From the NCBI GenBank assembly GCA_963823665.1, contig CAWGMQ010000008.1, forward strand, positions 1,984,001-2,048,000: a stretch of 64,000 nucleotides of DNA, read 5' to 3'. The position numbers and the translations under genes are program-made. The notes beneath the pieces were generated by a model, which was given only the letters and a program-made list of their open reading frames with translations, did no database searches and was not told where the DNA came from. The stretch's first letter is position 1. Each line of letters opens with the position of its first letter. The stretch comes from an uncultured Planctomycetota bacterium. Lineage in GTDB: Bacteria > Planctomycetota > Planctomycetia > Isosphaerales > Isosphaeraceae. Shown here piece by piece: positions 1 through 64,000 of the stretch.

Positions 1-605
1 ACCGAGAAGAATCGTGGTGCCGCCGGTCTTCGGGTTGTCCAACCAAACCTCCTCGGGAATACAGCCAAAAAACTCGAAGGCTCTGACCATGCCTTCGAGG
101 ATCGCCTCAGTTCGCTCAAAGGGAACTGCCAGAACAAACGGGTAATTGGAATAAGCCTAGGTGGTCATCAGGAATGGAACGAGCTTACGTCAGTCAGGAA
201 AATCAACGTGAATATGGCCGAAATCGGCTTCAAGCCGCTGGCCTGGAGGATGTCCCAGCGGAATGAAGGATTCTTTCTCTCGCCGGCGATTCTTGAACAG
301 GTAGCATTGCACCTGGGCGTGGCCGCCGCAGTAGCCGTGCTCGTCGCGGTGGCGACAGCGCACTTGAGCGGCGCATGCCGCTGATTTGGCGGCGCGGACT
401 CGTCGTCTCGAAGGATCTGGTCAACGATCGCAAAGAAAGGTCCCAGGACAGGTACGATTCGGTTCCTCACCTGGGGAATCGGATTGCGCTCGGGGTTCGC
501 CAGTACCTTGCGGATCGTGTTGCGCGAGTGTTCAAACTCACGAGCGATCTGTTTGATAGAGACCCCATTGCGATGGGCTCTGCGGATGTCACCATAATCG
601 TCCAC
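1..605 (-). pseudogene. istA: IS21 transposase IstA, frameshifted and nonsense-mutated
   Basis: N-terminal HTH (GVSIKQIAREFEHSRNTIRKVL); after a frameshift reads GQRLEADFG...MTT*AYSNYPF...FGCIPEEVWLDNPK, with an in-frame TAG at ~158-160. Confidence 0.85.
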
Positions 606-741
606 CGTAAGCTTTCATTTACCTCCATGCATGGCGAGCGTTCCTTGATGAAACGTTCACTGTACAGGAGGCGCTTATGGGGGTCGTTCTTAGACGATCA
701 AATTGCCCGGAAAGGGGTCACTTTTTAGAAGATCACTGCCA
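1..741 (-). mobile_element. IS21-family element, left end (continues beyond window)
   Basis: Minus-strand end TGGCAGTGATCTTCTAAAAAGTGACCCC at 741, with a related second repeat GGGTCGTTCTTAGACGATCA at ~681-700, upstream of an istA-like frame. Confidence 0.75.
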
Positions 742-1163
742 GGCGACAGGAAACTCAGAGTAGTCGTCCCCGGTTCATTGCTCTTGGGAATTCACAGACG
801 CGCGCGTACGATGTTTGGTCAAGAGGGTGATTCTGACATAATGGAGGTGATTCGCCTTCGACTTCATCGCGTCGCGAGAGGTGGCAACGTCATCGAGCCC
901 GGCGGTGCTCCGGTAATAATTAATAGCTCCGACCCAGATTCGACAATGAACAAAGCCGGAGCCAGAACCTCGTACGGGACCCGAATCCGCAAACACGCTG
1001 CCCACCACATCGACTGACGGTGTGGAACGAGAAGAGCGGGCGATCACACCAAGCGAGGACTGTCCCGTGTCACACTGACAGTTTCGTCGCAGAAAACTCT
1101 TGTTCTAATCTACGGATCGGGGTTCAGTGACGCACACGCGTTATCTACGTTGAGTCCAGAATC

Positions 1164-2342
1164 GTGGGGTATCGAGTGGATGATGAGTTAACACTCCCGG
1201 GTGTAATCGGCTGCAGTGCAGCCTTGCGCGAGGTCATTCGAATCACGCGTCAGGTATCACCATCGCGAGCCTGTGTGTTGATCATTGGCGAGACGGGAAC
1301 AGGTAAGGAACTAATAGCTCGAGCCATTCATGATCTGAGTCCACGGGCAACGGGACCGTACATCAGGGTAAATTGCGGCGCTTTAACAGAGAGCCTACTC
1401 GAAAGCGAGTTGTTCGGCCACGTCAAGGGCTCGTTCACTGGAGCAGTGGATAATCGCACTGGTCGGTTTGAGGCTGCGCACGCCGGCAGCATCTTTCTCG
1501 ACGAGATCAACAGTACGTCACCCAAGCTGCAGGTCAAACTCCTTCGTATCTTACAAGAAGGAGAATTCGAGCGGGTAGGCGACAACAATACTAAAAAGGT
1601 TGACACCCGAATCATTGCTGCTACCAATCGCGATCTCCTTGATGAGATCGAAGCCGATCGCTTTCGCGAAGATCTCTTTTACCGCCTTAACGTGGTGCCA
1701 ATCTACCTGCCGCCGTTGCGCGAGCGGCGCGAAGATATTGAACCACTAGTCTTGTTCTTTCTCGAACGCTATGCCGAACAAAATCAACGCACAATGCGGC
1801 GTGTTCACACGAGTGCCATGCGCCTCTTGCGTGAGCACGATTGGCCAGGGAACGTCCGTGAGTTACAGAACTACGTTGAACGGGCTGTTATTCTTGGTAC
1901 GGGACCCGAGTTAAGCGTTGAGCACTTGCCGCCACAACTTCGAGGACAACCTGTGCCACGACCGGTCCGTCCTAGGGTAGGAGGAGCTGATTTCACGGTC
2001 CTTTGCGCGGCACTTGTTCGCCAGGGTATCATTACCGCCGGACCAGGCGCCAATGACTTGTACGACCGCATTGTGGGACAGGTTGAACGCGAATTGATAC
2101 AACAGGTTCTTCAAAACTGTGACCGCGTGCAGATCAAAACCGCCTCAAGACTAGGCATTAACCGCAACACTTTGCATAAAAAGCTCTCCGAGTATCGACT
2201 GGACGAAAGTGGATTTCGGGCTACGGGTGACACTGCTAATCCATCTGGCACTAAGCAGCCAAACGGCGATATCGACGACACAGCCTCTAATGAAAGTGCC
2301 GAGAACGTCAGTGACTCTCCGCCATATGCCCGGTCAATCTAA
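1164..2342 (+). CDS. Sigma54-dependent enhancer-binding protein (AAA+ plus Fis-type HTH), no N-terminal sensory domain
   Basis: Walker A GETGTGKE, ESELFGHVKGSFTGA, FLDEI, WPGNVRELQN, C-terminal ASRLGINRNTLHKKL. Confidence 0.95.
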   Translation: MGYRVDDELTLPGVIGCSAALREVIRITRQVSPSRACVLIIGETGTGKELIARAIHDLSPRATGPYIRVNCGALTESLLESELFGHVKGSFTGAVDNRTGRFEAAHAGSIFLDEINSTSPKLQVKLLRILQEGEFERVGDNNTKKVDTRIIAATNRDLLDEIEADRFREDLFYRLNVVPIYLPPLRERREDIEPLVLFFLERYAEQNQRTMRRVHTSAMRLLREHDWPGNVRELQNYVERAVILGTGPELSVEHLPPQLRGQPVPRPVRPRVGGADFTVLCAALVRQGIITAGPGANDLYDRIVGQVERELIQQVLQNCDRVQIKTASRLGINRNTLHKKLSEYRLDESGFRATGDTANPSGTKQPNGDIDDTASNESAENVSDSPPYARSI

Positions 2343-2623
2343 CCCGACTTTTGTAGGCAAGAATCACGAGACGGACCATGTAGTAGCTACCCTGAACTCC
2401 GTGTTCAGAGGCGAGAGCTTGGTAAACGCGCTCACGGCTACGAAATTCACCGGCGTGATTGAAGAGCCACCACCGGTGGCATCCGGGACTACGATAAATA
2501 GTCCTTGCAAGCGTGATCAGCGACAATTATGATTCCCCAGCGTAGCGCCACTGCGAACGCGCGTTTGGCCTGCCGTCTCGTTCGCGCTGTCGCGCAAGCT
2601 AACACTAACACCGGAGGCTCGAG

Positions 2624-3019
2624 ATGATCAGCCTCCCTCATTCCATCCGAGTGTTCCTCCACGCTCCAGCCTCAGATCTCCGTAAGGGCTTCGATGCGCT
2701 TTCTGGTCTAGTAACCACCGCCTTTTGCCAGGATTCGACATCCGGCCATCTGTTCTTGTTCGTTAATCGACGCCGCGACCGCCTCAAGATCCTCCACTGG
2801 GATCGCGACGGTCTGGCGATCTGGTACAAGCGACTCGAGACCGGCTCATTCGAGCTTCCTGCGGTCACCCGCGATGCTGTGTCGATCGAAATGAGTTCTA
2901 CCCAATTGACACTGATTCTCTCCGGTATCGACCTACGCTCTGCCCGGCAACGTAAGCGGTACCAGCGTCCCAAACCAGAAGCTGAAACTTGGCCGGTCAC
3001 CTCTTATAACGTTGAATGA
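2624..3019 (+). CDS. tnpB: IS66-family accessory protein TnpB
   Basis: DLRKGFDALSGLV...LFLFVNRRRDRLKILHWDRDGLAIWYKRLETGSF signature. Confidence 0.93.
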   Translation: MISLPHSIRVFLHAPASDLRKGFDALSGLVTTAFCQDSTSGHLFLFVNRRRDRLKILHWDRDGLAIWYKRLETGSFELPAVTRDAVSIEMSSTQLTLILSGIDLRSARQRKRYQRPKPEAETWPVTSYNVE

Positions 3020-3738
3020 TCATGATATCATCTATATGACGATTACTCCAAAGTCATGGCCGACTGATCCTCGCGAGTGTCACGACCTGCTGAACCGGCT
3101 CGCTCAGCAGGTCGAAGACCTCCAAGCCGCGCTCGATGAAGCTGCGAAACTCCACAATCAGATCGTCCAGAGCACGAACAGTCCCTGGAAGAATTGCGTC
3201 GCCAGATCGAACTCTACCGTTGCTACGTCTTCGGACCACGGCGGGAACGGCTGGTTGATGCCCCGGGCAAGGCCACCTCTTCCAGTTCGAAATGGCCGAG
3301 AGTGTCGCTTTACCTCCCGAACCGGCACAGCCGCAGGCGTCGGCATGCCCACGCCGATCACGTGAGCTAGACGACGACGGGCGACGCGCGATGCGTCAAG
3401 CAGAGGCGGTGCCGATTCTAGAGCGGCTCCGGCAGGAACTGGATCGACTGTCGATCAGATTGCTACCGAAGTCGGGTTTGGCCCAAGCGGTGACGTATGC
3501 GTTGAACCAATGGCGGGCATTGTGTCATTACACAGAGGACGGCCGTTTAACGATCGACAACAACGTATCGGAACGTCGGCTTCGCGATCAGGCAATTGGC
3601 CGCAAGAACTGGATGTTCCTGGGGAGCGTCGAGGCGGGACCCCGAGCGGCCGTGCCGTGCACGATCATCGCAGGAGCGAAGCGGCATCGGCTCGACGCTC
3701 CCCAGGAACATCCGGTTCTTGCGGTTATGTTGAGCTGA
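3012..3738 (+). pseudogene. tnpC: IS66 transposase TnpC, frameshifted and internally deleted
   Basis: N-terminal coiled coil/FGPRRERL joined directly to C-terminal LLPKSGLAQAVTYALNQW...IDNNVSERRLR...GRKNWMFLGS; zinc finger and most of the DDE core absent. Confidence 0.88.
3600..3724. repeat. 34-bp inverted repeat (fold-back) ending the tnpC remnant
   Basis: 3600-3633 ccgcaagaactggatgttcctggggagcgtcgag vs reverse complement of 3691-3724; 33/34 identical, 57-nt loop. Confidence 0.9.
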
Positions 3739-4331
3739 CGAAGAGAATTGTATCCGAGGTGCTTACGCACGCGATCGGCGATCCAAACGGCCGTCGCGGC
3801 AATTTGGGTACAATTCGTTGAGCTGAGCCGCGCGGCATGGCGGAGTTATGGAGTTTCAATCGGCGGTATCTCGCGTCGGAGTGGGATGACGAGGCGAAGA
3901 ACCTGCCGAATCCAGTGCCGTGTTGTCGAAAGATACGGATTGCCTGGCATGTTTTCGGCCTGTTCTCGTCGCCGCGGCAGAACGGTTCGCCGTCATCTTA
4001 CTAATACGACGAGGAATCCTCGTCCCACTGCGAGGAGTGGTTTCCTTTTAGGCCTGTCTTGGTCTTACCTCCTGGTCTTTGACACTCATATCATACTGAC
4101 TTCGAATTCTAATCGTTATGCAAATACCCCTGATCCGCACAATGTCACCGGGCGCTTCAAAACCAGCCAATTATGGGCGCTTATCGGTAGTTCAAAACCA
4201 GCCACCCCGTTCGGGTAGTTACATTGGTCAATTCAATACAGCTCTACGGTAATCACGACTGACTGAGAACTTGCTTTGCTTGGCCGAATCGGTCTTTGAC
4301 TTTTCCGGCGGAGCCGAATTGGCTCCTCATT

Positions 4332-5255
4332 TTAACGCTTCGTTGTGGTCTTGCCTCCTCCCTTTCCGCTGGCGTTGGAGCCAGATGGCGCCTTGGCTGG
4401 TTTTGAATCTGGTGGGTTCTCTTCCGACCCGGAGGGCGCTTTGGCTGGTTTTGAATTCGAACCACCATGCTCAGAGCCGGAGGGCGCTTTGGCTGGTTTT
4501 GAATCTTCAAACCCGTTTCCGCCCGAAGCCGATTGGTGCCGCAGGCGGTAACTTCGGCCCTCCAATCGCACGAGCTCGGCATGATGCAGGAATCGATCCA
4601 AGATCGCCGTGGCACTCGGCACATCCCCGAGAAGCTTTCCCCAATCCTCGAGCGGACGGTTCGATGTCATCATCGTTGACCGTGTCTCATACCGCCGCAT
4701 CACGACCTCGAAGAGACATTCACCGGAACGCCTCGGCAATTGCTTCATTCCCATGTCGTCGATGATCAACAACTCGGGCTTCAGGTACATCGTCAGCATC
4801 TTGTCCTCCTGCCCCAACACCTGATCATGCAGGAAGTCCCGGACCAGGTCGAAGACCGAGCGGTAAAGAACCGTGTAACCGGCCTTGACGGCTTGATACC
4901 CGATCGCTTGTACGAGATGGCTCTTTCCGAGGCCGGGCGGTCCCAGCCAGAGCACGTCGCGCCCTTCGCGGAGGAACCGACAGCTCGCCAAGTCGTACAC
5001 CTGCTTGCGGGGGATCGACGGGTTGAACGACCAGTCGAAGTCTTCCAACGACTTCCGCTCGCGAAACTCAGCCGCTTTGAACCGTCGCTGGAATTGGCGA
5101 TCGGCTCGCACCGCCAGCTCGTCTTGAAGGATCAGCTCAAGGAACTCGCTGTGGCTGAGGCCGTGGCCAGCGGCCTCCTGTAGGCGAATCTCCAGGCTCT
5201 CCAAGAGTCCGGAGAGCCGTAGTTGCCTCAATACATTTCTCAGTGGTTCATTCAT
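4332..5255 (-). CDS. istB: IS21 helper ATPase IstB with repetitive C-terminal tail
   Basis: KSLEDFDWSFNPSI, Walker A GPPGLGKSH, Walker B LLIIDDMG, TSNRPLEDWG, ILDRFLHH, GRSYRLR. Confidence 0.95.
   Translation of the reverse strand: MNEPLRNVLRQLRLSGLLESLEIRLQEAAGHGLSHSEFLELILQDELAVRADRQFQRRFKAAEFRERKSLEDFDWSFNPSIPRKQVYDLASCRFLREGRDVLWLGPPGLGKSHLVQAIGYQAVKAGYTVLYRSVFDLVRDFLHDQVLGQEDKMLTMYLKPELLIIDDMGMKQLPRRSGECLFEVVMRRYETRSTMMTSNRPLEDWGKLLGDVPSATAILDRFLHHAELVRLEGRSYRLRHQSASGGNGFEDSKPAKAPSGSEHGGSNSKPAKAPSGSEENPPDSKPAKAPSGSNASGKGGGKTTTKR
4381..4503. repeat. Three 48-bp tandem repeats encoding SKPAKAPSGS in the IstB tail
   Basis: TTGGCTGGTTTTGAA at 4393, 4441 and 4489. Confidence 0.9.
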
Positions 5256-5335
5256 GGAGAAAACTCCTGGTGTGGTGTGGAAAATGTCGTGCTCGATCTC
5301 GATCGCCGATCACAGAATCAAAATGTCATCTCCGT

Positions 5336-5402
5336 CCCTCCCGCCTTCGCCATCGCCTCGCCCTCACTTGAACTGGGCGAGGCGATGGCGAAGGTGGGAG
5401 GG
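5336..5402. other. 28-bp stem / 11-nt loop hairpin between istA and istB
   Basis: ccctcccgccttcgccatcgcctcgccc...gggcgaggcgatggcgaaggtgggaggg; 27/28 Watson-Crick pairs. Confidence 0.85.
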
Positions 5403-5545
5403 AGCATCCCTCTTGCCGAGCCGGAGCTGAGCCCCGTCCCCTCTTTTTCGCCGGAAACTCGGTAGCCACTGCAACGTTGTTTGCACCGTGACCGGCGGAG
5501 GTCTGCCAAGTCGATTCAGGCACTCCCGCTCAAAGCAACTCTGAT

Positions 5546-6498
5546 TCATGAGTTGTTCCCCTCGTATCGAGATTGGAATGCGTCGCGGACAAACTGGCCA
5601 TATTCACTCATTGGTCGGATCATAGGATGCTCGCTCATGAATGGCAGCAACTCTTGCTTGGGTCCCTGGCGCTTCAGGAGCGCACGGATTGTCCGGAGGC
5701 GATACTCGCCGTAACCGTGCGCAATTTCGCAAGCGTGATCGATTGCCGAGGCGAGATGCCGGCTGGAAAGGTTCAAAAGGCCGATCAACACTCGCACTCC
5801 CTCGACTCCGCGGGCTCGGATCATCGCCTCTGCCCAAGCGGTGCTCTTGAGTCCCAGCCGAGTGGTCACTCTGCGCAGAAGCCAGGCTGCCCCTTTCTCG
5901 ACCCCGCTGATCTTATTGGGGTGAATCAGTTCAGGCGGTGTGCTGAAACGACCTGGTTCCTTCCTGAGATGCACGGCGATCTTCTCCATCCGATCGTTGT
6001 AGATCGACACCAGGCGGCTGTCCCAGCGCACCCAGACGTCCCGGTCCCGGTATTCCGGCGGCACCGCATAGTAGGCCCGCTTGACCTCAACATGGCCATC
6101 GCGGTGGACAGTGCGGCGGCCCTCGTGGAACGACGGGAATAGACCCAATGGCAACGGTACCAGTGCCTCGCGCTCGACCTCGGCGAAATGCTTGCCGACC
6201 TGGCGACGGGTGGTGCCATGGATCCGGGTGTCAGCGACGGTCAGCTCCCAGTTCAGTAGGAAAGCATTCTGCTCCTCCAGGCTGGGGAATCGCCGTGCCT
6301 TGAGAGCGTTGCTCTGGACGTAGTCGACGCTTTTTTCGACCTTTCCCTTGTGCCGAGGTGTCCGGGGTCGCGTGGGCCAGAAGACAAAGCCGTAGTGCTC
6401 TCCGAAGGAGCGGACCTTGGGATTGAGCTCGGGATCAAACCAGTCGGCCTTCGTCACGGCGGCCTTCAGGTTATCCTGAACCAACCGTCTCGGTACGC
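5546..6498 (-). pseudogene. istA: IS21 transposase IstA, C-terminal two-thirds only
   Basis: VPRRLVQDNLKAAV, PRTPRHKGKVEKSVDYVQ, RIHGTT, RTVHRDGHVEVKRAYYAVP; frame cut by the IS3 end at 6499. Confidence 0.9.
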
Positions 6499-6772
6499 TG
6501 TCTTGGTTCACCGTGAAATGGAATTTCGTCCGATTGGCGTAAATGAATGGGGAACGGCATCGTGGCCTGGATGTCGCGGCATCGTGCCGCGAAGGTTTGT
6601 CGCATTGGTGCCAATCCCGGAGCTGTCGTGCTGCGATCGAGGAGAGAGCGCAGAGCCGAGGTATGCTCGGCTCTGGCTCCGGTCTTGGCCCCTGGCTCGG
6701 CGCTCGGGGTGCTCCTCAGCAGTGCCCTATCCTCCGCCCAGGTCAACATCGTTTGTAGCTCGTCCGCGATCT

Positions 6773-7762
6773 TCACGCAACCTCTTGTGACCCGTGTCTA
6801 ACTGTTGCTCGACGCTCGCGCGCCTCCTCCAGCTTGCGGTCACGCTCAGCGAAGATTTCTTTTTCCAGCCCGATCAACTTGTCGGCTGGGGTCAAATAAC
6901 CTAACGCGCTATGCAACCGTATATTATTGTAGTGATCCACATATGATGCAATGTGACGTAGAGCCTCATCGAACGAAGACACCGCCGCTGGCCGTACGCA
7001 CTCGCGTTTCAAACTGCCGTGCCAGCGCTCAAGTTTTCCGTTCGATTGCGGATAATACGGGCTCGTCCGAACGTGCGTTATGCCCGTCAGCCGGATGAAT
7101 TCCTTGAAATCCCGGGCAATGAACTGCGGGCCATTGTCACTGATGATCCGTGGCTTTTCTCCTGGATGCCGCTCCAACGCCCGCTGGATGATTGTCTCGA
7201 CTTCGCGCTCGGTCATGCTCTCACGAATCTCCCAGTGCACAATGTATCGGCTGCAACCGTCCAGCACGCTCGTCAGGTAGTAAAACGTCCCCGAGACGTT
7301 GATGTAAGAGATGTCCACATGCCAGTGTTCATGAGGCACCAGTGGTTGCACGAAGCCGGTTCCCTTCTTCGACGGTGAGAACCGCCTGCGATCGAGCCGG
7401 TTCGCTTGCTTGAGCACGCGATAGACGCTCGCTGGGCTGACGGCCACCACGTCGTCGTCGAGCATCATGAAGGTCAAGCGGCGATATCCTTCGAGAGGAT
7501 GGCGATCGTGAAAATCGACGATGGCTCGTTTTTCCCAGTCCTCGAGCCACCAATCGCGCGGGACCTTGCCGTTGTGCTCGTTGACTTTGCCGTAACGGTG
7601 CTTCCAGTCGTGGAACTTACTTGTGCCCAGGCCGAGCCAACTCAGGAGCTGACGAGCCGGAAGCTCCGTGCGGTCGACCCAATGCTTGACGTAGTCGACG
7701 ACCTGGTCACGCGTGTCGTGGGGAACCCAGGCTCCGTTCAGAGTTCCCCAAGTTCTTTTTTT
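6773..7762 (-). CDS. IS3 transposase OrfB (rve/DDE), reached by -1 frameshift
   Basis: WHVDISYI...VLDGCSRYIVHW...ISDNGPQF...PQSNGKLERWHGSLKRE...YNNIRLHSALGYLTP. Confidence 0.93.
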   Translation of the reverse strand, partial: KKRTWGTLNGAWVPHDTRDQVVDYVKHWVDRTELPARQLLSWLGLGTSKFHDWKHRYGKVNEHNGKVPRDWWLEDWEKRAIVDFHDRHPLEGYRRLTFMMLDDDVVAVSPASVYRVLKQANRLDRRRFSPSKKGTGFVQPLVPHEHWHVDISYINVSGTFYYLTSVLDGCSRYIVHWEIRESMTEREVETIIQRALERHPGEKPRIISDNGPQFIARDFKEFIRLTGITHVRTSPYYPQSNGKLERWHGSLKRECVRPAAVSSFDEALRHIASYVDHYNNIRLHSALGYLTPADKLIGLEKEIFAERDRKLEEARERRATVRHGSQEVA

Positions 7763-8064
7763 AGCTGGACGTGCTCCTGCATCAGCTCGGCGATGACCTC
7801 GTTCTTCTTGACGAGACTGGATTGGAGCCGCTCGACGAGCTTCGCTTGAAGCCGCTCTGCGCGGGGCGGACGGCCTGCTGCGCGCTCCAAAGCATGCTCG
7901 GCCTGGTCGAGTACCTGCTTAATCCAGTTGTGGATCTGGCTGGGTTGAAGGCCGAACTCATCGGCCAAGTTGGAAACAGGCTCTTTGCCACTGATATGGC
8001 GACGGACGATTTGAGCCTTTTGCGGCGCTGAGAAATGCCGGCGCGACTGTCTCATGGAACTCAC
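7738..8064 (-). CDS. IS3 transposase OrfA (HTH)
   Basis: RRHFSAPQKAQIVRRH...VSNLADEFGLQPSQIHNW...QLKKELGEL. Confidence 0.92.
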   Translation of the reverse strand: MSSMRQSRRHFSAPQKAQIVRRHISGKEPVSNLADEFGLQPSQIHNWIKQVLDQAEHALERAAGRPPRAERLQAKLVERLQSSLVKKNEVIAELMQEHVQLKKELGEL

Positions 8065-8612
8065 CTCCGATAGGGTTAATTATAACCCAACCGGCGCGAC
8101 ATTCTATTTTCAGGTGAGGCAGGACACCCTCGCCTCCAGCGTCCCCTGCTTTGCCCACTCAGTCGACGACAGGTTGCTCGAATGATCTACCATGCCGTCC
8201 GTCGGCACCCCAACAGGCCCAGATACGTCAGCGACGAATGCTCATAGCCAACACAGCACACGAAATCATCGAGCGTGTCTGCGGGGTTCGCACACGACGG
8301 GGGGCCGGCCCGGGGTGGATTGTTGTTGAAAGCCTCTCCGTTCCCCACCTGGAGGTAACTCACATGGTTCTCTTTGAGGACTGTCTGAACGAGCGCGGCC
8401 GTCGCCCCGACTGACAGCTTGAGTACCGGCGCTTGCGGGATGCCCGAGTCGGCGATCCGTTCGATGTCCGCGTACGCGTGCGGCAGCACGCCCTGCTCGT
8501 TGAAGACGCGAAATGCCCGCCACCAAAGATTGCTAAGCCCCGAGCGGCTGTATTTTCCCTCCAGTAAGAATATGCACCGGGTTTCGAATCAAGACAACGA
8601 AAGCATCCCAAC

Positions 8613-8695
8613 AAAGTGCAATCACTCAATTGACATGGCTGCAACGCCAGGAGTTACGGCCTTGCACGATTTCTTTGTTAATCGTGAACACGCGG
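8613..8695 (+). repeat. 83-bp dispersed element, copy 1
   Basis: 69/83 identical, ungapped, to the reverse complement of 14350-14432. Confidence 0.85.
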
Positions 8696-8948
8696 CTGAT
8701 CCGATCCCCATCGGAAAGATCCCGGCAAGGCTTGCCCTGGGTCCACGGACGCTCGAACCTGAGCCCGCGGCTCCGGCCAATCGCGACGACCTGTTCGGAT
8801 CGGGTGTTCGATGGGAAGTGACCTGCATTCGGCGTGATGGACAGGGAACGTCCAGCCCACCCTCGAGCGAACCCGGCCGTCGCGCCGGGCCGTTCGAGCG
8901 GCCGATTCCTTGAAGAGCGGGCTCGCGTCGACCCGAGTCTCTGACCCA

Positions 8949-8986
8949 GAATCCGAAGGTTGTAGGTTCGAATCCTACCTGGCGCA
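8949..8986 (+). tRNA. 3' fragment of tRNA-Arg (att-site duplication, not a functional tRNA)
   Basis: GAATCCGAAGGTTGTAGGTTCGAATCCTACCTGGCGCA gives 3' anticodon stem, T-arm (GTAGG-TTCGAAT-CCTAC) and acceptor 3' strand; no 5' half; lies next to an integrase remnant. Confidence 0.8.
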
Positions 8987-9090
8987 CTTCCTGACTCCCC
9001 CCGTCCAGAAGCGTCAAATCGCGTCCAGAGCCGTCTTTTCCAAGGATTAGTGACACTTGGGGAGTCGAACCGTCCGATACAGCCATCGTG

Positions 9091-9450
9091 TCAGGATGCG
9101 ACACAAAAACGACGCGAAACATCTCCTGCTCGCTGACAGAGCGCTATCACGTCGGGACGGGTCGGCGTCGCAGGGTCGGTACCCGTCGCGGACAAAGCCT
9201 CTGATTGCTTGCATGTGAACGGATCGAGGAGATTTTCCACCGTCGAGGCGATGTCGGCCAGGCGGGCATGGGCGTAAACCCCGAACGTCAAGACGAGCGC
9301 GCTATGCCGCGCCAACTCTTGAGCGCTCTTGACCGTGGCGCCGATCGCCACAACGTTCGACACGAATGTGTGTCGTAGGCTGTGAAGGTCGATCACCCCC
9401 GAGGCGGTCTCTTGTTCGATCCCCGCCATTCTCAGGTCGCGATAGAGCAT
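9091..9450 (-). pseudogene. Tyrosine integrase, C-terminal remnant
   Basis: DLHSLRHTF (HxxR), QELARHS..LT..VYAH (catalytic Tyr); N-terminal part missing. Confidence 0.85.
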
Positions 9451-9901
9451 CTTCTGGGGCTTGTCTGGGAGATTGAATACCGGAGCGTCCAGGGGCGCTC
9501 GATTGACGACGAGCCCGGCCGCTAAACATGCCGCCGCGATGGAACAGTGGCAAGCGGATCAAATCGGCCCCGATGGCAAAGAGAAGAAAACGAAGCCCCC
9601 GCCGCCGCCGAGGCCTCGGAGGATCGATATCAACGATGCCACGATGGAAGTGTTGCCCGGCCAGCTTCAGCCAGTTAGCGACAACTAGCTTCTCTGCCGT
9701 CGGTGCGAGCCCTGGTAAACAGGCTGTATTGGGCCCAGACGGGATTTTCCGATGGCGCCTGGGTATAAGTTTATCGTGGTATTTACAGTCCCCCTTCACA
9801 CGGGATAGGCTTTGCCAGTCGCGCATAGCTTCCGCCTTCCTGCCGCACGGTGCCTTTCTGGAAGGAGGAGCCTATACCATCTCTGAAAGAGCGAGGAAAC
9901 C

Positions 9902-10627
9902 ATGTGGAAACGAATTAAGCGCAGGATACGTAATGCCGCAAAGTATATCGTCAAGGAGGCGATTGAGGAGGCATTGGAGGACGACGCATCCAACATGGAG
10001 CGACAGATCCAGCGAGGCGCGATGATTAAATCGTCGGAGTTCATTTGCGAGAATATCGAACTGAGCAAGCTGTTCGGCGATCGATACAAGTTGATGAAGC
10101 GGTGCCTGGAACTAATCTCTCCCTCGGGACTGATCCTCGAGTTTGGAGTCTACAGGGGCAACTCGATCCGTTTCATCGGTGAACAGGTTAATTCCCGTCT
10201 AGTGTTCGGCTTCGACTCTTTCGAAGGTCTGAACGAAGCCTGGGGTTTCATGCCTCGCGGTGCATTCGCGGATGTTCATCAACTGACTCAAATCCCACAA
10301 AACGTGACCTTGATCAAGGGATGGTTTGACCAGACGCTTCCGGGTTTCCTTGAAGAGCATGCCGGTCCTGTCGCCTTGGTTCACATTGATTCCGATCTCT
10401 ACTCGTCGTGCTCATATGTGCTGAGCACGCTATCGCCGCGGCTGATTTCCGGCTCGGTAATTGTCTTCGACGAGCTCTTGAATTATCCCACCTGGCAACA
10501 AGGGGAGTTCCGAGCCTTCAACGAGTGGAAAGATGCGAACGGAGTCAGGTTCGAATTCGTCGGCTTCGTTCCGCGACCAGGAATTGGGGCGTCTGGGCAC
10601 CAGGTTGCAATTCGGATCGTAGAGTGA
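9902..10627 (+). CDS. Class I SAM-dependent methyltransferase (TylF/MycF-like)
   Basis: LEFGVYRGNS, FGFDSFEGL, LIKGWFDQTLP, VHIDSDLYSS, IVFDEL. Confidence 0.9.
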   Translation: MWKRIKRRIRNAAKYIVKEAIEEALEDDASNMERQIQRGAMIKSSEFICENIELSKLFGDRYKLMKRCLELISPSGLILEFGVYRGNSIRFIGEQVNSRLVFGFDSFEGLNEAWGFMPRGAFADVHQLTQIPQNVTLIKGWFDQTLPGFLEEHAGPVALVHIDSDLYSSCSYVLSTLSPRLISGSVIVFDELLNYPTWQQGEFRAFNEWKDANGVRFEFVGFVPRPGIGASGHQVAIRIVE

Positions 10628-10635
10628 TCTGATTC

Positions 10636-12033
10636 ATGGTTGTGCTATTGCGATCAAAAAAACGTGCGGCCGCTGGCCTGCCGTACAAATCAACGTCGCT
10701 CACCTGCAAGTCAATCAACCCAACGCCGGGGCTCAACGTGAAGCCTGTAGAACATCGAATTTTCGCGAACTCGATCAGCGATGGGGATTCCAGTCTTTCC
10801 ATCGGATACTATAGCCCGCAATGGCCTCCTGAAGGATCTGCCAACGGGATCGTCACTGCGATCGCCACCCTCACTCCGGCACTGAGGGCCCAGGGCCACA
10901 AAGTCACGATTCTAACCCCGCACAATCCGGTGCCAAAGAAGGAAATAGTTTGTGCAGCCCCGGTTTATGTGTTGACGGACTCCCAGCGTGATTGGAATCT
11001 AGTCGGGGGAGCCGTTCGTAAGTTGGGGCATCGCCTGTTCCCCAACTTTACTTTCAACTATGTGATGGGAAATTTGATCAAGGCGGCGCTGAGACGAGCC
11101 CAAACCGAACAGGGGATCCAGTTGTTCGAGATGGAAGAAACGTTCGGTCTGGCGCAGCGGGTCTGCTCAGAAGCCTCGATCCCGATTTGCGTGCGTCTCC
11201 ACGGGCCGAGGTTCCTCAACCATGCGATGATAAAAGAAGCCGCCCAAACCGCCACCTTACGGCGATGCATCCGCCTCGAGGGGGAAGCGATCCAGGCCGC
11301 TCATGCGATCACAGCTCCTTCAAGGGACGTTCTGGACCGAGTCCGCCAGTTCTACGGGATTACACTTCCCGATGCTAAAGTGATCCCGGGCACAACGCCC
11401 GCGGTTCCCGTAGAGAGCCGGTGGCGACTGGAAACTGCCGAACCCAAGACAGTGCTGTTCATCGGGGATGGCACCTACAGAAAAGGGTGGGACCTGATCA
11501 TTCAGGCTTGTGTTCGCGTCTTCCGAGAGGTTCCCGAGTCGCAGCTCTGGCTTGTCGGTCGGCCGGGGTTATTCGTCGGCGAGGATGGACGGCGATGGAC
11601 GCATGAGGACTACATCAACGATCGACTCCCCGGCGCCCTGCAACGCAACCGGGTCAAGTCTCTGGGCTACCAGCCACCCGCTGAACTCGAGGCGCTGCGA
11701 CGAAAGGCTTTCCTGACGGTCATCTGCTCGCGGTACGAGACGTTCTCCTCGGCAACGCTCGAGGCGATGACACACGGCTGCCCCGTCGTTGCAGCAAGAA
11801 TCGGTGGGATGACTGAGATCGTTCAGGAAGGGATCGACGGATTAATGCATCGTGCGGGGGATTCCGAAGACCTCGCTACCCGGATCATCGAACTGCTCGA
11901 AGATCCCGACCGTGCCGGGCGCTTTGGTCGAGAAGCCGGGGAATCCTGCGAGCGACGTTTCCACCCCCAGGTGATCTCCGCCCGGATGACCGAGTTTTAT
12001 CGGGACGTGATCCAGAAATGGAAATCCCCCTGA
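10636..12033 (+). CDS. Glycosyltransferase family 4 (GT-B); true start may be downstream
   Basis: NGIVTAIATL...GHKVTIL, RKGWDLII, SRYETFSSATLEAMTHGCPVVAARIGGMTEIV (EX7E). Confidence 0.9.
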   Translation: MVVLLRSKKRAAAGLPYKSTSLTCKSINPTPGLNVKPVEHRIFANSISDGDSSLSIGYYSPQWPPEGSANGIVTAIATLTPALRAQGHKVTILTPHNPVPKKEIVCAAPVYVLTDSQRDWNLVGGAVRKLGHRLFPNFTFNYVMGNLIKAALRRAQTEQGIQLFEMEETFGLAQRVCSEASIPICVRLHGPRFLNHAMIKEAAQTATLRRCIRLEGEAIQAAHAITAPSRDVLDRVRQFYGITLPDAKVIPGTTPAVPVESRWRLETAEPKTVLFIGDGTYRKGWDLIIQACVRVFREVPESQLWLVGRPGLFVGEDGRRWTHEDYINDRLPGALQRNRVKSLGYQPPAELEALRRKAFLTVICSRYETFSSATLEAMTHGCPVVAARIGGMTEIVQEGIDGLMHRAGDSEDLATRIIELLEDPDRAGRFGREAGESCERRFHPQVISARMTEFYRDVIQKWKSP

Positions 12034-12309
12034 ACTCGTCACGCCGGGGGCAGACATATCCGACGTGTGCGACCGACCGGCTCTCGATTCGCAGCGCAGC
12101 CAGATCGATCGACCGCTTCTGATATACCGCAGACAACTACATGGATATCGACTATCCGGCGGTCCTTCTTACGATCGTCGAGAGCGACGCGCTGGGGTTA
12201 ATGACCGTGATTCGGAACGAGAATCGATGGGACAGGAGCATGTGCTATTCGAGGACGGCCGTCTGCTCTGCTATGATAAGAAGGCACCCACGCCCGTGAT
12301 GAGGTACAT

Positions 12310-12544
12310 CGACTATGTCAAGGCCCTCCAGCATGCCAAGTCGATCGGGGCCGACATCTGCGGTATCGTCGGCCGCGACGGCGGCTACACTGCAAAAGTC
12401 GCCGACGCCTGCATTGTGATCCCCACCGTCAATCCCGAGACCATCACACCTCACTCCGAGGCCTTTCAGGCGGTGATCTGGCATCTGCTCGTCTCGCACC
12501 CGTCCCTCAAGGCGGTTGGCACAAAGTGGGAGTCGATGCGATGA
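12310..12544 (+). pseudogene. gmhA: SIS-domain phosphoheptose isomerase (GmhA-like), C-terminal fragment
   Basis: KALQHAKSIGADICGIVGRDGGYTAKVADACIVIPTVNPETITPHSEAFQAVIWHLLVSHP; upstream sequence unrelated. Confidence 0.75.
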
Positions 12545-13062
12545 TCTCCCACTGCGCTGTCTTCCTCGACCGCGACGACGTTTCCTGCTATAACCTAACC
12601 GAGATGGAGATCCTGCCCGGCGTCGCGGAGGCGATCAACCGTTTCAAAGACCCCGGTCTGCTCCGGATAGTGGTCACCAAACAGCCCAACGTCGCCCGCG
12701 GAACAGAGACTCGCGAGGCCATCGGGGCCATGAATCTCGCGCTCGTGGAGCGACTGCCGCTGGATGATGTATTCACTTGCGATCATGATACTCCCGATCG
12801 ATGCTCCTGTCGAAAGCCGTTGCCCGGGGCTTCTCCACCCCAAACCGCCGAGAGGCACGGGATCGATCTGGCCGGGAGTTTCATGGTCGGCGATCGCTGG
12901 AGTGACGCCGTGGCTGGACTGACTGCAGGCTGTCGGACCTTCCTGATCGCCGAGTCCTGCAGCCAGCGCGAGTACCGCGGGCCCGACTTTGAAGTATCGG
13001 ACGTCGCCACCGTCCCCGATGTGATCTCCCAGTTCTTATCCCAAGACACCCCCGAGCGATGA
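12541..13062 (+). CDS. gmhB: D-glycero-D-manno-heptose bisphosphate phosphatase (HAD), possibly degraded
   Basis: AVFLDRDD, VVTKQPNVARG, CDH..DRCSCRKPLPG, SFMVGDRWSD; canonical DRDGV and VTNQ are altered. Confidence 0.75.
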   Translation: MISHCAVFLDRDDVSCYNLTEMEILPGVAEAINRFKDPGLLRIVVTKQPNVARGTETREAIGAMNLALVERLPLDDVFTCDHDTPDRCSCRKPLPGASPPQTAERHGIDLAGSFMVGDRWSDAVAGLTAGCRTFLIAESCSQREYRGPDFEVSDVATVPDVISQFLSQDTPER

Positions 13063-13069
13063 ATCCACC

Positions 13070-13825
13070 ATGTCTCTGATCACGAACCTGCGCACCAAGA
13101 TCTTCGCGGACGGAGCCGAGCTAGCAGGTATGCTTGACATGGCCCAGAAGCCATACATCTCTGGTTTCACGACCAATCCCACGCTGATGCGAAAGGCCGG
13201 CATCACTGACTACCGGGCCTTCGCCAAGCAGGTCGTCGCCGCGATCCCAGACAAACCGATCTCGTTCGAGGTTTTCTCGGACGAGTTCGACGAGATGGAG
13301 CGGCAAGCACAAGAAATTGCCACTTGGGGCCGGGAGGTCTACGTCAAGATTCCCGTGACGAACACCCGGGGCGAATCTGCATGTCCGTTGATCGAGCGGC
13401 TGGCCGCCAGGGAGGTCAAGCTCAACGTCACAGCGCTGATGACCCTCGCACAGGTCCGCGCCGTCTCAACTGCCCTCGAGGCTCACGCCCCGAGTTGCAT
13501 TTCCGTGTTCGCCGGCCGGGTTGCAGACACCGGGCGCGACCCTGTACCGCTGATGTCCGAGGCGGTCGCCGTTATGAGGCCCTATCCGTCACAGCAGCTC
13601 ATCTGGGCCAGCCCACGGGAACTGCTCAACATCTTCCACGCCGACTCGATCGGCTGCCACATCATCACGGTGACCAACGACATCCTGAAGAAGCTGACGC
13701 TGGTCGGCAAGGATCTTTCGGAATACTCTCTCGATACCGTTAAGATGTTCCACGATGACGCCAAGGCGGCCGGATTTAGCCTCAGACCTCCTGATCCGCG
13801 AGCCGAGAGTGATAAAGATAATTGA
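13070..13825 (+). CDS. tal: Transaldolase (short type)
   Basis: IFADGA, GFTTNPTLM, PISFEVFSD, VYVKIPV, LNVTA, ISVFAGRVADTG, WASPRE. Confidence 0.92.
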   Translation: MSLITNLRTKIFADGAELAGMLDMAQKPYISGFTTNPTLMRKAGITDYRAFAKQVVAAIPDKPISFEVFSDEFDEMERQAQEIATWGREVYVKIPVTNTRGESACPLIERLAAREVKLNVTALMTLAQVRAVSTALEAHAPSCISVFAGRVADTGRDPVPLMSEAVAVMRPYPSQQLIWASPRELLNIFHADSIGCHIITVTNDILKKLTLVGKDLSEYSLDTVKMFHDDAKAAGFSLRPPDPRAESDKDN

Positions 13826-14349
13826 CAGCTGCGGATCCTCTCCAGTGCCGACTTCGACGCCAAGTCGCTCTTGACGGTGGTGTTCTCGGGGGACGGGCGA
13901 CACACCGATCGGGACTCACGATCGGCCCCGCTCGCGCGTGTTATGGCCTGGCTTTCCGGCGCCCAGACGCCCGGACCATCGCCACGATGCCGGCGCGGAC
14001 AGCCTCGGGCAGTCGATCCCACGCCTCGATGACGGCGGTCAAACCGGGGTCATTCGATGCCTGCGCGCTGTCCCTACGCTGTCAACGCGGGTTGTGCTTG
14101 CCCTAACTTCTTGATATTCCTCGTGGTTGCGTCGAGCGAGTCGCGGACTTCGAATCCGCGAGCAGCTTCCTGCGCGGGGCTTCGTCTTGGCGGCTTGGCC
14201 ATCCTCCTTGCAATCCATGAGACCAGGTACGCTTTAGTTGAACAAACCATTGTTTACCTGATGCACAATCCGCGCGCGAAATCCGGATGAACCTTAAATT
14301 CATGGTGAACTCGCACAAGAGGCCAGTCCGAGCACGCGTTTTGATTCGA

Positions 14350-14432
14350 CCGCGTGTTCACAATTAACAAAGAAATCGCGCAAAGCCGTATCCCCAGAGT
14401 TAACAGCCGTATCCATTGAGTGATTGCACTTT
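14350..14432 (-). repeat. 83-bp dispersed element, copy 2 (inverted relative to 8613-8695)
   Basis: Reverse complement is 69/83 identical to copy 1. Confidence 0.85.
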
Positions 14433-14619
14433 TTTTGGAGTGTTTTATGGCCGGGAAGAGGAACCCGTCGCATATTATACACAGACGATGAGGTGAGCCT
14501 GAAGTCGACGCCCGACAGAACGCAGCATGAGAAGTGCGTACCCAAATCACGCAAGGCTATTTAGGAACTGGAACGCAATTCCGGTTGGGTTCCAATGAAT
14601 CCAATCGGAGTCAACATCC

Positions 14620-15152
14620 ATGAACCAGACACACAAGCACTTTGTCCGCGGCGGCCAAACAATGCAAAATCTTCTTCCACGAGCTGCCGCGAAGACCAGT
14701 CCCTTCAAGCGAAAACCCAAATTCGATACGTCAGTCAGCGAGTATGTTTGGCTGTCCGAATCGGATTCTGGTATGAACGCAAGGAAGCCAGTGGTTCGCG
14801 CGAGAAACAGAGTGCAGAAAATTCCCTCTGCAGCCGGTCAGGGGCGACTAGCGTTTCAAATCTTTCCGCAAGCACCGCGATTGGTGCCTTTATTTCCTAT
14901 CGGAAGCTATACGCCTCACTCAAAATGTCGCACTCCGGACCAATCGAACGCGGTTCAGTGTTTTGCTGCATGGTCTGCCATACTTCCGGACAAGACGACC
15001 ATCCTGCGCTCAAGTACAGCCGTGCTGTTGATCTAAACGCCGAACTAGAACACAAGCGCTTGCTGGTAAGCAAAGCATATTCGCAGCAGCCACTATTTAG
15101 TGTCACTCGAAGACAGCGCAGACAGAAGCTATTCGGTGCTCATCCGAGATAA
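14620..15152 (+). pseudogene. Hypothetical Cys-rich protein with a frameshift
   Basis: LFPIGSYTPHSKC (one frame) continues as HSGPIERGSVFCCMVCHTSGQDDHPAL (another frame) across ~14930. Confidence 0.4.
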
Positions 15153-15336
15153 ATGATCTCAGCGAGACTCCGAGATCGGCTAAACCGACAAACGTTACGC
15201 CAGAATGTCGCGATCGTATGCCGAGAGGATGCCGTAGATTCTTTTGCGATCACACCAGCCGGCGTGATTTCCGATTCGAGGCAAACCAAGACCGGATCTG
15301 ATCGCTTCCGCTATTGTTTACAACCCCGAGAACAAT

Positions 15337-16110
15337 ATGTCCCTCGAAATGCCACCGACTACACTGCTGGCAACGCCAACTTCGACGCCAGCTCCAGTTG
15401 CAGCGCCCCCCCCCAACGTCCCAACACCAACGGCGACTCAAGCCGCCGCCCCGGCGACCGTCACGATCCCGCTCGACCAGCTTAACGCCTTCACGGCGAT
15501 GCAGGCGCGGCTCGTGAAGGTCGAAGAGGAACAACAGAAACGCGAAGCCGCGGTGCGCGAGGAGCAGGTCAAGATTCTCGCCGCCAAAGGGCAGGTCGAA
15601 GAGGCGCTCCGTCAGCAGCGCGAAGAAGCCCAGCGGGCCATCGAGGCCGAGCGGGTGCAGCGCGCCCAGACCGAAGAACGGGCCAAGCGGTACGCCCTGG
15701 ACGGCGAGCTCGCCCGGGCGCTGGGATCGCAACCGCTCGTCCCTGGCGGCGCCGAGCAATTGACGCACCTGCTCCGCGACCATTTCGTCGTTGAGCAGGC
15801 CGGGAACTCGTTCCAGGTTCGCACGCAAGACTTCCGGTCGGTCGGCGACTATATCGGTGCCATGCTCGGCCGCTCCGAGTTTGCCCATTTCCTGCGGGCG
15901 CAGAACCCCGCCGGCGGGACCGGCGGCGTCGGCACGCAGTCGGCTCCGTCGTCGCCGGCCAATCCCGCGGCGCCGGTCGAGCCGAAGAACTTCTCCGAGG
16001 CCGTCCTGATGCAGTACGCCGCGACCGCGAAACAGTCGGCCGACCCGCGGCTTAATCCGACGGTGCCGTTCGGGTTGCGGGGAGTCGGACCGGCGGCGAA
16101 GACGGGCTAA
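15337..16110 (+). CDS. Putative capsid scaffolding protein
   Basis: Pro/Thr-rich N-terminus, long E/Q/R/A coiled coil, AHFLRAQNPAGGTGG motif, lies just upstream of the capsid gene. Confidence 0.7.
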   Translation: MSLEMPPTTLLATPTSTPAPVAAPPPNVPTPTATQAAAPATVTIPLDQLNAFTAMQARLVKVEEEQQKREAAVREEQVKILAAKGQVEEALRQQREEAQRAIEAERVQRAQTEERAKRYALDGELARALGSQPLVPGGAEQLTHLLRDHFVVEQAGNSFQVRTQDFRSVGDYIGAMLGRSEFAHFLRAQNPAGGTGGVGTQSAPSSPANPAAPVEPKNFSEAVLMQYAATAKQSADPRLNPTVPFGLRGVGPAAKTG

Positions 16111-16113
16111 GCG

Positions 16114-16329
16114 ATGCCAACCCCCCAAGCCCAGTGGCTCACTCTGGCGTTCCTCCTACTCGTCTCGGCGACCGTCGTCGCTTACGACGTTTTGATCATC
16201 CGCGCCGCCGGCCCCGACGCTTCGATTTCGCGGGTCCTCGGCCGTCTGCTCGAGCTGCCGTCGGCGTTCGTCGTTTTCGTCTTCTGGCTCGGCGTGCTCG
16301 TCGGGCATGTTTGGGTTCCCGCAAGATAA
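16114..16329 (+). CDS. Small two-TM membrane protein (holin-like)
   Basis: 71 aa, two hydrophobic segments, ASISRV and LGVLVGHVW. Confidence 0.5.
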   Translation: MPTPQAQWLTLAFLLLVSATVVAYDVLIIRAAGPDASISRVLGRLLELPSAFVVFVFWLGVLVGHVWVPAR

Positions 16330-16404
16330 TCGCCCCTCGAGGGCACTCCGGCCGGGCATCGCAGCCGACCCGAGACCCGTGCACCGCTGCTCTGAGACGT
16401 TCCC

Positions 16405-17586
16405 ATGTCCGCCAATTTCCTTCAAGGGTTCCTCGGCACCCAGCAAGCCGGCATCGAAGCACGGAATGACATCACCGTCGCCGTGCGCAACTGGTTCGCC
16501 AACCGAAACCCGCTCGTGACCCGGCTGCCGTACGTCCCGGTCGAGCGCGTCGACTTCCTGATGTACTCCCACCAGTACCGCAATCGGTCGACCACGCTCG
16601 CCACGGCGATCTCGGCGTCGCACGACGACCGGTCTGGTGCTCGGCGACTCGACGTTCCTGATGAATCACGACGTCCTCGAGCTGGTCGACTCCAACGGGA
16701 CGACCGAGCGTGTCCAGATCAACGGCGACCCGACGTCGTCGCTCGACGATCACGGTCATTCGCGGGGTCGCCGGCACGACCGCGACCACGACGCTGTCAA
16801 CCGCGACCGTCGTCAACCTGATCGGTAACAGCCGGACGGGCGCCGAGGTCAACCAGACCGGCCTGACGACGATCGGCGTGTCCCGCACGCAGTATTGCCA
16901 GACGTTCCAGTTCCCGGTGCAGATCGGCGGCTCGGCCCAGACGGCACGGGCGCAGGTCATGCCGGGCGGCATTCAGTCGCCGTTCGACTTCAACATGACG
17001 ATCCAGCTCCAGAACATGGTCGACGACATCGAGAACACCTGCTATTACGGGATCTCTCAGGCCCCCGTCGACTGCCGCCGGCACGACCGCCAAGATGAAC
17101 GGGCTGCGGTACATCCTGCAGACGAACAACATCAGCCCGGCGACCAGCACGACGCCGACCAACGCCTCGGCCTACGGCTCGACCGACCTGATCCGCGACA
17201 CGCTCCAGGCCGCCCGCAGCGGCGGCGGCGAGCCCGACCTGCTGGTCGTATCGACTAACTTCATGAGCGGCTTCGCGACGTGGGGCCAGGCCGTCCAGCG
17301 CATCCCGGCCGGCGAGACCGTCTTCGGCACGCCGATCAACGTGCTCGAGGCGCCGTTCCTTCACGGCGTGACGATCGTCGAAGCGCCGCTCTTGCGGCCG
17401 TACACCGCGATCGCCCTGACGTCGAGCGAGGTCTACATCCGCAACAAGCGGAACCCGTACTGGAACCTCCGCGGCAACCGCGGCGACATGGTCGAGGGCG
17501 ACTGGATCGCGGAACTGGCGATCGAGGTCGTCAACGAGTCCCACCACGCCTGGGTCGAGGGCATCACGGCCTTCAGCGCAAACTGA
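16405..17586 (+). CDS. Major capsid protein, SU10/DUF5309-like; three 1-bp insertions (errors or pseudogene)
   Basis: Removing single bases at ~16621, ~16742 and ~17073 gives ~392 aa: RNPLVTRLP...TQYCQTFQFPVQIGGSAQ...DDIENTCYYG...KMNGLRYI...AELAIEVVNESHHA; family by recognition. Confidence 0.75.
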
Positions 17587-17638
17587 AGTAGCGTACCGTC
17601 CGTGCCGGCCGACTGCCGGCGGCTGATTAACGGCGACC

Positions 17639-18104
17639 ATGAAGACGCGGCGCCGCGGCGAAATCACCACCCCTACGGAACACCTTATGCTCTGGCGCTT
17701 CCGCGGCACACCCCACTACCTCGGCCAGCAGGCCAGCCGGCTCGGCGTGACTCCGGTCCTCGCCGACCGCGCCCGCAACAACCAGGAAATCTACCGCGTG
17801 TCGGTTCTGCTAGCCCAGCTCTGCGAGCGGTACCACAAGGCCCGCAAGGAAGACGGCCGGCCCGTCCTGCCGCTGACCGAACTGGCGCAGGTCCGCGGGA
17901 CGCTTCAGCAGGCCGAGCAGGAATGCGCCAAGCTGCACGCGCTGGCCGCGACCGCCGCCGACATGATCGACGAGGCGTACCGCGCTTTCGCGACCGAGCA
18001 GCCGCGGCGGCACGTTCCTCGTCATGAGCGATTACGACATCCCCACCATTCCGCTACCGCTCGGCGACGGCACCGTCGGGATTTCCGCCGCGGTCGGCGA
18101 CTAA
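17639..18104 (+). CDS. Hypothetical phage protein (1-bp insertion at ~18004)
   Basis: Helical MKTRRRGEITTP...FATEQP continues as GGTFLVMSDYDIP...AVGD* after removing one base. Confidence 0.5.
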
Positions 18105-18116
18105 GAGGTACAGCCC

Positions 18117-18869
18117 ATGTCCTACACGGCACCGAGCGTGGTCGCGAGCGGCATCAACTTCGCGACGTTCCAATCCGACGGCGCCTCAGGCCACCTCGAG
18201 GCCCTGATCACCGCCCAGGCCGCGACCGCGGCCCCGACGGCGGCGCCGACGCTTTCCGAAACCGGCTCCGGCGGTACGCTGCCGGCCGCCACGTATTACG
18301 CGGTCATCACGGAGTCGAACGGCTTCGGCGAGACGACCGCCAGTCCGGCCTCGACCGGCCAGGCGATCACGCTCGGCCAGGACCTGGTCGTCACGTTCCC
18401 GACGCTCAAGTCGGGCAACGTGTCGCGCAACACGTATGTCGGCACGGCGAGCACCGGCCCGTTCACGCTGGCCGCGTCCGGCACGACGGCCTCGACGGTG
18501 ACGATCTCCGCGCCACTGCCGATCAACAGCTATGCCGCCGCTCCGCCGACGATCAACACGACCGGATTGACGTACACCGACGCGAACGGGAACGTCCATA
18601 ACCGGCGGCTCGAGCTGCTACGGGCCGTCAAGGACGGCAACCTCGAGATGGTCTACCAGTTCCTGCGGCAGGTCGTCTACGACTTTAATCATGGCATGCC
18701 GATGTCGCTCGCGGGAACGATCTCGCGGTTCCGCGACGCGCATTGCGTGTTCGCCATCCTTTCGACGCTCTGCTCCGAGGCCGGTACGCTCGTCGACGCC
18801 AACGCGGGGACGCTCGGGACGTCGACGAACGTGATCGGGAACGTGACCAACAAACGGACCTGGCCCTAA
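18117..18869 (+). CDS. Putative virion structural/decoration protein
   Basis: Ser/Thr/Ala-rich beta-type sequence (APTLSETGSGGTLPAATYYAVIT...GET); RBS GAGG. Confidence 0.6.
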   Translation: MSYTAPSVVASGINFATFQSDGASGHLEALITAQAATAAPTAAPTLSETGSGGTLPAATYYAVITESNGFGETTASPASTGQAITLGQDLVVTFPTLKSGNVSRNTYVGTASTGPFTLAASGTTASTVTISAPLPINSYAAAPPTINTTGLTYTDANGNVHNRRLELLRAVKDGNLEMVYQFLRQVVYDFNHGMPMSLAGTISRFRDAHCVFAILSTLCSEAGTLVDANAGTLGTSTNVIGNVTNKRTWP

Positions 18870-18872
18870 GAG

Positions 18873-19709
18873 ATGAAGCAACCCAAACCGCTATTCCGCC
18901 GCTCGACCCCGACGACCGAGCACGAGTCAGTCCCGATCCCGCCGCCGGTCGACGTACCGGCGTTCCAGCCCGACCGCCACATCGTGCACGTCCCGGTCGC
19001 CCGGTTCATCGAGCTCGATTGCGACCATTGCCTGCGGGCGCTCGAGCATCAGTACGGCGTCCGGGTCGATCGGTCGAAAGGTTCGTCGGCGATCGATATC
19101 GCCCGCAACATCCGGGCAACCGAGTCGATGGTCGAGGGATTCGAGTCGGTGCTGTTCATCGACTCCGACATGATGTTCGACCCGGCCGACGCCGTGCGGC
19201 TCTTTTGTTCGCCGGAACCGGTGATTGCGGGCCTGTACGCCGCCAAGAAACTCGGCAACGGTCAGGTCAATTGCAACTTCGAGGACGGAATCGACTCCGT
19301 CAAGATCGGGCCGTGGGCCGACGAGCCGTACCCGATCCAGGCCGTCGGCGCCGGCTTCCTGCGGATCAAGACCAGCGCCCTGAAACACGTTGCCAAGACG
19401 CTCAACCTGCCGTACTGCAACATGGCCGAGCGGCGGGCCTACCCGTTCTTCCAGCCGATGATCGTCGAGATGGACGGCGTGCCGTGCTACCTCGGCGAAG
19501 ACTACAGCTTCATTCACCGTTGCCGCCTGGCCGGGCTGCGGCCCGTCGTCGACACGTCGTTTCGGCTCTGGCACATCGGCGATTACGCCTTCGGGATCGA
19601 AGAAGCCGGCGGCCAGTACATCGAGCGAAGCCGCAACCTGCTTTATCAGATCGGCCGCCAAAAACTCGGCAACGACCCGCGCGATACGGCGCCGCCTTCA
19701 TTGGATTGA
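18873..19709 (+). CDS. GT-A fold glycosyltransferase-like protein
   Basis: IARN, LFIDSDM (DxD), VGAGFLRI, YLGEDYSF..R, DTSFRLWHIG. Confidence 0.75.
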   Translation: MKQPKPLFRRSTPTTEHESVPIPPPVDVPAFQPDRHIVHVPVARFIELDCDHCLRALEHQYGVRVDRSKGSSAIDIARNIRATESMVEGFESVLFIDSDMMFDPADAVRLFCSPEPVIAGLYAAKKLGNGQVNCNFEDGIDSVKIGPWADEPYPIQAVGAGFLRIKTSALKHVAKTLNLPYCNMAERRAYPFFQPMIVEMDGVPCYLGEDYSFIHRCRLAGLRPVVDTSFRLWHIGDYAFGIEEAGGQYIERSRNLLYQIGRQKLGNDPRDTAPPSLD

Positions 19710-19712
19710 CGC

Positions 19713-20108
19713 ATGCCGAAACCGCAACTCACCCGCCGCCAGCGCTGGGCGCCCTACGTCCGGCAGCTCGGCGACATCCTACGTCTACGCGACTGGCGGC
19801 TCGAGGTCGCCGAGGACGCGCCGGCCGATCCGACCGCGATCGCGTCGTGCTGCCCCGTCGATGGCCGCAAGTATGGCGTCATACGTCTTGGCGAGTCATT
19901 CCTGACTGACGATCCGGCGGAACAGCGGCACACACTGGCTCACGAACTCATGCACTGTCACCTTGGCCCGATGTGCCGAATGATCGAAGCACATGACGGA
20001 ATGCCGCCGGCCGCCAAGCTGGCGATGGAATACTGCGTCGACGGCCTGGCCGACGCGATCGCGCCGCTTCTCCCGTTACCGCCGGCAAGCACCCGCTCCC
20101 AATACTGA
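19713..20108 (+). CDS. HEXXH zinc-metallopeptidase-like protein
   Basis: LRLRDWRL...RHTLAHELMHCHL...MEYCVDGLA. Confidence 0.65.
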   Translation: MPKPQLTRRQRWAPYVRQLGDILRLRDWRLEVAEDAPADPTAIASCCPVDGRKYGVIRLGESFLTDDPAEQRHTLAHELMHCHLGPMCRMIEAHDGMPPAAKLAMEYCVDGLADAIAPLLPLPPASTRSQY

Positions 20109-20120
20109 AAGGACCATCCA

Positions 20121-20465
20121 ATGGCCAACGTAGAACGCGGAGTCGTCAAGGGCTCCAACATGGAAGGCGCCGGCGGCGACCGGCGCGCTAACGGCTTCAT
20201 GCCGCTCGGCGGCGGCGCCGCGACCGTGCACCCCGCCAACCGCGGCGCCGGCGGCGACCGACGGGCCGGCTCGTTCCCGCTGACCGCGGGCGGCGCCGGC
20301 ATCACGCCGCCGAATCACCGGTTCGACGTCGGGATGGTCAAGATGCCGCAGCCCGAGTCGGCGATCGAGCCGGGCAAGGGAACCGTCCCCGTCAACCCGT
20401 TCCTGCCCGGCGGCGCCGCGGCGCGGGTCGCGGGGCAGGTTGCGGATGAGGGAAAGCCGCGTTGA
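20121..20465 (+). CDS. Gly/Pro-rich hypothetical protein with duplicated GAGGDRRA motif
   Basis: RBS AAGGA; repeat at 78-nt spacing. Confidence 0.55.
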   Translation: MANVERGVVKGSNMEGAGGDRRANGFMPLGGGAATVHPANRGAGGDRRAGSFPLTAGGAGITPPNHRFDVGMVKMPQPESAIEPGKGTVPVNPFLPGGAAARVAGQVADEGKPR

Positions 20466-20549
20466 TTTTAGATTTCGGATTTTAGATTTGCGATTGAAAG
20501 AAGACGATGACTTCCCTAATCCAAAATCCAAAATCGCAAATCCAAAATC
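20464..20549. repeat. Heptamer-repeat palindrome (GATTTTA/AATCCAA type, STRR/REP-like)
   Basis: gattttagatttcggattttagatttgcgatt ... aatccaaaatccaaaatcgcaaatccaaaatc directly after a stop codon. Confidence 0.8.
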
Positions 20550-21070
20550 CAGCAGCTCCGAACCCGGAACTGCTAAGGGCTCTCCGCCCCGAGGCCGACC
20601 GCGCCGCCGGCATCGTCGCCCGGCGACTGGCCGACGCGAAGACCCACGCCGCCGCCGGCAACCTGCCGACGGCGAACCGGCGGCTGGCCGAGCTGACCGA
20701 GTCGTTATCGCGGCACGTCGCCGATACCCGCGGCCATTTCTACCGGGCGGCGTTCGCGCAGCATCGGCGGAACGGGCTCGACCCGGCGATCCACCAGGTC
20801 GACCTGACGCCTGACCCGGAAGGGGAGGCCGTCGTTCGCAAGACGCCGGTCCTCGGCCGAAATTACGTCGCCGACTTCCTCGATATCGTCGCCGACGCCG
20901 AAGCGGGGCTCCAAGCGGCCGTCCTGGCCGGCGGCGGCGATTACCTCGAGGCCTGGGAGGCCGAGCACTCCGACCGGCTGACGGGACGGGCGACGGCGGA
21001 GCTATCGAACAGTCAAATTGCGATCTTTGAAGCGGTCGGGCAAATCTTGGTGAAGCCAGAGTTCCGATAA
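20507..21070 (+). CDS. Hypothetical phage protein
   Basis: 187-aa helical ORF with host-like codon usage; N-terminus overlaps the heptamer repeat. Confidence 0.55.
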   Translation: MTSLIQNPKSQIQNPAAPNPELLRALRPEADRAAGIVARRLADAKTHAAAGNLPTANRRLAELTESLSRHVADTRGHFYRAAFAQHRRNGLDPAIHQVDLTPDPEGEAVVRKTPVLGRNYVADFLDIVADAEAGLQAAVLAGGGDYLEAWEAEHSDRLTGRATAELSNSQIAIFEAVGQILVKPEFR

Positions 21071-21458
21071 GGTTATATCCTTTGTCAGTTATCAGCCGCA
21101 CCTTGCGGCTGGTTCAACCTCATTCGGAGTTACCAGATTGCAACGAAGATCAGATCGAAAACGTCGGTAGGTCGCCAGACGACCAAAGCCAGCCGCGGCG
21201 GCGCCAGCGCCACCGCCGCGAAGAAAAGGAGCATGGCAAGTGCGACTCGAACAGCGGCCCAGATGAACAAGGGCGCCGTCGGCGCCAGCCCGAAGTCGAA
21301 GCCGATCGCTCGACCGTCCTGCGGAACGAAGACCGGCGGCGGCAAGGCTCCGGGCGGCAAGCGGGGATGCTAAAGCGCGACTACTGACGCGCAACCTTCG
21401 GGTCACGTATGAGCCGGCCGGGTACGTTCCCGGCCGGCGCCTTTCGCGGGAGAATTTG

Positions 21459-21800
21459 ATGAAACGCCGCACGCTTTTCGGTCTGCCGCTCATCGGGCTT
21501 TTCGGCTTCTGGCCGCGGCGGTGGGGCGCCGACGAACCGCTCCCCGTACCGCCCGCCGCGCCGATCGAGCCGTACATGGCGTGGGCTCGGCTGCGGTCGA
21601 GGACCGGGCCGACGATGGATCGGCTCATCGACCTGGCGGAGAACGACCCGCACGCCCGCGGCGATTACGATCGTTTGCTCAGCATGGCACTTCAACAAGT
21701 CGGTGTGCCGCTCCTCGGCCACGAGTCGACCAATCTCGGCATCATCTACCACTGCGGCGAAATACCAGCCGCTCCATTCGGCCATAGGAAGGCGCTGAAT
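21459..21800 (+). CDS. Hypothetical protein with Tat-like N-terminus (3' end uncertain)
   Basis: MKRRTLFGLPLIGLFG; RBS GGAG. Confidence 0.35.
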
Positions 21801-21919
21801 ACGAAGGGCGTCGTCCGTCCCCGTCCCCGAATCGCTGCTCTCCTACTTCCGGCCCGAGAACCGCGGCGAAGACTTTCCGCGGGGCGTGCCATACAAACAC
21901 ATGCCGTGAGGCAATACCG

Positions 21920-22108
21920 ATGGCCGACAAACACTCCCACTGGATCGGACTCGCACACCTCGACAAAGGCGCCTTGCGCCGCGAGACGCACACCGCCGCC
22001 GGTAAGGACATCAGCGAGAAGCGGCTTCACGCCGCAGCGCACTCGAAGAACGGGACGATCCGCAAACAGGCCGAGCTGGCCGAGACGCTGAAGAACCTGC
22101 ACCGCTAA
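21920..22108 (+). CDS. Small basic phage protein
   Basis: WIG..LDKGALRRE...AAHSKNGTIRKQAELAETLKNLH, a pattern recognised from phage head regions; RBS GAGG. Confidence 0.6.
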   Translation: MADKHSHWIGLAHLDKGALRRETHTAAGKDISEKRLHAAAHSKNGTIRKQAELAETLKNLHR

Positions 22109-22202
22109 TTTTGGATTTTGGATTTCGGATTCTAGATTGGCGGAACCCAGTCGTTGCTAGTCGCGCTTGCAATCCAGAATCGCAAATCCAAAATCTAAAA
22201 TC
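22108..22202. repeat. Heptamer-repeat palindrome, copy 2
   Basis: attttggattttggatttcggattctagatt ... aatccagaatcgcaaatccaaaatctaaaatc after a TAA. Confidence 0.8.
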
Positions 22203-22525
22203 GACAAGTGGCCGAACGACAAATCATCTCCGGCGAAGAATGGGTCAGGATCGCACAGTCTCGGTCCAAAGCTCTCCGCTCCCGCCCGTTATACCGACAA
22301 ACGAGCCGACCGCCGCGGAATGCCGTCGTCCGCGAATAGAAATGGTCGGCGAAGTCGTCGCCGTCGGGCCACGTACAGCGCGCCATCACGCCCGAGGCCG
22401 ACAACGGGATCGTCTCCTCGACGCCGTTGCGCGGGCCGCCGTCAAGATAGACACGCAAACCGCCGGTTGCTCGTTTGCAATCGACGATCGCAAACCGCTT
22501 GAATTTGTGACCTGCCGGAGTCGTC

Positions 22526-23209
22526 ATGAGTAACCTCCCTGAGCTGACCTCTCCCGTCTATGCTACTGACGAGGACATCCTGGTCAACGCCAGTGGCGAC
22601 TTCGCGACGCTGGCTCCGACCTGGCAGTGCATGGCAAAAGGGACGGACGGCGTCTTCAATTCCGGCCAGCCGTGGATCCTCAACTCGGCCTCCGTCAACT
22701 TCGCGTTGCAGGGCGTCGCGCCCAATCAGGTTGTATGCCTGTCGGGTCCGAAATCGTCCTATCCCGGCGGCGGCGATTTCCTGGCGATCGATTCCGTTTC
22801 CACAAATACGATCACGCTGCGCCGGCCGTACAAAGACCTGAACATCGGCTCGCCGCCCGGTCCGTCGGCCGGCCTGACCGGCGTCACGTTCAACATCACG
22901 ACGTTCGACCCCCAGACGGCCGCTTCAACGTTCGACATCAAGCGGCGGTTCGGGATCGACGAGAATATCACCTTCCGCGACTCGAGCTGGATCTACGATA
23001 TCCAGGACCTGCGGATGGCCGTCGTGTTGTCGGTTCTCTATGACCGCTACACGGCCGAGCTCCGATCGGACCGCGGTGACTGGGTTCGCAAAATGGGCCA
23101 CATTCGCAGCAAGCGGGACGAGATCATCGACCGCGTCCAGGTCCGCTGGGGTCCGTACGGCAACTCGGCCGAGCCCTCGACCGTCTTCTCCTGCAAGATC
23201 AGCCGATGA
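22526..23209 (+). CDS. Putative head-tail adaptor protein
   Basis: YATDEDI N-terminus, helical C-terminus (DLRMAVVLSVLY); position after head genes. Confidence 0.5.
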   Translation: MSNLPELTSPVYATDEDILVNASGDFATLAPTWQCMAKGTDGVFNSGQPWILNSASVNFALQGVAPNQVVCLSGPKSSYPGGGDFLAIDSVSTNTITLRRPYKDLNIGSPPGPSAGLTGVTFNITTFDPQTAASTFDIKRRFGIDENITFRDSSWIYDIQDLRMAVVLSVLYDRYTAELRSDRGDWVRKMGHIRSKRDEIIDRVQVRWGPYGNSAEPSTVFSCKISR

Positions 23210-23310
23210 GCACGCTCACCGTAAAACCGAGCAAGATCCAGCAAAACCCTTCGGCCTATCAATCGCTATCGAGAACGCCTCGATATCGACGCTACGTGAG
23301 TCAATAGCCC

Positions 23311-23724
23311 ATGTCGATCAGCTATCAAGACGCCGTTCGTAATACGCGGCTGAACGCCGTCACAACGGCGCTCGGCACGACCGCGTACCTCGAGATTTTC
23401 ACCGGTGCGCCGGCCGGCAAAACCGCCGGGGTTTTCAACGCCGATCCGGGGACGAAGCTCGCATCGCTGGCGTGCTCGAACCCCGTCGCCGGCTCCGCAT
23501 CGGGCGGCGCCCTGACGTTCAGCTCGATCTCGCCGGCCGCGGCGCTCGCCAGCGGGACACCTGGGTCGTTCCGGTTCAAGACCGCGGCCGGCGGCGCACC
23601 GTCGACCGTCATCATCGAGGGCGACGCGGCCGTCGGTTCGGGCTCGCTCAACTTCGCGTCGACGATCTCCAGCGGCGGCACGGTCACGATCACGGCGGGG
23701 GCGATTACCGAGGGCAACGCATGA
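23311..23724 (+). CDS. Small beta-rich virion structural protein
   Basis: AVRNTRLNAV...LEIFTGA...ASGTPGSFR...GGTVTIT..ITEGNA pattern, recognised from phage fibre/spike-base proteins. Confidence 0.65.
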   Translation: MSISYQDAVRNTRLNAVTTALGTTAYLEIFTGAPAGKTAGVFNADPGTKLASLACSNPVAGSASGGALTFSSISPAAALASGTPGSFRFKTAAGGAPSTVIIEGDAAVGSGSLNFASTISSGGTVTITAGAITEGNA

Positions 23725-23984
23725 CGATCACCGAACCGAAGGCGACGGCGACGCTCCGCGGCGAGTGCACCGCCGGCCGCGGACCCGATCTATCGAAGTA
23801 CCCGCTGCTCGCCTTTGTGCCGGGTGAGGGCGTACGGATCGCCAGCAGTGGAACTGGCGCTGTGCGAGTCGCCATCGCCGCGCATCTCGAAATCTACTCG
23901 GCGGTCGCCGCGCGCTTCGGCATCACGGCCGAGGAGGCCGAGCAAGCCTACCGTTATTACACGACTGGTGGGAGCGGCGATTAA
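23721..23984 (+). CDS. Hypothetical protein
   Basis: ATGA overlap with upstream gene and TAATG overlap with downstream gene. Confidence 0.5.
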   Translation: MTITEPKATATLRGECTAGRGPDLSKYPLLAFVPGEGVRIASSGTGAVRVAIAAHLEIYSAVAARFGITAEEAEQAYRYYTTGGSGD

Positions 23985-24700
23985 TGCCTGGCGGCTCCCC
24001 CATAAACGGCGCCCTATCGGTGACCGAAAGCCGCGACATCTTCGCCGGCGCCGCGACGTGCGGCGCCAGCGGCAGCTTGTCGGGCACCGAGCGGCGCGAC
24101 GTCTTTCTGGGCGTCAATACTGGCGCTCTCTACCAGGTTTTCTCGAACACGGGGATCGGCGACGCTATCAATTACGGCGTCCCGATCGCGACGACCGCGG
24201 CGCTTTCCTGGACATCGTCACCGCTGGCCTATCCCGGAACCTGGCGGTTCGGCGTGCGAGCTTTTGACACCGGCGGGGAAGAAGAGAACCTCGACTGTGC
24301 GCTGACCCTGATCCTTTCCAGCTCGGGACTCGACGTCTCCCAGCAACCGGCGCCGCCGTTCGGCTTGCGGGCGTTCCCGACCGCGAACGGCGGGATCCGC
24401 GTCGAGTGGGCGTACAACACGATCAACCCGAAAGTCATCCCGACCGGCTTTCATGTCTACATCGGAACCGGCGGAACCCCCAGCTACGCCATCCCGGCGG
24501 CGACCGTTTCGTTCGCGACCGCGATCGCCGCAACGTTCGTCGCCAATCTGACCGGCCTGTCGAGCGGCACGACGTACACGATCGGCGTCCGGGCCTATAA
24601 CGCCGTCACGGAAGAACCGAACACGAACACTGTCAACTGCACCGCCGACTCGACCGGGCCGTCGGCCGTTGTCTCGCTTACCGCAATGGCCATCGTATAG
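23984..24700 (+). CDS. Fibronectin type III domain virion protein
   Basis: PAPPFGLRAF...IRVEW...GFHVY...LTGLSSGTTYTIGVRAYN. Confidence 0.75.
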   Translation: MPGGSPINGALSVTESRDIFAGAATCGASGSLSGTERRDVFLGVNTGALYQVFSNTGIGDAINYGVPIATTAALSWTSSPLAYPGTWRFGVRAFDTGGEEENLDCALTLILSSSGLDVSQQPAPPFGLRAFPTANGGIRVEWAYNTINPKVIPTGFHVYIGTGGTPSYAIPAATVSFATAIAATFVANLTGLSSGTTYTIGVRAYNAVTEEPNTNTVNCTADSTGPSAVVSLTAMAIV

Positions 24701-24711
24701 AGGGATACCCC

Positions 24712-27700
24712 ATGTCGCTAAGTAAACTGAGCGGCTCACAGCAGCTCGTGACGGGCCTGACGGCCGTGGGCTCGAGCCAGACGACCGCACTCCAGCTCGC
24801 CGGCCGAAACTCCCTGCAAGAGATCACGACCGTCGGCTCGAGCACCGGCGTCATGCTGCCGGCTCTGACGGAACTGCCCGCGCAGGTCACGATCTGCAAT
24901 CAGGGAAGCAACGCGCTTTCGGTCTACCCGGAAGTCGGCGGGACGATCGATAACGGGATCACCAACGCGGCGGCGATGCTCGGCGCCGGCAAGGCGGCGA
25001 CGTTCGAGGCTTCGAACCTGACCAATTGGTATACGGTTGCGACGACCAACGCCGGGGGCGGCACGGTGAACTCCGTCGCCGCCGGGACCGGCCTGGCCGG
25101 CGGGACGATCACGACGACTGGAACGCTTTCCCTGGCGGCGATCGCCGACAAGTCGGTCCTGGGCAACACTAGCGGCGGGACCGCGGCGCCCGCGGGCGTG
25201 ACGCTTTCCGCGATGATTGATGAAGCAATCGGCAACACGCGGGGCGATATCCTCTATCGAGGCGCGTCGACTTGGTCGGTACTGGCGCCTGGTAGCTCGG
25301 GCAACGTCTTGACGTCGGGCGGCGCCTCGGGCAATCCATCATGGTCGAGTGCTGCCAGCGGCACCGTGACCTCGGTCACGTTCACGGGCGACGGGATCGT
25401 CCTTAGCGCAACCCCCAGCTCGGCCGTCACCACCAGCGGGACCCTGACGGCGGCGCTGGCGGCCCAGTCGGCCAACGTTATCTTGGCCGGGCCCACCACC
25501 GGCTCGGCCCACGTCCCGACGTTCCGGGCTTTGACGGGAGCCGACCTGCCGAACCCCGGCGCCAGCAGCCTTGGCGGCGTCGAGTCGTACGCGGCTGTTT
25601 CCCATCAGTGGATCAATGCGATTTCGACGAGCGGCGTCCCCAGCTCGACGCAGCCGGCCTTCACCGATATCTCAGGGCAAGCCACCCTTGCGCAGCTCCC
25701 CTCGATCGGCACGCTAACGATCCTGGCCAACACGACCGGCGGATCGGCGGTCCCCGCCGCCGACACACTGACGTCGATCATCGATTCTTGCATCGGCTCG
25801 ACTCAGGGCAATATTCTTTATCGCGGAGCGTCGAGCTGGTCGGTACTGGCGCCCGGCACGTCGGGCCAGGTTCTTCAGACCGGCGGCGCCTCGGCCAACC
25901 CATCGTGGACCAATGCCACCGGCGGCGGGACCGTGACCTCGGTCACGTTCACTGGCGATGGGACCGTCCTTAGCGCAACCCCCAGCTCGGCCGTCACCAC
26001 CACCGGGACCCTGACGGCGGCGCTGGCGGCCCAGTCGGCCAACGTCATCTTGGCCGGGCCCGCCACCGGCTCGGCCCACGTCCCGACGTTCCGGGCTCTG
26101 ACGGGAGCCGATCTGCCGAACCCCGGCGCCAGCAGCCTTGGCGGCGTCGAATCGTACGCGGCTGTTTCCCATCAGTGGATCAATGCGATTTCGACGAGCG
26201 GCGTCCCCAGCTCGACCCAGCCGGCCTTCACCGATATCTCGGGGCAAGCCACCCTTGCGCAGCTCCCCTCGATCGGCACGCTAACGATCCTGGCCAACAC
26301 GACCGGCGGATCGGCGGTCCCCGCCGCCGACACACTGACGTCGATCATCGATTCTTGCATCGGCTCGACTCAGGGCAATATTCTTTATCGCGGAGCGTCG
26401 AGCTGGTCGGTACTGGCGCCCGGCACGTCGGGCCAGGTTCTTCAGACCGGCGGCGCCTCGGCCAACCCATCGTGGACCAATGCCACCGGCGGCGGGACCG
26501 TGACCTCGGTCACGTTCACTGGCGACGGCACTGTCCTGTCGTCAACCCCCAGCTCGGCCGTGGCCACCAGCGGAACCCTGACGGCGGCGCTGGCAACCCA
26601 GTCGGCCAACGTCATCCTGGCCGGCCCCGCTTCCGGCTCGGCCCAGGTCCCGACGTTCCGGGCTCTGACGGGAGCTGACCTGCCGAATCCAGGTGCCAGC
26701 AGCTTGGGCGGCGTCGAGAGCTATGCGGCCGTCAGCCACCAGTGGATCAACGCAATTTCGACGAGCGGCGTCCCCAGCTCGACTCAGCCGGCCTTCACCG
26801 ATATCTCGGGGCAAGCCACTCTTGCGCAGCTTCCTTCGATCGGCACTCTGACGGTCCTGGCCAACACGACCGGCGGATCGGCGGTTCCCGCTGCCGATAC
26901 GCTGACGGCGATCATCGACTCGTGCATCGGCTCGACCCAAGGTGACGTCCTCTATCGCGGCGCCTCGGCCTGGTCGGTCCTGGCGCCGGGTACCTCGGGG
27001 CAATTCCTTCAAACCGGAGGCGCCTCGGCCAATCCATCGTGGGCCAATGCCGCGGCCGGCGGGACCGTCACATCGGTCACGTTCACGGGCGATGGCACGG
27101 TCCTGTCGTCGACGCCCAGCTCGGCCGTCACGACGACCGGAACGGTCGCGGCATCGCTTGTGAACCAATCGGCGAACGTCGTACTCGCCGGCCCGGCGAG
27201 CGGATCGGCTGCGGCCCCGACGTTTCGGGCTCTGGGCGCCGCCGACGTGATCGCGGCCAACAATTCGTTCTACTTCGGTTCGGGCCAGGACTCGGCGGCC
27301 ACGATCAGCAGCGGCACGACGACGTTGACTCGTGATATGTACTACACGAACCTGACACTGTCGGGCACCGGTGTGCTCAAACCGGCCGGGTTCCGTGTGT
27401 TCGTGAGCGGCACCCTCGATATTTCCGGTGCTCAAGCGGGCGCGATCGTATTCAACGGCGGCGCGGGCAGCAACGCCACGTCGGCGACCGGCGCCGCTGC
27501 TGGCGCGACTTCGTATGGATCTAACACCACCCTCCAAACCGCGGCCGGCGGGACAAATTCCGGCGGCAGCGGCAGTACAACAAACGGTGGTGGCGGCGGC
27601 AACCCTAACGTGGGGCTGTTGTGGAACGTTCAGTTCTCCGCGCAGGCCGGCGCTGGCGGCGCTGGGACCGGAGGTACGGGCGGCGCTACCGGCTCGGGAA

Positions 27701-28278
27701 CGGGGCCGAATCAAGCTTCCTATCCCTATCGTTACGTGACCGACTTCAAGTCCCCCGTGGCGGTAAACAACGGACAATCAGGCGCCGGCGGCGGTGCGGG
27801 CGGCGGCGATAGCACGAACCCGGGTGGGGGGGGCGGGGGCGGCGGCGGCGCCGGTGGACCCCTCTGGATTGCCGCCGCTACGATCGCCCGCGGCACCAAT
27901 TCAACGGTCGGGATCATCCAGTCAAAAGGCGGCGTCGGCGGCAACGGTTATACGCCGACGGCGGGCAACTGCGGTGGCGGCGGTGGCGGGGCGGGCGGCC
28001 AGGGCGGGCCGGTCGTCATCTATTACGGAGCCGTAACCGGATCGACGATCACGGACGCGATCGACGTCACGGGCGGCGCCGGGGGCACCGGTGGCTCGCT
28101 GGTCGGCTCAGGTAGCGCCAACGGCAACGGCGGCGGCGGCGGACCGGGCGGTTACGTGCTCGTTACGAACCTGGCGACCAACACGCTAACCCAGACCAAT
28201 GGACCGGCCCGCACTAATGCGGCATCGGGCGGCACGACCACGGGCTCGAGTGCCACCACGTCCCAGGCCAATCTGTGA
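24712..28278 (+). CDS. Large fibre protein with 189-aa tandem repeats and Gly-rich C-terminal domain
   Basis: GTVTSVTFTGDG starts at 25360, 25927, 26494 and 27061; GDILYRGASTWSVLAPG..GQVL fibre motifs; poly-Gly C-terminus. Confidence 0.8.
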   Translation: MSLSKLSGSQQLVTGLTAVGSSQTTALQLAGRNSLQEITTVGSSTGVMLPALTELPAQVTICNQGSNALSVYPEVGGTIDNGITNAAAMLGAGKAATFEASNLTNWYTVATTNAGGGTVNSVAAGTGLAGGTITTTGTLSLAAIADKSVLGNTSGGTAAPAGVTLSAMIDEAIGNTRGDILYRGASTWSVLAPGSSGNVLTSGGASGNPSWSSAASGTVTSVTFTGDGIVLSATPSSAVTTSGTLTAALAAQSANVILAGPTTGSAHVPTFRALTGADLPNPGASSLGGVESYAAVSHQWINAISTSGVPSSTQPAFTDISGQATLAQLPSIGTLTILANTTGGSAVPAADTLTSIIDSCIGSTQGNILYRGASSWSVLAPGTSGQVLQTGGASANPSWTNATGGGTVTSVTFTGDGTVLSATPSSAVTTTGTLTAALAAQSANVILAGPATGSAHVPTFRALTGADLPNPGASSLGGVESYAAVSHQWINAISTSGVPSSTQPAFTDISGQATLAQLPSIGTLTILANTTGGSAVPAADTLTSIIDSCIGSTQGNILYRGASSWSVLAPGTSGQVLQTGGASANPSWTNATGGGTVTSVTFTGDGTVLSSTPSSAVATSGTLTAALATQSANVILAGPASGSAQVPTFRALTGADLPNPGASSLGGVESYAAVSHQWINAISTSGVPSSTQPAFTDISGQATLAQLPSIGTLTVLANTTGGSAVPAADTLTAIIDSCIGSTQGDVLYRGASAWSVLAPGTSGQFLQTGGASANPSWANAAAGGTVTSVTFTGDGTVLSSTPSSAVTTTGTVAASLVNQSANVVLAGPASGSAAAPTFRALGAADVIAANNSFYFGSGQDSAATISSGTTTLTRDMYYTNLTLSGTGVLKPAGFRVFVSGTLDISGAQAGAIVFNGGAGSNATSATGAAAGATSYGSNTTLQTAAGGTNSGGSGSTTNGGGGGNPNVGLLWNVQFSAQAGAGGAGTGGTGGATGSGTGPNQASYPYRYVTDFKSPVAVNNGQSGAGGGAGGGDSTNPGGGGGGGGGAGGPLWIAAATIARGTNSTVGIIQSKGGVGGNGYTPTAGNCGGGGGGAGGQGGPVVIYYGAVTGSTITDAIDVTGGAGGTGGSLVGSGSANGNGGGGGPGGYVLVTNLATNTLTQTNGPARTNAASGGTTTGSSATTSQANL
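25130..27240 (+). repeat. 567-bp tandem repeat, ~3.7 copies
   Basis: Identical translated blocks recur at an exact 567-bp period. Confidence 0.92.
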
Positions 28279-28328
28279 GCAATCACTTCCCCCGCCAAAC
28301 TCCGCGCTTTTGAGCAGGCACTTCGTCA

Positions 28329-32855
<4,527 letters not shown>

Positions 32856-32859
<4 letters not shown>

Positions 32860-33308
32860 GCCGCGACCGCGACGTTCGTAACGCGATCCAGACGGTGCTT
32901 CAGGCGACCGACGCTTTCGACGGCGTCTTCGTCTGGGGCATGCCCGAAGACTACGGTAGCGGCGCGTCGAAGGAAGCCTTCGCCGCTGTCGTCCCGATGT
33001 CGAGCCGCCAGGAGGACCTGTGGGACGCGGCCCCGGCCGGCGGACTCGTCATCACCAGCCGAGTCGCGATCATCCTTGCCTACCGCCACATCGACCCGCA
33101 ACTGCGCGATGAGGCGGCCGAGCTGCTCCTCGACACGACGGCCAACGCACTGAACGGCCAGAGCCTGGCCGGCCTGACGCTACCGCAGACGGCCCGCGTG
33201 ATCCAGTGGGATTGGCAGCCGCCGACCGTGCCGGAGCGGCGGATCAATTGCGTTTTCAGCTACCAGTACATCGTCGAGGGATGGGACGACTACGACACGA
33301 CCCCCTGA
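32856..33308 (+). CDS. Putative tail terminator/completion protein
   Basis: 150 aa, RDVRNAIQTVL start, acidic, directly before the tube gene; ATGA overlap. Confidence 0.55.
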
Positions 33309-33323
33309 CCGGAGACCCGCACC

Positions 33324-33743
33324 ATGAGCGCCACAAAAGCAAATATCAACTGGACCAGCGTCAGCTTTAACAGCGTCACGCTAACCCGTGTCACCAACGC
33401 CAGCTTCGGCCAGGGCGGCCAGTTGATCAAGTTCAAGGGTGATACCGATCAATATCCGACCGTCATCGCCAACGTCGATAACGAGCCCCACGCCTCGATC
33501 ACGACGGCCGACGTCGGGACTGTGCTGGCGAACTTCACGCCCGGCACAACCTCGACGCTCGTCGCGACGCTGAACGACGCTAAAGGCCAGTCAGGCGGCG
33601 CCGTCGTGTTCACGCTCTCGAACGCGATGTTCGAGAACGCCGACGCACAGGCGCAGCACGCTCAGTTCGGCTCCGTGACCGGCACCTGGCAGGCGTTCAG
33701 TACCGACGGCTCGACCGCGCCGCTGGCGATTACGAGGGTTTGA
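33324..33743 (+). CDS. Putative major tail tube protein
   Basis: 139 aa beta-rich; position between terminator and chaperone; RBS GGAG. Confidence 0.6.
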   Translation: MSATKANINWTSVSFNSVTLTRVTNASFGQGGQLIKFKGDTDQYPTVIANVDNEPHASITTADVGTVLANFTPGTTSTLVATLNDAKGQSGGAVVFTLSNAMFENADAQAQHAQFGSVTGTWQAFSTDGSTAPLAITRV

Positions 33744-33744
33744 C

Positions 33745-34050
33745 GTGCCGCGTCCCGACGCATTGTTCTTGCCCGAGTCGGTAAAGGCCGGCGCCCGGAT
33801 CTTCGACCGCGTCGGCGCCGTCTGCCGGGTCGCCGAGCCGCTGCTCGAGGTCGATTACGCCGCCGGCGAGCGGGCGTTCATTCGGACGCAACCGCACGGC
33901 CGGCTATTCATCACCCGCGACCCGGCCGACACGATCCTGTTTCCGACCGATCATCCCCGGAGCGGCTCGCCGCGGTATCGGTGGGAGAAGCGGGACGGCG
34001 GGGTTGAGGTTGGCTTTTTACTCGAGGAAAAACCATGTCCGCAGACCTAA
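33745..34050 (+). CDS. Hypothetical protein
   Basis: Tightly packed GTG-start ORF in the tail operon. Confidence 0.5.
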   Translation: MPRPDALFLPESVKAGARIFDRVGAVCRVAEPLLEVDYAAGERAFIRTQPHGRLFITRDPADTILFPTDHPRSGSPRYRWEKRDGGVEVGFLLEEKPCPQT

Positions 34051-34223
34051 TCATCCCGATCCATATACACAAGGACGAAGCCTCAATCCGCGTGCCGATA
34101 TCGATCGGACAGACGGCCGATCTGTCGCGCGACTGCTCGCGTCGCTACGACATCAAGATCCCGTTTAGCGAGTTCGTATCGCGTTGTAAGGGTTCAAATG
34201 ATCGACGAAAAGACGAAGCGTAA
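34035..34223 (+). CDS. Hypothetical protein
   Basis: RBS GAGG; N-terminus ADLIIPIHI resembles the tape-measure start PDLIIPVRM. Confidence 0.35.
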   Translation: MSADLIIPIHIHKDEASIRVPISIGQTADLSRDCSRRYDIKIPFSEFVSRCKGSNDRRKDEA

Positions 34224-34769
34224 GCCCAACTTCGACGAGCGAAACGCGGCGCCGGTCGTCTTCGCCGACGGACAGACCTGGTTCGTCCCGAAGCCGTGGC
34301 TCGAGATTCGGCCGGTCTTTCGGGGCGGCAAGGCGACGGCAGCATATCCGGTCCCAACATGCGGCCCGGAACTCGACGCGCTGATCGAAGCGGTCGCCGA
34401 TGCGGAGGATCGCGTCGCCCAGGTCGCGGCCGTCGCAACGCTGGCCGCTGAGCTGATGAGCTGGCATTACGATCTCGCCGATGCCGAGCTCGACCAGCTC
34501 CTGGCGTTCCGCTTGGCTGACGAAGCGTCGATGAATTGGATTCGAGAAGTCTTCGATATCGCGACGGGGCAATCCGGCCCAAAAGCCTACGGCGCTGGCG
34601 GCGACTGACGCTGCTGGCGCAAGGCCCGATGCCTCCGATGATGTTGCTCGAGGATGCCGAGGATCTTTGCGATTTCCTTCTAATAACCGATCGAACCGTG
34701 CGGCCAAGTCGCTGGGCCATCGAGGCCATCGATGCCGCCAACCTTAGCCAGATCGAGGGATTGTTTTAG
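34198..34769 (+). CDS. Tail assembly chaperone (136 aa, stop 34608) with -1 frameshift extension to 34769
   Basis: In-phase slippery C CCA AAA at 34578-34584 plus downstream hairpin; directly before the tape measure gene. Confidence 0.75.
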
Positions 34770-36397
34770 TGGACGCACCCGATCTGATTATCCCGGTCCG
34801 GATGGATACGTCGAAAGCGATCGCGGGGCTCACGAAGGTCGGCGGCGCGGGCAAGAAAGCCGGCGACGACGTCGCGGCCGGAGCCGCGAAGGGCAAGAAA
34901 GGGCTCGACGGCGACACGGGCGGTGCCGACAAGTTCGGCTCGAACTTGGGCGGTCTCGCCAGAGCGGCAATCGGTCTCCAGGCGATCAAGGCGACCGCTT
35001 CAGGAATGGGAAGCGCATTCAACGACACCGCGAAATACGTCCAGGAGATGGCGAAGGAATTCCAGGGACTGCGGAAGTTCATGCGAGAGGTCGCGACGCT
35101 CAAGGGCAAAGCCAACACAACAGAATTCACGCTCGAAGAGGCGGAGCAGGCCAAGACGTTTCATCTCACGCCGCAGGAATACCGCGATTTCCAGGCGGAG
35201 TTTCGGAACTATGTGGGTTCGCAGGTCGGCACCGACGAGGCGACCGGCGGGATCGCCAAGGGCGCCAAGCTCACCGAGAAACAAGGCGAGGAATATGCCG
35301 GTCGCGTCGCGGGGATGATGAAAGCCTCGGGCATCGCACCGTCCGTGGGCGCCGAACTGGCCGGCTCATTGCTGGCGCAAAAGCAAGGGCCGCAAGAAGT
35401 CGACGAACTTATGAAGGAACTCAATCGTACATTCACGGTCCTCGAAAAAGGCCGCACGCCGCTCAAGCAAGCGCTGCCGCAAATGTCCCAGATCATGGGA
35501 CACGGCGTCGGCGCGGAAGAGGCGGCGAAGTTATTCAGCGTGATCGTCCCGGCCAGTCCAGGCGATCCGGGAGTCGCGGTCGAATCGGCATTGAAGGCGA
35601 TTGAGGAGATAAAAGCCAAAGGGACCGGCGAGGAATTCGGCGTCAAGCGCGGAATGGGCCAATATGAGTCGTTCAAGGCCTTTGCCCAGAACGTGAACGC
35701 GCGAAAGCAAAAACTGGTCAGCCAAGGCAAAACAGGGCAAGAAGCCGAAGACGAGGTCACCGCGCTATTGCAGGAAAGGGGCGTCGACGCACACGTCCGC
35801 GAGAAACGCGGATTGATCGCGGGAGCCGCACGCCAGGGCGTCGAGCTCGGAGCATCTAACCGTTACGAAGAGATCGCCAAGGCCACGCCCGAAGATCTCG
35901 ACGCCCAGCGCAAGAGAATATACGAAGCATCCGAACGAGGGCGACAGGACGCGATCGACGTCGCGGAAGCCATTGCTGATGCAAAGATGGGAGCGAGAAA
36001 TGCGCCCGTCGCGAAATGGCGGAAGATCGCGGAAATCGAACTGAAGGAAGGCGGAGCATTCGAGAAGGTTCAGCCGGCCGCCGAGGCTGCATCGCACCTC
36101 CCTGGCGCTTCCGATGCCCGGACGATCCTGATCAATCAGCAGGCGAACCACCGAGTTCGTGCGATGCTCGGCGAATCGGGCGCCGCTACTGATATGTTCA
36201 CCGCGACCAATCAGGGGCTGACTGATCAGCTCCTTCGGGAACTGCTAAAACGCCTCGAGAGCATCGACGAGGAGACCAAAAAGGCCAATGCGAAAAAAAT
36301 GGCCGGGGCCGAACCCCCCCGTCGCGCGCCCGGCGGCGCTCCGCCGGGCAAGCCGCTCGATGCGCGGCCGCCGGGCGGAGACAACAAACGACAATGA
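34769..36397 (+). CDS. Tape measure protein (542 aa)
   Basis: Ala/Gly/Lys/Glu-rich helical protein, LIIPVRMDTSKAIAGL start, follows the chaperone frameshift pair. Confidence 0.75.
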   Translation: MDAPDLIIPVRMDTSKAIAGLTKVGGAGKKAGDDVAAGAAKGKKGLDGDTGGADKFGSNLGGLARAAIGLQAIKATASGMGSAFNDTAKYVQEMAKEFQGLRKFMREVATLKGKANTTEFTLEEAEQAKTFHLTPQEYRDFQAEFRNYVGSQVGTDEATGGIAKGAKLTEKQGEEYAGRVAGMMKASGIAPSVGAELAGSLLAQKQGPQEVDELMKELNRTFTVLEKGRTPLKQALPQMSQIMGHGVGAEEAAKLFSVIVPASPGDPGVAVESALKAIEEIKAKGTGEEFGVKRGMGQYESFKAFAQNVNARKQKLVSQGKTGQEAEDEVTALLQERGVDAHVREKRGLIAGAARQGVELGASNRYEEIAKATPEDLDAQRKRIYEASERGRQDAIDVAEAIADAKMGARNAPVAKWRKIAEIELKEGGAFEKVQPAAEAASHLPGASDARTILINQQANHRVRAMLGESGAATDMFTATNQGLTDQLLRELLKRLESIDEETKKANAKKMAGAEPPRRAPGGAPPGKPLDARPPGGDNKRQ

Positions 36398-36965
36398 ACA
36401 TTTCCAACGTCGGTGACGTTGTCGGTTTCCTCGAGGCTTGCGTCGACTCGTTCGACTTCAAGCGAGTCGGCATCGAGGGATGGCTCGGCGATGACGTTAA
36501 AATGAAGGTCGTCAAGTGCATCTACGATCGATCGCTCGACACGAAGGGCGGAATTTCGGGGCATTGGGACAAGAACGAACCAAAATACAGGGCGTGGAAA
36601 GAAAAGAAGTACGGCATCGTCGATGACCCGAACGTCCGCACGGGCCAGATGCTTTCGCAGAAATCTCTCGATGGCCGATCGACTCGAAGCAAGTCACGAT
36701 GATCTAAGGCGCCGGCGATAAACCCCTGACGACGAATACGGGCGTACTGCCTCCCGTCCGCACGCGCGGCCCCAAGCAGGGCGAGCCGATCGACGACAAG
36801 ACCGACATCGAAAAGGCGTATTTCGCCCACACTGACCAAAGGCCGCACGGCGTCAAGCAACCCATCTATGAAGTCGACGAGTCAGACGGAACGGCCGTCG
36901 CCGAGCTGTGCCAGGAAAACCTGAACGACCTGATCCGCGAGACGAACGCCAGGCACGACTACTAA
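36394..36965 (+). pseudogene. Virion morphogenesis/neck-like protein with frameshift and stops
   Basis: GHWDKNEPKYRAWKEKKYG...NVRTGQMLSQKSL, then broken frames ending ENLNDLIRETNARHDY*. Confidence 0.55.
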
Positions 36966-36973
36966 TTTAACCG

Positions 36974-37384
36974 ATGGCCATCTACACCCCCACCTACGGC
37001 GGCATCCCGATCTTCGGCCTGGCCGTCAAGATCGAAGAAGTCCCGATGCAAGCGTCTCAGCAGCTCGAGGCCTTCTTCGGCGTCCCGGGCCTGCTATCCG
37101 TCTTCGGCGGAACCCGCGGCCGGACTTTCAACGTCTCCGGCGTCCTGTACGATGTCGATATTCCGACGCTCAACTCCGACGAAGACATCTTCACTCCCGG
37201 CGTCTCCGGCTCGATGGCCGACGGCATCGCCCGGCCGCTGTTCGACACGCGGGGCCGGACGTGGGCCAACGTGATCTACCTCGGCCAGTTCCAGCCCGAG
37301 CCGATGGGACCGCGGCCGGCGGCGTGGGGCGGCTCGAGCGGGTGGGCGCTGCCGTACCGGGCGGTGTTTCACGGGTTATCGTAA
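36974..37384 (+). CDS. Putative distal-tail/hub-type protein
   Basis: FFGVPGLLSVFGGTRGRTFNVSGVL; position after tape measure. Confidence 0.55.
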   Translation: MAIYTPTYGGIPIFGLAVKIEEVPMQASQQLEAFFGVPGLLSVFGGTRGRTFNVSGVLYDVDIPTLNSDEDIFTPGVSGSMADGIARPLFDTRGRTWANVIYLGQFQPEPMGPRPAAWGGSSGWALPYRAVFHGLS

Positions 37385-37411
37385 CACGATAACAATTGAT
37401 ATCAGGCACGC

Positions 37412-38134
37412 ATGTCGTTCAGTCAATCAACCATCACCAGCGTCAACCCGCCGATCTACAGCGGCTTCCAGGTCTACATATCCTGGACAACGACGTCGCC
37501 GGCAGCCACGTGGTTCCAGATCTACCTGAACGAATCGCTGGCCTGGTGGGGCCAGGCGACCCAGGCGACGCTGATCCTCGGCGATACCGGACCGATCCGC
37601 GTCGATATCGGGACGGTCGCCGCCGGCGAGGAGCAGACCGACTTCTCGGCCGACCTGCCGTCGGCACCGGCTCGGCGCGCCGAGCTGTCCTGGCTCGGCG
37701 GGACGTTCGAGGCCGCCGACATCACCGGGTTCTACGTCTACGGCTCCGACTCGGCCGGCGGGTATGGCGTGAACGGTTTCGGCGCTGGACCGTTCGGCGA
37801 AGTCGACATGTCGACGCCGCTCGCCGACATCACAGCGTACCCGTCGGCCATTCAAACAGACGGCTTCGGCTTCGGCGGGTTCGGCTACGGCGGTTACGGC
37901 CAGGCGGCCGGTACGTACACCTGGACCTCCGACTCGCTGACCCGCGGCAACTGGTCATACGCCGTCGTCCCGTACGACGCGGCCGGCAACGCGGGAACGG
38001 TGACACAAGTCGGCGTGACGATCAACTGCCCGCCGCTCGAACCTGCTCTTTTCAGCGACAACACGCGGCTTCATTACACGTATTCGGCGTCGACGCACGA
38101 GATCACTTTACTTTGGAGCGCTTCGCCGGGATGA
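37412..38134 (+). CDS. FN3-like virion protein with GF/GY-rich motifs
   Basis: AELSW...GFYVY...GFGFGGFGYGGYG...WSYAVVPYDAAGN. Confidence 0.6.
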   Translation: MSFSQSTITSVNPPIYSGFQVYISWTTTSPAATWFQIYLNESLAWWGQATQATLILGDTGPIRVDIGTVAAGEEQTDFSADLPSAPARRAELSWLGGTFEAADITGFYVYGSDSAGGYGVNGFGAGPFGEVDMSTPLADITAYPSAIQTDGFGFGGFGYGGYGQAAGTYTWTSDSLTRGNWSYAVVPYDAAGNAGTVTQVGVTINCPPLEPALFSDNTRLHYTYSASTHEITLLWSASPG

Positions 38135-38315
38135 CGGCCGGTTTGCATCGACCGACTAAGAGATACCAACGATAACCGGCCACGCGGCCCCAATTGTGTT
38201 TCGCGTTGTAATCCTGAGATGCGCCGCACTGCCTGCAAATTCGCCGGCGAATGACGAGAGCCAAATGCCCGAGGGTCGAATCCGGAATCCAATCATGTTT
38301 CATTAAAAGAGACCA

Positions 38316-38936
38316 ATGAGCACCACGTATACCCCGAACACAAAACTCGGCCAGCCCGCCCTCGGCGACACCGGCTGGTCGACGCCGATCAACAATAACG
38401 CGACGACACTCGACGGTCTCGCGACGGTCGGCGCCCTCTGCGTCACGCTGCACGAAGTGCCGTCGACGTCGCTAAACGTTGCCGTCGCGGCTGGGATGAT
38501 CAAGGTTCAAGACGGCACGACCGTCAGCTTCGCCGGCTCGGGGTCGCAAGCGATCACGGCCAGTTCGACGAAGGTCCTCTATCTCGACGGTACCGCGTCG
38601 TGGGCGCTGACCGTCGCCGCGTCGTATCCAACGACGCCGCACGTCCGTCTAGCGACCGTCGTCGCCGGCAGCTCGACGATCACGAGCGTTACCGACAACC
38701 GCCAATGCTTCAACGTCGCCGGCTCGATCGCCGACGGCGTCAACTGGTCGTTCGGCTCCACGACAGGGACGCAGATCGGGACGGCGACGACCCAGAAGAT
38801 CGGATTCTACGGCGCGACGCCCGTCGTCCAGCAGACCGGCGGATCGGCGACTGCAGGATCGTCATACACGACGAACGAGGAAGGGATGATCAACCGCATG
38901 TATACCGCCCTGCGGGCGCTTGGACTGCTGAGCTAA
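38316..38936 (+). CDS. Fibre-like virion protein
   Basis: TYTPNTKLGQPALGDTGW..PINNN start; TQKIGFYGATPVVQ and ALRALGLL C-terminus. Confidence 0.65.
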   Translation: MSTTYTPNTKLGQPALGDTGWSTPINNNATTLDGLATVGALCVTLHEVPSTSLNVAVAAGMIKVQDGTTVSFAGSGSQAITASSTKVLYLDGTASWALTVAASYPTTPHVRLATVVAGSSTITSVTDNRQCFNVAGSIADGVNWSFGSTTGTQIGTATTQKIGFYGATPVVQQTGGSATAGSSYTTNEEGMINRMYTALRALGLLS

Positions 38937-38939
38937 CCG

Positions 38940-41231
38940 ATGGGCCAGCCCGCCAGTTTCGACCTCTCCCCGACCGCCGCCGGCATCACGACCAACGCGA
39001 TGCCGATCGCCGTCGCGCTCTATCTGCCCGGCTCTGGCGGCGGAGGCGAAGACGATAGCAATAGCCCGTACACGATTCTCCCGAACGTCTACTGCCTGCG
39101 GATCGATTACCGGGAAGGCCCAGAACCTCCCGTCGCTCGGTTCCAGTACATGACGGACGACGCCCTGGCCGCCACGATGAACTGGCCTTCCCAGTTTGAA
39201 AAGCTCTGGCCGATCGACGCCCAGGGCAATTACGTCGTCATCAACGACGACCGAATTGTCGTGATGACCCAACTCCCCCCGTCGACGCCCGACGGCGATT
39301 CGCAGACCGTCGTTCTGTTCGACGGCTTCGCCCAGATTCCCCAGGTTGACCTGTCGGCCCAAAGCCAGGCGATCACGTTCGTCGCCATCGGGACGGCGAT
39401 CCGGCTCTGGGATACGCCGATCGCGGGCCGCGCCCAGCGCGATGCCTCGGAGGCCGATGATACGACCGGCGACTACGATCGCCGCATCGCGTTGCCGTGC
39501 CGGTTCAATCCGTCGGACACGTCGATCGGATCGCAAGGCGGCTACATCGGCAACTGCGTCGCGACGGCCGATTACACCGTCGACGGCGACGACAGCTTTC
39601 CGGTTTTTCTCGATCCCCTGGTGCTCGAGCGGGGCGAGAATAGCACGTCGTTCTGGTACGTCAGCGATGCAATGGCGTACCTGATCGAGGAGGAACCGAG
39701 CCCGGAAGACGACGGCGGAAACCCGTTCGTGATCTACCCGACGCTGAGCTCGCTCAAAGCGCTTCTGTCGTGCTACTCGCCGCCGACCGGCCAGCTCCTG
39801 AACTCCGGCGACGCGCAGGAAACCGACATCGTCATCCGCGACTACGACGCCAGCAACAAGGCCGTCCCCGACGTCATGGCCGAGCTGCTCCGGTACTGCG
39901 GTTTCGTGATGGTATTCTTCACCGATACGAATACCGACGGAACGCCGGAGACGTACCTGAAGGTCATACGCAAGGACGCGCTGGCGACGACCACACCGAA
40001 GGTCCTCTATCTCGCCGCGAACGGGGCGTCATCGCTCGACCTCTCGTCGAACAACGTCACGTCGCTTCACCTGGCCCGCGATACGAATCAGCTCGTCGAC
40101 CAGTGGACGATGGCGACGGCGCCGCAGCAAGTAGAGATCAGCGTTTACCTTGCTCCGGGATTCGAGCCCAGCTCCGGCGATGTTTCCAACCGCAAGCCGT
40201 TCCTGAAATCAAACCTGACCGGAGCGACCAACGATCAACGCCGCATGTATCGCTGGTTCATCGCCGACGAATGCGCCGACGGTCACTGGAACATGCTCGA
40301 CGCCGCGTGGGTGACGGATAAACCACTTGACCTCACGTCGGTATTTCCATTCGACAAGAACGGAGATTATACCTACGTCGACCGTTACCGCCCTGGCTCT
40401 CAGACCTTGATCTCAAAGGACGTCAACGGCAAGCCCCTGAAGTGCGTTCTCGAGATCGCCCAAGACGGCTATTACTCACAAAATCCCAAGCTCGAGGCCG
40501 CAGCCGGCAGCGACGGATTTATCACGATCCCTCATGGCACCTGGCGACTACTGGACGACCGCCTCGGCATCGAGTTCATAGGTGAGGATCCCGGTCAGTG
40601 GGACTTCAAATCCAGCCCCACGACGGGTGGATCGGCGTCGAAGGTTAGTATCGATATCATCGCCGGTACCGCGGCTCCGACCGACTCGAACGTCTTCGTC
40701 CTGCGCCTGACGACCGTCATCGAGGCCGACCAGCGAATCGGCGTCCCGAACACCGACACCGAGAATGCCGTCACCGCGTTGGGCCGCAAGTCAGTCCCGA
40801 CCCAGTACACCCGCGAGCGGTCCGCCGACGGTCGCGACCATTTCCAGTACTGCACGATCGCACCGGGCAGCCTGAATTACACGACGCAGACCGATATCAA
40901 CGGCGCAATGAGCGACGGCACACATCCGCTCGTGATGCGCGACGACACGGCCGCGGCGCTCACCCACGCCGAGCAGCTCCGGTCGGCCCATGAGTTCCCG
41001 ACGCTGGCCGGCTCGGCGACGCTGCCGTTCATCACCGACTATTACCAGATCGGCGACCGAGTGAAGATCATCCAGGGCCGCAACGCCAACTTGCAAATCA
41101 ACGTCGGCGTCGACCAGGGCGAGACGGCGTGCTATCCGTGGGTGACCGCGTTCGCGTGGGATTTCTCGGGCGATAAGCAGCAAACGATTATCCAGTTCAG
41201 CGACCGGCGAGCGGAACCTCAAGGCGTATGA
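38940..41231 (+). CDS. Putative baseplate hub/tail-tip protein (763 aa)
   Basis: VVLFDGFA, MAELLRYCG, GSATLP...YQIGDRV hub-like pattern. Confidence 0.6.
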   Translation: MGQPASFDLSPTAAGITTNAMPIAVALYLPGSGGGGEDDSNSPYTILPNVYCLRIDYREGPEPPVARFQYMTDDALAATMNWPSQFEKLWPIDAQGNYVVINDDRIVVMTQLPPSTPDGDSQTVVLFDGFAQIPQVDLSAQSQAITFVAIGTAIRLWDTPIAGRAQRDASEADDTTGDYDRRIALPCRFNPSDTSIGSQGGYIGNCVATADYTVDGDDSFPVFLDPLVLERGENSTSFWYVSDAMAYLIEEEPSPEDDGGNPFVIYPTLSSLKALLSCYSPPTGQLLNSGDAQETDIVIRDYDASNKAVPDVMAELLRYCGFVMVFFTDTNTDGTPETYLKVIRKDALATTTPKVLYLAANGASSLDLSSNNVTSLHLARDTNQLVDQWTMATAPQQVEISVYLAPGFEPSSGDVSNRKPFLKSNLTGATNDQRRMYRWFIADECADGHWNMLDAAWVTDKPLDLTSVFPFDKNGDYTYVDRYRPGSQTLISKDVNGKPLKCVLEIAQDGYYSQNPKLEAAAGSDGFITIPHGTWRLLDDRLGIEFIGEDPGQWDFKSSPTTGGSASKVSIDIIAGTAAPTDSNVFVLRLTTVIEADQRIGVPNTDTENAVTALGRKSVPTQYTRERSADGRDHFQYCTIAPGSLNYTTQTDINGAMSDGTHPLVMRDDTAAALTHAEQLRSAHEFPTLAGSATLPFITDYYQIGDRVKIIQGRNANLQINVGVDQGETACYPWVTAFAWDFSGDKQQTIIQFSDRRAEPQGV

Positions 41232-41553
41232 ACGACCTGCGGGTGATGCGCGAACGACAGTCCGCAGCCGCCGAAGCCCTCGACCGCGCCTCGGCGCCGA
41301 GCCGTCGGGCTCCGCGGCGCTATGCGTGATCACGACGACCGTCACGACCTACCCGACGTCTGCCGGCGTCTTCTACGCATGCAACCCCGAGCTGATCTAC
41401 GGCAACGAAACCGAGGGCGCGACGCCAACGTTCACGGCCGACGGCTCGACGATCGTCTATGCGCTCAATCTGGGAACGTCGATTCCGCCGAACGGGACGA
41501 TCCTCGTGATTCACTCGGTCGGCGGACGGTGGGTTTTTCGATTCGATGGTTGA
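41228..41553 (+). CDS. Small tail protein (frameshift at ~41300); paralog of the 43500 N-terminal domain
   Basis: YGNETEGATPTFTADG...HSVGGRWV. Confidence 0.55.
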
Positions 41554-41572
41554 TTCAATTTTGGATCTTGAC

Positions 41573-43478
41573 GTGCCCGATAGAACTATGCCGCGTTCAA
41601 TTCTTTACACAAGCTCTTTTAAAGAGTGCGTTTATGTGGACTATCGCTTGCAATCTATGGGAGGCCCGTTTATACTTATTCGATCGCTGCGAAAGGAGTT
41701 GCGCCTAATCTGATTCACACCGTCGACCCCCGACAATAGCGGCTCTTTGACCCCTTCGAGGGCGTCTTCCCTCCCGTTGGGCGGCAGTTGATTACGGAAG
41801 GCTGGCAGGGCGTCTTCGGACATGTCCTGCTCGAATTGATGCCCGTCGGTGAACTGGGCCAGCATTTCAACCCGGACTTCGGCGCCCCGACTAAGGAACT
41901 CTACTCAATGGCCGGGCTGGTGCTTCTGACTGACTTCAACGACTGAACCGCTCAGCAGGCGGTCGAGGCTTACATCTTTCGGTCTGACGTCCAGTACGCG
42001 TTGAACCTTGAGCCTGGCGTTTCGGTGTCGGCCCGAACCGTAGAGCGCTATCAAAAAATGTTTCGCGAAGACGAACTGGCTGCCAAGGTCTTTGAAGATG
42101 TGACTGGCCGGCTGACCGACGCGCTCGAAATCAACGTAACACAACAGCGGCTCGGCTCCACTCACGTCTTCAGCCATATGGCCACATTCGGTCGCACCAA
42201 GCTGATGGCGGTGGCGATCAAGCGATTTCTCGCGCAAGTGAAACGACACCCCCCCCGAGCAGTACACCGCCCTGCCTGTGGAATTCCGCCTCCGTTACGA
42301 GCGTTCCGAATCGCAGCTATTCGCTGGTGCCAAGGACAACGAAGCACGACTGCGGTCGCGGCAACAGGCTGCCGAGGATCTGCTTTTCATCTTCGAGCGA
42401 TTCGCCGACTGCGCCGAACTGAATAACCGCTCGACCTATAAGATGCTCCGCACTATCTTCGATCAACCATGCCGGGTAGTTGACGGCAAGGTGACGGTTC
42501 AACAGAAGCCCGATACCAACAGAATTCAGAACCCTTCCGACCCCGACGCGAATTACGACGGTCACAAGGGGGCAGGCTACCAAGTGCAGATCGCCGAGAC
42601 CTGCGGCTCGGCCAACGAGGTTCAGTTGATTACGGCCGTATTGCCACAAACGGCCTGTGAAACGGACGAGGCGGGGGTTGGTCCGATGCTCGATCAACTC
42701 GATCGGTCTGGGCGCCTGCCGGAAGAGCTGTCTGCCGACGGAATGTACGGCACTGACGAAAACGTTCAAGCGGCTGAAAAGCGGGGTATGGAGCTCGTGG
42801 CACCAATTCGCGGCCGAACGCCGGAGATCGACCTCTCGGACCTGTCAATCGATGATTTTGCCTTGGACCAGCGGACCGGAGAAATAACCGCCTGTCCAAC
42901 GGGACACAAGCCACTGGCGGTCGAGCATGACGACGCGACGGAGACGACTCGGGTCGTGATGGCGGCGGAGAATTGTGAGGGATGCCCGTTCTTCAACGCC
43001 TGTCCGATCCACAAGAGTTGGAGTGGTCATTATGCGGTGAGTTTCAACGCCAAGGATCAGCGCTTGGCCGGAAGGCGTCGCGAAATTGAAACCGACGTGT
43101 TTGGGGCGCGATATGCTCGACGCGCGGGCATTGAGTCGATCAACAGCGGCTTGAAGAATTGGCTCGGCTTGGGCCGTCTGCGCGTACGAGGACGGGGAAG
43201 CGTGTTTCGTGTGATCTTACATAAACTGACTGGATGGAACGTGCTGCGAGCGGCGGCCTCGAAGAAGATGCGCGCGTGGATAAGTGTTCAAGCGCCTCAG
43301 ACCCTGCAAGCGGGACAATCTGCGTTGAATGCGCGCCTTCACATAGCCTGGTTGTGGCCAACAGACACGTTCACGACGGCTATCATGGGTTTCCGCGACC
43401 ATTCTCATCGTTTTTCAGGCGCAAACGCGGCCTGAGCGCCGCGCGGCGACCTCGCCAACGTCAAGTTCTGTCGGGGAC
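41573..43478 (+). mobile_element. IS1182/IS5-like element with degenerate transposase
   Basis: IRs GTGCCCGATAGAACT / GTCCCCGACAGAACT; GAPTKELYSM, QNPSDPDANYDGHKGAGYQVQI, ADGMYG, C..CP...CP, YARRAGIES; stops at 41737 and 41944 plus a frameshift. Confidence 0.8.
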
Positions 43479-43499
43479 ATCAAAATCCAAAATTGCAAG

Positions 43500-44267
43500 A
43501 TGGTTGACCGCGCCTTATCGACTCGCCAGAATGCCGACATGCTCGACGGCGGCCACGCCGCCGAGGCGCGGATCCTCCGCGACCGGATCACGGCGCACGA
43601 AAACGCCCTCGACCTGCTCGGCGCCCAAGACCTCTCCGGCACGCCGAGGCTGCTCGTCCAGGTTTACAACGGCGGATCGATGCCGAACGTCGTCCCGCGA
43701 GTGTACTTCACGCACCCCGTTTTAGCCTACGGCACCGAGACCGAAGGGGGCACGTACACGCTCTCGGCCGACGCGGCGACGACCGTGCCGGTGATCGTCC
43801 TGAACAAGGTCCCGTCGGTCGGCGACTACCTGACCGCGTATTCCGTCGGCGGCCGATGGGTATCGGAAGAAACGAACGGCGGAAGTAGCGGTATCCCGTG
43901 CTCGCCGTGCAGTCTGCCGGCAACCAACCTTACGCTTTCGTGGACGAACCCGCTGCTCGGCAACGGATCGGCCACGATGACGTATTCGGCGAGCCCGCAG
44001 GAATGGACGACGGGATGCTGCGATGGCGGCCTCTATTTCCGGCTCTTTTGCACGGGCGGCAACATCGAGCTTCGAGCGTATTTCTTCACCAGCGGATCAT
44101 GCCCGACGGGGACGACGTCTTACTGCTCGAACCTCGGGAGCGCGCCACTCGAGCTGGTCCTGAGCAGCCATACGTGCTCGCCACTTTCGCTGACGTTCAC
44201 CGTCAACGGCACCGACTGCCCGACGCTATTCAGCGATGGGAACACGCAGTTCACGGTGACTTTCTGA
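43500..44267 (+). CDS. Tail-associated protein with Cys-rich C-terminal domain
   Basis: YGTETEGGTYTLSADA...YSVGGRWV, then PCSPC...GCCDGG...CP. Confidence 0.6.
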   Translation: MVDRALSTRQNADMLDGGHAAEARILRDRITAHENALDLLGAQDLSGTPRLLVQVYNGGSMPNVVPRVYFTHPVLAYGTETEGGTYTLSADAATTVPVIVLNKVPSVGDYLTAYSVGGRWVSEETNGGSSGIPCSPCSLPATNLTLSWTNPLLGNGSATMTYSASPQEWTTGCCDGGLYFRLFCTGGNIELRAYFFTSGSCPTGTTSYCSNLGSAPLELVLSSHTCSPLSLTFTVNGTDCPTLFSDGNTQFTVTF

Positions 44268-45244
44268 CTTTGCAAAAGTGCCAAGAAAGAGGTTTTGTCT
44301 TGGGTCACCTTGAGTTGTGATTAGGACCGGTGGGTGTAGTAGAGAAAGCGGTGTGACATGTTTTCGACAGGCAATTCTCGGCGGCTCTCCGAAAAGCAGA
44401 CCAGCGGAGATTGGAGTCCATCGATAGTATGAACCACGGAGATGTATCGACGAAAATGAAGTGCCATCGATAGTGATGATAGCAAACGCTTGCGGGCGTC
44501 CAAAAGCGCACTGTGCCGGTAGCGCCGACCTTGGCGCGGCGCGTGCTGTCGAATCGGGAGTATCGTAAGCGGGTGTACGGGAAGTAGGGTTTTTTCGACC
44601 ATGCTGTTTCAGTCGTGCGTCTCCGACAGTCGCGCCGCCAGACGTTCTTTGATCACCAGTTCATCTTCTCTTTTCGCGGTGAGCCGGAAGCTTCCTGCAA
44701 GATTTAGCGCCTCGTACATCGGGAGACGGTGGATTGCGGCGATCGGTGCAGCACATTCTTTGGGCCCGACAATCCGCCTGAGAAGGCTGAAAGTTTTTTC
44801 CCGAATGGATGGAGATGGATGGCTTCTGGTCCACGGCGTGACTGTGCAGCGAGCAGGCCCGCGGCGTTGTTGCCCTCGCCGTAGTAAGCTATTAAGAGCG
44901 CATGGATATGTATGAAATAAATATACTTATTAATAAGATATACTAAAAGAACGTCATGTGCAAGATAGAGGAGAGCGTCATATTATGAGCTGACGCAACG
45001 GGCGGCGCGATAGTGAGAGTGGTGGCGACCACTATTGTTGCACGCGACTCGTGCTTGTAGCCCGCGGCTTCCTTGTTGGCAGTTGTCGGGTCAGCGTTCG
45101 GAACTTCCAGTCTTCATGCGTCTGGTAGGCTGCAGAGCGGACCAACTCATCCCTTGGCAGGAGACCACCAGATCGCGGCGACCTGCGCGATAACCTAAAC
45201 CGACGAACCGGCCTCCAGTCTGCATTATGCGGTGACAGCGGGCG

Positions 45245-45610
45245 TGTTTTGAATCAGTTGGAAATGGAATGACCACGGTTTCGAGTTAGCTTATAACTCG
45301 AATGGGAGGTCTTCCATGAGCAAGCCACGTAAGCACTACGATGCGGTCGAGAAAGTTGCCATCCTGCGACGCCATCTCATGGAGCGTATCCCCGTCTCTG
45401 ATCTTTGCGATCAGTACGACATCCAGCCATCGATGTTCTACAACTGGCAGAAACAGTTGTTCGAGAACGGGGCCGCAGCCTTTGGGCAGACTCGCTCGGC
45501 ACCGGAGAAGCACCAGGAGCGCAGAATCGCTGCTCTTCAGGATAAACTGCAGCGCAAGAACGAGGTCGTGTCCGAGCTGCTGGAAGAGCACGTCAAACTA
45601 AAAAAAGTTC
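45245..45610 (+). mobile_element. IS3-family 5' fragment (IRL plus orfA), near-identical to the 53699-55297 element
   Basis: TGTTTTGAATCAGTTGGAAATGGAAT; orfA from 45316 cut just after AAAAAAAG by ISL3. Confidence 0.9.
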
Positions 45611-45680
45611 GGGTCTTCGGCAGAATTTGTGGGTTGAAAAACGATGCAGCAGCTCGGCTCGGGCTCGACAGGAGGGTTCT

Positions 45681-45747
45681 CCCTCCCACCTTCACATTCG
45701 GTCCGCCCTGCTAGGTTGAGGGCGAAGCGAAGGTGAAGGCGGGAGGG
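45681..45747. other. 28-11-28 hairpin homologous to 5336-5402
   Basis: ccctcccaccttcacattcggtccgccc-tgctaggttga-gggcgaagcgaaggtgaaggcgggaggg. Confidence 0.8.
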
Positions 45748-45904
45748 GTAGGCGAAGTTCACATTTGATGGTTCAGTTTTAAATAGCTCTTCGCGGACTC
45801 GTTCTTGAGAAAGGTTTTTTTGAAGAAGGTAGGGTAGTGCATCGTGCGCGGCCGTCGGTTAGGGAAGGGTTACCAAGACCATCCCAATCGAGAGGCCCCA
45901 CACG

Positions 45905-47158
45905 ATGCTCCTCAAGACTACCCTCAATCGCATTGCACCGCAAAAGTCCTTCGTGTACGGCAAGGTAAGTTTGGTCTCGAAAGGAAAGCAACTTGCCTTG
46001 GAGGTAGAAATTGAAGCCCGCCGCAACAGCCGAGCTGTTTGCTCCGGGTGCCACCGTAAGCGAGCCGGGTATGATCAACTACCTGTACGAAGGTTCGAGT
46101 TCGTGCCGCTCTGGCAGATCGCTGTGTTCTTTGTCTACGCAATGAGGCGCGTTGACTGCCCGAAGTGCGGTGTGATCGTCGAAGAGGTCCCGTGGAGTGA
46201 CGGCAAGAGCCCGGTGACTACGGCCTACCGATGGTTTCTAGCCGGTTGGGCCAAGCGGCTCTCGTGGCTGGAAGTCGCCTTGATATTCCATACTACCTGG
46301 GAAACTGTGTACCGCTCGGTCGAGTATGCAGTCGCATGGGGCTTGGCGAGACGGACGATGACCGGAATCAAGGCCATCGCTGTAGACGAAGTGCAGTGGC
46401 AAAGGGGCCATCATTACCTGACGCTGGTTTACCAGATTGACGCTGGGTTCAGGCGGTTGCTCTGGATTGGGTTGGACCGGACGGAGGAAAGCCTGCGTGG
46501 CTTTTTCCAAACCATAACCGACGAGACCAAGAACTCGATCCGCTATCTATGCAGCGATATGTGGAAACCGTACCTCAACGTGCTGGCCCAAGAGGTTTCT
46601 GGCGCGATCCACGTGCTCGACCGCTTTCACATCATGCAAGCGATGAATAAGGCGATCGACGAAGTACGTGCCGAGGAAGCGCGCCGGCTGAAGCGAGATG
46701 GCTACGAGCCAGTCCTGAAACGGGCGCGATGGTGCCTGCTGAAGCGGCCGGAGAACCTAACAAAGAAGCAGACCGTGAGATTGGCCGAACTGGTGCAGTA
46801 CAACCTAAAGTCCGTGAGAAGCTATCTTTTGCGGGAGGATTTTCAGCGTTTCTGGACTTACCAATATCACGGCTGGGCGAGTCGATTTCTGCACGAGTGG
46901 TGCACCAGGACGATGCGATCAAAGATCGAGCCAATGAAGAAAGTGGCTCGAAGGCTTCGCAGCCATGAAGAATTGATCCTGAATTGGTTCAAGGCCCGTG
47001 GGACGATTTCCGCAGGCATTGCAGAGGGCCTGAACAACAAGGTGAAATTGACGACGAGAAAGGCGTACGGTTTTCGGACGTTCGATGCAGTGAAAAACGC
47101 CTTGTATCACAGCCTTGGCGCCCTGCCTGAGCCAGAATTTACCCACAGATTCTGCTGA
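45905..47158 (+). CDS. ISL3-family transposase
   Basis: CSGC...CPKC zinc finger, IAVDE, CSDMWKPY, LDRFH, EGLNNKVK...AYGFR. Confidence 0.95.
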   Translation: MLLKTTLNRIAPQKSFVYGKVSLVSKGKQLALEVEIEARRNSRAVCSGCHRKRAGYDQLPVRRFEFVPLWQIAVFFVYAMRRVDCPKCGVIVEEVPWSDGKSPVTTAYRWFLAGWAKRLSWLEVALIFHTTWETVYRSVEYAVAWGLARRTMTGIKAIAVDEVQWQRGHHYLTLVYQIDAGFRRLLWIGLDRTEESLRGFFQTITDETKNSIRYLCSDMWKPYLNVLAQEVSGAIHVLDRFHIMQAMNKAIDEVRAEEARRLKRDGYEPVLKRARWCLLKRPENLTKKQTVRLAELVQYNLKSVRSYLLREDFQRFWTYQYHGWASRFLHEWCTRTMRSKIEPMKKVARRLRSHEELILNWFKARGTISAGIAEGLNNKVKLTTRKAYGFRTFDAVKNALYHSLGALPEPEFTHRFC

Positions 47159-47164
47159 GGAGGC

Positions 47165-47929
47165 CAAATTTCAAGATGTCGGCCATGGCTGTGGATCTAA
47201 TCCAGTCGGGCATGGCGTACTCGGCCGCGGGATGGATGAGTCGATTGAGCGTCATCATGCACGTAACCTTGATTATCCAGGCCGAGAACCCGAGCGATTT
47301 CAAGATCTCGTCGAGCCCCAATCGCTTCCAGAATTCATAACCGACATGAATATGCCCAGCCGGCCGGGGATCCTCGAACGTCAGTCGATTGAAGTGCACC
47401 GACACGAGGTCATCCGGCGAAACCGTGGTAACCTCGGACGTGGAACTGGCCCCGCTGGGCGTGGTCGTTGCGGGGAGGCTCTTTACGAGCCGATCCAATT
47501 CTGGGTCCTCGTCCGCCATGCCCGGCAAGGACATCTGGCCGGTGAGCGCATCTTGGAGCTTTCGAGCCAGGGCCAGCCATTCTTCGGGTGGCTTTGGCGA
47601 GAGGTCGCCGAGGGAACACACGACCTTCTGACGAGGTCCTTTCTCTGTGAGGACCGACTCGACCAGAAGATAATTGACGTATGTTCGATCTTTATATCGA
47701 CGGACGGTTTTTCGAACGTACATGGTCACTAGAGATGACAATTCGAGCGTGCAAATACAAGACTGATCGAAACGGATTTAGTCACTATTTCTGACGGTGG
47801 CGTTTAAAGTGGACTGAAGCCAGTCGCCCATGCTCGCCAATCCGCGCAGATTTAACTGAAAATATCAATATACATATACTGCGACGAATGCGCAAAGCTA
47901 TCTCCTAATTCCTTCCTGCGAAAGTCGGG
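47165..47929 (-). mobile_element. IS1634-family element, 5' fragment (transposase N-terminus from 47723)
   Basis: MYVRKTVRRYK...YLLVESVLTEKGPRQKVVCSLG...WKRLGLDEIL...LNRLIHP; end CCCGACTTTCGCAGG at 47929. Confidence 0.8.
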
Positions 47930-48237
47930 CTAACGTGCCCCGCGCCACCGCGCAGCGGTGGTCAAAAGATCCCGAGGTCCGAAAGATGGCCGAGGAACTT
48001 CGGCGCCGCGCGCTCGATCGAGCGGTCGGCAAGGTTGCCATGCGTTCGACCTGGGTGATGGATCGGATCACCCGGATCGCGACGGAAGGCGACTCGGACG
48101 AGGTGTGCCTGAAGGCGCTCCGCGGCCTGCTCGCGGAGATGATCACCGTTTCCAAATACAGCGGGCTCGAAACCCGCCTGGCCGGAGTCGAGGAGACGCT
48201 TGATGCGCGGCGTGGACACGCGGGTCGAGCGGTGTAA
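47930..48237 (+). pseudogene. Terminase-small-subunit-like HTH protein, 5' end removed by IS1634
   Basis: NVPRATAQRWSKDPEVRK...LETRLAGVEE; directly precedes the terL fragment. Confidence 0.5.
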
Positions 48238-48475
48238 GGCCCTGTCGGGGCCGACGACATGCGCCGATGTCGCCGACCGCTCGCCGTGGCGCTGGTACGC
48301 GCACGACTGCCCCTGTGGGTTTCCACCCGGGAATGCCGCGAGCATCCTCGGGCGAGAAACCCAGCGACCGCCGCCGGGTGACTGGCGGGTTTGGGGCTAC
48401 GTGGCCGGACCGCGGGGCAGGCAAGACGCGAGCTGGGGCCGCGTGGATCCAGCAACGGGTCGAGGACGGCGTCAG
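48200..48475 (+). pseudogene. Terminase large subunit N-terminal fragment
   Basis: Across frameshifts reads QRPPPGDWRVWGYVAG/RGAGKTRAGAAWIQQRV (adenine-binding Q and Walker A); truncated at ~48475. Confidence 0.75.
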
Positions 48476-48734
48476 ACGTCCAAACCAGCACAGCAGCGAT
48501 AAATGATGTCCATCGGCTGCTCAATTGCGACCAGTCCGCGCCGGCGGGTCGACCTCGCGCGTAGAGCAATTTACTCTTCGTGCTCCCTCGGGACCGAGGG
48601 GCAACAAGGTGGGGTTCGACATTGATGTCAGGCACAAAGCCCGCTGAATCGCTGCCGTGAATTGATGCGAAGAGTAGTCCGGTCGTTCGCCGTTACTGAC
48701 ACCAATCAAGCTGAGCAGTGCACACTAAACAAAC

Positions 48735-50750
48735 TCACCGAGGCGCAGGCTGGTTCTTTGCAAGATCGGATACGTCGCTCCGGAAAGGGGCGGAACCGTC
48801 AGTCGATACTGCCGCGTGTGCTGTTCCGTTCCTCCGTGTTTTTTCCGAGGACCAGCCTCTCGCCACGGCCAGCGCCGATGCGGCTCTTATAATTCCGTCA
48901 ACGTCGAGACTGACTTCTGCAAGTTGCTCCTCGCGCTCGGCGTGGAGGACAAAGCGGTCGGGTAATCCGAGTCGTCGAACGTGAGCGGTCGAAAGACCAG
49001 TCTCGTTCGCTAATTCGAGTACGGCCGAACCGAAGCCCCCCATTAGCGAGGCCTCTTCGATTGTTAGCACGAAACCGCATTCCTCGATCGCTTTGCAGAT
49101 CGTCTGACGATCCAATGGCTTGACGAATCGAGCATTAACCACTCCAACTCTCATTCCGTACTCGTTTCGTAATGACTCAGCCGCCTGGAGGCAACTGCCA
49201 ACCATCGCTCCGCAGGCTAGGAGCATCCCATCGGTTTCCCATTCGAGAATCTCAGCCTGTCCGAGTTCAAATTGTTGAACCTCTCGATCGATCCTGTAAA
49301 TGTTGGCTCGGGGATATCGAATCGCAACCGGAGAGGTGTGTTTTAAAGCAAATGCGAACATAGGCGCGATATCATCCTCGTCGCCTGGCGCGATTACCAC
49401 CATGTTTGGAAATACTCGCAAGTACGAAAGATCATAGATGCCGTGATGTGTCGGGCCATCCGGTCCGACAAGGCCAGCGCGATCGAGACAGAATACAACC
49501 GGCAGATTTTGGAGGGCAACTTCTTGGAAGATCTGGTCATACGATCGTTGCAGAAAGGTACTATAAATATCAACAACCGGTCGGGCACCGGCCTTTGCCA
49601 TGCCTGCTGCAAATGCGACAGCGTGGCTTTCACAAATACCAACATCAAAAAACTGATTAGGAAAAGTGTCTCGAATCTTTTGCAGCTTGTTCCCTTCACA
49701 CATCGCAGCTGTTATCACAGCTACTTTCTGATCACGACGGCAGGACTCAAACAGAGCTTCGCTCACGGCGTCCGTATATGTGCGGTTCGACGAGGGTTTG
49801 ATCGAAACGACGCTGTTGCCGAGTTTCTCAAATGGTGCGGGTGCGTGGAATCTAACTGGATCTTTCACGGCTGGTTCGAATCCGTGTCCCTTGTTTGTCA
49901 ACACATGCAACAAGACCGGCCCATCTAACGTCTTAACCTGCTCAAGGTAGCTGCGCAGCGTCTTCAGATCATGGCCATCGATAGGCCCAAGGTAAACGAA
50001 TCCCAGCTCCTCGAACAATACTCCGTGGCGCAGCGACGCCTTTATTGCATCCTTGAACTGCTGAAGCCAGCGATCAGCGTGCTCGCCGACTACCGGGATG
50101 CTTGCCAGAACTGACTTAAGCCGCTTCTTCCAATCATGGTAGGTCGTCGACATGCGCGTACGATCGAGGTAGTTAGCCAAACCTCCGACTCGTGGGCAGA
50201 TCGACATTTTATTATCATTTAGAATTACCAATAGTTTCGTCCCCAGGCCACTCGCATTGTTAAACGCTTCGAACACAATTCCAGAAGGCAAAGCACCATC
50301 GCCGACAACAGCAACTGCGTGTCGATCATAGGCACCTACGAGTTCGTCGCCAACCTTGAGACCAAGTACGGTGGAAGGCGCACAACCCGCGTGTCCAGTC
50401 ATGAATAGATCGAACGGGCTCTCCGATGGGTCGGGATAACCCATCAGCCCTCCTCGGGTACGAATCGTATGCAGGCGTTCAGCACGCCCTGTGATGAGCT
50501 TTTGCGGATAAATCTGGTGACCCGTGTCCCAGATCAAACGGTCGTGGGTGAAGTCAAATGTGAGATGAAGTGCCAGACAGAGTTCGACAACACCGAGGTT
50601 GCTTGCGAAATGCGCGGAGCGGCGCCCAAGTACGCCAACGAGTTCGCTGCGCATCTCAGACGCAAGCTGATTAAGTTCGGCTTCGCTCAATCGCCTGAGA
50701 TCAGTGGGTGAGTGGATTCTATGAAGCACCGATTCCACGTGGCTCATCAA
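48735..50750 (-). CDS. dxs: 1-deoxy-D-xylulose-5-phosphate synthase
   Basis: HFASNLGVVEL, WDTGHQ, GDGA...LNDNKMSI, YLGPIDGHD, DVGICESHAV, YSTFLQR, DGPTHHG. Confidence 0.97.
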   Translation of the reverse strand: MMSHVESVLHRIHSPTDLRRLSEAELNQLASEMRSELVGVLGRRSAHFASNLGVVELCLALHLTFDFTHDRLIWDTGHQIYPQKLITGRAERLHTIRTRGGLMGYPDPSESPFDLFMTGHAGCAPSTVLGLKVGDELVGAYDRHAVAVVGDGALPSGIVFEAFNNASGLGTKLLVILNDNKMSICPRVGGLANYLDRTRMSTTYHDWKKRLKSVLASIPVVGEHADRWLQQFKDAIKASLRHGVLFEELGFVYLGPIDGHDLKTLRSYLEQVKTLDGPVLLHVLTNKGHGFEPAVKDPVRFHAPAPFEKLGNSVVSIKPSSNRTYTDAVSEALFESCRRDQKVAVITAAMCEGNKLQKIRDTFPNQFFDVGICESHAVAFAAGMAKAGARPVVDIYSTFLQRSYDQIFQEVALQNLPVVFCLDRAGLVGPDGPTHHGIYDLSYLRVFPNMVVIAPGDEDDIAPMFAFALKHTSPVAIRYPRANIYRIDREVQQFELGQAEILEWETDGMLLACGAMVGSCLQAAESLRNEYGMRVGVVNARFVKPLDRQTICKAIEECGFVLTIEEASLMGGFGSAVLELANETGLSTAHVRRLGLPDRFVLHAEREEQLAEVSLDVDGIIRAASALAVARGWSSEKTRRNGTAHAAVSTDGSAPFRSDVSDLAKNQPAPR

Positions 50751-51718
50751 CGATCCCTTTCCACGAGAGCTAACGCCAAGTGTCTCAAATTGTCACCGAG
50801 TTCGCCAAGCGACTCAATCGCTGAACTCGCTTCCTCGGCTAACTCCCGAGCCCGCCGGCGGCTAGCGTCGATACCCAAAAACTCTGGGTACGTCCACTTG
50901 CCTAACTCAGTATCCTTGCCGACCCGTTTTCCCAGTTTGGACTCCTCGCCCTGTACGTCAAGAAGATCATCGACGATCTGAAAAGCCAATCCGATTGCGT
51001 TTCCGTATTGGTCAAGTGCATTCAGCCACTGTTCGGAAGCACCGACGATGACAGCTCCCATCTGCAGTGGAGCACGAAGCAGCGCCCCGGTCTTTCGGCG
51101 GTGGATGGCCTCTAACATGTGCAGTGTGCCAGTCGTTATTGCCGAGATGTTTTGATTGGATCCACTGTTTTCTTGCGCATTGCACGCAGCCGCCTGAAGG
51201 TCTGCCATTTGACCGCCTACCATCCCGTTAGCCCCCGATGCCTCAGCGAGAATCGTCAAGCACCGTAACGCAATCATTTCGGGTCTAATTTCACGAGCTA
51301 GCACTTCAAATGCGAGTGTGAGGAGACTATCTCCTGCTAGGATGGCCGTAGCTTCGTCGAATGCTCTGTGACAAGTCAAACGCCCACGACGTAGGTCGTC
51401 ATTGTCCATCGCCGGCAGGTCGTCGTGTATCAGTGAGTAAGTATGAACCATTTCTAACGCACAGGCAGCCGGAATCGCTGCTTCGCTGTCGCCGCCACAT
51501 GCATCAGCAGCCATGAGACAGAGGATACCGCGAAGCCGTTTCCCTCCGTTTAGTACACTGTATCGCATCGCCGAAGCTAGCCGCGCTGGACATGCAGTGT
51601 CGGGATCGTTGGTGACTTCCGGTAGATACGCCTTCAAAGCTATCTCGATACTACGACGTGTTTGCTCGACATAAACACATAGCGGTGATCCTTCGATCAA
51701 TGTGGTGGCCGAATTCAT
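50747..51718 (-). CDS. ispA: Farnesyl/geranylgeranyl diphosphate synthase
   Basis: GGKRLR, SLIHDDLPAMDNDDLRRG, GQMADL, KTGAL, FQIVDDLLD; ATGA overlap with dxs. Confidence 0.95.
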   Translation of the reverse strand: MNSATTLIEGSPLCVYVEQTRRSIEIALKAYLPEVTNDPDTACPARLASAMRYSVLNGGKRLRGILCLMAADACGGDSEAAIPAACALEMVHTYSLIHDDLPAMDNDDLRRGRLTCHRAFDEATAILAGDSLLTLAFEVLAREIRPEMIALRCLTILAEASGANGMVGGQMADLQAAACNAQENSGSNQNISAITTGTLHMLEAIHRRKTGALLRAPLQMGAVIVGASEQWLNALDQYGNAIGLAFQIVDDLLDVQGEESKLGKRVGKDTELGKWTYPEFLGIDASRRRARELAEEASSAIESLGELGDNLRHLALALVERDR

Positions 51719-52229
51719 GATCGCGCCATACGTCAGTACCTCGGATAACACCGAAGCAATAACTCAGCGTTCCTTCGTCAAAAGGCAACTCGAGCAAAAA
51801 TTTTTATCAAACTTCGGCAGTGGAGCGTGTCGGTTCATTGTTTCCCACTGGGTCCCGAATGTCTACAGGAGAGTCCCAATTCCGTACCCGTTTCGCATTG
51901 AGTACGTAGTTGAGACGTTGTACGCCATGAGCACGCGTCTCAACCACTTCCCGCCAAGATCGTCTGTACTTGGCGTACTCTGCAGCCCCGTCAAGAGTTC
52001 TTATACCGATCCTTCGACCGTTCGCCGGCCTCTGTGGGTCTGTGTTGCGTCATACTCATAGAGGACTCGGTTGCCTGTCACCGTCCCTCAGGTCAAACCC
52101 TCTGATGATCATTCACGCGGCCAATCCCCGGTTCGCGTCGCACTTACTCGAACACAATCCTTTGTCCCGAACCAAGTTCGCAACGGCTCGCGTGAGCCGA
52201 TTTCGAGCGGTCTGGCGTCGGTCTCAACG

Positions 52230-53068
52230 ATCCTCCATCGATCCGCGTGAGCGTTCCCCGCGCCCTTTCGTCTGTGGACTCCCTGTCAAGATCAAGTCGA
52301 TTCTCAGCTCTGACATTGCTCGTTCGAACAGTGTCATCGCCTGGTTCTGTTTACCACGGGATGCGATCTCGAAAATACTGTCGTAGTCAGTGTAGAACGC
52401 CATAGGACGGCCGTCCTTTGCCAGTCATCGGCCAACCAGGTCAAAGTATGCTTCCACCGTCTCACCGGGATAAAAGCGCGCCATGACTCGATTTGTCGCT
52501 TCGCCGATCATGCAAACCAGCACCACCTCTTCAACACGGCGTTCGGGTCAGGAATGCAACGACGCGTCCATATGGACCAACTCTCCAATGCACGATCGTC
52601 GTGGCCGACGACCTCGATGTTGATCGCGTCGCCGCTGTGGTGACACACCCATCCGCTATCAACCAACGCCTCAGCGTGTCTGCTGAGACCTCCAGACTTC
52701 GATAAGCCATCACCTCACTGGCGAGTGTCGGTCCGAAGTCGGTGAGTTCCTCCTGGTATAGTTCCACGGCATTCAGTCGAAGCTCTTGGTTAAACTGGCG
52801 GTTCGATGCTCGTCCTCTCAGACGATGAACAATGCCGCTATCACCTTCGGCCTCCAGGCGTCGCTGGAAGCGACGCACTTGCCGCTCGCTCTCACGCAAC
52901 AACCGTGCTGCCTCTGCCTGCGTGCGCTCACCACGAAGAACAGCACTCATGATCTTCAGCACATCTCGCTCTCACTGGCTCATCGAGATCCGGTTCTCCA
53001 TATGACCCTCCTTGGCGCTTCGCCATGTTGGGTCGATTGGAACCGGACATTTCTATTGTCCTATGACA
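52230..53068 (-). mobile_element. IS1202-type (ISNCY) element remnant with broken transposase
   Basis: End TGTCATAGGACAATAGAAATGTCC at 53068; MENRISMSQ*ERDVLK...HRLRGRASNR...DFGPTLASE; downstream AFYTDYDSIF...SPQTKGRGER. Confidence 0.75.
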
Positions 53069-53952
53069 AAGTCCAAGACTAACATTGACTAAGCAATACA
53101 TGCTTGATCACCTGGCAATTCTGTTAGTCAAAAGTGCCTCCTTGGGAATCCAGGCAGACCAGCCGGCCACGTTTAGTGTGTTGATGCGGGCGCCCACGAG
53201 CGCGGGGTGGCCGCAAGGAATCGGGAATATCGTCGACGATGGTGCAGTTACTCAGTCGCTCGCACTGTCGCCGACATCGTCGACGAACCGCGAGTATGCC
53301 TTCATCGCTGCTACATACACATTGACTCAACCGCCCGGCGGCGCCTCCTATTTCTTCGGCAAACTCTCGGGCAGCTTTCTTCGGCAAACTCCCGGGCAGC
53401 GCCAAGTTCGTCCCCGCCTGTGCGTTTTCGACGAGCCGCGCGAATGGGTCATTTGTGCTCAGGAAGCCCATGTATAGCACTCCGGCTGGTGGCGTCAAAA
53501 CTTCAACGATTGTGCAACGCTCAGGTCCGCCGTTCAAGACGGGACAGACTGCCACCGTCCTCTATACGGGATACCTCGCGAAGAATGACCATATCTTCGA
53601 CGATTCGCTGAATCACGGCGGAGCGTTTTTCAGCTTCACGCTCGGAGCGGGGCGGGTGATCTCCGAGTTAGACGAGGGAGCCACCGGCAAGCAGGTTGTG
53701 TAGTGGTTCAGCGTGAAATGGAATTCCCGGATTGCGTCGTTAGCTACTGGTGGAGAAACGATTGAGTGGAACGATTTAGCGCATTGGTACCAATCCCGAA
53801 GGTGAGGTGAGGGGCGGCTTCCTGCCGCCCTTCCTTCGGTCTTGGTCCCTGGGACGGCGCTCAGGTCGTGTCGCCACGGAGCCCTATCCTCCGCCCAGGC
53901 CATTGGCCATCGTAGATCCATTCGACGGGGCTGACAACTGCTTTGCCCTGCG

Positions 53953-54943
53953 TCAACCGACTTGACGCTGCTGGGCACGGACTTCTTTTCGGCGACTCCT
54001 TGCCGCCTCGAGTTTGCGATCTCGGTCAGCAAAGATCTGCTTGTCTCGACCGCACATCTTGGCCAGTGGTGTTACGTAGCCGATTGCACTATGAAGCCGC
54101 ACCTCGTTGTAGTGCCGCACATAGCCCTCGACCAAGCGGATGGCATCCTCCACTGAAAGAGGTGTTCCCGGACGAATGCATTCTGACTTGATCGAACGAT
54201 GCCATCGCTCGATCTTGCCATTACTCTGGGGATAGTACGGTGAGGTTCTCACGTGCGTCATACCGCAGATGCGGATGAATTCCTTGAAATCTCGAGCAAT
54301 GAACTGAGGTCCGTTGTCGCTGATGATCCGGGGAGACACCCCGGGATATTGCTCGAGAGCTCGCTGGATAATTGTTTCGACGTCGCCTTCTTCCATCTTG
54401 GGCCGGATTTCCCAGTGCACGATCGATCGGCTGTAGCCGTCGAGCAAACTGCAAAGGAAGAAAAAGGTGCCGAGGATGTTGATATAGGCAATGTCGACGT
54501 GCCAGTGCTCGTGCGGACCGAGCGGTTGCTGGAACCCTGTTCCTTTGAGCGAAGGCTTGGTGTTGTGGCGGTTCATTAGACCGGCGTCGCTGAGCACTCG
54601 GTACACGCTGGAAGGGCTGGTCGCAACAACGTCGGCATCGAGCATCATGAACGTAAGCCTGCGGTAACCCTCAAGCGGATTCTTGTCGTGAAACTCGATG
54701 ATCGCCTGCTTTTCCCAGTCTTCGAGCCACCAATCGCGGGGAATCCAACCGTTGTGCTCGTTGACTTTGCCGTAACGTTTTCGCCAGTCGTGGAACTTGC
54801 TCAGGCTGAAACCGATCCACTGGACGATTTGCTTGGCCGGGATTTCCGTCCGGTCCGACCAATAGCGAACGTAGTCGACGATCTGGTCACGAGTGTCGTG
54901 GGGAACCCAGGCTCCGGTCAGAGCTCCCCAAGAACTTTTTTTA
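53953..54943 (-). CDS. IS3 transposase OrfB via -1 frameshift
   Basis: WHVDIAYI...LLDGYSRSIVHW...SDNGPQF...SNGKIERWH; AAAAAAAG at ~54935-54942. Confidence 0.92.
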
Positions 54944-55226
54944 GATTGACGTGCTCTTCCAGCAGCTCGGACACGACCTCGTTCTTGCGCTGCAGTTTAT
55001 CCTGAAGAGCAGCGATTCTGCGCTCCTGGTGCTTCTCCGGTGCCGAGCGAGTCTGCCCAAAGGCTGCGGCCCCGTTCTCGAACAACTGTTTCTGCCAGTT
55101 GTAGAACATCGATGGCTGGATGTCGTACTGATCGCAAAGATCAGAGACGGGGATACGCTCCATGAGATGGCGTCGCAGGATGGCAACTTTCTCGACCGCA
55201 TCGTAGTGCTTACGTGGCTTGCTCAT
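54918..55226 (-). CDS. IS3 transposase OrfA
   Basis: RKHYDAVEKVAILRRH...VSDLCDQYDIQPSMFYNW. Confidence 0.92.
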   Translation of the reverse strand: MSKPRKHYDAVEKVAILRRHLMERIPVSDLCDQYDIQPSMFYNWQKQLFENGAAAFGQTRSAPEKHQERRIAALQDKLQRKNEVVSELLEEHVNLKKVLGEL

Positions 55227-55529
55227 GGAAGACCTCCCATTCGAGTTATAAGCTAACTCGAAACCGCGGTCATTCCATTTCCAACTGATTCAAAACAGTT
55301 GGAGAAACTCGAATTGTGCTAGTCCCTTCGGCCGAAGCCTACGGCGCCCGCGCTTACGGGTCCATTCCGAGACACTCGACCCTTACTTTGTGCTGACACT
55401 TCAATCAATTGCGTCGCAGTTCTTGCGCTTCCCGCCGCGAATAGCCATCAAGAACCGCAGCGAGTCGGACCTCCCAGCGCAAACAGTTCCCATTGCTCGG
55501 CCCGCCGCGAGTGAAGGCACCGAGCCAAT

Positions 55530-55897
55530 TGGAGGCGGCGGGAATTGCTCCCGCGTCCCGAGAAGCATCAACGACGGCCTCTACGTGCGTAGCCGATCAT
55601 TTGATTGTCGGCCTCAAGGCCCCGATCGGCAGGGTCCTGTTCGGCTTAGCCAGTCATGAGTTTAACCCGAGCAGCAACCAGCGGTTAGGCTCGAGCGATC
55701 CCGAATTGGCGTCCCCGGCCGCGTCTCTCGGGCGAAAACGCAGCGCGAGGCCGTCGCTGTTTTTTAGGCAGCGAGACGGAGTGGCGCAACATTGCTGTTG
55801 GCACTTAAAGTTTTGGTCGGCTTTTTACGAGGCCCGCTGACCAACCTCGGCACGCCACCAGTCGCGTCAGACATCCGGTCGATCCTGGTTCGCCCCC
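55530..55897 (-). ncRNA. ssrA: tmRNA; tag ANSNVAPLRLAA
   Basis: 5' GGGGGCGAACCAGGATCGAC; 3' GACGCGGGAGCAATTCCCGCCGCCTCCA; tag frame 55802-55764 ending LAA-TAA; smpB upstream; 3' CCA not encoded. Confidence 0.95.
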
Positions 55898-56034
55898 CGT
55901 AAGTGAAACACATCGTGGATCTAAGCTTTCGCTCAGCTACTCTCATTATGGGCCGTACGCCCGACGTCAAGCAACTTCGCCGGCCGCTCCCTGCCGCAGC
56001 CAGACCCCAACAGAGCTGAATTTCAACTCGACAC

Positions 56035-57392
56035 TCACAACAGCCCACCTGTCCAGCTCGGCTCGATTCGTTTCATCAAAGTCGCGTCGTCGCGCCCGGT
56101 CATGCCACACTTGACGTACCACTCCGCCCCACGCGCTAGCTTGTCCTGATCAAGCGTGACACCCGAACCCGGCCCGGTGGGTACCGCCATCCGGCCTTCC
56201 TTGATCACAAGTTTCGGTCCCTCGATGATGTCCGTCGCCTCCGCGAGCCATGGGTAATGCGTGTCACTCGCGAGTGTCAACTCCGGAATCGACGCAGCAA
56301 GCTGAATCATCGCGGCCATCGTTACACCGGCGTGATTGTTGCTGTGATGGCTCATCGACCAGCCTACCGCCCGGCAGATCGGACAAGCGCCTGGCAGCCC
56401 GCAAATCCTCCGAAATATTGGTGGTCGCATAGCAGAACATCGATCGGTTTCAATTCAAGCGCCCGGCAATGTGCTGGAATCGGGTGACGCACATGTTCGT
56501 GCTCATCTTCAATCCCGTTTGCCTTCGCACCTCGGCCAACGCTTTCTGGCCGTTGACCGGATCTTCATAGTATTCCAGCTCGACTTCGGCGAGCTTCTTC
56601 CCGATACGCACCGCCGTGTCCTCCCGCCACCGCCCGTTGGGATAGATCCGTAGCAATGCTTTCGGGCTAAGCCGCGCCGCCAGCTCCTTCATCGTCTGGA
56701 GCTCGAGATCGGGGTCGAGCACCCCGGCCTTAAGCCTGAACACCCGAAAACCCCACTTCTCGCGAAATCGCGCAGCCATCGCAGCCATTGCCTCTGGCGT
56801 GCGAACTTCGCCCCATGAGTCCAGGGCGCGATCGCCCCGTCCGCGCGAATCGACCAACCGCGGGTCGCTCAATATCACCGGATCATCGGCGGCATAGCGG
56901 AAAAAGAGATAAGCCGCAATCTCCACCGAGTCGCGTACCGGCCCGCCAACCAGCTCACAAAACCGCCGGTCGATCGCACGTGCGCATGCGTCAACACAGG
57001 CCATCTCGATCGCCGCATGCGCCGCCATACTCCCCGCTCGAAGCTCCCGGGCAACCTTTCGGTAAGCAAAGGCATTTTGGACGAGCAGCAGCCCAGTGGC
57101 CTGATTGAGCGCTTTCGTTACATCGCGGCCCCTGTGCGTTTCTCCAATCCCCACAATGCCGCCATCGGTTCGCAGCTCCACGACATTCCGCAGAAAATAC
57201 GGCCCACAACAACCGCTGGCCGCGAGAATGGGCAGATCGGGCAGCGCAATCGGCGCCACTTTGAGCCCGGTGATCACAAGCGGGGAACCCTTCGGCGCCA
57301 GAGCACGCGCACGACGTCCCTGCACCGTCTCTCCCGCCACGGCCGCAACGAGCACCGCCCTTAAGCCAGTCGCGACGATTCGGTCTCATCAA
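56035..57392 (-). pseudogene. Glucarate dehydratase-like enolase-superfamily enzyme with Tat signal, multiply frameshifted
   Basis: MMRPNRRDWLKG; GIVGIGET, FRLKAGV, LRIYPNGRW (DPN altered), EYYEDPV, STNMCV, SHHSNNH, ASDTHYPW. Confidence 0.8.
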
Positions 57393-57458
57393 TCGCTCCT
57401 GACCAGCAGGTCACCCGAGCAAAACCCCGCCAAATCGGACGCTTTATTTGCGCGAAAG

Positions 57459-57960
57459 CTAGCGGCGCCGCATCGCGCGGTCAATGTCGCGCTTGGCGTC
57501 CTGTTTCTTGATCGCCTCCCGCTTGTCAAACGTCTTCCGTCCTCGCGCGTAAGAGAGTCTCAATCTTGGCCATCCCCTTCTTGAAGTAGATCGAAAGCGG
57601 TACCAGCGTGATCCCTTTCTCGCCCGTCTTGCTTGCCAGCTTCGCGATCTCGCGCCGATGCAGGAGGAGCTTACGCGTGCGCTTCGGAAGGTGGTTCTCC
57701 CTGTTCCCTTGCACATACTCGGGGATGTCGCATCCCTTGAGCCATACTTCACCACCGTCGACTTCGGCGTAGGCATCTTCCAGACTGGCCCTGCCGTTTC
57801 GGAGGCTCTTGACCTCCGTTCCCGTAAGCACCATTCCCGCCTCGACTCGCTCCATCAAGTCGTATTCGTGCCGCGCGCGGCGATTTCGTGCGACGATCTT
57901 CACTGCCGAATCGTCGGCTTTGCCAGCGATTTTCGCCTTGGCGGTATCCTTCTTGGCCAT
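57459..57960 (-). CDS. smpB: SsrA-binding protein (1-bp insertion at ~57559, probably an error)
   Basis: NRRARHEY...EAGMVLTGTEVKSLR...RTRKLLLHRREI...VPLSIYF; removing one base restores KIELSYARGRKTFDKRE. Confidence 0.93.
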
Positions 57961-58077
57961 AGCAAGCCCAGGAGTCGAAAGCGTGATCGTCACCACTGAA
58001 TGAACGCTGCTGCCATCTGTGAACGCATCATAGAGGCCCGTTTCCTGGGCGACAAGAGTTCCGATGCAGCGAGTTGC

Positions 58078-58548
58078 TCAGCCCGACCTCTCTTTCAGCT
58101 CCGCCAGGATCTCCGCAAACGGCCGGCGCGTTTCCGGATCGACCGCCTCCGGAGCCACCTCGACCAGCGGCTCCAGAACAAATCGCCGCACGCGCATTCG
58201 CGGATGCGGTACGCATAGCTCCGGTGTTTGCAGGACTCTGTCCTCGAAAAGCAGCAGGTCTAGGTCCAGCGTCCGCTCGCCCCAGCGAACCGTCCGGTCG
58301 CGTCCAAACTGAACTTCGATTCGCTGGAGTACGCCGAGCAACTCGATCGGCTCGAGTTCGGTCTCGAGCAGAGTGACGGCGTTCAAAAACAACCCCTGGC
58401 CCGGCGAGCCGCCAACCGGCTCGGTCTCGTGAAGCGAGCTAACCTGCCGGACGGTCACACCCGGTGTATGCCCAATCGCTGCAATGGCGCCATTGATATA
58501 CGCCATTCGGTCACCGAGATTGCTGCCTACGCCGACGAAGGCATTCAC
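58078..58548 (-). CDS. folK: 2-amino-4-hydroxy-6-hydroxymethyldihydropteridine diphosphokinase
   Basis: VGVGSNLGDR, ETEPVG, FLNAV, RWGERTLDLDLL, VPHPRM..RRFVLEPL. Confidence 0.95.
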   Translation of the reverse strand: MNAFVGVGSNLGDRMAYINGAIAAIGHTPGVTVRQVSSLHETEPVGGSPGQGLFLNAVTLLETELEPIELLGVLQRIEVQFGRDRTVRWGERTLDLDLLLFEDRVLQTPELCVPHPRMRVRRFVLEPLVEVAPEAVDPETRRPFAEILAELKERSG

Positions 58549-59714
58549 AGTTTGAGCTTTCCAATCCGTTCGACCGCTTCGAGCAGCCGCGGCGTTTCCA
58601 CTGTCAGTGCAGCGCGAATGTATCCGTCGGCGGTCCGCCCGAATCCGATGCCCGGTGTCGTTACGACGTTTGCCTCATCCAGCAATCGCGTGCACAGCTC
58701 CGCCGATGTGTATCCCGCAGGGCAGGGGATCCACACATAAAAAGTCGCCTCTGGCGTCGGAACTCGCCAACCGATGTGCCGCAGCGCCCCCACGAATGCA
58801 TCGCGACGCTCTTTGTAAAGTGCTCGAATCGGAGGACCAAGTTTGTGGTACTCGTCCAGCGCCGTCATGCCGGCGGACTGGATGGCCGTGAACACCCCCG
58901 AATCCGTGTTCGCCTTCACCTGGCCAAGAGCCGCGACGAGTGGGGCTCCTCCGATCGCAAATCCAATCCGCCAGCCCGTCATGTTGAACGTCTTGGAAAG
59001 ACTATGAAACTCGATGGCCACGTCTTTGGCCCCGGGTACCTCGAGAATGCTGAGCGGCGCTGTCTCATAATACATCTCGTTGTAAGCCGCATCCTGCGCG
59101 ACCACGAATTCATTGGCCCGCGCGAGCTCGACCACTCTCTCGAAAAACGATCGATCAGCCGTTGCCCCGGTGGGATTGTTAGGGTAATTCAAGAACATCA
59201 ACCGCGCGAGAGAGAATACGTCAACAGGAATCGCTTCAAGGTCGGGCCGAAAGCCCAGCTTCGATTCCAGCGGCATCGTATGGACTTCGCCGCCAGCGAA
59301 CATGCTGCTGGAACGATAGACAGGGTAACATGGGTCCGGGACGAGGCTAATGTCGCCGGGGTTTATCACGGCCAGAGGCAAATGCGCCAGCCCCTCCTTC
59401 GAGCCGATCAGTACGAGCACCTCCGTCTCCGGATCGAGGTCGATGCCGTACCGGCGCTTGCAGAATGCCGCAATTGACCGCCGCAGCTCCGGCGACCCTT
59501 GATCCAGGGCATACTGGTGAAACGCAGGATTCTCAACATGGTGCTGCACGCTGCGGATGATCGCTTCCGGAGTCGGATGATCGGGGTCGCCCACCCCGAG
59601 GTTGATCACGTCACGCCCGGCGGCGATCGCCGCCTTCTTCTTCTTGTCAATCTCGCCAAACAAATAAGGTGGAAGCTTCCGCAGCCGTTCCGACTTTACA
59701 AATTCCATCGCCAT
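58545..59714 (-). CDS. dapL: LL-diaminopimelate aminotransferase (class I PLP)
   Basis: RLRKLPPYLF, LGVGDPD, IGSKEGLAH, NYPNNPTG, DAAY, FHSLSKTFNMTGWRIG. Confidence 0.85.
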   Translation of the reverse strand: MAMEFVKSERLRKLPPYLFGEIDKKKKAAIAAGRDVINLGVGDPDHPTPEAIIRSVQHHVENPAFHQYALDQGSPELRRSIAAFCKRRYGIDLDPETEVLVLIGSKEGLAHLPLAVINPGDISLVPDPCYPVYRSSSMFAGGEVHTMPLESKLGFRPDLEAIPVDVFSLARLMFLNYPNNPTGATADRSFFERVVELARANEFVVAQDAAYNEMYYETAPLSILEVPGAKDVAIEFHSLSKTFNMTGWRIGFAIGGAPLVAALGQVKANTDSGVFTAIQSAGMTALDEYHKLGPPIRALYKERRDAFVGALRHIGWRVPTPEATFYVWIPCPAGYTSAELCTRLLDEANVVTTPGIGFGRTADGYIRAALTVETPRLLEAVERIGKLKL

Positions 59715-59807
59715 TGCCCGGCAAGACCTCTCTGCTGTCAACTCGAGCGGAAACAATTCGCGCGACTCTCACTGATATTTTGCATCGCGATCGCTGCATC
59801 GCTGCGC

Positions 59808-60548
59808 TCACGATGCCATCGCCTCGGCAGGAATGTTGTCATTGGCGTAAACGTTTTGTACGTCATCATTGCTGTCGAGCAATTCTTTGAGCTTGCGCAT
59901 CTTGCGGCCGTTCTCGACGTCAAGGTCAACGTACGTCGTCGGAATGTACGAAGTCTCGGCGCTTTCGAGGGCAATTCTTTGGTCCTCGAGACCCTTCCGC
60001 ACAGACTCGAACAGCTTGGGGTCGCAGGTGACCTCGAAATACCCGTCCACCAGTTGAACGTCGTCCGCCCCAGCCTCAAGGGCGACCTCCATTAGCCGTT
60101 CCTCGGATACGTGCCCGGCATCAACCACGAACAACCCCTTGAAATTGAACAGATAGCCGACGCACCCGCTGGCCCCGAGATTACCGCCGGCCGATTCGAA
60201 CAGCCGGCGAAGCTCGCTCGCCGTCCGATTCCGATTATCGGTCAAGGCCTCGCAAAGAACAGCGACGCCGCCTGGGCCATACCCCTCGTAGACCACTTCC
60301 TCGAAGTTCTCGCCGCCGAGTTCACCGGTCGCCTTCTTGATCGACCGCTCGATGTTCTCCTTGGGAACGCTGAACGACCGAGCTTTATCAATCGCGTACC
60401 GCAGCCGCATGTTTGCGGCCGGGTCACCCCCTCCATTGCGCGCGGCCACATAGACGGCCCTGCAGAGTTTCGTGAAGAGTTGCCCGCGCTTTGCGTCGAC
60501 CAAGCCCTTGCGGTGGGCGATGTTGGCTGAATGCGAATGTCCTGCCAT
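59808..60548 (-). CDS. yebC: YebC/PmpR family protein
   Basis: MAGHSH..NIAHRKG...YEGYGPGGVA...TDNRNRT...DDVQNVYAN. Confidence 0.95.
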   Translation of the reverse strand: MAGHSHSANIAHRKGLVDAKRGQLFTKLCRAVYVAARNGGGDPAANMRLRYAIDKARSFSVPKENIERSIKKATGELGGENFEEVVYEGYGPGGVAVLCEALTDNRNRTASELRRLFESAGGNLGASGCVGYLFNFKGLFVVDAGHVSEERLMEVALEAGADDVQLVDGYFEVTCDPKLFESVRKGLEDQRIALESAETSYIPTTYVDLDVENGRKMRKLKELLDSNDDVQNVYANDNIPAEAMAS

Positions 60549-60558
60549 TTCTTTTCAC

Positions 60559-63043
60559 TCATGGTGTTCGGGCGGCAGGTGACTTGGGTATCGGACCAAG
60601 CTGCTCGAGCGACCCGATCTTCTTCCGGATCTCCGGCAATCGCTTTTCCGGGGGAACAGCCTGTTCCGCATATTTCGCCGCCTCACCCCAGGACTCAGCC
60701 GCCTTTCGCACGTCATGGAGGTGAAAGTACACGTCGCCCAGATGTTCAAAAATCGTGGCATCCGGGTTCGACCCGTCCCGCGCGGCTTGCTCCTTCGTCT
60801 TCTCCGCCGCCTTGATGAGCGGCTCGAGAGCATCCTTGGCTCTGCCCCGCTTGAACAACACCCAACCCAGGCTGTCGAGATATGCCTGATTCTCCTGTAT
60901 GGCAAGCGCCTTGCGAATCATCGCTTCGGCCTTCTCGAGGTTCTTCCCTTGCTCTGCATACAGATACCCCAGGTCGTTGTTGGGCTCCGCCTCATCGGGA
61001 AAACGCTCCAGCAGCCGCTCGAGCTCCGCCTCGCCCTTGACATAGTCTCCCTGATTGACATGCACGATCGAAAGGATCGGACGAATCACCTTGATAACCT
61101 CGTCATTGTCCGGAAAACGCTTCAAGACGCCCTCTAGCACCTTGATCGCTTCCTCGTTCCGGCCATATCGAGTCAGGATGATCCCCAGCCGCCAATCATA
61201 GTCAGGATTGCCCGGTTCCCGCCGCGCGGCATCATGCAACACGCGCACGGCATCGTCTACCTGACCAATCTCGCTCAAGAGTGCCGCCAGACTCGCTTGG
61301 GCTGACCCTTCGCCAGGGTCCAGCCGCATCGCCTCGCGTAAAGTCGACTTCACAGCCTCGTTGTGCCCGGCCCGCCGATGCAGATCGGCCAGCTCCACCA
61401 ATCGCTGAACCGATTTCGTGGCAGGATGCTGAGCCATCAGTTTCTCAAGGGCGCTTGCCGATTCGGCATATCGGCCCAACTGTCTCAGCGTGTCAATCAT
61501 CTCGTTCTGGACGATGGGACCAGGGTTTCCCTCGGCGTAAAATCGCTCGATTCCCAGCAGCTTCTCCAGCCGGCGATCCTTGTTCTGAGAGCCTTGGGCC
61601 GGATTATTGGCGATCAGCGATAACACTTCGTAAGTCGATCTCGATACCGACTTGGGCGCGGCCGTGATTTTTTTGAGACCGGCCTCAAGCATGCCTTCGG
61701 CCATCTCATCATCCGCGGCAGCCGTGGCGAGCTGAGACTTGATCGCGTCCAGGCTCTCCGGACGCTTAATCGCCTCGCTCATCACCTTGAGGAAGTCAGC
61801 GGCCTTCTTACGTTTCAACAAGGAACTGGCGAGCGCTCGGTAAGTCTGGGGAGTCGGCTGCGACGATAGCAGCGACTTGTAGAGCGCCTCGGCCTTGTCG
61901 TTCTCACCTACCTCCCGATAGCGATCGGCGAGAACGTACTGGAGCGGAATATTCTTCGAATCCCGCCGCGCAGCCGCTTCCAACCGCTGCGTGATCTCGT
62001 TCTCACGCTTCAGCGCCTTGAGGATGCGCGCCAGTAGCTCATATGCTTCCACAAACGGAGTCTGCCGCTCGATGTGGCGATCGACGAGCGCCAGCGCCTG
62101 CTCCCCCCGGTTAAGCTTGAGCAAAGTGTCGGCCAAGATCAGCGAGATCTGTGTATTGTCTTCGTCGTATACGAGCCCGTGCTCGAGCGCCTTCACCGCT
62201 AGCTCATCCCGCTTCGCCGCCAGAAAAACCGTGGCGAAATTGAAATAAGCCGTCGCCGGGCTATCGCCCAGAATGCGGAACACTTCGACAGGCGTGAGTC
62301 GATTGGCCGACTTGTCGTCTAGCTCCTCCACTACCTTCGCAAAAGCGTCCGCGGCCTTGTCCGTCTGATGGAGCCGCCCCGAATACAGCCGCCCAAGCTC
62401 GTATTGTGCCAGTAGCCGCCCAAATGCATGCTGTTCCAGCTTCGGGTTCGCCAGAACCTCGTTCAAGATCGACACAGCCCCGGCTGGATCGCTTCGACGG
62501 TAGTACTCCACGAGCTGGCCGAGCGTCTCGCTATCCCCGGGCTCGGCCGCCAGCACCCGCTTCCCGTATTCAACCGCCAGATCCGGGCGCCCGATCGCCC
62601 CGATGTAGAGCCGACATAAACGGCGGGCCACAGCGATCGAATCGGGCTCGAGCTTGAGAGCCTCCTGAAGCACCGCAACCGCGTCGTTCCATGCACGACG
62701 ATCTTCGAGCGCACGGCCCGCGGCATAGAGCCGTACGACCTCCAGCCGGCGACGATCGTCGGTCGTCGCGGGCCGAAGCGGTACGAAAGGCCGCGGCGGT
62801 TCATCACCGGGCTGCGCGAAGAACTCCGAGACATCCAGCCGCCCTTCCTTCGGAGCTTCCGCCCCAGGCCGCTTTGCCTCCTGAGCACCCGCGCCTTGCG
62901 CCAGGCTCGCTCGACCCGCCCAGTTTCGCGACCGGCTCGAGTGCCCCGGCTTTCGCCGGAGCATCGCCAGCACCTGGCCAAACCGCTAACCCGACAAGCG
63001 TCAGGGTCACTCGAACCACTCGAATCGACCCCAGCATGACCAT
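60559..63043 (-). CDS. Exported TPR-repeat protein (probable frameshift near 62890)
   Basis: Many TPR motifs, NDLGYLYAE...AYLDSLGWVLF...IFEHLGDVY; signal-like MVMLGSIRVVRVTLTLVGLAVW with RBS AGGAG lies in another frame. Confidence 0.85.
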
Positions 63044-63294
63044 GTCTCCTCGTCCAGAATTCTGTCGCCGCGCTGCGTGAAACGGGATGATGAATCTTCC
63101 CAAGATCCTCGGGCGTCGACCAGCAGGTCCGTCCCGGCCCTCGCGACGCTCCTTCGTCCCCGGAAGAGGGCCAAACGGCCCACCGAAGCCATCATAGTAG
63201 CACGGCGCCACGAGACATGCCAAGCCGGAGTCGCTCAATCGACGTGTCGCCAGACGAAAGAACCGAAACCCGTCCTCGCGGCGGTCGTCCCCGC

Positions 63295-64000
63295 TCACTT
63301 GCCACCGCGACGCTTCTCTCCACGCGATTTGCCCGAGCGAGGCGCCGCCTTGGCAGACCTTGACGCCGGCTTCTTCTCAGCCGTTCTGGTGGCCGCATGG
63401 TCTCCCCCCTTCCCACCCTTCGCCGTTTTCGCTTCCTCCTTCACCACGCGGCTTGAACCCTGGCGCCCGGCCAGCCGCACCTCCGTCTTGCGATTGAGCG
63501 CGAACACGCAGATCTTGCGCAGTTCACACCGCGAGCAATCCGGCTCGACCTCAACGCAGGTGTCGTTGGTCAGATCCTCCATCAAATCCAGAAACTCGGC
63601 GCCGCGGTTCTTGGGCACCGCGCGCTCAAGCACGGCACGCAACACAGGTACCTCGGGTTCCGAGAAACCCAGACGCTGCAAGGCACGCTGGCCCGGCTTA
63701 TCGACCGGTATCGCATGCCCCCCGAGCGCGTGTTGGATTACCGTCGCTGTCACGTAGTCCGACTCGAAGGCATCGTACGTACGCAGCACCTTGAGCGCTT
63801 CCTTGAGCGGCTTCTTGGCCAGCACGTCGAGCGTGAACCCGTACGTCCTGTTGAAAAGCTGCCGCAGGAATCGGCGGATGCGCTGCGCCCTTGTCTCGGG
63901 TTCGGGAACCCCGGCAAGCGTCCTTTGAATCTCGTCGACGCTGCTCACCCGGATCTCATTCCAGTCGAAAAAGTCGTCGTTGAACCGCGACAGGGCCTGG
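63295..64000 (-). CDS. Endonuclease III-like HhH-GPD family protein (5' end outside window)
   Basis: FFDWNEIRVSS, HAIPVD, C-x5-C-x2-C-x5-C-like Cys cluster, basic tail. Confidence 0.7.
   Translation of the reverse strand, partial: QALSRFNDDFFDWNEIRVSSVDEIQRTLAGVPEPETRAQRIRRFLRQLFNRTYGFTLDVLAKKPLKEALKVLRTYDAFESDYVTATVIQHALGGHAIPVDKPGQRALQRLGFSEPEVPVLRAVLERAVPKNRGAEFLDLMEDLTNDTCVEVEPDCSRCELRKICVFALNRKTEVRLAGRQGSSRVVKEEAKTAKGGKGGDHAATRTAEKKPASRSAKAAPRSGKSRGEKRRGGK

Follow-up and report, generated by a model that had tools for sequence, protein, structure and literature searches.

A vertically inherited virion gene cassette of Isosphaeraceae as a candidate gene transfer agent

The window, a stretch of 64,000 nt from an uncultured member of the Isosphaeraceae (Planctomycetota), carries a phage-like module at about 14,595-44,267, in which a co-oriented set of virion genes on the plus strand occupies 15,337-44,267. 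A sequence-only reading had assigned 15,337-48,475 to this module; the virion genes are where it placed them, but the module starts farther upstream and nothing beyond 44,300 belongs to the cassette. The first cassette gene (14,595-15,152, plus strand), with one frameshift near 14,900 and a GC3 of ~0.5, codes for an HTH and Cys/His zinc-finger protein, a putative regulator, for which a family alignment was made and which shows 39% identity to a homologue over residues 120-193. The genes that follow, all on the same strand, encode a head scaffolding protein (15,337-16,110; phrog_206, E 6e-6), homologues of which are present in 48 of the fetched loci, a small membrane protein recognized by its hydrophobic sequence (16,114-16,329; 94% in genome G001), and the major capsid protein of the SU10_MCP family (16,405-17,586; Pfam SU10_MCP, E 2e-18). 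The next block of small conserved and accessory genes (17,639-22,108) includes those for a 250-aa Thr/Ala-rich protein (18,117-18,869), a phrog_1574 protein (18,873-19,709), and a weakly metalloprotease-like ORF (19,713-20,108). It is followed by a core gene for a putative head-tail adaptor (22,526-23,209; found in 41 loci), genes for a virion structural protein (phrog_3758) and an FN3-domain protein (23,311-24,700), a fibre-like protein with four 189-aa repeats encoded by 567-nt repeats (24,712-28,278), and a large beta-rich appendage-like protein (28,329-32,859) with a frameshift near 28,600 and a LamG match in the orthologue region of G001. The tail genes comprise those for a terminator-position protein (32,856-33,308; 31 loci), a tail tube protein (33,324-33,743), a tail assembly chaperone (34,198-34,768), a 542-aa tape-measure-position protein (34,769-36,397), four conserved proteins of the tail-tip region, the first one frameshifted (36,394-38,936), a predicted baseplate hub or tail tip protein (38,940-41,231), and a small conserved tip-region protein, frameshifted here (41,228-41,553). 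An IS1182-like element (41,556-43,495) sits in a heptamer repeat between the latter gene and the last cassette gene (43,500-44,267; 68% in G001), whose product has a Cys-rich C-terminal half. Third codon positions in the module are GC-rich (0.72-0.96), in agreement with the GC-ending codons noted earlier.

The labels of these genes differ in their basis. The model of the tube protein (pLDDT 86) has a siphophage tail tube as its best structural match (Z 11.9, rmsd 2.8, 124 aligned), PHROG and PDB sequence searches with it gave no useful match, and, judging by gene sizes, there is no sheath-sized gene beside it. The predicted frameshift in the chaperone gene is supported by the slippery heptamer CCCAAAA at 34,578-34,584, from which the -1 frame is open until the next gene, and by the presence of this heptamer at the chaperone end in 12 of 15 homologues. 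The low-confidence model of the hub (pLDDT 57) has T5 tail-tip and gp27/VgrG-type hubs as its top Foldseek matches (E 2e-7). Among the virion proteins named in the sequence-only reading, the scaffold, capsid, tube, chaperone, and hub are thus backed by profile, fold, or slippery site, but the terminator, tape measure, and fibre genes had no family match and are named by position and composition (the terminator, also retained in head-only cassettes, by position alone; the fibre by composition alone). The adaptor is a lead: it had no solved-structure match and no useful PHROG or PDB sequence match, and its label comes from a single Atlas lead, in which 24% of the rank-16 cluster members point to Mu gp36.

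Two palindromic spacer repeats (20,461-20,548 and 22,108-22,207), both arrays of inverted heptamers, correspond to the REP-like palindromes reported before, but they are the host's: of the 18 exact genome matches to the arrays, 15 are located away from the module, whereas the reversed control gave 0. Downstream of the cassette, the whole stretch 44,300-47,900 is IS debris (IS3-like, ISL3, and a truncated transposase-like ORF at 45,316-47,741), beyond which lies a truncated terS-terL pair (47,929-48,474, plus strand), separate from the cassette. With 87% nucleotide identity over 549 nt to an intact pair at G000:C4:163,117-165,031, it is, by its sequence, a truncated copy of one of the scattered terS-terL pairs, of another type than the cassette terminase; it was rejected as the terminase of the cassette. 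The intact paralogue is 35-47% identical over its N-terminal half to many phage TerLs (among its top 20 matches), and its nuclease half is 42% identical to the cassette-type terminase. The kinship to RcGTA once suggested for the fragment is not supported, the ATPase half of these pairs resembling assorted phage terminases; TerLs of the RcGTA clade are marked by Pro282/Cys292 (PMC7947584), and the fragment stops before these sites. The window, together with 19.5 kb upstream, has no portal and no intact integrase, in line with the sequence-only reading; it has no cassette-type terminase, primase, sigma factor, or peptidase either. The module has no flanking direct repeat in the window. The tmRNA gene (55,530-55,897) was rejected as an attachment site, as a search of the window and of the 19.5 kb upstream gave no repeat copy, and an integrase remnant at 9,091-9,450 is a fragment only, with a block of sugar genes between it and the cassette. 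Among 92 cluster representatives and 135 unclustered cassette ORFs, in a scan that covered ORFs of at least 90 aa except four of >900 aa, there was no integrase or repressor family; three control integrases matched. Within this coverage, the integrase, att repeats, and repressor of an intact prophage were not found for the cassette.

In this copy, three +1 shifts, at about 16,621, 16,735-41, and 17,074, break up the capsid gene; the first reading had missed them. The G001 orthologue is intact (391 aa). The capsid gene was under purifying selection on the window genome's own branch, with 23 synonymous versus 2 nonsynonymous changes. The module has ~8 frameshifts in 27 kb and host genes of the same assembly have 4 in 13.2 kb plus a split rpoB, so that the capsid shifts are close to the assembly background rate and do not separate sequencing error from decay. 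Public reads, consulted on the capsid shifts, gave a best word share of 0.13 with no RNA holder listed, and none of the near-identical contigs listed bridges the three sites. The window copy has lost the sigma, pentapeptide, and peptidase genes, and nonsynonymous change is higher in it (42/198) than in G001 (20/237; Fisher p 0.001). Relative to the rest of the family, the window cassette is displaced and has lost regulators; it may still work, although we would not count on it, or it may be starting to decay.

The portal and terL sought elsewhere in the window genome were found on another contig (C2), the terminase being of a different type; their dN/dS values (G000 versus G001) are 0.09 and 0.14, as under purifying selection. 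In the family, cassette terminases have an intact Walker A motif in 34 of 35 cases and Walker B in all 35. An intact terminase in cis is missing from 9 of 15 clade-A cassettes, and 15 of 17 genomes of clade-A hosts have other terS-terL pairs, multicopy and scattered. The terminase and portal of the cassettes have no Pfam or NCBIfam match; capsid, scaffold, portal, and terL all have profile matches. A conserved 299-aa cassette protein has no Pfam or PDB match and compares with a C1 peptidase at a probability of 0.4%; its Gln, Cys, and His nonetheless line up, which makes a putative papain-like fold, with any role in lysis, a lead.

Of 73 other Isosphaeraceae genomes with a completeness of 85% or more, 55 have the capsid gene, mostly in single copy, which is not the sporadic occurrence expected of an ordinary prophage; the remaining 18, whole genera among them, lack it. 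In a comparison across families, the capsid gene was present in 44 of 59 family genomes versus one weak partial match in 241 genomes of other families. In the relatives, a terminase-portal-scaffold-capsid-adaptor cassette, with or without a tail, occupies two conserved host loci: 16 of 23 clade-B cassettes adjoin EgtD/pfk/CvpA or Trm112, and 11 of 22 cassettes of clades A and C, which contain the window genome, adjoin MraW or M32 peptidase, so the synteny check yielded fixed sites (locus calls for G077, G080, G095, G021, and G033 rest on coordinates where made). In C hosts, the B site holds no cassette, the EgtD-Trm112 spacing being 49 and 68 bp in G061 and G068, and in G110 the site retains cassette end remnants. 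Genes for a sigma factor and for a peptidase accompanied by small membrane proteins also belong to the family cassettes, and some of these have a primase gene; the description "structure-only" thus fits the window copy but not the family. A P4-family primase is encoded in 4 of 9 A/C cassettes that were read through to M32 and was found in neither the window nor the B cassettes. No tube match was obtained in 16 capsid-positive genomes, including assemblies of 1, 3, and 6 contigs, and fibre and glycosyltransferase genes vary widely among cassettes. The chaperone-tape measure block is only 35% identical between G000 and G001, which, together with the presence of IMG/VR contigs inside the clades, indicates that module exchange continues.

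The concatenated cassette tree shares with the single-gene host tree (RpoB) 11 of 11 supported splits in clades A+C (Mantel 0.69) and 6 of 8 in clade B (Mantel 0.79), consistent with vertical inheritance and co-diversification within A+C and within B. When all genomes are taken together, agreement between the capsid and host trees is poor (Mantel 0.15), and vertical inheritance from one origin is not supported for the whole family; clade B is a gene clade on paraphyletic hosts. The dN/dS values of cassette genes in 11 genome pairs are 0.05-0.36, as under purifying selection, and their dS is about 1-3 times that of rpoB in the same pairs. Cassette GC3 follows the hosts across 0.34 to 0.99 and correlates with rpoB GC3 (r 0.91-0.93 over 24-29 genomes).

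The module is the window genome's copy of a virion cassette that is kept by the Isosphaeraceae and inherited vertically, so that its domestication is very probable. Its probable origin lies in two or more captures from an undescribed siphovirus-like family, followed by fixation at two sites on the chromosome. The earlier suggestion of a long-resident, domesticated system has therefore stood up, the sporadic, host-incongruent homologues inside complete prophages that would speak for the contrary having been looked for and not found. In the available text of PMC9662315, gene transfer agents (GTAs) have Caudoviricete-derived proteins, mostly package random host DNA, are fully endogenised, often over several loci, have heads too small for their own genes, are inherited vertically and co-diversify with the host, and deliver DNA to other cells. 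The cassette shows the derivation in its capsid, scaffold, portal, and terL profiles and its tube and hub folds, and the genomic part of endogenisation in its fixed loci, the lack of any integrase found, and the portal and terL on another contig. On such genomic criteria, a domesticated cassette acting as a GTA appears to be the best explanation (probability of about 0.55), which upholds the "GTA-like" proposal on that basis alone. Counting against it are the absence of the capsid from 18 genomes, the P4-family primase of some A/C cassettes, the continuing module exchange, the poor overall tree fit, the cassette dS relative to rpoB, the clade-A cassettes with no intact terminase in cis, and the gene losses and nonsynonymous changes of the window copy.

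The evidence for domestication counts equally for a cassette with another job, such as decoy or defence particles, release of DNA by lysis in biofilms, or empty heads and fibres used as surface or cargo structures, and this unlikely possibility gains from the loss of the cis terminase in clade A while portal and capsid stay conserved and from the variation of fibre and glycosyltransferase genes. However, the terminase and portal of head-only clade-B cassettes retain intact motifs at dN/dS of 0.10-0.23, which points to DNA packaging, and most clade-A hosts have the other terS-terL pairs. It is distinctly improbable that temperate phages of a host-specific, still active family re-enter the same sites and leave cryptic prophages or satellite helpers, although relatives with integrases or early genes do exist (G035, the second copy of G031, and G013, all on separate branches), as do IMG/VR contigs of 38-87 kb with the same capsid family, placed among clade C or, for one long-branch contig, inside A. 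Such phages would also fit the sigma factor and primase that some cassettes encode and a satellite-like element of G001 that carries genes for integrase, terminase, portal, and tape measure. Against them stand the fixed loci, at which no integrase was found, the lack of a flanking direct repeat in the window, the GC3 that tracks the hosts, the splits that match the hosts at the genus and clade level, and the head-only forms across whole genera, which could not yield infectious tailed phage.

The non-contractile tube, chaperone, hub, and variable fibres, combined with the absence of terminase and portal from the window copy, would suit a flexible (F-type) tailocin that kills competitors, as the sequence-only reading allowed; this is very unlikely, because capsid, scaffold, and portal form the conserved core and it is the tail that is dispensable, the capsid was under purifying selection on the window genome's branch, and the portal is kept elsewhere in that genome. 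Least credible, and already largely refuted, is the view of the module as one ordinary prophage, unique to the window genome and in decay: the IS-rich surroundings, frameshifts, and lost genes suggested it, but the orthologues stand at fixed sites across the family, with the capsid practically confined to it, and the host genes of the assembly are frameshifted as well.

If the cassette acts as a GTA, its regulator (the HTH/zinc-finger protein or sigma factor) would activate the cassette in a subset of cells. Heads would be assembled from scaffold, capsid, and portal and packed with host DNA by the terminase, as nothing in the cassette allows it to excise itself. Release of the particles may be due to the putative papain-like peptidase and the small membrane proteins, and tail or head fibres would bring the DNA to kin. 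In the window genome, this system would be split between the module, with head and tail, and contig C2, with the portal and an imported terS-terL. It is tempting, if tentative, to go further and propose that the Isosphaeraceae own a GTA lineage, which would be the first in Planctomycetota and would have arisen when a single phage family was domesticated on two or more occasions, at two loci. It would have tailed and naturally tail-less forms and be split in the window's giant-genome clade, where the terminase was swapped for mobile terS-terL pairs that also let satellite-like elements ride host particles. A native DNA-transfer particle, if true, would give planctomycete genetics a tool and could also matter for the question of how the 10-16 Mb genomes of this clade arose. 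The family itself offers a natural series that runs from free prophage through tailed fixed, head-only, and split cassettes to the deleted site, and cultured strains carry each main cassette form, which makes the GTA question directly testable. Among these strains, Aquisphaera insulae JC669 has head and tail genes between MraW and M32, Tundrisphaera sp. TA3 has both sets behind EgtD, and Tautonia sociabilis GM2012 and Tautonia sp. JC769 have a head-only cassette flanked by EgtD and Trm112.

No description of this cassette was found in the literature. Few lineages have proven GTAs, and how common phage domestication is has been hard to judge, as candidates that are not kin to RcGTA are easily overlooked; the cassette escapes standard tools, its terminase and portal lacking Pfam and NCBIfam matches and INPHARED isolated phages having no match to its capsid or terminase. 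Closest in gene order and families are the Isosphaeraceae prophages and IMG/VR contigs (capsid identity 32-66%), which differ in having integrases or early genes, other sites or a plasmid (L335), and long branches. RcGTA (Rhodogtaviriformidae) is likewise an integrase-less, vertically inherited head-tail cluster with genes over several loci, and its tube (a 6tba chain, Z 9.8) is one among many with the fold of the cassette tube. However, it belongs to another phylum and has another terminase, whereas the cassette, known from genes alone, is a larger cluster with an SU10_MCP capsid, long fibres, and head-only forms; capsid profile A5 matched only 9in6 in PDB at E<=0.01, leaving the RcGTA particle entries there unmatched, so no homology to the RcGTA-family capsid was seen in this search or in Pfam. 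For the BhGTA of Brachyspira, the packaging has been proposed to be done by a conserved terL located apart from the structural genes, according to the available text of PMC9662315, and terL lies outside the cluster in G000 and G001 too; there, however, it is multicopy and scattered rather than single copy, and cassette synteny is conserved. The Bartonella GTA shares with the cassette a fixed virion cluster tied, in some genomes, to a phage-derived primase, and its run-off replication involves a primase/helicase. Run-off replication appears as a reference title in the available text of PMC9662315. In the cassettes, the primase is limited to those four read-through copies, the window copy excluded. 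F-type tailocins (monocin, F-pyocin) are host-kept sets of non-contractile tail genes as well, and the monocin tube is among the fold matches. Tailocins, however, are tail genes without head and packaging genes, whereas the head is the core of the cassette.

The capsid gene of the cassette, present once in the source genome (16.46 Mb in 12 contigs), was found in 26 of 36 other Isosphaeraceae genomes versus 0 of 24 genomes of other families, in 55 of 73 family genomes of at least 85% completeness, and, by profile search, in 44 of 59 family genomes versus 1 of 241 from other families (a weak partial match); these counts take in G013 and G035, whose sole copy is prophage-like, and G024, of ambiguous status. 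The genomes compared include cultured strains, and presence by genus ranges from 8/8, 5/5, and 5/5 to 0/3, 0/2, and 0/2. The core in relatives is terL-portal-scaffold-capsid-adaptor, with matches to phrog_2 and phrog_145, and gene trees divide it into three clades. Clade B cassettes, both tailed and head-only, lie 3' of PPase/CvpA/S4/pfk/EgtD and 5' of Trm112; at least one marker of this site was seen in 16 of the 23 B genomes whose loci were retrieved, the others having short contigs or a cassette located elsewhere. Clade A, to which the window copy belongs, and clade C share a site between MraW and an M32 peptidase, occupied in 11 of 22 genomes; 4 cassettes are displaced, those of the source genome and G001 among them, and 7 have no site call. 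Upstream, these clades have extra genes for an HTH/zinc-finger protein, a peptidase-like protein of 299 aa, and membrane proteins; downstream they have pentapeptide and sigma-70 genes, and 4 of the 9 cassettes read through to M32 contain a P4-family primase. The B site is empty in two C hosts (EgtD-Trm112 spacing of 49 and 68 bp), and G110 still holds cassette end remnants there. In L184, a locus of G075, a block encoding glycosyltransferases, methyltransferases, and TPR proteins is inserted among the fibre genes, which hints at particle or surface glycosylation.

In the RpoB tree, A and C hosts form a single clade (support 1.0). Of the splits supported at 0.95 or more in the concatenated terL-portal-capsid-adaptor tree, this host tree shares 11 of 11 within A+C (Mantel 0.69 over 21 genomes) and 6 of 8 within B (Mantel 0.79 over 19 genomes), the permutation p-values being too optimistic because kin are non-independent. 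Across all 42 genomes, 15 of 24 splits were shared and 7 conflicted, and a capsid-only tree fitted poorly (0.15). Cassette dN/dS, saturated in one of 12 pairs, ranged from 0.05 to 0.36 in the other 11, compared with 0.05-0.10 for rpoB; GC3 of terL, portal, and capsid tracks that of rpoB (r 0.91-0.93 in 24-29 genomes, three being excluded), and of 35 cassette terminases, 34 have an intact Walker A motif. Presence in most genomes of the family, fixed sites, host-congruent splits within A+C and B, low dN/dS, and host-like GC3 support the sequence-only reading of a long-resident system, and domestication by the host is very probable.

The pattern that would have told against this reading, sporadic and host-incongruent homologues inside complete prophages, was not found. 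Recurrent prophages are an unlikely explanation given the congruent trees and an integrase search of the cassettes: no integrase or repressor families were found among 92 cluster representatives and 135 unclustered ORFs from 27 cassettes (genes called with a simple in-house script; ORFs below 90 aa and four above 900 aa left out), while three control integrases were detected. Cassette-like copies carrying integrases or early genes do exist as separate long branches, and IMG/VR contigs branch among the clade C cassettes and, in one case, within A. We read the whole as two or more captures from a phage family that is still alive, with module exchange ongoing. Among other relatives, a capsid with 40% identity is on a plasmid record of Singulisphaera sp. 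PoT (L335), and IMG/VR contigs L247, L251-L257, and L264 have the portal 3' of the capsid, an unusual order. Two cassettes occur in G095 (contigs C67 and C18): one is of host-type clade C, and the other, more divergent, has a capsid identical to that of a 38-kb IMG/VR contig, L246. A stretch of G001 (L159; C18:388,000-407,990) has an integrase-domain gene, a broken terL, a second portal, a sigma-like gene, and homologues of the chaperone and tape measure, but gave neither a capsid nor a tube match; this satellite-like element could exploit the resident cassette.

In the window, the genes at 15,337-44,267 are on the plus strand, and their GC of 0.646 exceeds that of the two flanks (0.575 and 0.581). 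The non-contractile virion set proposed from sequence holds for scaffold and capsid (profile matches), tail tube (siphophage fold; Z 11.9, rmsd 2.8, 124 aligned), the chaperone, whose slippery site is common to 12 of 15 homologues, and, on a weak structure model of the 763-aa protein, the hub; the adaptor, terminator, fibre, and tape-measure labels are positional. No sheath-sized gene lies beside the tube gene. The palindromes in the spacers were confirmed and are heptamer repeats of the host. Two features had been overlooked, a frameshifted first gene (14,595-15,152) and the interruption of the capsid gene by three +1 shifts. Around the module, dense IS debris (IS21-, IS66-, IS3-, and ISL3-like) fills 1-9,000 and 44,300-55,300. 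A block of glycosyltransferase, GmhA/GmhB-like, and transaldolase genes at 9,091-14,100 is probably a decayed island, bordered by an integrase fragment and an integrase-tail-like motif. The tmRNA (55,530-55,897) adjoins smpB (57,526-57,996), whose product has an apparently shortened C-terminus, and IS3-like elements lie between the tmRNA and ispA.

The first gene of the window copy abuts scaffold, so the peptidase, membrane genes, terL, and portal have been lost from the site; the downstream regulators are also missing. A clade A-type portal lies on another contig (C2:89,763-91,712), next to a C1 peptidase, with an intact terS-terL of a non-cassette type 6 kb away; both are kept in G001 (dN/dS 0.09 and 0.14), and no cassette-type terL was found in the source genome. 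In clade A genera, 15 of 17 genomes have this terS-terL type, often as several scattered copies, versus 5 of 57 others; in G015 it lies immediately 5' of portal. Of 15 clade A cassettes, 9 lack an intact terL in cis. Intact pairs amid host genes (L049:118-2032, L046:3120-4926, and L192-L221), almost restricted to clade A hosts, join a widespread ATPase half to a family-type nuclease half. The terL fragment at window 47,929-48,474 is a truncated copy of the pair on contig C4 (87% identical). Its motif, earlier likened to RcGTA, is not diagnostic, since the ATPase half resembles many phage terminases and, in the accessible text of PMC7947584, virus-like TerLs, one from a planctomycete prophage included, are adjacent to RcGTA-like ones. 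By our count, this cassette has about 8 frameshifts in 27 kb, a rate matched by the host ORFs, where 13.2 kb contain 4 (three within one gene), and rpoB of the assembly is split too; they may reflect assembly error or early decay, which public reads did not help to separate. The capsid shows 23 synonymous and 2 nonsynonymous changes on the branch of the source genome, and twelve core genes show 198/42 versus 237/20 in G001 (p 0.001); from these counts, purifying pressure lasted until recently.

A DNA-packaging head is under selection and is inherited as host genes are. A tube match is absent genome-wide from 16 capsid-positive genomes besides G013, including G027 (1 contig), G091 (3), and G107 (6), and tail-less cassettes still hold terminase and portal. 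Packaging is argued for chiefly by this retention, which also speaks against the tailocin once proposed, now very improbable. Judged from genomes, we favor a GTA (probability roughly 0.55): particle production would be regulated, heads would be filled with host DNA, since the cassette would be unable to excise, and release by lysis would deliver DNA to kin. Some other host function for the same selected head is a less likely reading, somewhat ahead of prophages.

No earlier description of the cassette was found under planctomycete GTAs or Isosphaeraceae phages in the literature listings, abstract openings, and text passages covered, though a mention as "prophage" may exist; the accessible portions of 10.1101/2024.01.22.576637 and PMC12673574 do not describe the cassette, and in those of PMC12603096 and 10.1101/2022.02.18.481119 phage genes were sought on plasmids only and alphaproteobacterial GTAs alone are covered, respectively. 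Of the six GTA criteria in the available text of PMC9662315, three agree with the cassette on genomic grounds and three are experimental in kind. By capsid, the cassette is not a member of the RcGTA family.
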